NCBI GenBank assembly: GCA_048213135.1
Contig: PS015502.1
Coordinates: forward strand, 1 to 36,726
Source of the DNA: Reclinomonas americana ATCC 50394
Lineage: Eukaryota
Direction: 5' to 3'
DNA: 36,726 bases
Shown: positions 1 to 36,726 of the stretch, piece by piece
Position numbering within the stretch: the stretch's first letter is position 1
Layout of the letters: each line of letters starts with the position of its first letter
The notes under the pieces: model-generated
What the model was told of the DNA's origin: nothing
What the model saw: the letters and a program-made list of their open reading frames with translations, nothing else
Database searches by the model: none
Position numbers and translations under genes: made by a program

Positions 1-1264
1 TCAGCGACGAGTGGAAGTTGAGGAAGGGCGCCGAGTGCGCCTCATCGCCGTCCTCAGAGCTGACGGCGACCACTGCACCATCAATGGCCTGCAACTCGAT
101 GCTCATGTCGGCCAGTAGCGCATCGTAGTCCACACGCAGCGAGATTGTCGCCGACGATGCCTCCACCGCAATGACCATAAAGTGCACGACCCGATCCTTG
201 TAGTCCATATCGTCCACTCGCATCACATATGTGTCGGCGTAGGAGCGCACGTTCTCGTTGGGAGGCACCGTGAGCGCCACGGGCGGAAGGCGCACGTGGT
301 CCTTGGTGACATCGCCGCAGCGCACCTCCGCCATCACACGATGACTGCAAGCGGGGAGCGTGAGCAGTGAGTGATCAAGATGCACGTGGCACGGCGTGTG
401 GCGACGCAACATGGGTCGCAGGATGAAAGAAAAGTGCAAAAAGTCACACGGATCGTTGGTGGGCGTCGCCTTGCCCGCACGCAGGCGCGTCACCACCAGG
501 CGATAGGGATCGGCACTCGGCTGCAACTCGATCAGCTGACTCTCCCACGAGCCCGGTCGTGTACTGGCAAACTTCTGTGACACGCTGGCACACGTGAGCA
601 GGAGGAGGCGCGACGACGCGCGCACTACCAACGCACCGTGTCGACCACTCCCAGCGATTCCTCCAGTGTGGGATGAATCAGACGCGTCTGGATGTCGTCG
701 CCAAGCGTCTCGCTTCGAAAGAAGAAGCGCAGACGGGCGCGCACCAGCACTCGAAAAGCGACCTCATGCTCGGATCCATCCTGCGCACATCCGCCACGTG
801 GTGAGAGAAGAGTGCGAATTCGTTTCCGTGGACACACATTCCACGTCACACACGCAACTGGTGGCACCTGGAACCGCGTACCAAACACACGAATGGAGCC
901 ATCGGAGGCATCCTGCGTACCACCGTACTCGGCGAGCGCGTCTGTGCCACACGCGTGCCACGGTCGTCAGTCACAGAATAGAAAGAGACAAGGAGACTGT
1001 GCGCGGGTATACGTGCGAATGCATGCATGTATGTGTCGTGTGTGTGTGTGTGCGTGCATGTGCACTGACGCAACCCTTGTACAGATCCGTCGGCAGGGGG
1101 TAGCCGTCGATGTCGCACACACCCGCGTCGGGAACCACCACGCCCTGCGCGTGCACTCCCACCAGCACCGAATCCAACAGCACCAACACAACAACAGTCG
1201 CCACCACCATAGCAGCAGCAGCGACGACACGCGACGACAGCCGCGGCTGTTGGCGTCGCCGCAT
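1..1264 (-). CDS. Secreted/surface protein of unknown family, 3' end beyond the window; exons 1075-1264, 859-941, 637-780, 411-574, <1-344
   Basis: ATG at 1264 followed by a signal-peptide-like segment (VVAAAAMVVATVVVLVLLDSVLVGVHA-QG). Exon lengths 190/83/144/164 give consistent phases across four GT-AG introns, and the frame stays open to the window edge (…PCDFLHFSFILRPIHRVMAEVRC…). Confidence 0.7.
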
Positions 1265-1336
1265 GATTGATTTAGATTGCTCAGAATCCGTCCATCTCTC
1301 GAAATGATCCCCTTCGTCTCCCCTTCTCACAATTCC
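1265..1336. promoter_or_regulatory. Putative very compact bidirectional promoter
   Basis: Only 72 nt separate the divergent start codons at 1264 (-) and 1337 (+). Confidence 0.5.
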
Positions 1337-2374
1337 ATGGCTGAGCAGGCGGGAGAAGTGGTGATGATGGTGGAGAGGAAGGAGGAGGGGAAGGAGGAGG
1401 AGGAGACAGACGAGGTGAATGTGCTTGGCGACGGCGATGGCGGCGATGCCGTGGTGAACGACCTCTTGCGACGACATGCGTTGGGGTGTGTGTGTGTGTG
1501 TGTGTGTTTGTGTGTTCTTTTCGTGTTCGTCTTGAGCGTTGTCTCGCGCACTGAACATGCGGGTTGTGGCAGCGAGGTGAATCCGATTGATTTCTGTGAG
1601 GTGCTGGAGGAGCGGAGAGAGAAGCTGCGCATGCTCGACGCGGTGTACCGCAGCGAGTTTGCTCGCCTGCGACGCGTGTTGAGTGGTCGCCTGGATGCGG
1701 TATGTGTCAATCTTCCTCCTGCATCCATCTCTCTCTCACACACACACACTCTCTCTTCGTCTCCTTACACGGCAAATGCACAGGTGGATGAACTGAAGGA
1801 TCGCACCATTGCGGCCTCGGTGCTCTGGGCGGAGGAGCAGTATGCTGGTCGGACGCTGCATCGACGAAAGCGGCGACAGCGGCTTCAGCGGCGGCATTAC
1901 GCCTCGCAGGAGGACTACGATGTGGTGGAGCACTACCGTCGCTTCCTCGACTTGGAGGTCGGCCGCTCCGGTCGGCAGGCGTCGCACTTTCTGGTCTCGG
2001 TCACGCCGCAGTTGGCACTGGACTTCTCCGCCGACAGAGGATTGCACTTGTCGCGACCGCGAGTCATTGCTAATCCTGCACCGCCGCCAGCCACGGTGGT
2101 GACTCCCACTGTGTCGCACTCGTCGGCAATGGGTCGTAGTGATACAGCGTCGTCGCTGTTGCTGACGAACCGCGATCGAGTGCGCCTCGCCGCGCAGCTG
2201 CGGTCCATGGTGGAACAGGTGCGACACGAGAGGTTCAATCGGCTGCTGCAGGAGCCAGCTGAGGAGGCCGGCGCTGCCGACGAAAGCCAGAGAGGCGACA
2301 GCAGTGGTGGAGACACGGTGGCACCATCAGCAGAGGCGCCCGTAGGAAGTGACGGCGATGGTCTCCAGTCATAA
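1337..2374 (+). CDS. Hypothetical acidic/coiled-coil protein with two introns; weak resemblance to the KANSL2 helical region
   Basis: ATG at 1337, GTGTGT..CAG and GTATGT..CAG introns, TAA at 2372-2374. LRMLDAVYRSEFARLRRVL loosely recalls the KANSL2 L..LY..QF.RL..LL helix. A basic RRKRRQR stretch could be an NLS. Confidence 0.55.
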   Translation: MAEQAGEVVMMVERKEEGKEEEETDEVNVLGDGDGGDAVVNDLLRRHALGCVCVCVCLCVLFVFVLSVVSRTEHAGCGSEVNPIDFCEVLEERREKLRMLDAVYRSEFARLRRVLSGRLDAVCVNLPPASISLSHTHTLSSSPYTANAQVDELKDRTIAASVLWAEEQYAGRTLHRRKRRQRLQRRHYASQEDYDVVEHYRRFLDLEVGRSGRQASHFLVSVTPQLALDFSADRGLHLSRPRVIANPAPPPATVVTPTVSHSSAMGRSDTASSLLLTNRDRVRLAAQLRSMVEQVRHERFNRLLQEPAEEAGAADESQRGDSSGGDTVAPSAEAPVGSDGDGLQS

Positions 2375-2396
2375 ACGGTTACATTTATTATGCGCA

Positions 2397-3254
2397 TTAC
2401 TTTTTCGCGAGGACGAGGAACGTGGGAATCACGCCGACTCCCTTGCACTGCAGACGAGGTGTGGCGTTTGGGCACAGGATTAAGAAGAGATGGAGAGACA
2501 GGGAGTCGCAGCGCGCGCACTGACCTCGGCACTCGACGATTCGGTCTTGAAAAGACCGCGTGACCGCTGGTTGGTGGCCTCCGAAATCTGAATCGAGTTC
2601 GGCGGTGCCGTGCTGGCCATGCGCGAGGCGACATTGATTGTGTCTGTGCGAGGGACGAGTGAGAGAAAGTCACTTAGAGCGCCGTTGCGACACTATGGTG
2701 GTCGTCAGCTCACCGCCATACAGATCAAAGCTCTGTGTCAGCTGACCGACAATGCCAGCGGTACAAGGGCCCGAGTTGATTCCAGCGCGGAACTCGAGCT
2801 TGATGCGTCTCTATACATGCACACACATGTTACTACATCACGCGTGATGTTGTGGAAGAAAAGACAACTGCCTCACCCTCTCGCAGAACGATCTGATGGC
2901 CTCGAGGGCATGCAGTGCAAAGTCGGTCGCTGCAAACGCATGGTCGGGCCGTGGTCTGTACATTCCGCACACGACCATGTACGCGTGACCAATGGTCTTC
3001 ACCCGCTCCGCGTGCAACTTGCGGACGGTGGTGTCCAGCGTGGAAAAGAGTTCGCCAAACAATCGGATCTCTTCCTGCGCAGTCAGTGGGCCGGCGCCTG
3101 CGTCGGTACCGGTAGGAGTGCGTGAGCAACATGTGCGACTGCACAGGTGAAGACAATACGATGCTCAACCTTGTTCGCTGTCGATGCGCTCAACATCGCT
3201 GAGCTTGATGAAAACACAAGAGACTTCTGGGTGGAAGTCGACCAATGTGACGGT
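2397..3254 (-). other. Class III cyclase domain, C2-like half: keeps K, D, N, R and KG residues, lacks both metal-binding Asp
   Basis: EVSCVFIKLSD has K at the first-Asp position. VKTIGHAY has H (2985-2987) at the second-Asp position and keeps the substrate Lys (2997-2999). SFDLYG/DTINVASRM keeps D, N (2633-2635) and R (2621-2623). CKGVG matches the KGKG motif. Confidence 0.85.
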
Positions 3255-6200
3255 CTGGTGCGCGCGAGAGTCAGTGTCACTCGCAGCACATTGACGCGAC
3301 AAGTGCAGCAGTGCGTGCACGGCAGTGACGCAACGCCAGCATCGTCGGCGGATCTCTCCGATGTGAGTTTGCTCAGCACCGGTCGGGGGAATGCCGTGTC
3401 CAGCATCTTCTCAAACACCGTATTGACACCGCTGAGGACTTGCAAGTCGTCGACCTGCTTTGGTGGCTCGCCCACACGGCAGGAGTAGTATTTGACACTG
3501 TTGACCATGGTCTCGCGCATGCTGAACACACCGTCAAACTTGCTTCCATCTTTCCGTGTAACTGAGTACACAGCGGGCGCAGACGCGTGACCACCGACGC
3601 CCGATGAACGCGAGAAAGTGTTCACGAGGTCGCCAAATGTCGCCGTCTTGTTGTTCAGCGTGAGACGAAGCAGCTGGTCGATGGAAATCGCTGTATGCGG
3701 AAGGGCGATAAGTACACGTGCAAAACGAGACACGAAAATCAAGAGGATTGTGCTGTGCGCTCACCAGCTGACGCCAGCTCGTCTGCCGTGTACCCAAACA
3801 TCTATCACGTACCACACACGTTGTGAGAAACTGAGAATCACCATTGACCAAGAATAACACACGCACCCGCTGCACGGCAGGATTCACTTGCTGAATGACG
3901 CCGTTCCGATCACACCAAATGACGGCATCGGAAGAGGTGGCCAGCACGCCGTGCAACTCATCGTTCTTGCGTTCCATCTCGGATCTCGTCTGGCTCTCGT
4001 CCGACACGTCTGTGCGTGACAAGGTGCTTGCTTGTAAGGGGCAAGAGACAGAGTAGAGTGTGCGACTGATGCAAGGTGACGCAGACCTCGTACAAACGCG
4101 CAGTACAGTTGGCGTGTGTCGAGATCGACGCGAATGACGTGGAGATGAATACTGACAGCCTCTCCGGAACGCTTCTGTGCATACACTCCTCGGCCACTGT
4201 TTGTATGTGCGTGAGATGCACTGCTCTGTGAGTCTGCGGTCGAGAGTTATGACTTGCATGCATGAAAAGACGACAACGCACGCCACTGCCAGGGCCGACT
4301 TGGAGGCGTCCTGTTGGTTCATGCCGCGCACATAGTCATCGTGCCGCTCCTTGTGCGGCTCTGGAACAAACATCTGGCGCCAACTGTGAGCTAGAGAAGA
4401 ACAAAAGGTGCACGCACTTGCACAACTCGCGCAGAAGACGTACCCGAACATTCTGCCCGATCACTGCCGCCCGGTCATTGCCGTAACCGAGCAGTCGCAG
4501 GAGCGAAACATTGATATCCTCGATGATGCCGGCCGTGTCGGTGACCACAAAGCCTGTGAATGGTTCACAAGCAGGATAAAATGAATACCGCATTGGTTAC
4601 CCCGGGCATGTATACTTGTACGCAACCATCGTGCATGGAATTGAAAATGTACAACAACTGCACCGCAATAGTGTGGAAAGTGATGAGATGCGATAATGAG
4701 ACGGACACCAGCTACAGAAGACCAGACAAAACCTTCTCGCGCTGCTCCTGGAGACACCTTTCACGTTCCTTGTCCTCCGACACATCGTTGATGAAGCAGG
4801 AGAAGAATCGTCGTGCGGCAATGCGCCCCTCGGCCAGCGTGACAGTGACGGGCACACCTGAACCGTCGCGATGCACAGCCTGGATGTACACGAATGGTGA
4901 ACGGTGAGTTATCATTGATCGTCGCAGCACTAAAGGATTGTGCGGGTGACTGCGGAGGACGTAACGACGCTTTCGATCGTGCGCCCAATGATTCGCGAGG
5001 TGCCGGGTGGTTGCAACAGGTATCTGGCAATCAGCTGATCGTGCCTCTCCCTGCACGATGGGATTGGTGTAATGTCGACAAGCAGGCCCTCACAGACAGA
5101 CTACTGACTGACCGTACTTCGGCAGGCACAATCATCTTGATGTTGGAACCAAGTGCGTCCTCGGCCGGGTAGCCCAGCATTCGTGTGAACGACTTGTTGA
5201 CCATCTCGATGAGCCTGCGCGTCAAAGTCAACTACTTAGCCGCCGCACAAGCCACACACTCTCTTTCTCATGCAAGCAACATCTACAACACTAACCCCTT
5301 GTCGTTGGTGATGATCACGGCACGGTCCGTGGTCTGCAGAATGGTGCGGAATTTCTCGCTGTTCTCCTTCATCTTCTTGCTGAGGTCAGCAGCGGAGCCA
5401 AGCATGCTCCCGGCAAAGAGGAACGACTGCAGTCCTTCGTCGCTGTTGATCACCCCAACAGGAATGAAGAGAGCGAGGTGCTTGAGGTAGCGTGTGTTGG
5501 CATCAGCCGTCAGCAACAGCGGTCGAATGTAGAACACCAGCAACAGAACGATGGCGGCCAGGGCGATGCCGAAGAGCGCCTGCAGAATCATATTCTGCCG
5601 TGCGAGATACGACGAGAAAGCTGACCGCAGTATCTACAGGTCGACAACGCACACACAGATGAACACGAGGACACGTGAAGCAAGCGTACTCACTCACTCC
5701 CACCCACACGCACCGCATTGCTCTGGACAAAGTAATAGTCGAGGTAAGCGCGGGCAGAGAGCATGATGCTGAGTTGCTCCTGATCAAGAGCTGCGGATGC
5801 TCCATACGACTGCACGAGTACACTGGCGGCGTCGAGAGCTCGGATGAACTGCGACAGAGCGAGACCCGTGAGGAGGAGGAGGAGGAGGGTGACCTGTGAA
5901 ACGAAGAACCACACTCACCACCGTATTGTACGGCCAGCACATCAGACCAATCTGCCAGCTGCTGGTGCCACTCACACTCGGCTCACACCGATCGTCGTAT
6001 AGGAGGCTGTTTTGGCGTTCGTTGGCCGACGAGTCCCAAATCATCTCCGTGATGGTCGCCGCGGAGTCGGCTGTTGTTGCAGCCCAGGCTAGACGAGCCT
6101 TACTGACAGATGCCTGCAACGTTTCCAACAACAACCGCGAATCGCTAACACCAGAGCCACTGACGAGCTCGGCGGCGGCCAAAGTCGCCGTCTCAAAGTC

Positions 6201-9200
6201 TGCCACTCGGTCCTGAGAGTTCTTCACCACCGCCGCAAACACACTGCTCTGGGTGCTGGTGTTGAGGGACACGACTCTGTGGTGCGCGACGAGTGTGAGA
6301 GAGGTTCGGAGGAAGCGCTCGGCACAACAACAAGTGTGCTGCGTAACTGCATGATGCACAGCAACACGATGATGATGATGGTGAAAACAGCCACCCGGAA
6401 CCCGATGTTGCCGAGGAACTGCCAGTCGGTGCGCACGCACTGCGAAGGCCCGTATCTTCGCTTTGCAACCACCTGCGGCGCGTAGCCCTACACACCGCCA
6501 ATGTCAACGGGTTGCTGTCGACATTGCACAACTAACTACAAGTGACAGCAATGAAACGCACCTCGCGTTCCTGCTCCGTCCGTGCCATGAACGAAAGGAA
6601 CCTCTCTCGACACTGAAAGTACACCTCCTGTGCCGTCTTACGGGCAAGCGCCTCAAACGACTGCACCGCGCCCCTCAAGTCGGCAGTCAACGATCGCTCA
6701 ATCAGAACAATGACAACAGCGGCCACGACAGCCACGCATCTGCCAGAGGCATTTCAGCCAATGTATAACAACGATCAAGCCTCACATGCAACTCACCCGA
6801 CGAGAACGGCCAAGACAATGGCAGCCTCCAGTCGAAAGCTTCGATTCGTGCTGTCGAGTCGCGCACGGTGCTCATCACGCAGTGCATCCAGCGCGTCATC
6901 GACCCACAGCAGAGCATTCTTCAGCATAAAGTACGGGTTGTTTTTCATGGCCCCGCTGAGCAGTGTCGTGTCTTGCTTTGCGTACTCCTGTGAGGGAGTG
7001 ATAGAAAGTAAAGTCAGAAATGCACACACGTGACATGACCGTCCATGTACAAACGAAAACTAATGGCCGCACCGATGCAAGATCGCTGGTGGCAGCCAGC
7101 ACGTCGGCCAGCGGCAGGGTGCTTTCTACGGACGCCAGCTTGCCGGCCGCCACATCCACAAGCCAGTTGATGGAGACGCTTTGCGACATGGTATTCAGTT
7201 GCTCACTGCGTTGTAGGGTGTAAGGTCAGCACCGGTCCGCACACCACAAAGGATGACAGGCGGATTCGGAGGCACGCAACTCTTGATACTTGAGTAATTC
7301 GATGGCATCGCTTCGGGCGGCCGTGGCGTTACCTTGGAGGTAATTGGTGAGGTCGCTTACTTGCCGCTGCAGGTCGGCACCGGACGAAGTCGTTGTTGCC
7401 AGTCGTCGAAGGCGCGATGCCGAATAGACGCTGCGCATGAATGCAACCCTGCATGGAAACACGTGCTGTCTAGTGAGCGACAACTGCGATGTGCCCGACT
7501 GCAGTAGTGGGGGCGACGAAACTTGAGGTGATTGACGGCAAAGGAGGTGACCAGCTGCCGGTTCACGGCCGAGTTGGTTGTCGTGGCAAGCACGAAGCTG
7601 GCAACAACGGTTGCGACGAAGACAATGCCGATGCTGACCAGCAATAACATGGCCTGACGCGTGTGTGGATTCTGTGCAGCCTTGTTCAGGGAACACAGAG
7701 GACAGGCATCTAGCAGTACGAATTCTCGTCAAACCATCTCCGAGAGAACGACCTGACGGAGCATAGAAGAATACATGCTGTCCATCGACATGGTGGAGGA
7801 TCCTCGCGAGCTGGACGACATTCCGCTGCTGCTGCCGGTGGGTGAGCTGTCGGCGTCACTTGTGGTGTCTTTTGCGGCCATGCTGGTGTCGACTGGAGTA
7901 ACACTCGGCTTCGTTGCCTCTGCAGTGGACGAAACGACTCGTGAGCTCAAAGAAATGCAGACGAAAGAGGAACGACTGGCAGTGACGAAGCTCTCCACCA
8001 GTCGTCGGTGAGAGCCAGCCAGCTGCGGACCGAATAGACAGGATCAGCAAAAAACATAAATAAGAGCGGCAGAGCGAAGCAGGAGACCTTTCGTGTGCTG
8101 TTGGATCGAGGCGCCAGCTCACTCGAAGTAGCTTGCATCGGTACCACTTCGGTGGCGGTGGGTGCCTCATCCACATTCACGAAACCGATGCGTCGAGATT
8201 GCGCTCTCTTGACATCATGCCGTGGTGACCGACCGGCGGCGGCGAGGAACTTGCCAGGCACAGTGGCCATAGCGTGACGCCCTTCATCGTCGTCCTCCTC
8301 GTCGCCACAGTCGACCGCTGCACACTCTGCCTCGCTGCCAGTCTCGAACGGCCGCACTGCACCAACAGCGGGAGAGAGAGAGCGAGAGAGAGAGAGAGAA
8401 ATTAGTACGTGCAGGAAGAGCGACTGTGTAATGGCCCAGGACGCACCGTGATCTGTGTTCGGTGGTGGCGACCTGGCCACTGCCTTGACACGCACAAATC
8501 TACTTGGCGAGGCGACGGCACGTGTACGAGATGCCACCGTGTTTCCTTGGTCGGTGCTGTTACTTGAGGCGGACGACGACAACTGCGCAATGTCCACACG
8601 ACCAACACCACCGTGGTCGGTGGCGGCTCCTGCATCATGATCGGCTTCTGCCTGTTGTGGATCGTGTGCGTCGAACTTGGTCATAATGAAGTTGAGTTGC
8701 TGCAGGCGGTCGGCCATGTCCATCACGCGCTCGCTGGATGCGGCCTCTGCGTCGGCCGCAGATGTAGTCTGTTCTCGAGAAAGCTCGTCGGCGAGGTCGT
8801 CCAGTAGTGAGCCCGTGCGTCTATCGTTCAGGATCTCTGCAACAAACTTTGCAGCGCAAGGCCAGTCAGAGTGCACGAGTGAGCACCGCCGCCAACGGCA
8901 ACACGAAAAGAACAACAACATCGAGCCGGATACCTCCGCAAACATGGTCATTACTTGCCCGTCGTTGGGGTAGTCGCGCAAGAGGTCGCGGAACTGCTGC
9001 TCGCATTCATCCTGCTGCTCACGAATGTTGATGGGGATGGTAATGATCCGCTCATCGTGGCGGAACTCGCCGGCGAGGTGCTTCCAGAAGCTGACCAACA
9101 ACGCGTGTGTCTCGTACCACTTCAACCTGGCGGCGCGGATTCTACAAACGCCACTTCTGTGTCAGGAACAGTGCGGCGAAAACACGTCACACAAAGGCGC

Positions 9201-9694
9201 AAGTGACACACCTGATGGTCTTGTCGACACTCTCCTGACCACTGTCGACAAACATGCGGAGGAACGCAAAGTACTTGAGTCGCATGTCCAGCGGCAACTC
9301 CTGCTGGCGCTCTGCCAGCGCCGAGCCAATTGCGATGGCAGTGTCGCTGTCGATCTCGTAGTGCCACAAGTAGTGCGCGTACAGCAGACTGAGCACAGGC
9401 GACTGCGGGAGACACTCGCTGCCGAGATCGAAAATGTCTCGGGCCCGAGCCAGCGGATCCTGCGTGTGCGACGTCGGAATGCGAGCCACAAACTCCACAT
9501 CGTACGCGTTGGAGAAGAGGCCGTGGATACCGGCCGACATGTCGCTGGCATCGGAGGCCATTCCGTACCGACTTTGCGGACTCTGGAAACGCACGTGCGT
9601 CAGGAGGTGTGCGAAGAGGAGAGAGAGTGCACAGCACGGCACGGTGTATGTGTGTGTCTCTGTGTGCGTGTGTGTGCGTGTGGTGTGTGTGTGT

Positions 9695-9736
<42 letters not shown>

Positions 9737-11422
9737 TGTTTGTGAGGTGTGTTACCTGCAGCGTCGACTCGTTCCCCTGTCCACCACTGCGTAGCGAGTC
9801 GATAAACTGGTCCACCGCCTTCCCCAGCACCGCCAGTCGCCATCGTTGAAGCAGTAAACCGACGACGACAGCAATCGGCAAGCCAGCACCGAGAATGATG
9901 AGGGAGAGGAGTGTGCGGGTGAGCAGCTGGCTTGCACTTGGTGCCGTGGTCGCGGGGATCACAGAGACGGCCGCCCACAGGATGCATCCGACACCCACGT
10001 GCGACATGATGTTGGTGGAGTGTCGGTAGAAGGGCGAGAACCGGATGGCGAAAATGGTGTATGTGAGTGCCAGCATGGCCACACCCGCTGCTGCGTGCAC
10101 CACGCCAAGCCGCGCCGCAAAGAATGTATGCGTAATGCACAACATGATACGGCACACATTCAGGGAGGCCAAGAACCGGCCGGCCAGAGGGCCCGCCGTG
10201 AACGCTGGTGAGGTTGGCTCGAAATCCTGAGACAGCAAATTGGCCAGGGTGGTCACCACCCCCAAGAAGGTGACTGCCAGCACGCCCAGCGAGCCGAGGA
10301 GCATATTCGACGACTGCAGAGACAGCAGCAGCACACAGACTCAGTCAGCTACTCATCGGTTCGTTGATGCGGTAGATGATTTGCGATCCCCAAACCTTGC
10401 TGCACACAAGCGCAACACCGCCATCGGTGGTGCTCAAGTGCGTCATGTCGTCAAAGTTGCAGTGCAGAGGCCGCAGCAGTGCGAGACACACCGGCGTCAG
10501 CGCCACGGAACTCAGCAAATGCAACTGCATGCGCAGCGCGCGGACCAGCAGTGTCGACTCGGCTGTTGTCTCATCGTCGCTCACCGATGTTCCAGCCTTG
10601 CGAGTCGACGACGTGCGCACCTGCACGGAGACCTTCCGCAGACGACGAAAGGCCACCACAATCTGCCAGACGAGCGCCGCCACGTACGCCAGCACAAAGA
10701 CGGAGATGCTCTGCACGAAACCGAGCGAGACCGTCTGCAGTCATGTAGAGCAGTAAGGCATCGATCATCGCTACCACCAAATGCATCGCAAAGAACGAAC
10801 CCAGGGGACAACTTCGTTGGCAAGGAAGGCGTAGCGCAGGACGCGTGGAATCCACACCGACCAGCCGCCGGTATTCGACAAGTTACCGAGGCCGCCAGTC
10901 GAGAGCGGCGCAAACATCCACGGATCCAGCACCAGCATCAGGGTCTGGAAGAAGATGAACAGCGTGACAGCCATCTCGATCCACAGCGCCTGAAGAATAT
11001 TCAAGATTCACATTAGAGGAAACTAGTGGATTGCCTTTTTTGGCTTCTTCAAAACTAATTATTCTCTTCCCCCCCCCTGTTTTCTCATTCGCTGCACATT
11101 TTTTTGTGCGCCGTGTGTGCGAGACGTCTATCTCCCACCTCTTCTCCTGCACATCCTCCTCACTCCACCAAAGCAACAAGTGCGCAATGTCTCAAAGCAC
11201 TGTGCGCAACTTGGTACTCTCTGCTACTGCGACCTGTATATGTGGTGGTGGTGGTGCTAAACTCACCGAGCCTGTGGAGCTCGTCGTGCGTCGGAAGAGG
11301 GCAAACAGGAACTTGTCCATGTTGCCGGCCGCCTGCTGCTTGTTCACCGGCGATGCGTCATTCCAGCCACCGCCGCCACCAGCAATGGTGCTTTGACTCT
11401 GCGAGTCAGCCGGCGTGGCCAT
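2397..11422 (-). CDS. Large multi-pass membrane protein (TmcB-like N-terminus) with 3 PAS domains and a C-terminal C2-type class III cyclase domain; about 33 introns
   Basis: Spliced manually from MATPADSQ… (ATG 11422) to …CKGVGVIPTFLVLAKK-TAA (2397). Order: multiple TM helices, TPR-like helical region, further TM pairs, PAS (NIKMIVPAEVRERHDQLIARY; MFVPEPHKERHDDY), then cyclase motifs VKTIGHAYMVVCG, FRAGINSGPCTAGIVG, FDLYGDTINVASRM. Confidence 0.85.
9644..9745. repeat. Imperfect (TG)n/(CA)n microsatellite inside an intron of the first cyclase gene
   Basis: About 100 nt of near-pure TG dinucleotides between the donor GTAACA and the acceptor TTCCAG on the minus strand. Confidence 0.95.
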
Positions 11423-12051
11423 TGCTGTGCCAATCCAGTGCGTATGCGCAACGTGTGGTGTGCGAAAGAGGAGAAAAACACGGCTGAGAAGTCTCAATCT
11501 GCGCGCTCGCTTCTCTCTCGCCACAAAATGCAAAAACAATGAGTTTGTAGACGAGAACGTTTCCAGACCGTTGCGTATATATACTCTGCAGCGCGCGGAT
11601 TGGACGTGCACCATACTTTGAAACAACAGCCCCTGAGTAGCGTGCTGTGGAGAGTCGTGTGGCAGAGTACAGAAACCGGCTGCGATGATCGCCAGTTTGC
11701 GTCTCAGCTGCCGCACACGGTGGCGATGGCCACCATCCAATTCACGAGAAGGATGCCTTTCTAGACAATAACGCGGTTGTAATTGGCGCTTCCCCGTGGG
11801 ACGTGGCAGCAACGTGGAGCGCTCCCATGGTTCGGTGACCCGTCGCGACGCGCAGCTTTACAGCTTGCCATAGCGGAGTACGCACCCTCCTGTTTGGTCC
11901 GGAAACGCGCTTCCTTTTGGAAAACAAAAATTCTTTGTGTCATATCTGGATATCGAAAACAAAGGAACAAAGTCTGCCGTCTCTTGTCGTGCACCTTAGA
12001 CTGCGTTCACCATCCACAGCATTGTCATCAGTGAAAGTACAATTTTGTTCA

Positions 12052-15000
12052 TTATCGAGGCGACTGTCTCTCAGCATCGACCGCAGGCTCTGCTGCTGCC
12101 GCTGCTGCTGCTGCTGTTTCGGGCGTCTCCGAGAACCTCACCACCGATCCTTGCCTCCTGCTGTAATCCAAATTCGAAAATGAGCGCATCTGCGTCGGCA
12201 CTCGAATGAGTTGCGGTCGCTCCTCGCCGTCGTTCGGTGCCGCACCATCCGCACTGGCGGAGCTGTGTGCGACATCAGAGATGTGCTGGAGAGCGGCCAA
12301 GTTCGGGCGAGCCACACTCAAGCGTCGATCGGTGGAGACCACGCTGATGCGGCGGTTTGCCGGAGGCATTGCGGACAGCAGCGCTGGGGCGTCTGCTGCT
12401 GGTGCTGCCGCCGTCGCCCCTGTCGCCGACTCTACACCAGCGACAACTGCCGTTGCGACCGAGGTTGCCACGTTGCCGAGAGCGTACTTGCTGTTTGGGG
12501 GGGCGCTGGCGGCAACGAGGCTGGTGCCGGCCATTTTCGGGCAATCGTCGCGGAGCTCGAGTGGGAAGGCGTGTCCCAGCAGCGCTGTCACTTGACTGGA
12601 GACGTGCACGCGACCCGGCTTACTGAGTTCTTCCAGGTGGACGGCATTGTCGATCGCGTCCCCGTACAACTCAAACGTCAAGTTGTCGGTGCCGAGAACG
12701 CAGGTGGTGAGTGGTCCAGTGTGCACGCCGACCCTGATCTGGATGTTGTAGTTGTTGGCCTGCGCGCACACACATGATGGGGTGAGAATCGACACCGGGC
12801 AGAAAGAAGGCGCAGCTACAAGAGTACGTAACTTCGTTGAACTTGTGCAGCTCCGACATGACCTCCACGGCAAAGCCGACCACTGCCTTGACGTGCTTCT
12901 CCGGCTCAATGACCTCCTGCATGCCGCACACGGCGATGTAGGCGTCGCCAATGAGCTTGCACCGAATGAGTCCGTATTTGATGGCCACGCTGTCGAAAAT
13001 GTCAAACATGGCGGAGATGGTGGCGATGAGCGTGTCGGGCGACAGTTGCGAGCTCATGCGCGTAAAGTTGACAATGTCGCTCGCAAACACCGTCACACTT
13101 TCGTGCTCCTCGATGATCGGTTCCTTGGAGCCATTGCACTCCTGGAGAAGTGCACACAAACAGTTTAGTGTTGTTTACAGAGAACCACCGACCACAGAAA
13201 ACGATGCGCAACTCGGTCCATGATTTGCGCAAGCACGTACGGCGGGAAGGAGCAACGCAAAAGGTTGCGACTCGAAAGCCCACTCGCGGCCGCGTCCTCC
13301 AGCTGGCGCATCAGTGCCTCGGCATCCTCCACAAACGCCACAAAGATGCGACGACCGCCAACGCGGCCCTCCCGCACTTTTACGTTGGCGTAAAATCTGT
13401 CACCATTGGCTCTCCTGGCCGGCGTTCCGTAGGTGCCCTTGCCAATAATCTGACTCCTACCCGAGCGCAGGTACTCGGCAATGTAGCGATCGTGTGCCTC
13501 GCGATGTTGGTCGGTGCCAACCAGCTCCTTCACGTTCACGTGTCGCATCGATCCGGTTTCGTAGCCAAACTGCTCCTCGGCAGTTGAATTGGCCTCCTGG
13601 ATGATTCCATGGTCGTCGCACACTATAATACCATGGTCGTAATGCTTGATAATGGTGCTGAGTTCTTCGCCAATGCGCACAATCTCCGCCAACGCCTCTC
13701 GCTGCACGGTAAGATCTGCAGGAAGTATGAGTTCCTCACTTACAACACACAGAAAACAGCCATTGCTTTGGCACAGTCGCGTACCTCGCAAATAGGCAGC
13801 AAAGAATCGCGCTCGACCGTCGTTGCCGTCGACAACCGTCAGCTTCAAGTGGACGAGGCTGCCGTCTTTGCGCAGGCCCTGCACATTGCGGCCATTCTCC
13901 AACACTCCACCGTCTTCGCCTGTCTCCACCAGCCTCTGCAGGTACTCGTCGTGCCTGACCACAGTTTGTAAGCACTCACGAAAGCAGGCTTGTTGTATCG
14001 AGGAAGCCTGCACACTCACCGATCGCAGTGGGGTGCAGGCATCAACATGTTGACCTTTTGGCCCACCTACAAGACGGGAAATGTGCGATCAGCCAAGAGT
14101 GTATCACTCGCGCAAGCATGCATGCATTTGCATACCATCTCCTCTCGGCTGTACAGGAAGATCTTGGAGGCCGTCTCGTTGACATTGGTGATAACTCCGG
14201 TCACATCAATGATAACCAGAGCGTCCTTAGAGCCGTCAAGAATCCTCTGCGTGCGCTGCTCCTCGGCTGCGTAAGGCGAGTGAGTGATGGTGGCAAGTAG
14301 GATGCTCTCCACATGGAACGAAACTGCGTTGTTGTGCTTGTTGTGCCGACCTCTCCGACATGTCGTGCACAAAGGCCCTGTTAGTCAAGACACTGTGATG
14401 TGAGCAATGTGCACGCACACGACGCGGATCGGAGAGAATTGCGACAACGCACGCGAAGAATCGAGCGCTCTTCAGTCGAGCCTCGCTGACACTGACAATC
14501 ACAGGCCGCGTTGAACCATCCTTGCAAGTAAGGTCGCTCTGAATGCTGCGACCCACCAGACGCGAAGCGCCAGTGAGGACGTGATTGGCGATGAGCTGTA
14601 CACGCAAGAGAGTCAGTCGGCTGCAGTGGTCGGTGGTTTGCAGCACATCCGCCCACAAGTCACCTGGTCGTGGCGGTCGCGTACGTGTGCCGGTGTAAGA
14701 ATCTTTACGTTTTGCCCGACGAGCTCTGCGAGGCGAATATGATAAGTATGAAGACATGCAAAACGGAGAGGAGGGCGTGTGTTCGTACCAGTGTCGGAGA
14801 ATCCAGCCAGACGCGACATTGCAATGTTGGTCATTTGAATGATTCCGAGCTCGTTGCACAGCAAGACACCATCGGAAGATGACTGCAACACAGAAAACAG
14901 CTTCTCCTCGGCTTCTTTCATGGAGTCGTTGAGGCGCGCCTCGGAAATCTCTTGGCCTGCGCGCAGGCAACAAAGCTGTGAGCCAGATCAAAAGACTTCG

Positions 15001-18000
15001 GCAAAGGGAAAGAGAGTGTCACGCACCGCGCACAACGAAATCGTGAATAACGGTCACGGAGGTGACGACATCGGGCGCCAAGTGGCTCAACATCTTGCGA
15101 ACTTGTTCCGACTGAAGAAGAGGCGATTGGAAGTATTGAGTACCGTGGACAGGTGAACAGTCAGCAAAGTTTTTCGTATGACGACACCTTGCGATAAAAG
15201 TGGCCGAATGACGGAAGCACCAAGAGGAATGCGACAGCAGCGAGCGCAATCAGCTGTGCGCGGAAGTCTGTGAGCGACAGCTCGCGAGTGCACTCACAAG
15301 CGATACATGACTCACGCCAAGGATGAACAGAGCCTCGACCAACAGCAGGCTGGTGGAGATGGCCGACTCCAACTCCCGTTGGTAGTAGTCCGTGGAGGTG
15401 GCAAAGGAAGCGCCCAGCACGGATGATGCCGTCTCCAGAAACATGGCGTTCGAGTTTGAGATCGTCAATCGCGAAGTGCTACTGAGTGTGGCTGCTGCCG
15501 ACTGAAGAATGCCAAACGCTTGGGTGAGCTGCATTGTATGCGTGGCGGAAGAGAGGCAGTGAGACAAAACTAAAGTGGGGACAACAGAGCGGAACGCCAC
15601 AAACCACAGTGTTTGTCGCAGCGCAAGAAATAAAGTCGGTGATCGCCTGCTTGTCAGAGGTCACCGTACCGGCAGCCGACACTGTATTGGCGCACTGCGT
15701 GGCGTACAGCAGTTCCTGCTGATCCACAGAATTGAACGCACGCCGACTGCTCGGCGTGGAGGAGTCGACGAATCGGAGCGAGTTGTGTGAGGTCGCCATC
15801 TGTGGTGCCGAGCATGAGCAAGTGCAACGACGCCGGCATAAATCGACAAAGTGTACGCAACGGCTTGTAAAGACGACACCCACAGTGTTTGTATCTCACT
15901 GCTGCCGAATAGATTTTCGTTCTCAAACAGACCTATCAACAGCAAATAGAGTGCGTGAGAAGCAGGACGATGACACACACACAACAGCACATGTACTCGC
16001 CAGTGGCCTGAGAAAAGTCCGTAGAAGCCACTTGTGTGCAGCGACGAGCCTCGCAGAACAAGGCCAGCATGTTGTACAAATTCGAGAGGCGCACGCTGGA
16101 CGTGTTCATCTCGAAGGCCAGAGATGTCGAGCGGGTGTGCAGGCTTGACGCGGCCGCCCACCACACGCCAAATGTTCCGCAGAAGATCAGCATGGCAATG
16201 AAAATGGTGAACAGCATCTGGCGTCGCAAGGGAATCCGGTTGGGTGCAGCCTCGGAAGACTGCAACGCCTCCTGCTCCAACGTCGAAACGAAGAACGTTA
16301 GCGTCACGTACAGAGAGCAAAGGGACACATACTTATAAGTTGCGGGTGCTTGCCTCACCTCGTTGTTGCCTGCAACTGTGGAGCTTTCGGCGGCAGCGTC
16401 CGACGAGTACGAAGTCATGCTGCCGTAGGCGCGGAACAGCGCTTTGGCTGCCGTCTTCGGCACCACCAGGAAGAGGCGAAGTGTGAATGCCTGTCGCTTG
16501 CGATGATGCAAGAAGGCCGGAACGAAGACACACAGCCAGAAGAACACTCCGACGCCGAGACAGACTGCGAGCGCCAGAGTGGTGACCTGGTAGTGGTCGG
16601 CGAGGTTGGTTTGCTGAAGTCCTTCAAAGAACGCGTTCAGTGCGTCCATCGCCGGCAGCAGCTGCAGGGGACCGTTGCGCACGACATACATGAACTGAGG
16701 CGACTTGCGCAAGGCATCGCGACTCGTCCACGTTGTCGACGCAATGGACTGCCGGTCGTAGCAAGTTAGAAGTCAGACATCACAAGCACACACATACAGC
16801 AACGCCGCGCACGCTCACACACCTTGGCATCTTCAAACAGATTCAACGCCAAATCCTTGAAGAGCACTGTCATTTGCCTCATTTGCGGTGTTTGCCCATT
16901 CGCAGCCGTGTAATAGACTTCGACGGTACTGCAGCAGAGGACGCAGGTACGCACACATTGGTAAGCACATTTCGTGTGGTTTCATACATACAGATTACCA
17001 GGCGGCACGTAACAGAGAACGCGTCAAAATCGAGTCGAATTGGTTTGTGTCGACGAAAAGCGACTCGAAGTGCGCAGCTGCTTCCTTTGCTTGCGCCAGC
17101 ATGCTGGCCTGTAACGTGGCAATGCGGGCAGAGCTGAAGTCGCCCGCTGTAAGACCCAGCTCTTGAGACAGCAGTGTTGCTTTGTAGGTCAGCATCGCAA
17201 CCGATTCCCTGTGCAACGGAGAATTAATACACTGTGGGAGGTGGAAGTGGGAGAGCGCTCTCTTTGCTTACCTTACGGTCGTCGTCTTGTCCCACCACTG
17301 GAGGTCCGTCATCTCATCTCCTTCATTCACCACGAGGATCGCAAATGTGACGAGCACGGCACTCAGTAGCACCAGCAGCATGCAAAAGACAACAAACAGC
17401 AATCCGCGGTGCGGTCTACCGAGCCAATTAGTACACTTCCAAAGAGCCAGCAAGACGCGCGGTGCATATTCACGACACTCAACTTGCCGGCACTGACTTC
17501 GAGCTCGTCCTCTGGTACCGTCGAGTTGCGTTGCATGTCGGTATCCTTGGTCGCCTTGGGCTTCAGTCGCGAGACCAACTTTCGTCCGCTGGGATTGGCG
17601 CGCACTGCCAACAGCAGAAGCCATGTCAGTGTCACGCTGTGTTATCTCGTGTGAAAACAATACAGACAAACGCACAGCGATTAGACTTTTCCGCAGTGGT
17701 AGCCGTTGTCTCTGTGGCCTCATCTCCGTCGTCTTCGCCGGCAGGTACCGCATGCGGCATTTGCGGCGTCTCTTGAAGCCAGTTCGTAATTCGGTCCAGT
17801 TTCTCTTCGCAAGCAGTGAGCAAAGGGCGATAAAAGCCAAACGATGGACGAAATGAGTGCAAGAATACCTGCATCGATGGTTGCCTCCGCTCCTTCGTCG
17901 CTGACGTCGTCAAATGCGCCACCTAATGGTGACTACAGGTGAGCACTGCGCACCAGACGACAGTTGTAGCACGATAGCATGTCACCTTGGAGCCCCTGCT

Positions 18001-20821
18001 CAAACTGTGGGTAGTACTCTTCGTCGGCTACCACAGCGCTGTGATTCGACCGACTGCTGATCAGGTACCGATCTCCGTGCCCGGTGTGGTCGGCCATGTC
18101 AGCATCGCTCACTGGCACGACTTTGCCAGAGACGGCCGCACCCTTGTGGGTTCGATTGTCACGTGTGTCGGTGGTGCGGGTAGCATGCACTTGCTCTTGT
18201 TGCACTCGTTTCGGATCGGCATGTCGCAGCAGGCGAGCGCGCAAGTCAAACAGGCGGCGCCGGCGAGCATTCGTGTCGGCGGCAGTGCCTCCATGCGCAG
18301 CTCCGCCGCTGGCAGTGGGCCCCACCTTACCGTCGCCATCAGCCGTTATCGCGTACTGATCTCTCGAGTCAACGCGGCCCGACGCGTCCTCTGCGGCGTT
18401 GGCTTGACGCTGCAGCTCGTCAGCCTCGTGTGGCATCCGACGGAAGGTGCGCAAAAACTGCAATGCGCGCATGCACTTGCGTGTGAGAAAGCAGTAGACG
18501 CCCGAGCCTGCCCAACCCGAGCATCGAACCTCTGAATACAACCGAAGAAGGCTGCGGTTGGTCGGGTATTCGACCACAAGGCGCTCGAACAGGCGACTGA
18601 GTTTCGTCTCCACCTCCTCGATGGTATCGATCAGAGGTGGCAGAACTTCCACGTTCACGTCTTCTTGCAGCACGTTTTTCCAGAATTTGCGATGCATATT
18701 TCTGCAGCACCAAGCGGGCACAGATGATTGACGGTGTCAGTGAGGAATGTAGTGCGCCAGCAATAAATGATGTGTACCGACACTTACCGCATGCGTGTCA
18801 TGAGCTGACGGATTTGTGTCATTTGTCGGCGCAGCGTGTCATCCTCTTCGACATCGGCGATCTTCTTGACGACAAGGAAGACAATGAATTGCAGATCTAT
18901 TGGCTGTTGATGCGGTTCGCCGGCCTCTGCTCGGTTGCGCAGAGTGAGTGCGCAGGGTACGAGAGGGAGAGGTGTCGGGTAAATGGAGGCAACGCACCCT
19001 TGATGACCTTGTACACTTGCCGAGAATCGACACCGTGCTGCATCATGAAAATGGCGTGGAACAAACGCAGGTGCTTGCTCTCGGGGAACATGAGAATGCC
19101 TGCGTATGGCGACGGAGAGACACAGTGTGGTGCTGAGTATGGAACATCTCGAAGCCGAGCAGACCAGATGTGCCTCACCATACTCAAATACGGCGTTCGC
19201 CCAGGCGGCGTATGCCGGTCCGAGATATGCCGTGAGAACACAAGGGCGAGTGAGGATCTCGGCCTCGTATGCGCTCTGGAAAATGTCGTCGTCCATTTGG
19301 CCCTGCACACACACACACAAACACGTGCGTGAGCACACAATAGGGTGGACAGAGAGTAAGTACAAATGCATTTTCCCTCCAACACACCGCCTCCAGCAGC
19401 GGCCCACTCGCCACAATCTTGCTGAAAAACCGTGAATGCAAATGCGCCACTCGGCTTGTCACTGTTCGTGCTCCAATAAATAGCGCCAGAGCACCGACTA
19501 CGACGAACACAATGCCGGCAGCAATGGATGTACTCTCGCCACCAATCGATACTGCAGGGCGATCGAGGAAAAAGTCAGCAAGAGCTGTGTCGGTCGTCAA
19601 GGTCAGTAACCGTACAAGTTGAAACAATGCTCACCAATGGCGGCGGCACCGACTGCACTGGCGCTAAGAAGCAGCCAGGCACACCAAAACGTATTGGCCG
19701 ACACCTTGTAGAAGGGCAGTCGATGCGCTGAGTGCCAAATGCACACACAGAGCAGGACTGAGGCAAGCACCGAGGCAAGGGGTGCCACCAGGGTGGAGGT
19801 GAAGTTGGGTACGAAAATGAGCACTGTCTTCAGCAGAGATGCGCCAAAAAAGGCGCGGCCCGCTTGTGGACCGGCGGCGAACCCGTGCGCCATATATCGG
19901 TACTCGACGGCACTACATGCAGGCGTGTATCAGCATCACGAATATGCACGCTGACACGCAATGCGACGCAACAATGCAGAGCTTGCCAAAGCAATAGCGG
20001 TGTACGCCAAGGCGATTATGGTACCGAGTACACCCATGATGAGTGTGGGTAGAGTGGCGCACGCTTCCGTTTCGCCACCACTGTGGCCGAGGCGCACTAT
20101 CGTGGACGACGAGTAGTCGCAGTGCACGGGTGCGATGAGAGCAAGGCACACCGGCACATGCAACACGCTGAAGGTGAGCGGCGCATGCAGCTGGAGATAT
20201 CGTGTTGCCAGTTGTCCTGCGTGGCACGCCTGCATCCACTTCGGAAGAGCAGAGCGCGAGCTGGCCATGGAAATCACCAGCGCAATGACTGTTGGTGCAC
20301 CGTAGAGCGCGGCGACGACGAACGCCACCAAGCCCGAAAGTGCCGAGTGGCTGATCAGTGGGACGAAGGAGGCTGGTATGTAGAGCACTCGCACCACGAT
20401 GCCGGGAATGCCACTCTGTGCCCGAGCGAGACAACAGAGTGAGGTTCGGGAACACAGAGAGAGGGAAAATGGGAGGGTGTTTGGCGGTGGTGACGCACCC
20501 AGGCGAGGTAAGGCTGCAGGGCCAGACCAAGGATCTGGAGACTCATGATGAAGACCAGCAGTTTTTCGACCCACGCGCCTCGGCGATGACCGTGGGTGAG
20601 TCGTGCGCAGCCTTCACCAAAGAGCGGAAACAGCATCTCTTGCATCGTCTGCAAGCGTGACTCATCGGCGCCGGCCACGCCGCTGGTGGCCGTGGAGAGC
20701 GCGGCACTGTGGGCATGGATAGAAAGTGTCATGTTAGAGCTGTGTGACGACAGGAGAGAGGGAGGGATGGCAGAGTGCACCTGCTTGCGCCATCCTTGAC
20801 ACTACTGGCGGCAACAGACAT
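12052..20821 (-). CDS. Paralogous large multi-pass membrane protein (TmcB-like N-terminus) with 3 FixL-like PAS domains and a C1-type class III cyclase domain; about 32 introns
   Basis: Spliced from MSVAASSVKDGASS… (ATG 20821) to …AERQSPR-TAA (12052). Same architecture as the neighbour: TM block, TPR-like segment (AVFEYGILMFPESKHLRLFHAIF; KFWKNVL…LVVEYPTNRSLLRLYSEFL), TM pairs, PAS x3, then cyclase VTVFASDIVNFTRMS, CKLIGDAYIAVCG, IRVGVHTGP. Confidence 0.85.
12530..13141 (-). other. Class III cyclase domain, C1-like half: both metal-binding Asp present, transition-state Asn/Arg lost
   Basis: ASDIVNF (Asp 13076-13078) and IGDAY (Asp 12944-12946) are intact. FELYGDAIDNAVHLEE has D and H where N and R normally sit, and there is no KGKG motif. 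Confidence 0.85.
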
Positions 20822-21312
20822 TTGATTGGATTCCGAGTCGCAGCGGGAGCGAGACGATGTTCACACTGTGTGGCGCCACGCAAAGTCGCCTCTCTCGCCA
20901 CTCACTACCACTTGTGTGTCAACGTCCTCGCACAATTGGAACAGAAAAGTCACACAATGGTTTTCTTTGTCTCGCACAATTGTTCAAAATCAACTGCAAC
21001 GGTCGACGACCGCAGCGTGATGTTTCCTTTTTTGGCGCGGAATGACCGCGAATCCACAAGCATGACCCGTGCGGCGCAAGAGACTACAGTGGCAGCGACG
21101 GAAGGGTAGGGGGTTTACCTTTTTTTTTTTTTTCACTTGGACGCGGTTGACCTCGCATCTTCTTTGCGAGTTGGAATCTGTTCGCGATCGGTTTCTCGAA
21201 TTCCGTGCAAACTGACGCACTGTAAACGCTCTCTTTCGTCGTCACGGTGTAGAGTGTCGCAGACGGCAGGACGATTGGAATGCATCTCGTCGTCGTGTCG
21301 CAGCAATACTCA

Positions 21313-23424
21313 TTAATCGACTTCAATATCAACGTGCAAGTGTAACGTGCCAGTGTCCTCGCACAGCCACACGCGTGGATCGGAGGCGCTGCGGTCAGCC
21401 GGTACAGGGTCAATGTACAGATCGAGACCTGAAGCCACAGGCGCCAATGAAGCATCCCACGCGGCCGCCAACCGGCGAGCACACTCACGAGCCTGCAGCA
21501 ATTTTCTTTGTAAAACAACTAATTGCAACGACTTTCTTCTGTTTCTGTGCGCGTGTGTAAACGAAGCGCACCTGTGACACCGTCACCGTGGGGTCGAAGT
21601 GGACTAGGCGGACGCCGCGCAGCTTGATTCGACACTCGTTGCAGATGGCGACCATGTCCTTGTTCCTTTGTGCGGCGGTCTAACATTGGCGGACAAGTTG
21701 GTGGTGGTGGCAAACGCGCGAGCTCGATCGTAACACGTACCTTTTGCAGGGCGACACCGCGTGCACCCAGCGTGCGTATTCGGTAGCTGACCTCCTCGGC
21801 AGTGCTAGACTCGTTCACGTACAAGAAGCCGTGTACCGGATGCACGGGTGATTCGTGAGCTTCACGGCCCGTCGTGACAACCACGGACAGGAACGACCGA
21901 TCTTCCGACGAGGTGCACTGGTGGATGTTTCGCTTTCCGGTGCGGAACACGTGTGGCACGGCAGTCATCCGATCGAGGAACGCGAGGTAACTGCATGCAT
22001 CAGAGACAGAGTCAGCAAGTCTTGCGCAGCCTCGACGCACGACACGCGCGCAGCAGTCCAACCTGGGCGATGTGGTGTGGTCAAACACCTCGGAGAACAC
22101 GGCGCCCACATCCATGCTGTGCACGGCCAGCTTTTCTTTTTCACGCGCAGACTCGTACACGAGTCGTCTGCACATGCACACACCCACGATGAGTGCGCTC
22201 GAATGGAATCGGGCAAGACTCCCAAGACGCAACAGCCGATGACCGGCCGCCACGTCCACTTGCAAGAGCACTTCATACCACGACTCGCTGGCCTCCTCCG
22301 TGTTAAGAACCACGCGGCCGGTGGCATCCAGCCCGCTTGGTCTCTTCCGAGAGAAACACAGCCGCAGTCCACTCATCGACAACGATCGACCAGCGGCTGT
22401 GCTGCTCTTCGCTTTCAGCTCCGCAATGAGCGTGTGGCTGATTTGCGCCTGCCGTCTCACGTCGCTCTCGTCTTCAAAGTGCACGTTTCGGAACGCCCAC
22501 TCGTGCGTCAGCACGTGCTGCACGCTAATGAGACAACACTGATTGATAGTCACGCAGCGTGAACAAAAGACGTACGCAACTCGGTTCCAGTGAAACGCTC
22601 GATCGGCCTGCAATCGCTCCTCCTGACGCAGCCGAATAAGGTCGACGTGCTGCGCCACAAATCGACGCAGCGTTCCGGCACGACCTAGACTCGGATCATC
22701 ACGCGACAAGCCGAAATCCGAGTCCGACTCGCTCTGCAGCAACATTGACACACGTATACACGCACAGAGAGAGTAACACGCGCGCGTACCAGATCGAGAG
22801 CATCGGTGGGCAGGCCAAACGCCTCAAACACCGACAGCAGATTGCGCTGGAATTTGTTGAGCTTGACGGGCGGTGGATCTGTCGGCGCATGCACATGCCG
22901 CAAGCGAATGGCGACCCGCTGCAGCTCATGTCTGGCGACAGAGAGAGCGAGAAGGACAGAGAGAGAGAGAGAGTGAAGCAGATGAGTTCTCTGCCGCACC
23001 TCGATCGCACTCCACACACATACACACACACACCTCTGTATGTCAGCACTCTTCTTATCCGTCGGCTTCACAAAGAACTCCAGCTCGTGATTGGTGCGAT
23101 CGTCGGGCTCATTCGCCGACACCGACTGCATATACGCCTGCAACTTTGCAAACGACGTCTCATTCGTCTCCTGCACCTCTCCAAAATGAGCGGCAACATC
23201 GCCATACTCACTGCGATACACACAGAAACCTTCTCGTGCGGGAAATGCGCGGAGAACAGGTCGGGGTGAACGCGCATGTAGATCTTGCGCAAGTGTGAGC
23301 GCAGTGAGTGTGACTCGTCGGCTGTCTTTGATGATGTTGTTGTCGTGGATACGCATCGATGTGGCCGCACAGCTCGAGGAAGCGTCGAGTGGAATGCACC
23401 AATGAGCCTTCTCAGGATGATCAT
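21313..23424 (-). CDS. TCAIM: TCAIM-like (T-cell activation inhibitor, mitochondrial; DUF4460/DUF4461) protein, multi-exon
   Basis: Basic/hydroxylated N-terminal presequence (MIILRRLIGAFHSTLPRAVR), then LRKIYMRVHPDLFSAHFPHEK|ETNETSFAKLQAY matching the DUF4460 Y..VHPD.F…NE.S pattern. Last exon ends …LHVDIEVD-TAA at 21313. Confidence 0.75.
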
Positions 23425-23611
23425 TCGAGACAGCGACGACAAAAGCGCAGCGTCCTGTGAAGCTCACATTGTGTGCGATCGTCGTCAATCGTGCGCAGCG
23501 TGTGTGTGCGTGTGTCTCTTTCTCTGTCTTTGTGTGTGTTCTCACCTGTGCGCAGTCTGTGTGTGTGTGTGTGTGTGCCCAGGCATCTATCAAGCAAGAA
23601 AACCAGGCGTC

Positions 23612-26121
23612 ATGGGTCTTCGTGAGTTTCTGCGACGGACGAATCAAAAGGTCTCTCTACTCCCTCCCCCTCCTTGTGTGGGTGTGTCTGTGTCTCTCTG
23701 TGAGTGTCATGTCGCCTCACATACGATACGTGTCTCTTGTGCTCTGTGCTCTGTGTGTGTGTGTGGGAAATGGCCGTCGTCGTCGCAGTTCCTGCAAGGC
23801 GTGGGATTGGCCAAGGCCACTGGTGCGTGTGTGTGAGTGCGCGTGTGACTCTACACACACATGCGCAATCGAGCTCATGTCGAAAAATCGCATTGTTCCA
23901 TCGCATCGCATCCGCAGAGGACGAGGTCTTTGAGGCGACCAAGCAGCACGTGGGCGACTTGAAAAAGTGTGCCAAGCGCTTCGAGCCCATTCTGCGCAAC
24001 CTCAGTGCGCAGTTGGCGATTGTGGTCGGCACGCTGCTGGAGTTGGAGACGGCGTTTGAGGAGGTGTATGAGCCCAAGACGCGTTTGCGCGGTGCGGTGC
24101 TGGAGCTCAAGGAGAATGTCGAGTCGGTGCACAAGTCGTTTGATGCGTTTGTTGCGTGCACCGCTCTAGTTGTGCCCTTGTCTCGAGAGTGGCGATGATG
24201 ATGACGAAGGAAATCAATGGACACTGCAGAACGCCAAGATTGAGGAGGTTGCCGTGGAACCGGTGACGCGTTACTTGGGCTTGTGGGGACCGCTTGAGGT
24301 ATTCGTCACTTGCGATGATGTGCTGCATCATGGTTGTGACCGACTGTGATGTGTGCGCAGGAGAAAATGAAGCAGCGGCAAGACTTCATGTTGGATTTCG
24401 ACTCGCGTCGGCGGAAGCTGGCCAAGACGGAGAAGTCCAAGTCGCCGGATCCAGAGGTCCTGCAGCGGGTGCGTACTGTGGTGCAGCAGCTGTTGCGCAC
24501 ATTGTACTCGGTCGCTCACGGTGTACTGCTCGAATCGCAGCGACGCAACAAGACTGCGCAGTCCAAGGAGCAGTACGAGACCATGAACTTGGAATGTGTG
24601 CAGACCATGACGGACATGATCCGCAAGAAATTCGAGTTCTTCGATCCTCTCCTGATCAACGTTGAGTGCACGCACACTGCTGGGCTGTGTGCACTACTCA
24701 CTGCATTTCACTGACACCGTGGTGTGCGAAGGTGAACCTTACGGTGCTTGAACTTTTTGCGTCGATGAGTTCGAGCCTGGACAATGTGCGGCCAACCATG
24801 GCGCGCCTCAAGCGTGAACAGGCGTCGTACGTGTACCAATACGACGAAGATGATGATGTCGTGTTGCGTGTTTTGTCGGTCGTGCGCCCGTCCATAGAAG
24901 CCTCCTGGCTGACTCCGCTTCATCTCCCCCCGTTGAATCGCGCAGCGAGGGCGCATCGGCAAGTGCTGCAAGCGGCTCCTCGGCAGCTGCAGCCGCTGAC
25001 TCCCCTGCGCCAACTCGGCGCATGAGTCAGGTGTGTGTGTGCATTTATTTTTTTCGTGCTGACTGCGCGTCACTGACACCGTCGACAATCTCTGCAGTCG
25101 TCCATCACACCGCCGGTGGCAGCGTCGGCAAGCGCGGCCAGTGCGGCGCCCAACCGAAGAGTTTCGCGTGGGAATAGGGCATTTTGAAAGAAGAATGTCA
25201 TCAATATGCGTTTCCTCACAATTAATGTGTGTGCGTGTGTGCAGGCGACTGTGACTGGTTAGTGTTCCTTTGTGCTTGTTCTCGACATTGCTTGTGCGCT
25301 CATTGCATTTTATTTTCCTTGACCCAGGTCGCCCTCTGGATGGTGCGGAACCACTCGTACGCCTTGTTTGTCTGTCTGTACAACTCACCAACATCTGTCT
25401 CACAGTGTCATCGACGCCGGCCCCAGCTGCTGCTTCAGCGGCCAGTGGCGGTCATAATGACGACGACGACTTTGGCGCTCTGCGGGGCGGTCGGCGTCCA
25501 GTAAGCAGTTGCGTCGTTGCCTCTTCCATCGCCGTGCGTTTTTTCCACGATCGCTGATTTATGTGAATTCGAACGCAGTGGCATCTGCACCAGTCGCGCC
25601 ACCCAAGCCCGCTGCTGCTGCATCTCCGGCTCCAAGCGCGCCGCCGGCTCGTGTCGCACCTGGTAATCTTACACTTTCTGGCGCTCCTGGATCGTACCGC
25701 GTGACCTCATCCTCGCTTCGTATGAAAATGCAGTGGCAGTCGCACCCGTCAAAGCACCAGCCGCCGACGATTGGGCTAACGACGACTGGAGTGGTTTCGA
25801 GGACTTTGACTCACCGGCACCCGCCCGTGCCCCGCCCGCCGCAGCAAAATCCAGTGCCGCGCCTGCTGTCACCAGACCATCCAACCGCACCGGTGCGGTC
25901 GCAGCCCCCGCTGCAACCGCGAACCCCTTTGATGATGACGACGACGGCGACAGCGACTCGGTGCCTCGTCCACAGTTCGGCGCCGGTGCACCCAAGAGCG
26001 GTTCTCTACTTCACGGCGGCAGCGGTGCGAACATTGCGTGCCAACACTCACCAGTTGATGACAGTGTGTACTGACATTCTTTGGTGCAGGTGGCGGAGAC
26101 GATCCATTTGGTTTCTTTTGA
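23612..26121 (+). CDS. Amphiphysin/BIN-like N-BAR protein with a low-complexity tail carrying endocytic motifs, no SH3 domain
   Basis: MGLREFLRRTNQK|FLQGVGLAKAT|EDEVFE… followed by BAR helices (KMKQRQDFMLDFDSRRRKL; SKEQYETMNLE; FEFFDPLL). Tail has DDFGAL, DDWANDDWSGFEDF, NPF and terminal DDPFGFF-TGA. Confidence 0.8.
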
Positions 26122-26410
26122 GCGCGTTACTCTTATCCACGTCCCACAACCCATGTAATTTTTTGAATGGAATGTGTTGATACCCCGTTCACTTGGTGTT
26201 GCGTTCACAATCCACACTGGGAGGCGAGCAGCACTGAGAGAGGAGAGAAGAACACATTCGACTGCGACAGAGTTGTTTTTCTGGTTGCGGTCCTGCCGAT
26301 ACGAGCAGCCTTGGTTGGCTTGTTCGAAGGAGAAGGACGGGCTGGATCAGAGACAAAAGACAAGGAAAGGTACAGAGAAATGTCCAGAGGCTGGGCGCCA
26401 TGTGCGCGTC

Positions 26411-29400
26411 TTACTGGCCCAGAGCGGCCCAGGTGAAGTCCACGGCTGGAGCACCAGGTCCTGGCACTGCAGCGCACACGGATCATGAGATCGAGAAACA
26501 AAAGAGGCGCATCGATCGGCAGCACGCAACGGCCAAGTGCAGGGCCAGCCGGGTTCGTCCACGCGAGGCACGCCTGGAAGGCAGTGGCGGTCACATTGGC
26601 CGTCGTCAGGGAAATAGAGTAGGCGAGCGCAGTGCCGGCCACATCGTAGACCGTGCGACTGGAGGAGTTGAGCTGCCAGCCGCGAGCAAACACCACCACT
26701 TGCGGCGCTGAAGTGAATGGCGTCGAAAACGTAATCGTGGTGCATGTAGCCGAGGTCAGTGTGCCCTGGACGCACATAAAGAGAGTGGCAGTCAGTGACC
26801 AGCTGGCATCCGCACCGAGTACCACCAGTCACGCACCTCTCCACCCTTGAGTCCAACGCCACCAGCATTGCCAGTCGCCTGCATGGCAATCCACGAGTAC
26901 ACGAGACGCGACACGCGAGCATCGGCGTACGCCCAGGCGCTACGCAGCAAGCGACGTACATGAATGAGGCACAAGAGAAATGTGCAACGGATAACCACGA
27001 CGGATAACACACACCGATGCGTAAACGACTGTGTGCTCACACCCTCGACGGTGCCCGTAAAGTGCGCCGGACGGCGACCGTCCAAGTGCAAGTGACGAAG
27101 CGCTGCAACCACAGTGGGCGGCGAGTTGAAGCCGAGGAGCGACTGATTGACGGCCTGATCGCGGCCCGGATCGGCAAGGAGCGAGCCAGACGGCGGCAGC
27201 GAGAACCAGTCGGAGCGCACTTGCGAGGAGTGGCTGACGGTGCCCTGGGCGGTGGCGCCGAGGTTGTGCGGCGTATAATGCGCCAGGATGTTGACTTGCA
27301 GATTCGTAATGCTATCACTGGCGTAGGCCAGGCAGCGCAGTGTCATGAAGCGCACATCGACACGCTGCACGGAGAGAGCAAAACACAATTTAGATCACAC
27401 CCGGTCGCAAAACTGGTCACATGGAAAACACACCGTAGTCGAGCAATACACGCGCGAGTCACTGACATCGGCCACAGCAAACGCAGAGATGCCGACGAGA
27501 ACGTCCGGGGTGCCGGCTGACGGCAGGAACATGCATGTGAGAATTGCAGGGATAGGCACCCAGCATACAAACACGCGCCAACAAACCGAAGCGCGAGTGA
27601 TTCGTCGGGTCCCACTCAATCTGCGTCTCAAAGGTGCGACTGCCCGTTCCGCCGTTGAACAGAGAATTCGCCCAGTCGGGGAAGAGCGGATCGGCGGCGA
27701 CCGAGGAGTTGACAATGTCTACAACGTAGCGCGCGTGAGCAGTCGATCTGTGTACCAAAGAAATCCCCCCGAGTGGACGCAACGAGTGCCCACAGCAATG
27801 ACACCACCAGGCACGGCAGCCCACGTAGTCCCGTCCGACTTGAGGTAGCAGACCTGGTAGGCGCCGCTGCTGGTGAACGTGGCCGTGGCGCCAAACGAGG
27901 TGCATGTGCCATCGGTGCCACAGTTCTTCACACCGACGTCACCCGCAAGCGGGTCGTTTGACGGAAGCGACGATGCGAACGTGCCCACCGTCGCCGGGCT
28001 GTTGCACAGATCCTTGCCAAAGACGACGGCCTTGATCTGGAGTGGTGCACATACACACTGAGTTCGCGAACGAGAAATGCGTGCTGGTCACCATGCACGC
28101 ACATTGATGCAGCTGGTGAAGCGACCGAGAAGGCGAACGAGAGCCGCGGTGTTGGGGAGAAGACCATCCGCAGACGACAGTGTGGGAGTCGAATTCGGAG
28201 CCGCTGCACGAGGGGCGCGTCAATGCAACTGGCCAGCAACAAAACACACCAATATGCGAGCACGAACCAGAGACAGCAAACTTGCCAAAGTCGACATCGG
28301 CGTTGCTGGAAGCAGAGAGCTTGCCACACAGACGATATGGACCGGGTGTGGCCAGAGTAGTGCACGAGCTGCGCGTGTCGACTTGCAGCTCCAGACCAGT
28401 CAGGACGGTGGATCCCACCGTGATTGTGGTGTTTGGCAGCGAGGTGCCATTGCATGCCGAGGTCGACGACACGTAGAACACGTTGCCGGCACCGGGCGTC
28501 AGTGCGGACAAGTCACCGCCCGTCACCGTGATCGTGGCACCGATAATGCCCGAAGGCACCACATACACGCCCGACGACACCGTCGGCGACACTGTGCCAC
28601 ACACGTTAGGAAACAGAAAGACCCATGTGGGAAAAAAGTAGAATCGACGCACAGATAGACACGGACAGGAAGAGCACCGGGCTGTATGAGACACCGCCAT
28701 TGATCGACTGGCACAGAGTGAGTCCAGTGTAGCCAGAGGAGGTGGCCAGGGTGTTGAAGTTGAGTGTCACCGAGGTGGCAGAGGTAAAGGTCGTGATGCT
28801 GATCTCCGTCTGGGTGGCAGCATCTTGAGTGCACGCCGCATTACTGAAGAGGTTGAACACCGTAAGGGCGGTGTTGCTGAAACCGCCACCGATGACCACA
28901 ACCGGCTGCGTCAGGGTGCTGGTCAGCAGCAGGATGCTCGTGGGCGAGACCGCGCACGGGCCAGCCACAGTCACAGTCGCGCCAGTCGGCGTGTAGGTGA
29001 TGCCGCCGTTAGTCGACGCACACAGCGTGAACGTGCCCGGTGCGACATCACCAGCCGCACTGGCAAATACCAACGTGGCCGAGGTCGCAGAGTTGATCGT
29101 TGGAGTGACAGTGGGGTTCGTGGCAAGAGTTCCGCACAACCCCGTGCTCAGCACTGAGGTCGTCAGTCCAAACACCGGAGCGACGAGCGGGGCCGAGACG
29201 GTGAAGTTGGATCCCGCGACATCCACACTCTGTGTGAAGGGACCTCCGACCGCTGCACGCGCACGCGTGATCAGCAGTGCACCAGAGCCGCGAGAGATGA
29301 CAAGAGGGAATACGGGCAAACCTGCATTGCACTGGCCAGCGTAGATGGTCGGCTGAGTGCTGACACATGTGCCGGTGATGGTCACCTGCACGCCCACGTA

Positions 29401-32400
29401 GCCCCAGTTGCCGTTGGAGCGGGTCTGGCACAAGAACATCGGAGCGCCGAGCGGGGTCGCCTGATTGCTCGTGTCGAAAATCAGACTCTGCGTCGTCGAT
29501 GTGGAGGCCGGTGTGCTTGCGGCACGGATGCGAACGGTGGTAAGCTGACCCGTGACACACTGGTCCGAATCAAACAGGCCAAGTCGGTAGGTACTGTTGG
29601 CCGCGGGAAGCGACAAGCCGGTAAAGCTAATGGTGGTCAGGTTGGTGGAAACCGAGCACGCCGGCTGCAGCTGCACGGTCGCAGGCGATGTGAGGCACGA
29701 GCCGTTGTTGCGGAGGACAACGCCTACACAACAACAGAGTTGGTGCGTCAGGCATGGGTGGAGACAAACGAACTTGTGAAACATAAACAAACCAGTGTGA
29801 GAGTAATGGCCATTGTCGCCCGCGGAAGTGGAACACAGGTACAGGTTGCCAGTGATCGTGGCGTTGCTGGTGAACGTCAGCGACAGAGACGTGTTTGCAG
29901 TCACCGTAGTCGGCGAGGAGACTATCACATGGCTGCCTTGATTTGCCGTGCAAGCGGCGTCGGTAAACACAGCGTACTGCGCACGAGTGCATGTGCATGT
30001 TGATAGTCAGCTTCCTTGTGTCGTACTGATACGTATGGATAGCAATTACCGCACCGTGTTCGACGCCGCCAAGTCCGTGCCCGTCAGCGTCACCACACGC
30101 GCAACCGCACACTGAGCACCACCTGACCTGTCGGCAATCACAATGCGCGTCGGCGAGAGCGAGCAGGCACCAGCCACTCGCACAGTTGCACCCTGTCGTC
30201 GAGCACAGTGAGCAAGAATGGAGCGTATCGCGCGAAAGATGAATCGTACGCAGGAATCACCGTGTCTACGTAGTTGCTCTGTGTGGACAGGTTGCGCACG
30301 CAAAGGTGCAGCACGGTGGCAGACGATGTCAGGCGGTTGACGGTATTGAAGCCGAGAGTTTCCATGTTCACACTGTCGACTGCAGTGCGCGAAATGGTGA
30401 TCGAGGTTTCCAGGGTGTCGCACGTGGTCGTAGTTGCCAAGGCGTACACCTGGTTCGGGTACGCTGCCGCCGTCTTGAAGCTCGAACCGAATACGCCCAC
30501 CGACAGAATGGCCGGATCCGGAATCGTCTGACCCACCACTGCCACGGTGCGCCTGTGGTAATCAATCGCAATACAGATTGTCAGCATCTCATGGAATGGA
30601 CAGAGATGTGCACGCACGAGGAGAAGCGCAGAGAAATTCAACTGTCGGACGAAGCAGGAACCAGGAGTCAAGCGGATGTTGGGGTTGGCGGAGAAGACCG
30701 TCTTCTGAATGCACGATCCGTCGTTGCGGATGACAGCACCCGTCCATGCGAAGCTGCCGGCGTCCGCGGCCGAAGAAGAGCAGAGGTACTGGTCGCTGTC
30801 CGCGACCAATGTGGCCGATGTCAGCGCCAGCGACATGCTGGTGAGGCCGGAGACAGTAGTGGGCGACGCTGTCGTGACAGCGGGGCTTGCAGTGGAGGCG
30901 CAGGCTCTATCCGTGAACACGCGATACTGCGCAGATTTCACACATGCACGAGGACAATGAGTGCCGGCGACAACAGGCAAATTGGCTGCACTCGAAAGAG
31001 TGCAAAACGCAACTGTCTTGGCCGGATCCAGCTGAGTGCCCACAAGAGTAAACGTGCGAGTCAACAAGGCATTCGTACAGAAGGGATCGGTCATCAAGAT
31101 GGACAGCGGTCGAGTGACACAAGAGCCGTCGACCAGGATGGTGGCGCCGGTGAACATCCAGTTGGTGCCACTGTCAGCACTCTTGAAACACTGCGCGGAC
31201 ACTACAGTAAAGACACGGGCGCAGGTGACGCTGAGACGGCAGATGAGTGTTTAAACACACGAACCACGTATCCAGGGCTGGTGTTGGTTGCCACAACCGA
31301 GGTCAGCGTAAACTCCAGCCGCTGATCCGTAGCACTCCAAGTCGCACCCGAAGCACTATTGGCGACCGTGCACAGCGTCAGATGACAAGCGCACAATGAG
31401 GTATACAAAGCTGACACCACACGCAACGAAGGAACAAGCGTGTAGCCCGTACGCTGCGTCGAGCAGGTGTTTTCATCGAAGACAGCGTAGCTCTTGGCGG
31501 CGTTCGCAGGGAGCGAAGGGTCGAGGAAACCACTGCCCTTGACGGAGATGGCTTGTGTGTTGGAGATGCAAGTGCCCGGGGTGAGGGCGACAGGGAATGT
31601 GTTGGTCAGCGCGCCGGCCGAGATACACGGCCCATCCACACGGACAACCGAGCCCGTCCACGAGCTGCGCGGTGGGAGGTAAGACGTGCACATATGTACA
31701 TGTTTGTGTGTGCAAGGTGAGTAACAACAGGTCACGAAACTACTGGCCATTGTCAGCCGCCACATCCGTGCTGCACAGGTAAAAGTTCGCCGTGGATGCG
31801 GTGACTGAATTGAAATCCAGCGTCAAAGTCGACGTGCCGAACACAGGGTTAGCGACGGTGACGGCCGTGGCCACGGTGGCGCATGCCGAATCCGTCGTGA
31901 TTTCGTACTTTTAGTTGAGAGAGAGAGAGAGAGAGAATACAATATGTCAGCCACGTGTGCGCATCGCCAGACCGCCAAACAACGTACCGCATTGTTGTTC
32001 TCGATACCGAAGCCCGACACGGTGATTGTACGAGTTGATGTGCACACTGCAGCACCCGGGTCGGGGAGCTGAATGCGGGCAATCGTGTTGGTGCACACGC
32101 CGCCGACATTGACAACCGGGCCTAGAACAAACATGTAAATGTCATTATGCGGCGGCCGTGCATGTGAACGGAGGCACACATACAAAGTACGCACCAACAA
32201 ACGCCCAGTTGCTTGTGTTGCCTCGACGCATGCAGAGGACGAACGAGGTGTTCACACTGGGACGGTACACAGTGGTCTGGAACGACAGCTTCTGGTTCCC
32301 CGTGTCGGTCACGCTGTCGAGCAGAATCGTCACTTGGAGGTTGATATTCGCCGGATCGCAAGTTTCAAATACCCCGTTGCCAGTGCTGGCGAACAAGGCA

Positions 32401-33121
32401 TACTGCTTGACTGCACGTACACACAGAGAGTGGTGAGGGTGAGAATATTCGAGGCGTGTGCACGTGAGACTGCGAACCAGGGAAGTCTTGGAAGGGATTG
32501 CCAGTCACAGGAATGATCTGCGGCTCGTCAAAGCAACCGCCGCGGGTGACCTTGATCAGCGGAGTGTCGATGCATGTCGCGCCGACCCACACATCAATGC
32601 CCGTGTTCACGCCATCGGCAAACAGGAAGAAGTGCGTGTCGAAAACAGCTGAAGGGGCGGAGTCAAACTGCAGCCGGAGTGTCGTCGGCTGCAAGTCGAA
32701 AATGTTGGCACCAAATGCAAAGTTGGCGCCCGCGTCCCGTCTGCAGAAAGGAAACGAATCGACAAGAGCTCAGCATTGGCGGCGGTTAGTGGTGGGAGCG
32801 AGAGTGTGCAAAGTACGTACACAGAAAACGTGGTGCCAAAGTTGTAGATGGTGTCCAAGCTGGTGCCAGTGAAATCAATGACTTGCACATATCCACCGGT
32901 GGTGAACTTGACGCAGTCGGACGGGGCCAGGAACACCGCCGTGGGCGTCTCCAACGCTGCACACAGAAAAGATTCCATTAGTGGGTGGAAAGGAGTGGAC
33001 AAGAGGCGAGACAGCGCTCACCTCCATCCGCGTGCGTCGCGTGCAACAGCACCAAAACTGCGACAAGCATGGTCGCCAGAGCAACCACAGAGTGGCAGTG
33101 CATTTTGCGGGTAGCACTCAT
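26411..33121 (-). CDS. Large secreted protein: signal peptide, about 12 Cys-containing beta-sandwich-like repeats, 3 C-terminal H-type lectin-like domains
   Basis: MSATRKMHCHSVVALATMLVAVLVLLHATHA-DG signal peptide. Recurrent Y/F-x-L-C…G…TG-x-V-x-V-x-G-x-C motif about every 100-120 aa. C-terminal PDVLVGISAF, FNSPPTVVAALRHL…YSWIA and ITFSTPFTSAPQVVVF…FTWAALGQ-TAA. Confidence 0.75.
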
Positions 33122-33721
33122 TGTTTCTCTGCGCACAGTGACGATCAGTGAGAACACATCGCAGCGCGCAGCGACGAGGAGAGAAAAGGCAGAGAAAGAG
33201 AGAGAGAGGTGAGAGAAAGAGAGAGAACGCGTTGAAACGAAGGCAAGCAGTGATCATGTGTGCACGCGCGCTCTCTCTCTCTCTCTTGCTACACAGGAGG
33301 GGGAGAGAGCATGGAAGCACGCGTGTGTTTGATACGCACGTCTCCACGCTCCACAGTGCGAGGGGGGGACCGAAACGACCGAAACAAAAGAGACGAAAAT
33401 GTGCGGCTTCGCGCGCGCGCGAAAGCCAACGTCTCTGTAACGGCCGCATTTTCTTCTCTGTCGCCGGTGCTCGCTCGTCCGTCCCCGCCGCTGTTGTGTT
33501 GTCGTTGGCCACCGCCGCCTGCGTAGAGAAAGGAACGCACGAGTACTTCCATTGAACATCGCCAGAAGTGCCTGTCTGTATACAGCTGCTGCACGAACAC
33601 CGGCCGTCGTCGCTTACGCACTCGCATTTCGCTCACGCGTGCTTGGCGGACTCGGCGGACTCACTGCATTGCACACACCACCTGCCCCCACACACGGCAC
33701 TTCCGTATATCGTATCGCACG

Positions 33722-34469
33722 TCAGTCTACATTGAAACTCTCACCACATCCACAGGTGCCCTTGGCATTGGGATTGGTGAATGTGAACTCACTGGCCAGT
33801 CGCGTCTCCTGTGCATCGCCCGTCGCAGGCTGGTTGAGTTCGACATGCACCTGGAGAGGGGAAAAAGGAGAGGAGAGCAACACACACCTTATAGTCCATC
33901 TCCACTCCCAGCAAGTACATGAGTGCCTTTGGCTCGATGACCACACGGACGCCTGCGACCAAGAGGAGGAATGAGAGAACACGCAAGCACATGCGCGTGA
34001 GAGAGGTACACGCACCCTTCGTCTCCACCACCTCCTCAAACTTGCCCGGCGGCTCACGAGCATAGTTGAGTGTGTACGAGAAGCCATTGCATCCACCACG
34101 CCGCACTCCCAGTCGCACTCCATAACAAGGACCGCCACTGTCGCCGCTCTGCTCCGTCTGCATTCGCATCAACTCCGCAATTCGCTCCGCCGCCGCATCA
34201 GTCTGCCGCCCACCAATCACATCACTCATCAACCAACCATATCTCACGTGCACACTCCTTACCAATGTCAAAACTTCTTTCCGTGGTCGTAGCCGCGCAG
34301 CTGGTCGCTCCGGCAACGGTGCACCACCACTCGCGCCTCCACGCCGATCGCACGCTGACGTGTCGCGAGCTGCGGACGACGACAAGGATGACATGGAACG
34401 GGGTGGTGCCCATGCGGCGACGACTGTAAACTCCACGCGAGACAACCGCGTCACTAGCGCACGCAGCAT
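33722..34469 (-). CDS. ISCA1: Iron-sulfur cluster assembly A-type carrier, mitochondrial ISCA1; 3 introns
   Basis: LTL|TDAAAERI…GVRLGVRRGGCNGFSYTLNY…GVRVVIEPKALMYLLGVEMDYK|ETRLASEFTFTNPNAKGTCGCGESF, the HesB/IscA signature, preceded by an Arg/Ser-rich presequence. Confidence 0.95.
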
Positions 34470-34562
34470 CGTCGCTCTTTGAGTAAGGATGCGCGGATTC
34501 CACGACAATCAACAAACAATTGTCGACTGCTTTCCAAGTGCGTTGGGCGTGGACTGGGGAGG
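34470..34562. promoter_or_regulatory. Putative compact bidirectional promoter (ISCA1 / DUF4422-like gene)
   Basis: 93 nt between the divergent ATGs at 34469 (-) and 34563 (+). Confidence 0.5.
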
Positions 34563-36493
34563 ATGACGCCATTGGCGTCGAGACGATCGTGCACTGTCGT
34601 TGTGGTGTCGTTGTTTGCGTGTGCGGTGCTGTTGGGCACGGTGTGGTCGCTGCTGCGCGCTGATCGCCACGTGTCTGTTGAGGGTGGGGAGAGAGAGGAG
34701 GCGGGATCGGTGGTGGTGGAGGAGGAGGAGGAGTTGATGTTGTGGGATGGTCGAGAGGATGTGACGGCGGAGGTGCATGAGTGGCGTGAGCAACTGGAGG
34801 TGTGGGTGATTGCGCTGGTGTAGTTGTGAGAGTGTGTTTGACTGTTGTGTGCGCAGGCGGCTCGGCGACGGGGACCTGTGGGCGGTGGGCAGTGTCGGGC
34901 GCATGTGACACGCATGGCGGGGTTGCCGGCGTCGGTGGCCAACTGGATCGAGATGGCTGTGCGCAATCCGTTCATGTTGCGCTCTTTATTGATTGACAAC
35001 TGCGTGTGCATTTCGTGACACGAGTGTCGCATCGCAGACATCGACTGCTGCTCGATCTGGCGTCGCCTACGTTGTGTCAGCGACCGTCGATGATGGCGCT
35101 GAGAGAGCGATTGCAGTCGGCGCAGTGCGCACGGCTGAGTAGTTGCGTGCACGCGCGCGCAACGAACGATGCTGGGCTCTGTTTTGCTTGTTGGTGACAC
35201 GTCGATGGTACGCGCACGCAGGTCACACGTCAACGTTCTGGCAAATCTACCACAAGCCGGAGACGTGGTCTTCATTGTACAACATGCCGTGGACAGGTGT
35301 GTATATTGCAGCGCTGCGTGGGCGATGCGCACAACAAGATCGCTCAATCGCCGTGCCGGCAGGTGGTATCAGTGTGACGCCCGACCAGTTGGCTCGCTAC
35401 TGCGACATCAACATTACCGACTTCACCACGACGTTTGTGACGGATCCACCCAGCAAGGGACTGCGTGCACAGACGCAGTTTGCAGAGCAGGCGGCGATTG
35501 TACCGTTCGGACTCGGCGCGTACTGCTTGCCGCTACCTGACTGGTTCGGCTTTGGCACATGGTGAGGGTGGGGCGGTACTCCATGCACTCGCCGCTTGCA
35601 ATTGCTGACGTGCGGTGTGTGTGCTCTCTGCAGGCAGCAAGACGTGAAGGTGCGGCCGCCGTGTGAGGTGCTGGGCGACTTTGATATTCAAGGTGTGTGT
35701 ATTGGAACGCACTCCCACTCCCACTCTCGCTCACCGACGAGTTGCGCAGCTGTGCCAGAGAATACCGTGCTTGCATGGGTGCGTGCTGGAGAGGATCGAG
35801 TTGCTGTCGTCGTCGTCGTCGTCGTCCCCCTGCCCTCACATGTATGTGTGTATAGAACGATTTTCTCAGTTCCACACAGGGCAGTCTGCTGAAACAGGCT
35901 GCCGAGGCACACGGCAAGGCACTGGTGGATACACTGGAGTCAATGATGCAGGAGGTGTTCGGCACGCCGTTCCCCATCCCGGCCGAGATCCAGTGCAAGG
36001 ACTACCGCTGCATCCCGTGCTGTGCCCACATGTACATGCACCGGAACACGCTTCGCGTGTTTGCCAAATTCCAGCTGGCCTTCTTCGCCTACGCCTTCGG
36101 TACAGGGCAATACTTGGGTGGTTGCTCGTACCTGGAGCGCGGAATGACGCATGGCCGGTGCTTCGCGTACGTTGCAGAGCGACTGACGTCGCTCTTCTTC
36201 TTCATGAAGGAACGCAAGGTGACCGCAACGTCGATGCGCTCTTCCCACCTGTTTCGTTCTGTGCTCACTCCCTCGGCTGCGCCACGCAGTTGCTACTGTG
36301 GAGGCTTCCGCTTCGCACCGAGTGTCCAGACCCGGTTTCCGTGGAAACCTTCGACTTTTACCAGCAACAGCCGGCACTCACTAATCAAGATATTAATCGA
36401 TTGTTCGACGCTCTCGTGGAATGCAACAATATGGCGGCGGCCGAGAATCAACAAGAGGAGGAGAAAGACGAGGCGGAGCGTGAAGTACCATAA
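34563..36493 (+). CDS. Type II membrane protein, possibly a DUF4422-like glycosyltransferase; about 7 introns
   Basis: Short basic N-terminus plus one TM (VVVVSLFACAVLLGTVWSLL), acidic stem, then FWQIYHK and GRCFAYVAERLTSLFF motifs resembling DUF4422 I…HK and R..G/A…ERL motifs. Ends at TAA 36491-36493. Confidence 0.55.
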
Positions 36494-36726
36494 AACAGAA
36501 AGAAGTCTTGTCGGAGTTGTCTCTGTCCCGCAGCGCGCTCGAGCTCGCACTTCCCGCGCAGACAGATTTCTCGCGTTGCCAATGGAAGAACGCACTGTGC
36601 TCGACGGTTGCGTTTTCTCCCACGCAGCCACTGTGCACATGCACGCACGCACACACACGCCACACGCATGTCACACTTCGGTCAGCGTGACATGTCTCTC
36701 ACATGGCTCACACACACATACACGCA

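Follow-up and report, generated by a model that had tools for sequence, protein, structure and literature searches.

The window analysed here, 36,726 nt of Reclinomonas americana ATCC 50394 (GCA_048213135.1, contig PS015502.1, positions 1 to 36,726), carries predicted introns whose 5' splice sites come in two forms built on a common core; the second form is frequent and has this core displaced by a single additional U that follows the GU. With a slash for the exon-intron border, the regular form is G/GU[G>U>A][C>A,U]G[U>C] and the shifted form is N/GUU[G>U>A][C>A]G[U>C], mostly GUUGCGU; the extra base is specifically T in the DNA, and the two forms differ sharply at the last exon base (-1). 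In this GC-rich, intron-dense eukaryote, the predicted shifted introns belong with the ordinary spliceosomal introns of the major type (GT-AG). At a probability of roughly 0.55, the best explanation is that major-type GT-AG introns possess here two 5' splice-site forms, the shifted one being recognized through a displaced U1 register.

Frequency of the shifted donors

All intron calls are ab initio predictions from the sequence. A blind gene finder, which was given GT...AG, coding bias, intron length and the 3' end only, and no donor motif, predicted 131 introns; a strict-blind control, in which the first 10 nt of each intron were neither trained on nor scored, predicted 139; and a donor-aware gene finder, in which a donor model that did not use the exon -1 base was added, predicted 128. 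In the blind run, 26 of 131 donors were shifted (GTT[GAT][CA]G[TC]) against about 2.3 expected (binomial p=6e-20), an expectation derived from 45 occurrences of the pattern among 2577 sense-strand GT sites; the antisense strand held 18. The strict-blind control gave 22/139 (p=6e-15) and the donor-aware model 35/128 (27%), and the enrichment was also present in a codon-only model. GTTGCGT itself occurs 23 times on both strands; in 100 shuffles that preserved dinucleotides the count was 10.3 +/- 3.1 and always stayed below 23. Removal of 29 of the 35 shifted introns of the donor-aware model is required to keep the frame open, the other six being in frame without a stop and hence dispensable for the ORF. 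An ordinary in-frame alternative donor lies within 45 nt of just one of the 26 blind-set sites.

A preliminary description of this DNA had listed 29 such donors, and all of the motifs were found where it had placed them, on the strands given; 24 served as donors in the blind model and 28 in the donor-aware model (Table 1). The GTTGCGT at 24151 (+), proposed there as a donor, is present as a motif but is used as one in neither model. The gene modelling makes visible errors: the blind run placed five of the listed donors 3-24 nt away, and one intron was predicted at 2809-2889, for which Pfam indicates 2811-2876. Seven donors of the shifted class are additional to that list: 22233, 17013, 15985 and 10416 on the minus strand and 34976, 36251 and 36607 on the plus strand. 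The estimate of about 29 in about 120 introns was right in size, since the three gene-finder runs gave the counts above. Shifted and ordinary donors are intermixed within seven of the eight gene models built here, compared with the seven of nine genes claimed earlier.

Table 1. Predicted shifted introns, gene models A and B, and one unused motif. "Listed" refers to the preliminary description; "Model" names the gene finder that called the intron.
Feature	Length (nt)	Positions	Strand	Listed	Model	Remarks
GTTGCGT	66	345..410	-	yes	blind, donor-aware	in frame without stop, so not needed for ORF
GTTGCGT	78	781..858	-	yes	blind, donor-aware	in frame without stop
GTTGCGT	133	942..1074	-	yes	blind, donor-aware	open frame requires removal
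Gene model A		1993..11485	-			TmcB-like TPR/PAS/cyclase protein; ~2209 aa, 36 exons; Pfam TPR_TmcB, PAS, Guanylate_cyc on exons
GTTGAGC	72	3098..3169	-	yes	blind	gene A cyclase domain; frame fixed by flanking Pfam Guanylate_cyc matches
GTTGCGT	80	3255..3334	-	yes	blind	frame requires removal
GTTGCGT	73	4554..4626	-	yes	blind	spliced product gap-free against uninterrupted PAS exon of paralog B
GTTTTGT	75	4658..4732	-	yes	blind	paralog alignment gap-free
GTTACGT	86	4880..4965	-	yes	blind	paralog alignment gap-free over conserved PAS domain
GTTACGC	71	6277..6347	-	yes	blind	frame requires removal
GTTGCGT	75	7206..7280	-	yes	blind	retention gives in-frame stop
GTTTCGT	74	7449..7522	-	yes	blind	no other in-frame GT within 45 nt
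GTTGCGC	103	10314..10416	-	no	donor-aware only	
Gene model B		12160..20839	-			paralog of A; ~2196 aa, 31 exons
GTTACGT	73	12760..12832	-	yes		gene B cyclase domain; Pfam and P0010 support
GTTGCGC	71	13142..13212	-	yes	blind	frame requires removal
GTTTCGT	58	14267..14324	-	yes	blind	gap-free against continuous exon of paralog A
GTTGCGT	62	15800..15861	-	yes	donor-aware	blind chose in-frame GT 18 nt upstream (donor 15879)
GTTGTGT, possible	53	15933..15985	-	no	blind	
GTTACGT	85	16929..17013	-	no	blind	frame requires removal
GTTGAGT	68	17416..17483	-	yes	blind	frame requires removal
GTTGCGT	60	19913..19972	-	yes	blind	retention gives in-frame stop
GTTGCGT	66	22168..22233	-	no	blind	in frame without stop
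GTTGCGT	63	22518..22580	-	yes	blind	in frame without stop
GTTGCGT, unused motif		24151..24157	+	yes		blind: 43-nt intron at 24147-24189 instead
GTTGAGT	71	24661..24731	+	yes	blind	no other in-frame GT within 45 nt
GTTGCGT	83	24863..24945	+	yes	blind	sole shifted site with ordinary in-frame alternative (GTACGTG, 36 nt upstream)
GTTTCGC	84	25161..25244	+	yes	blind	frame requires removal
GTTGCGT	71	25508..25578	+	yes	donor-aware only	blind took GT 12 nt upstream
GTTGCGT	64	26467..26530	-	yes	blind	no other in-frame GT within 45 nt
GTTGCGT	65	27719..27783	-	yes	blind	frame requires removal
GTTGCGT	87	30927..31013	-	yes	blind	in frame without stop
GTTGCGT	93	31335..31427	-	yes	donor-aware only	in frame without stop, so weakly supported
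GTTTCGT	76	31665..31740	-	yes	blind	frame requires removal
GTTGCGC	62	34976..35037	+	no	blind	frame requires removal
GTTGCGT	80	35142..35221	+	yes	donor-aware	blind took in-frame GT 3 nt upstream (GTAGTTGCG)
GTTTCGT, possible	53	36251..36303	+	no	donor-aware only	
GTTGCGT, possible	79	36607..36685	+	no	donor-aware only	close to window end

Two registers with a common core

The earlier proposal of a frequent second donor class, with its core one base deeper, was borne out when register models were compared on the 131 blind donors. Two registers sharing one core (logL -2220.6) described the donors far better than a single register (-2306.3; 2dLL 171), and freeing the two cores (-2214.9) brought no real gain (2dLL 11.4 for 12 parameters); an added +2 register received a weight of 0.014. 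For the base inserted before the core, the model learned frequencies of 0.86 (T), 0.12 (G), 0.01 (A) and 0.01 (C), and on the sense strand none of the eight sites with GTA plus core and none of the 40 with GTC plus core was used as a donor.

The exon base -1, which entered no gene-finder model, separates the two classes. In the blind set it is G in 31/39 regular donors versus 3/26 shifted ones (Fisher p=5e-8), and in the donor-aware set in 57/74 versus 5/35, in agreement with the previous observation that G seldom precedes the shifted donors. These are preceded by A in 12/26 blind cases (background 0.17, p=5e-4) and in 14/35 donor-aware ones. At position -2 of regular donors there is no preference for A (4/39 blind, 16/74 donor-aware).

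In the rest of their anatomy, shifted introns resemble the ordinary ones: lengths are 73 and 71 nt, respectively, GC content is equal, a branch-like CT[GCA]A[CT] motif is found in 28/35 versus 46/74, and C occupies acceptor position -3 in 28/35 versus 61/74.

Junctions backed by homology

Gene models A and B encode paralogs (E=1.5e-67, 25.6% identity) and contain both donor forms: A has 9 shifted and 21 ordinary donors plus 5 of other kinds, and B has 8 and 16 plus 6. Homology supports five shifted junctions within them. The best supported is that at 12832, where Pfam profile positions run from 94 to 95 across the splice point and an environmental relative, P0010 (61% identity), aligns across it with no gap; at 4965, 4732, 4626 and 14324 the alignment of the two paralogs has no gap. 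The junction at 3169 is only partly supported, because a 5-residue insertion relative to paralog B falls exactly at the splice point.

Pairing with U1 and the proposed mechanism

According to the mechanism that we favor, U1 snRNA early and U6 later would bind both donor forms over one heptamer, G-(G/U)-U-G-C-G-U, with cleavage occurring at the first GU of this heptamer. Since cleavage of the shifted form would fall there, the intron G+1 would take the place held by the exon -1 G in regular donors. The first place of the heptamer would face C9 of U1, as in the shifted register of rare human sites, and a G+1 facing C9 would explain the unselected -1 G, the restriction of the extra base to U and the enrichment of A at -1. 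Position -2 of regular donors, which would face U10, shows no such preference for A, so that a further assumption is required to pair the -1 A of shifted donors with U10. The displaced U1 register, and any snRNA change that accompanies it, are what we infer from these patterns.

The standard U1 5' end reads ACUUACCU, and the standard U6 box is ACAGAGA. Duplex energies were computed with the standard U1 5' end (AUACUUACCUG, as in PMC4856993), ignoring pseudouridines and U1 proteins. Mean energies were -6.05 kcal/mol for regular donors, -1.69 for shifted donors and -2.46 for background GT sites, and in the minimum-energy duplex G+1 lay on C9 in 7/35 shifted donors and on C8 in 5/35. Shifted donors bind standard U1 no better than random GT sites, so the energetics do not support the displaced register unless U1 differs. 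When A was placed at position 8 of a hypothetical 5' end, the shifted donors reached -4.18 kcal/mol and G+1 paired with C9 in 33/35. The standard end pairs poorly with GUUGCGU in every register, and recognition therefore probably requires either a U1 5' end altered where it faces U+2 or strong assistance by proteins together with U6. No snRNA gene lies within the 36.7-kb window. The missing -1 G could also reflect the known way in which matches on the exon side and on the intron side compensate for each other (Parker et al. 2025, PMC11732430), which counts against the displaced register.

Alternative explanations

As the standard U1 end does not explain the shifted class energetically, a variant U1 stays in contention, and we hold it as a tentative possibility; the preliminary description had likewise proposed a variant U1 and/or U6, or else a spliceosome tolerating two registers. 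The organism would have a second U1 species, or its single U1 would be altered, possibly together with U6, and the reader of the shifted class would be fully complementary to (A)GUUGCGU, for example with A replacing C8 or with one extra A, each register being canonical for its own snRNA. The C8>A end, which also predicts the -1 A, separates shifted donors from background about as well as the standard end does regular ones (7.4% and 5.9% of background sites, respectively, reach the class median), a fit to be read with the same neglect of pseudouridines and U1 proteins, and Physarum is said to carry a standard and a modified U1 (10.1101/2022.06.08.495308). Against this, both classes share one core, including the C at +4/+5 that standard U1 leaves unpaired, and the same source describes lineages with GYGCGY donors, Micromonas and Thecamonas, as retaining a standard U1.

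It is rather unlikely that U1 keeps its normal register while one U of the pair at +2 and +3 bulges out, the usual compensation accounting for the missing -1 G. The run of two U's allows either to bulge, the +3 (or +2) register has been described experimentally in humans (PMC4856993), and compensation between -1 and +5 is well known (PMC11732430). The human bulge +2/+3 and +3 registers (Roca et al. 2012; PMC4856993, Table 3) likewise start with GUU and resume the consensus after the skipped base; as tabulated there they comprise 54 and 36 of 201,541 5' splice sites, in keeping with the rarity that the preliminary description had asserted, compared with 26/131 to 35/128 here. A bulge should accept other extra bases, which the unused GTA and GTC sites and the learned preference for T contradict, and it leaves C9 free so that a -1 G should help, yet G is found at -1 in 12-14% of shifted donors versus 77-79% of regular ones, which have a full intronic core as well. 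With G+1 on C8 in so few of the standard-U1 duplexes, the pairing does not favor a bulge either. The -1 G depletion and strict T specificity fit a bulge of the human type less well.

Far less credible is an artefact of gene modelling, in which GTTGCGT would be enriched for another cause and the true donors would be nearby GT or GC sites. The introns are all predicted, a model trained on its own output can entrench its mistakes, and the dispensable introns and the single site with an ordinary alternative donor would suit such an error; however, the enrichment persists in the strict-blind control and the codon-only model, most shifted introns are required for the frame, five junctions are backed by homology, the motif is commoner on the sense than on the antisense strand, and the -1 contrast entered none of the models. 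Finally, a separate intron type, either minor (U12-type) or mobile introner copies bringing their own donor, would be expected to give some of the introns a sharply conserved donor of seven bases, but it can practically be dismissed: no gene model has an [AG]TATCCT donor or a TCCTT[AG]AC branch site on its sense strand (the 2+2 matches, at 4514, 17541, 20793 and 25316, are all on the plus strand, the two donor-like ones antisense to minus-strand genes), an all-versus-all comparison of the 128 introns gave microsatellite matches only, and regular introns have the same branch motif, acceptor and length.

Comparison with known systems

The displaced U1 register that we favor is closest to the human shifted-register sites (Roca & Krainer 2009, via PMC4856993), where, as reported there, U1 is displaced one position from the GU that is cleaved, the conserved G is found at +6 instead of +5, and the cleavage site is fixed later and not by U1. 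Those sites are rare and rely on long complementarity to standard U1 from +4 to +8, and all validated non-canonical registers together make up 1.5% of human 5' splice sites (Tan et al. 2016, PMC4856993). Here, in contrast, the class amounts to 20-27% of predicted introns, its GCGU core pairs poorly with standard U1, and the register is one that we infer. Genomes known to have two donor classes resemble this one in having separable classes, with exon-side G opposed to a strong intron side, but their classes share one register, whereas here the intronic core is itself moved by a single base and -1 G and +5 G occur together in regular donors.

The GYGCGY donors of the Mamiellales (Ostreococcus, Micromonas) and the +4C donors of Thecamonas resemble the regular class of the window (GTGCGT, with a CTGAC-like branch), and these lineages retain a standard U1. 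The literature consulted on them describes no second class shifted by one base, and intron density is far higher here, with about 128 predicted introns in 36.7 kb. In Entamoeba (ACAAAC for GUUUGU) and Mastigamoeba (ACGUAC for GUACGU), an odd lineage-wide donor is served by a U1 5' end that has changed with it; both use one donor form in the normal register, as described in 10.1101/2022.06.08.495308, whereas two registers coexist here within the same genes. These co-evolved U1 ends constitute a precedent for the possibility that the shifted donors of R. americana are read by a variant U1 (10.1101/2022.06.08.495308).

Occurrence of Shifted Donors

In the predicted introns of this single 36.7-kb window, independent sequence statistics together with a few homology-checked junctions support the existence of a second donor class displaced by +1, as had been proposed in the preliminary description. 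In this shifted class, GTT[GAT][CA]G[TC], the conserved G lies at +6, whereas in regular donors the core directly follows GT and the G lies at +5. The most frequent shifted form, GTTGCGT, is found 23 times in the window against 10.3 ± 3.1 in shuffled sequences, none of 100 shuffles reaching 23, and the complete motif appears in the assigned gene regions 45 times in sense and 18 times in antisense orientation. All 29 sites previously listed as shifted donors carry the motif attributed to them at the expected place and strand.

Introns were predicted with a Viterbi gene model that combines GT...AG boundaries with scores for coding sequence (3-periodic Markov) and intron content, an acceptor matrix of 15 bases and a prior on intron length, and that is blind to donor positions -3 to -1 and from +3 onward (the blind model). 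It replaced a crude codon-only gene model that fused adjacent introns and that already used ten shifted sites. The blind model predicted 143 introns (33 on the plus and 110 on the minus strand), of which 131 belonging to nine larger gene models were kept and 12, located in short models opposite a larger one, were dropped. Shifted motifs constitute 26 of the 131 donors where about 2.3 would be expected from the background of 45 among 2577 sense-strand GT sites (binomial p = 6e-20), and GTTGCGT is the commonest single heptamer (n = 13). Because the intron-content model might have learnt donor words, the prediction was repeated with the first 10 bases of each intron excluded from training and scoring; this strict-blind rerun yielded 22 shifted donors out of 139 (p = 6e-15). 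The blind model selected 24 of the 29 listed sites as donors. At 15861, 25508 and 35142 it moved the donor upstream by 3 to 24 bases to another in-frame GT, 24151 was passed over for the GT at 24147, 4 bases upstream, with another acceptor, and 31427 was missed; one ordinary intron was also misplaced (2809-2889, the correct one being 2811-2876).

Two Registers with a Common Core

The relationship between both classes was described by mixture models of the 131 blind donors, in which a background component soaks up false calls. A single register reaches a log-likelihood of -2306.3, while two registers sharing one four-base core, with a free inserted base, reach -2220.6, a 2dLL of 171 for 4 extra parameters (168.8 in an earlier version of the two-register fit). 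Giving each register its own core brings no real gain (-2214.9; 2dLL 11.4 for 12 parameters). A third register at +2 was rejected, since it provided no gain and received a weight of 0.014. The common core is [G 0.65, T 0.21, A 0.12][C 0.60, A 0.20, T 0.19][G 0.93][T 0.77, C 0.14], and the inserted base learnt by the mixture is T (0.86), with G at 0.12 and A and C at 0.01 each. The weights of background, normal and shifted registers (0.365, 0.37 and 0.264) place about 40% of the donors with a recognisable core in the shifted class. Direct counts show that GTA followed by the core is used as a donor at none of 8 sense sites, and GTC followed by the core at none of 40. Since the mixture fits and these counts agree, the earlier wording, a usual donor with an extra T that moves the G from +5 to +6, turns out to be an accurate formal summary.

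Donor-Aware Annotation and Reading Frame

Addition of a two-register mixture score, restricted to intronic positions, gave a donor-aware model with 133 introns, 128 of them inside eight retained gene models. These 128 comprise 74 introns with G at +5, 35 (27%) with GTT[GAT][CAT]G and 19 with other donors. The set of sites originally proposed was recovered with the exception of 24151 (+), which is unused (28 of 29 used), and seven further shifted sites were added. For 29 of the 35 shifted introns, retention would lead to a frameshift or an in-frame stop, so that an open frame requires their removal. Among the 26 blind shifted donors, only 24863 has an ordinary in-frame alternative within 45 bases.

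Six minus-strand shifted introns have a length divisible by three and no in-frame stop, so that retention would merely insert 21-31 residues; these are the least certain calls or, alternatively, could be candidates for regulated retention. Other local arrangements are also of interest. Two GTTGAGC motifs lie 25 nt apart on the minus strand (donors 3194 and 3169), accompanied by acceptor-like CAG sites separated by 23 nt (3098 and 3075), and the outer pair, which is also in frame (phase 0) and would remove 11 residues of the cyclase domain, may represent an alternative splice choice. In addition, three shifted donors have an in-frame GT three bases upstream; these may be tandem donors, the choice between which would gain or lose one codon.

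Coordinates of the genes, junctions and local features of the window
Feature	Position	Strand	Observation
Gene A	1993-11485	-	tandem paralog of gene B
Gene B	12160-20839	-	tandem paralog of gene A
Shifted intron, gene B	12760-12832	-	GTTACGT; homology-supported
Shifted donor, gene A	4965	-	GTTACGT; gap-free against PAS sequence of gene B
Shifted donor, gene A	4732	-	GTTTTGT; gap-free against PAS sequence of gene B, uninterrupted exon there
Shifted donor, gene A	4626	-	GTTGCGT; gap-free against PAS sequence of gene B, uninterrupted exon there
Shifted donor, gene B	14324	-	GTTTCGT; gap-free against continuous exon of gene A
Shifted donor, gene A	3169	-	GTTGAGC; less clean, five extra gene A residues right at the junction
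Stop-free shifted intron	345-410	-	
Stop-free shifted intron	781-858	-	
Stop-free shifted intron	22168-22233	-	
Stop-free shifted intron	22518-22580	-	
Stop-free shifted intron	30927-31013	-	
Stop-free shifted intron	31335-31427	-	
Possible alternative intron	3075-3194	-	
Possible tandem donor	35139/35142	+	GTAGTTGCGT
Possible tandem donor	31743/31740	-	GTAGTTTCGT
Possible tandem donor	4968/4965	-	GTCGTTACGT
Introns with CA/GT and CT/GA microsatellites (examples)	9583-9755, 23455-23860, 942-1074 (-)		
Hairpin	33198-33298		inverted microsatellite (GA)n ... (TC)n
Intron of the blind model around the hairpin	33129-33441		313 nt

Gene Context and Homology of the Junctions

Six-frame Pfam scans of the 36,726 bases (54-60% G+C) depict eukaryotic genes split into many short exons, namely two tandem minus-strand genes with TPR_TmcB, PAS and adenylate/guanylate-cyclase domains (genes A and B), DUF4460/DUF4461, H-type-lectin and IscA-like genes, and two plus-strand genes. 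Genes A and B, of around 2200 residues each, combine a TM region, TPR_TmcB, several PAS domains and a class III cyclase domain. Their spliced cyclase models align with E = 1.5e-67 and only 25.6% identity over approximately 780 columns; a direct tblastn of the two paralogs had given only 6 short matches and was superseded by this alignment. In the blastp alignment, the D of the gene B FASDIV motif is replaced by S in gene A, a substitution for which the cyclase domain of gene A may be catalytically degenerate.

Relatives of these genes are distant. A word-indexed protein search with two large exons gave no matches, and the IscA exon retrieved 3 proteins of 46-58% identity (an MMETSP transcript, one from Phaeothamnion and one unnamed). 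An exhaustive search with the cyclase exon returned 11,966 matches, the nearest full-length relatives being 30-36% identical and the sole relative above 50% being P0010, a protein fragment of 114 residues with 61% identity from a 555-base environmental contig. The 10 named matches scatter over Amoebozoa, Holozoa, stramenopiles and Diphylleia (Synstelium, Mastigamoeba, Chromosphaera, Hondaea, Diphylleia). A metagenome scan produced 6 loci of 32-40% identity, of no use for intron comparison, and an Atlas search provided TPR_TmcB leads only, all below 0.9.

Homology supports five shifted junctions (12832, 4965, 4732, 4626 and 14324). At the first of them, residues 11-102 of the 103 in the upstream exon match positions 4-93 of the Guanylate_cyc profile and residues 4-73 of the downstream exon match positions 98-168, so the profile is continuous (94|95) over the splice. 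Residues 1-74 of P0010 fall on 13057-12836 and residues 77-111 on 12756-12652, while residues 75-76 correspond exactly to the two codons flanking the junction. The fragment is colinear with the spliced product, and a related organism that either lacks this intron or was sampled as RNA is therefore present in sequenced environments.

No RNA family, snRNA genes included, reaches the Rfam gathering score in the window, where relaxation to E<=1 adds just 8 miRNA-like matches, all of them sub-threshold. One hairpin, about 95 nt long (-37.6 kcal/mol, z = -3.5), shows sub-threshold matches to plant miRNA models on both strands and falls within a region called as an intron by the blind model; it is most likely a low-complexity artefact.

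Type of the Shifted Introns

All 35 shifted introns are GT-AG by construction of the model, and they do not differ from regular introns in median length (73 versus 71 nt, p = 0.73) or G+C (p = 0.16). In 28/35 shifted and 46/74 regular introns a branch-like CT[GCA]A[CT] motif lies 8-45 nt from the 3' end, acceptor position -3 is C in 28/35 and 61/74, respectively, and both classes are interleaved in seven of the eight gene models. With boundaries, branch motif and acceptor like those of regular introns, they are predicted to be GT-AG introns of the major (U2-type) spliceosome. A minor U12-type origin was rejected, as the /[AG]TATCCTT donor and the TCCTTAAC branch site are absent from the sense strand of all gene models. 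Introner-like mobile copies were likewise rejected because comparison of the 128 introns revealed microsatellite matches only. Several introns contain CA/GT and CT/GA microsatellites.

The Exon Base Preceding the Donor

The two classes differ in exon base -1, a position used by none of the models. In the blind set, G occupies it in 31/39 regular donors (GT[GAT][CA]G) but in only 3/26 shifted ones (Fisher p = 5e-8), while A is present in 12/26 shifted donors against a background of 0.17 (p = 5e-4). The contrast holds in the donor-aware set, with G in 57/74 regular versus 5/35 shifted donors and A in 14/35 shifted ones. At -2, which would lie opposite U10, regular donors show no preference for A. 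A cut one base beyond the G was rejected, since only 12/35 shifted introns are followed by an exon starting with G (counted by eye in the intron list). The -1 contrast could reflect the ordinary exon/intron compensation described in PMC11732430.

Pairing with U1 and Possible Mechanism

As presented by Tan et al. 2016 (PMC4856993), human GUU-type donors can be read in two ways, either in a shifted register or with a bulge at +3 (or +2). For the donors of the window the shifted register is favoured as the inferred mechanism. The intron G+1 would take the place held by exon -1 G in regular donors, and the extra U would pair with the A normally facing U+2. This arrangement would explain the loss of the -1 G preference, because G+1 fills that place, as well as why the extra base is limited to U, because it is U that pairs with that A. 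U6 would likewise need to accept the extra base. In the bulge register, a -1 G could pair with C9; it is not enriched in shifted donors, and the inserted base is T only.

Nearest-neighbour duplex energies were computed for the standard U1 5' end (ACUUACCU, taken from PMC4856993), in a model that leaves out pseudouridine and U1 proteins. Mean values are -6.05 kcal/mol for regular donors, -1.69 for shifted donors and -2.46 for all sense-strand GT sites, and the minimum-energy duplexes of shifted donors place G+1 on C9 in 7/35 and on C8, the pairing of the +2/+3 bulge, in 5/35. Standard U1 pairing thus fails to single out the shifted class, since its energies are no better than background and G+1 reaches C9 in only 7/35. 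Shifted donors reach -4.18 kcal/mol with a hypothetical U1 5' end that has an A as its eighth base, and G+1 then falls on C9 in 33/35; with this 5' end, 7.4% of background sites reach the median of the shifted class, compared with 5.9% for the standard 5' end and the regular class. The control 5' ends C8>U and C9>A have no such effect. With the A8 5' end, a -1 A would in addition pair with U10.

These indirect signs suggest that standard U1 pairing is not sufficient for the shifted class. A two-register major spliceosome, in which about a quarter of the introns would be read by an additional U1 species or by a U1 altered at its 5' end (for instance, an A facing U+2), matched by a tolerant or variant U6, is a tentative reading to which we assign a probability of roughly 0.25. 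If true, the same genes would contain two abundant classes of introns whose scissile bonds lie at distances from the U1 and U6 helices that are one nucleotide apart. Changed U1 5' ends are reported for Entamoeba and Mastigamoeba in a preprint (10.1101/2022.06.08.495308), according to which Physarum reportedly has both a standard and a modified U1, and Micromonas and Thecamonas keep the standard one. The donors of the latter two resemble the regular class of the window.

Comparison with Known Donors and Significance

In the human data presented in PMC4856993, the bulge +2/+3 register makes up 54 of 201,541 sites and the +3 register 36, and all validated non-canonical registers together make up 1.5%. 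Of the predicted introns of the window, the analogous class represents 20% in the blind, 16% in the strict-blind and 27% in the donor-aware model. A literature search, whose coverage lay mostly outside subscription journals, found no organism for which GTTGCGT-type or +1-shifted donors are described as a major class. Non-canonical 5' splice-site registers are known as such; what appears to be new is that such a register makes up a major class and follows a strict GUUGCGU consensus.

The debate on how the spliceosome chooses the exact cleavage site, relative to the U1 helix early on and the U6 helix during catalysis, still draws on a few rare human sites and engineered mutants. With about one quarter of introns carrying the core one base deeper, this genome would offer hundreds to thousands of natural test cases, if the window is typical of it, and co-evolved changes in U1/U6 or in U1C, Luc7 or Prp8 could be sought in it directly. 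Gene finders trained on single-register donors would overlook or wrongly place about one in four introns in this organism.

Follow-up and report, generated by a model that had tools for sequence, protein, structure and literature searches.

Class III cyclases act as dimers, and mammalian cAMP and NO/cGMP signalling relies on asymmetric cyclases, in which an active site is paired with a regulatory pseudo-site. The way in which such asymmetry arose from symmetric homodimers is usually inferred from ancient fusions. In soluble guanylyl cyclase (sGC), the alpha and beta subunits share out the catalytic residues reciprocally. In the transmembrane adenylyl cyclases (tmACs), C1 contributes two metal-binding Asp and C2 contributes Lys, Asp, Asn and Arg, giving one active and one degenerate site (PMC4174876, available text). 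The homologous subunits of sGC are encoded by two genes and form a heterodimeric enzyme, the beta homodimer being inactive (available text of PMC3591389), and ODR-1 and DAF-11 of C. elegans form an obligate heterodimer in which each monomer gives essential residues to a single site (available text of PMC5225109). Obligate heterodimers are also formed by the chytrid NeoR with RGC1 or RGC2, clustered paralogs from gene duplication; according to the accessible parts of the two reports, no catalytic residue is missing from RGC1 or RGC2 and the RgRGC1 cyclase shows activity in isolation, so that the heterodimerisation does not stem from reciprocal residue loss (PMC10622942, PMC8815786). Complementary cyclase heterodimers encoded by separate genes are on record, as are linked gene pairs for heterodimers, and together with the bacterial pairs reported below they lower the novelty that an earlier note had seen in the present locus.

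In this study I describe two tandem, co-oriented genes on the minus strand of the window, i.e. the whole stretch of 36,726 nucleotides from Reclinomonas americana that was analysed, with gene B (12052-20732) upstream and gene A (2397-11422) downstream. They encode paralogous membrane proteins whose heterodimer, judged by its residues, would have one ATP-specific site, a reading that I consider to have somewhat better than even chances. The pair would then show the known complementary-cyclase principle in a new protein architecture. A 9-kb open reading frame is found for neither gene, both being split by many short introns (GT-AG type, median 77 nt, maximum 286 nt, n = 60 in the modelled genes). 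The gene models come from a DP splice model and are approximate outside the C-terminal third: gene B (12052..20732) has about 29 exons and about 2100 amino acids, and gene A (2397..11422), in which one junction was corrected by hand, about 33 exons and about 2030 amino acids. The splice junctions of the cyclase region were read by hand, and all are GT-AG and frame-consistent. Gene A starts with ATG at 11422 and stops with TAA at 2397-2399; gene B stops with TAA at 12052-12054, and the first ATG of its N-terminal open reading frame lies at 20732, where its N-terminus aligns with that of gene A. A further 5' exon that the DP model adds to gene B (21063-20954) is doubtful. Three of the gene ends given in the earlier note (2397, 11422 and 12052) are in agreement with these positions, whereas the fourth, 20821, is not an ATG.

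The domain order TPR_TmcB, PAS, Guanylate_cyc is common to both genes in a Pfam scan of 122 of the 139 minus-strand ORF pieces of at least 45 amino acids, the shortest being left out. In gene B, TPR_TmcB (PF25474) reaches 34.7 bits on ORF piece 17936..18736, two PAS domains (PF00989, 36.0 and 27.6 bits, cut-off 22.6) lie within 13168..14384, and a third, weak PAS match lies at 14616-14987. In gene A, TPR_TmcB reaches 29.7 bits on ORF piece 7950..9161 (domain at about 8934-9110; the cut-off is 27 in both genes), and a PAS-like region at 4339..5231, which gives 23.7 and 19.1 bits with PAS_9, below the cut-off and on intron-split fragments, aligns with the PAS region of gene B in a blastp comparison of the modelled proteins. 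Both proteins have multiple hydrophobic spans and run from N-terminal spans through TPR_TmcB, further spans and PAS to a linker and one class III cyclase domain; the linker, short and helical, keeps an LL..P..V motif ahead of the cyclase domain in both. Blastp shows the modelled proteins to be collinear paralogs with little identity (E 1e-51, 24% over about 730 amino acids), and their TPR regions give a separate match (E 1e-9), which bears out the earlier description of two adjacent, co-oriented genes with one architecture. According to a cyclase profile scan, the two cyclase domains are the only ones in the window. A weak CYAA_C match on the plus strand (24340-24711, E 0.00099) falls below the cut-off, and as a further cyclase it is unsupported by that scan.

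The first cyclase exon of gene B (12833..13141, 61.8 bits with Pfam Guanylate_cyc) matches rhodopsin-guanylyl cyclase (rhodopsin-GC) and AC5 C1 structures with E values from 4e-16 to 2e-10 (phmmer). It carries the two metal Asp codons, at 13076-13078 within ASDIVNF (13064-13084) and at 12944-12946 within IGDAY (12938-12952), together with an intact DIVNFT phosphate loop and the substrate Lys (12956-12958). The last exon (12052..12759, 45 bits) holds the second half of the cyclase domain and a low-complexity tail; here Glu occupies the substrate-Asp position (12670-12672), Asp replaces Asn (12649-12651) and His replaces Arg (12637-12639), each verified at the codon, and GDAIDNAVHLEE is found contiguously at 12628-12663. 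This second half aligns opposite both C1 and C2 of AC9. No KGKG is aligned in gene B, where the profile alignment stops short of the KGKG region.

The cyclase domain of gene A is distributed over five exons, also on the minus strand. The first (3170..3254, acceptor and donor checked by hand) covers the strand beta-1 region and places Lys at the metal-1 position (3204-3206) in both profile and MAFFT alignments, within FIKLSD (3195-3212) and a degenerate phosphate loop, KLSDVER. Reading the LSD of KLSDVERI as the first metal Asp, through a shift of three residues, is rejected, as MAFFT and the profile HMM put Lys there with high posterior probability. The second exon (2877..3097, 50.1 bits with Pfam) contains VKTIG (2988-3002) with the substrate Lys (2997-2999), and IGHAY (2979-2993) with His at the metal-2 position (2985-2987), which faces the metal Asp of AC8, AC5 and mycobacterial cyclases in phmmer alignments. 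The third exon (2714..2810) carries the substrate Asp of FDLYG (2724-2726) and aligns to C2 of AC9, AC5 and AC2, scoring 13.1 bits with C2 of AC9 versus 4.3 bits with C1 (phmmer). The fourth (2525..2643, 22.4 bits with Pfam) contributes the catalytic Asn (2633-2635) and Arg (2621-2623) in TINVASRM, which aligns with TVNTASRM of rhodopsin-GC domains and with AC2 C2 (phmmer). The string FDLYGDTINVASRM is accordingly not contiguous, FDLYG (exon end 2714) and DTINVASRM (exon start 2643) being separated by a GT-AG intron of 70 nt. The last exon (2397..2447) ends with the stop codon and encodes CKGVG (2433-2447), whose KGKG-type lysine aligns at the 'kgkg' positions of the profile. Altogether, seven of the ten motif strings of the earlier note, which named no strand, are present as contiguous minus-strand peptides in a six-frame search; ANHME and KGKG, quoted there for comparison, were not found in it, an absence that is expected.

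The profile was made from 183 domains drawn from the matches of a representative search with the gene B exon at 12833-13141, and the spliced cyclase domains score 193.4 bits (gene B, profile positions 9-196) and 172.4 bits (gene A, positions 10-212) against it. As both align end to end with the profile, no cyclase exon is missing. At the metal 1, metal 2, Lys, Asp, Asn and Arg positions, gene B reads D D K E D H and gene A reads K H K D N R. Independent phmmer alignments to solved chains of AC5, AC8, AC9, AC2-C2 and rhodopsin-GC agree with these signatures. The matches of the cyclase exons in the PDB are all cyclases except for one chance row at E 3.1. Gene B is therefore C1-like, with both metal Asp kept, Asn changed to Asp and Arg to His, and gene A is C2-like, with Lys and His in place of the metal Asp and with Lys, Asp, Asn, Arg and the KG lysine kept. 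The residue assignments of the earlier note, which had called for an alignment to AC5 and AC2 C2 and had found D/H and no KGKG in the one gene and loss of both metal Asp in the other, agree with these alignments and with the codons.

From the two signatures it follows that one composite site, made of the Asp pair of gene B and the Lys, Asp, Asn and Arg of gene A, is intact, and that five of the six residues of the mirror site are lost. The secondary motifs are split in the same manner, with DIVNFT in B versus KLSDVER in A, and with CKGVG in A and no aligned counterpart in B. When five losses are placed randomly among the 12 canonical positions of the dimer, a simple ad hoc model, all five fall into one of the two possible sites with P = 0.015. 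The composite site has the C1/C2 logic of the mammalian membrane cyclases and is predicted to be ATP-specific. The substrate positions are K/D in A and K/E in B, and not Glu/Cys.

Alternatively, both genes could be decaying duplicates, and their apparently complementary substitutions accumulated damage. Searches of protein and metagenome collections found no orthologs of A or B that show conservation of the degenerate residues, and with it constraint, and the DP models contain three micro-exons (4, 10 and 12 nt) that could conceal frameshifts, being possibly hidden model errors or real defects. However, the cyclase domains are intact over two exons in B and five in A, with canonical splice sites and no stops; they match the profile over its full length at 172-193 bits; coding potential is positive across about 6 kb of modelled coding sequence per gene; and all six residues of one composite site are kept. 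Moreover, the unusual ELYG of gene B recurs in P0010, a B-like fragment from another source. I therefore regard decay as very unlikely.

The spacer between the stop of B and the ATG of A (11423..12051, 629 nt) looks intergenic: it is non-coding in all three frames, with negative coding scores and a local GC dip to 0.41, and a TATA-like box, TATATATA, lies about 155 nt upstream of the gene A ATG. If a long intron instead removed the stop of B and joined B to A, the two would be one gene. As the DP model would choose any feasible junction, it is unsuitable as a test of such read-through, which was assessed by scoring candidate junctions directly. A donor GTGAGG at 12141 (score 8.4, about the 75th percentile of the model donors) joins in frame to acceptors at 11645 or 11399, with summed signal scores of 16.0 and 16.8, respectively, versus a median of 14.8 for the model introns, and the frame of A is open upstream to 11857. 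The arrangement of a C1-like and then a C2-like domain on one strand is that of the tmACs, and two-domain single chains are frequent among the best database matches. However, an intron of 497 or 743 nt would be needed, and the 60 modelled introns have a median of 77 nt and reach 286 nt at most; the ATG of A is homologous in position to the start of B, and the long tail of B closes with an in-frame stop, beyond which the sequence is richer in AT; the negative coding scores, the GC dip and the TATA-like box count against a single gene as well. Read-through is thus unlikely, and it is just as doubtful that the product is a chain of about 4000 amino acids, [membrane-TPR-PAS-C1]-[membrane-TPR-PAS-C2], a giant pseudoheterodimer in the style of a tmAC.

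Taken as two genes, A and B resemble the tmACs in having Lys/Asp, which predicts ATP, in the order of the C1-like and the C2-like domain, and in their alignments, those of the gene A exons opposite C2 domains and that of the second half of gene B opposite C1 and C2 of AC9. They differ from them in the separate stop codons and the non-coding spacer of 629 nt, in the TPR_TmcB and PAS modules that each carries where a tmAC has a bare 6TM anchor, and in the lack of close sequence kinship, with best database identities of 36-49%. Whereas sGC is soluble, regulated by haem and NO and specific for GTP with Glu/Cys, the substrate residues of the pair are Lys/Asp, and no HNOB or HNOBA match was obtained on the 122 scanned ORF pieces. 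Like ODR-1/DAF-11, the pair has the residues of one site split between two membrane cyclases; those proteins, however, have the architecture of animal receptor guanylyl cyclases with unrelated sensors, are GTP-specific, and are not described as linked in the available text of PMC5225109. NeoR, as far as the accessible parts of its reports go, lies on the opposite strand, and the chytrid enzymes have rhodopsin sensors and use GTP, while A and B are arranged head to tail, with reciprocal losses and PAS/TmcB-like sensors. Rhodopsin-GC is the best PDB match for the first cyclase exon of B and for exons 3 and 4 of A, exon 2 of A matching AC8 best, but this likeness is limited to the cyclase domain, as no microbial rhodopsin family matches any scanned ORF piece.

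The earlier note had proposed an independent subfunctionalisation. The whole-length, collinear paralogy makes this plausible; however, A and B are not sisters in a tree of cyclase domains, which tells against it. The representative search with the exon at 12833-13141 of gene B gave 11966 matches at E <= 1e-3, of which none reached 1e-30; among full proteins, the best are 24-49% identical. The only close relatives found are the two B-like fragments P0010 and P0112, both singletons on short contigs. No relative of the 404-aa ORF at 7950-9161 was found among longer proteins in a homologous protein search. Among proteins of similar length, with proteins of about 2000 amino acids falling outside the length range, the second cyclase half of gene B has no homolog at E <= 1e-5 and the gene A exon at 2877-3095 no candidate, and two metagenome scans, with B-type alignment A1 and with the gene A exon, gave no relative.

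In two-domain cyclases, reciprocal signatures prevail, being present in 31 of the 41 two-domain matches with both domains scorable. A linked pair of a C1-like and a C2-like gene occurs in two contigs of spirochaete metagenome-assembled genomes as well (L001 and L002). These are adjacent, co-oriented paralogs of 31-35% identity. The signature of the upstream gene is D D K D N A or D D K D D K, which retains the metal Asp but not the Arg, and that of the downstream gene is S N K D N R or - N K D N R, where the metal Asp are gone and K D N R remain. In both of the loci with enough flank to show it, the C1-like gene is upstream of the C2-like gene, the order seen in the window. The spirochaete pairs differ from A and B in being bacterial and in having intron-less genes of 376-785 amino acids, and the L001 ORFs overlap by 8 nt. 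In the literature covered, which is incomplete, no paper on the spirochaete pairs was found; a search of a corpus that excludes most subscription journals yielded none on TmcB-PAS cyclases or on a two-gene complementary adenylyl cyclase.

These pairs also bear on another explanation, in which one or both domains are dead pseudo-cyclases with a dimerisation or regulatory role, or pair with subunits encoded elsewhere and not with the neighbour. Each domain on its own is missing essential residues, A and B diverged long ago (24% identity) and do not group as sisters among the cyclase domains, and among the 101 matches with one domain scored, 20 are C1-like and 22 C2-like, which would make single-domain halves common, though many of these are two-domain proteins whose other domain had been filtered out. 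Against this, the losses in A and B are exactly reciprocal and restricted to a single pseudo-site, the other site keeping all six residues; reciprocal partners are linked in the spirochaete loci too, and linkage is also reported for the chytrid NeoR/RGC clusters in the accessible parts of PMC10622942 and PMC8815786. I consider this explanation rather unlikely.

The favoured reading remains that A and B probably make cAMP only as a pair. The gene B protein would give the two metal-binding Asp and the intact phosphate loop, and the Lys and Asp that specify adenine, the Asn and Arg of the transition state and the KG lysine would come from the gene A protein. Their head-to-tail catalytic dimer, which presupposes that both are co-expressed, would combine a complete ATP-specific site with a degenerate pseudo-site. 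A B/B dimer is without Asn and Arg and an A/A dimer without metal ligands, so that both homodimers are proposed to be nearly or wholly inactive; the B homodimer may be weakly active, as B keeps its own substrate Lys, and its His and Asp could retain some function. Both subunits would then be required for cAMP synthesis, which could bring together the signals of two different PAS/membrane sensor modules.

The broader proposition, an independently evolved, two-gene, obligate heterodimeric membrane adenylyl cyclase, each subunit with a TmcB-like multi-pass module and a PAS array, in a poorly sampled eukaryote, seems to me about evenly balanced. The combination of TPR_TmcB and PAS is unseen in any other cyclase examined, both being absent from all 29 cyclase matches scanned with Pfam; Atlas look-alikes that also bear TPR_TmcB all score below 0.9 and are a lead only. 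The bacterial pairs suggest a phenomenon that extends beyond the animal and fungal cases described so far and, if the proposed reading is true, tandem duplication followed by reciprocal active-site loss recurs in bacteria and eukaryotes. A linked pair whose losses are so cleanly reciprocal would offer a tractable natural case of active-site subfunctionalisation. In the organism itself, cAMP synthesis would be a natural AND-gate over two different sensor inputs, and if the sensor arms answer different signals, A and B could serve as a two-input signalling module.

The window (36,726 nt) has a GC content of 0.54-0.60, and no long open reading frame was found in its flagged region. Read directly in the DNA, both cyclase domains are broken up by short GT-AG introns, which indicates that the DNA of the window is eukaryotic and intron-dense. 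I modelled the two cyclase genes by splice-aware dynamic programming trained on the window itself. On the minus strand, gene B lies upstream, with about 29 exons encoding about 2100 residues, its most plausible ATG at 20732 and its stop at 12052-12054, and gene A lies downstream, with about 33 exons encoding about 2030 residues, its ATG at 11422 and its stop at 2397-2399. These models are approximate beyond the C-terminal third, and include a few long 'introns', probably errors, as well as three micro-exons. The modelled introns have a median length of 77 nt (n = 60) and a density of about one per 300 nt (window 2397-21063); at their donor sites the consensus, GT[G/T]N[G/C][T/G] (GTGCGT, GTTGCG and GTTACG are examples), is weak and unusual. 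The 3' ends of both genes (2380-2400 and 12030-12055, minus strand) carry TAATG and, no more than about 20 nt further on, an AT-richer stretch containing TGTA, which may be a 3'-end signal common to A and B; AATAAA is also present at the end of gene A (2380-2400).

The shared architecture that the earlier note described for the two adjacent, co-oriented genes holds by domain order and by direct comparison. In a Pfam scan of minus-strand ORF pieces of at least 45 aa (122 out of 139, the shortest being omitted), a TPR_TmcB domain is above cut-off in each gene, and a Guanylate_cyc domain lies at the 3' end of both. Between them, two PAS domains are above cut-off in gene B, and gene A has sub-threshold partial matches only, its PAS exons being short. 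A Kyte-Doolittle scan of the models, a crude method, gives about a dozen hydrophobic 19-mers per protein, about six N-terminal to the TPR domain and another four or five C-terminal to it. In blastp the two models are collinear over about 730 C-terminal residues (24% identity, E 1e-51), with a second match in the TPR region (E 1e-9); on this comparison A and B are evidently paralogs of long standing that share an architecture, rather than recent copies. Across all six-frame ORFs of the window, the cyclase profile finds matches in A and B only (5 ORF pieces). A CYAA_C match (yeast adenylate cyclase C-terminal domain) at 24340-24711 on the plus strand (E 0.00099, 19.8 bits, cut-off 22) has no support from that profile and is probably due to chance. 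Elsewhere on the minus strand, the next gene upstream of B (21522-23656) has weak DUF4461 and DUF4460 matches around or below cut-off (21.2 to 25.9 bits), two ORF pieces at 26208-27394 match the H-type lectin domain (24.0 and 29.1 bits, cut-off 24), and one at 33792-34508 matches Fe-S_biosyn, IscA-type (27.9 bits, cut-off 26.3).

The cyclase exons of gene A (3254-3170, 3097-2877, 2810-2714, 2643-2525 and 2447-2397, minus strand) and of gene B (13141-12833 and 12759-12052, minus strand) were spliced by script and aligned with 183 cyclase domains extracted from the database matches of the first cyclase exon of gene B. Both match the profile of these 183 domains end to end (gene B 193.4 bits, gene A 172.4 bits), so that the domains are complete without any further or alternative exon. 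I read the six canonical positions from MAFFT and profile alignments and verified their codons in the DNA. At the two metal positions gene B has Asp and Asp, and gene A Lys and His; the substrate Lys is present in both; the substrate Asp position holds Glu in B and Asp in A, the transition-state Asn position Asp in B and Asn in A, and the transition-state Arg position His in B and Arg in A. In the phosphate loop, DIVNFT is kept in gene B and KLSDVER stands at the same place in gene A; CKGVG is kept in gene A, in a region where gene B is unaligned to the profile. A shifted alignment through LSD, by which gene A would retain its first metal Asp, was rejected, as MAFFT and the profile both put Lys there. 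As an independent check, exon-by-exon phmmer alignments to solved structures place IGDAY and ASDIVNF of gene B opposite the metal Asp of rhodopsin-GC and AC5 C1, and AIDNAVHLEE against TVNIASRMDT of AC9 C2, with D opposite N and H opposite R. For gene A, KTIGHAY aligns with GD(C/S)Y of AC8, AC5 and mycobacterial cyclases, with H opposite the metal Asp, and FDLYG and TINVASRM align with the C2 domains of AC9, AC5 and AC2 and with rhodopsin-GC. The motifs quoted in the earlier note all occur on the minus strand in a six-frame search, and the complementary residue split between the two genes that it claimed is borne out in all essentials by the profile and phmmer alignments.

From these residues and alignments, a composite site of the Asp pair of B with Lys, Asp, Asn and Arg of A is complete (6/6 residues kept), and its mirror site has lost 5/6. 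Five losses placed randomly among twelve positions would give such a split with P = 0.015 under a simple model of my own. By the best reading of the sequences, which I hold to be moderately probable, B and A would form a heterodimer that has one ATP-specific site, and the homodimers would be inactive or nearly so. The active site would combine both Asp of gene B with Lys, Asp, Asn and Arg of gene A and its KG lysine; B/B would be without Asn and Arg, and A/A without metal ligands. In a tmAC-type dimer, a single active site is accompanied by a pseudo-site (PMC4174876); the second site of B/A would be degenerate, with a regulator as a possible ligand. A conserved linker motif ahead of the cyclase domain is kept in both subunits in the profile alignment, which makes PAS-to-cyclase signalling through a two-helix linker plausible for both arms. 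Set beside the complete composite site and the end-to-end profile matches, there is a minor chance that A and B have other partners or pseudo-cyclase roles, and it is very improbable that they are decaying pseudogenes.

Alternatively, A and B may be a single gene, with an intron joining B to A into one chain. The order C1-like then C2-like on one strand is that of mammalian tmAC, and splicing from a good donor at 12141 to a good acceptor at 11645 or 11399 would keep the frame, with signal scores typical of modelled introns. However, such an intron would measure 497 or 743 nt against the median of 77, the frame of gene B runs into a long low-complexity tail and then TAA, and the 629-nt spacer up to the ATG of gene A has a negative coding score in each of the three frames, its GC content falling locally to 0.41. 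Moreover, the gene A ATG is preceded, at a distance of about 155 nt, by TATATATA, and is itself at the position homologous to the start of gene B. I consider a single gene quite unlikely; it would change the genetics and leave the catalytic logic as it is.

That a class III cyclase can be a heterodimer whose catalytic residues are split between the partners is already known. The residue split between C1 and C2 of tmAC is textbook knowledge (PMC4174876), and for ODR-1/DAF-11 of C. elegans, a membrane GC, obligate heterodimerisation is described, with essential residues of one single site coming from each monomer (PMC5225109). The chytrid NeoR/RGC photoreceptors are described as obligate heterodimers and clustered paralogs from a duplication, with all catalytic residues kept in RGC1 and RGC2 and the isolated RgRGC1 cyclase active alone (PMC8815786, PMC10622942). 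A and B are likewise linked paralogs, but with reciprocal residue loss, whereas RGC1/RGC2 are without loss. Reciprocal signatures also occur in 31 of the 41 two-domain matches with both domains scorable, in the order C2-like then C1-like in 27 and C1-like then C2-like in 4. What sets A/B apart is the predicted ATP specificity in a two-gene arrangement, the clean reciprocal loss in both partners and their head-to-tail linkage, together with the TmcB-like membrane module and PAS array, seen in no other cyclase examined. I found no literature on such a protein or on a two-gene complementary adenylyl cyclase, a weak absence as most subscription journals were outside coverage. At sequence level, the data support reading A/B as a candidate class III heterodimer whose catalytic residues are split between the partners, in a domain context that is new.

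No close homolog of A or B was found in the collections searched. A representative search with the first cyclase exon of gene B (12833-13141) gave 11966 matches at E <= 1e-3, none at 1e-30 or better, and the best full-length ones are two-domain cyclases with 24-36% identity, including P4-ATPase-GC fusions and receptor-type GCs; TPR_TmcB or PAS was found in 0 of the 29 cyclase matches scanned. Two short B-like fragments, P0010 and P0112, are singletons on contigs of 555 and 1128 nt, and indicate that related organisms exist and are barely sampled. Over 111 aa, P0010 shares 55% identity with gene B; it also has the unusual ELYG of gene B and runs uninterrupted across the gene B intron position. 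Searches for A-type relatives, and for relatives of the second half of gene B, found none. In a FastTree tree of 185 domains, the domain of gene B clusters with those of P0078 and P0044, both C1-like (support 0.86 and 0.96), and that of gene A with a canonical domain, P0106 (support 0.82), so that A and B are not sisters; the branches are so long that this placement does not overturn their whole-length paralogy. The independent subfunctionalisation proposed in the earlier note is plausible, given the whole-length paralogy. Candidate histories are subfunctionalisation after a tandem duplication, a two-domain gene that underwent fission, and attraction of like-degenerate domains.

Following P0110, a single-domain C1-like match, led to two spirochaete MAG contigs, L001 (1559-5135) and L002 (5986-9353), each with two adjacent co-oriented cyclase genes whose products are 31-35% identical within a pair; the L001 ORFs overlap by 8 nt. 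Given as metal 1, metal 2, substrate Lys, substrate Asp, Asn and Arg, the signatures are D D K D N A upstream and S N K D N R downstream in L001, and D D K D D K upstream and - N K D N R downstream in L002. The pair is present in both loci with enough flank (2/2); a third locus, a 2.4-kb contig, has a canonical gene. By these signatures, the linked, ordered and reciprocal C1-like/C2-like arrangement of the window evidently exists in bacteria, which strengthens the functional reading of A/B and lowers its claim to uniqueness. Several other single-domain matches (for example P0046, P0061, P0133 and P0138) have both metal Asp and are without Asn and/or Arg (DDKDDK and DDKDKQ, for example). Such 'half-site' single-domain cyclases may be widespread, with unrecognised partners.
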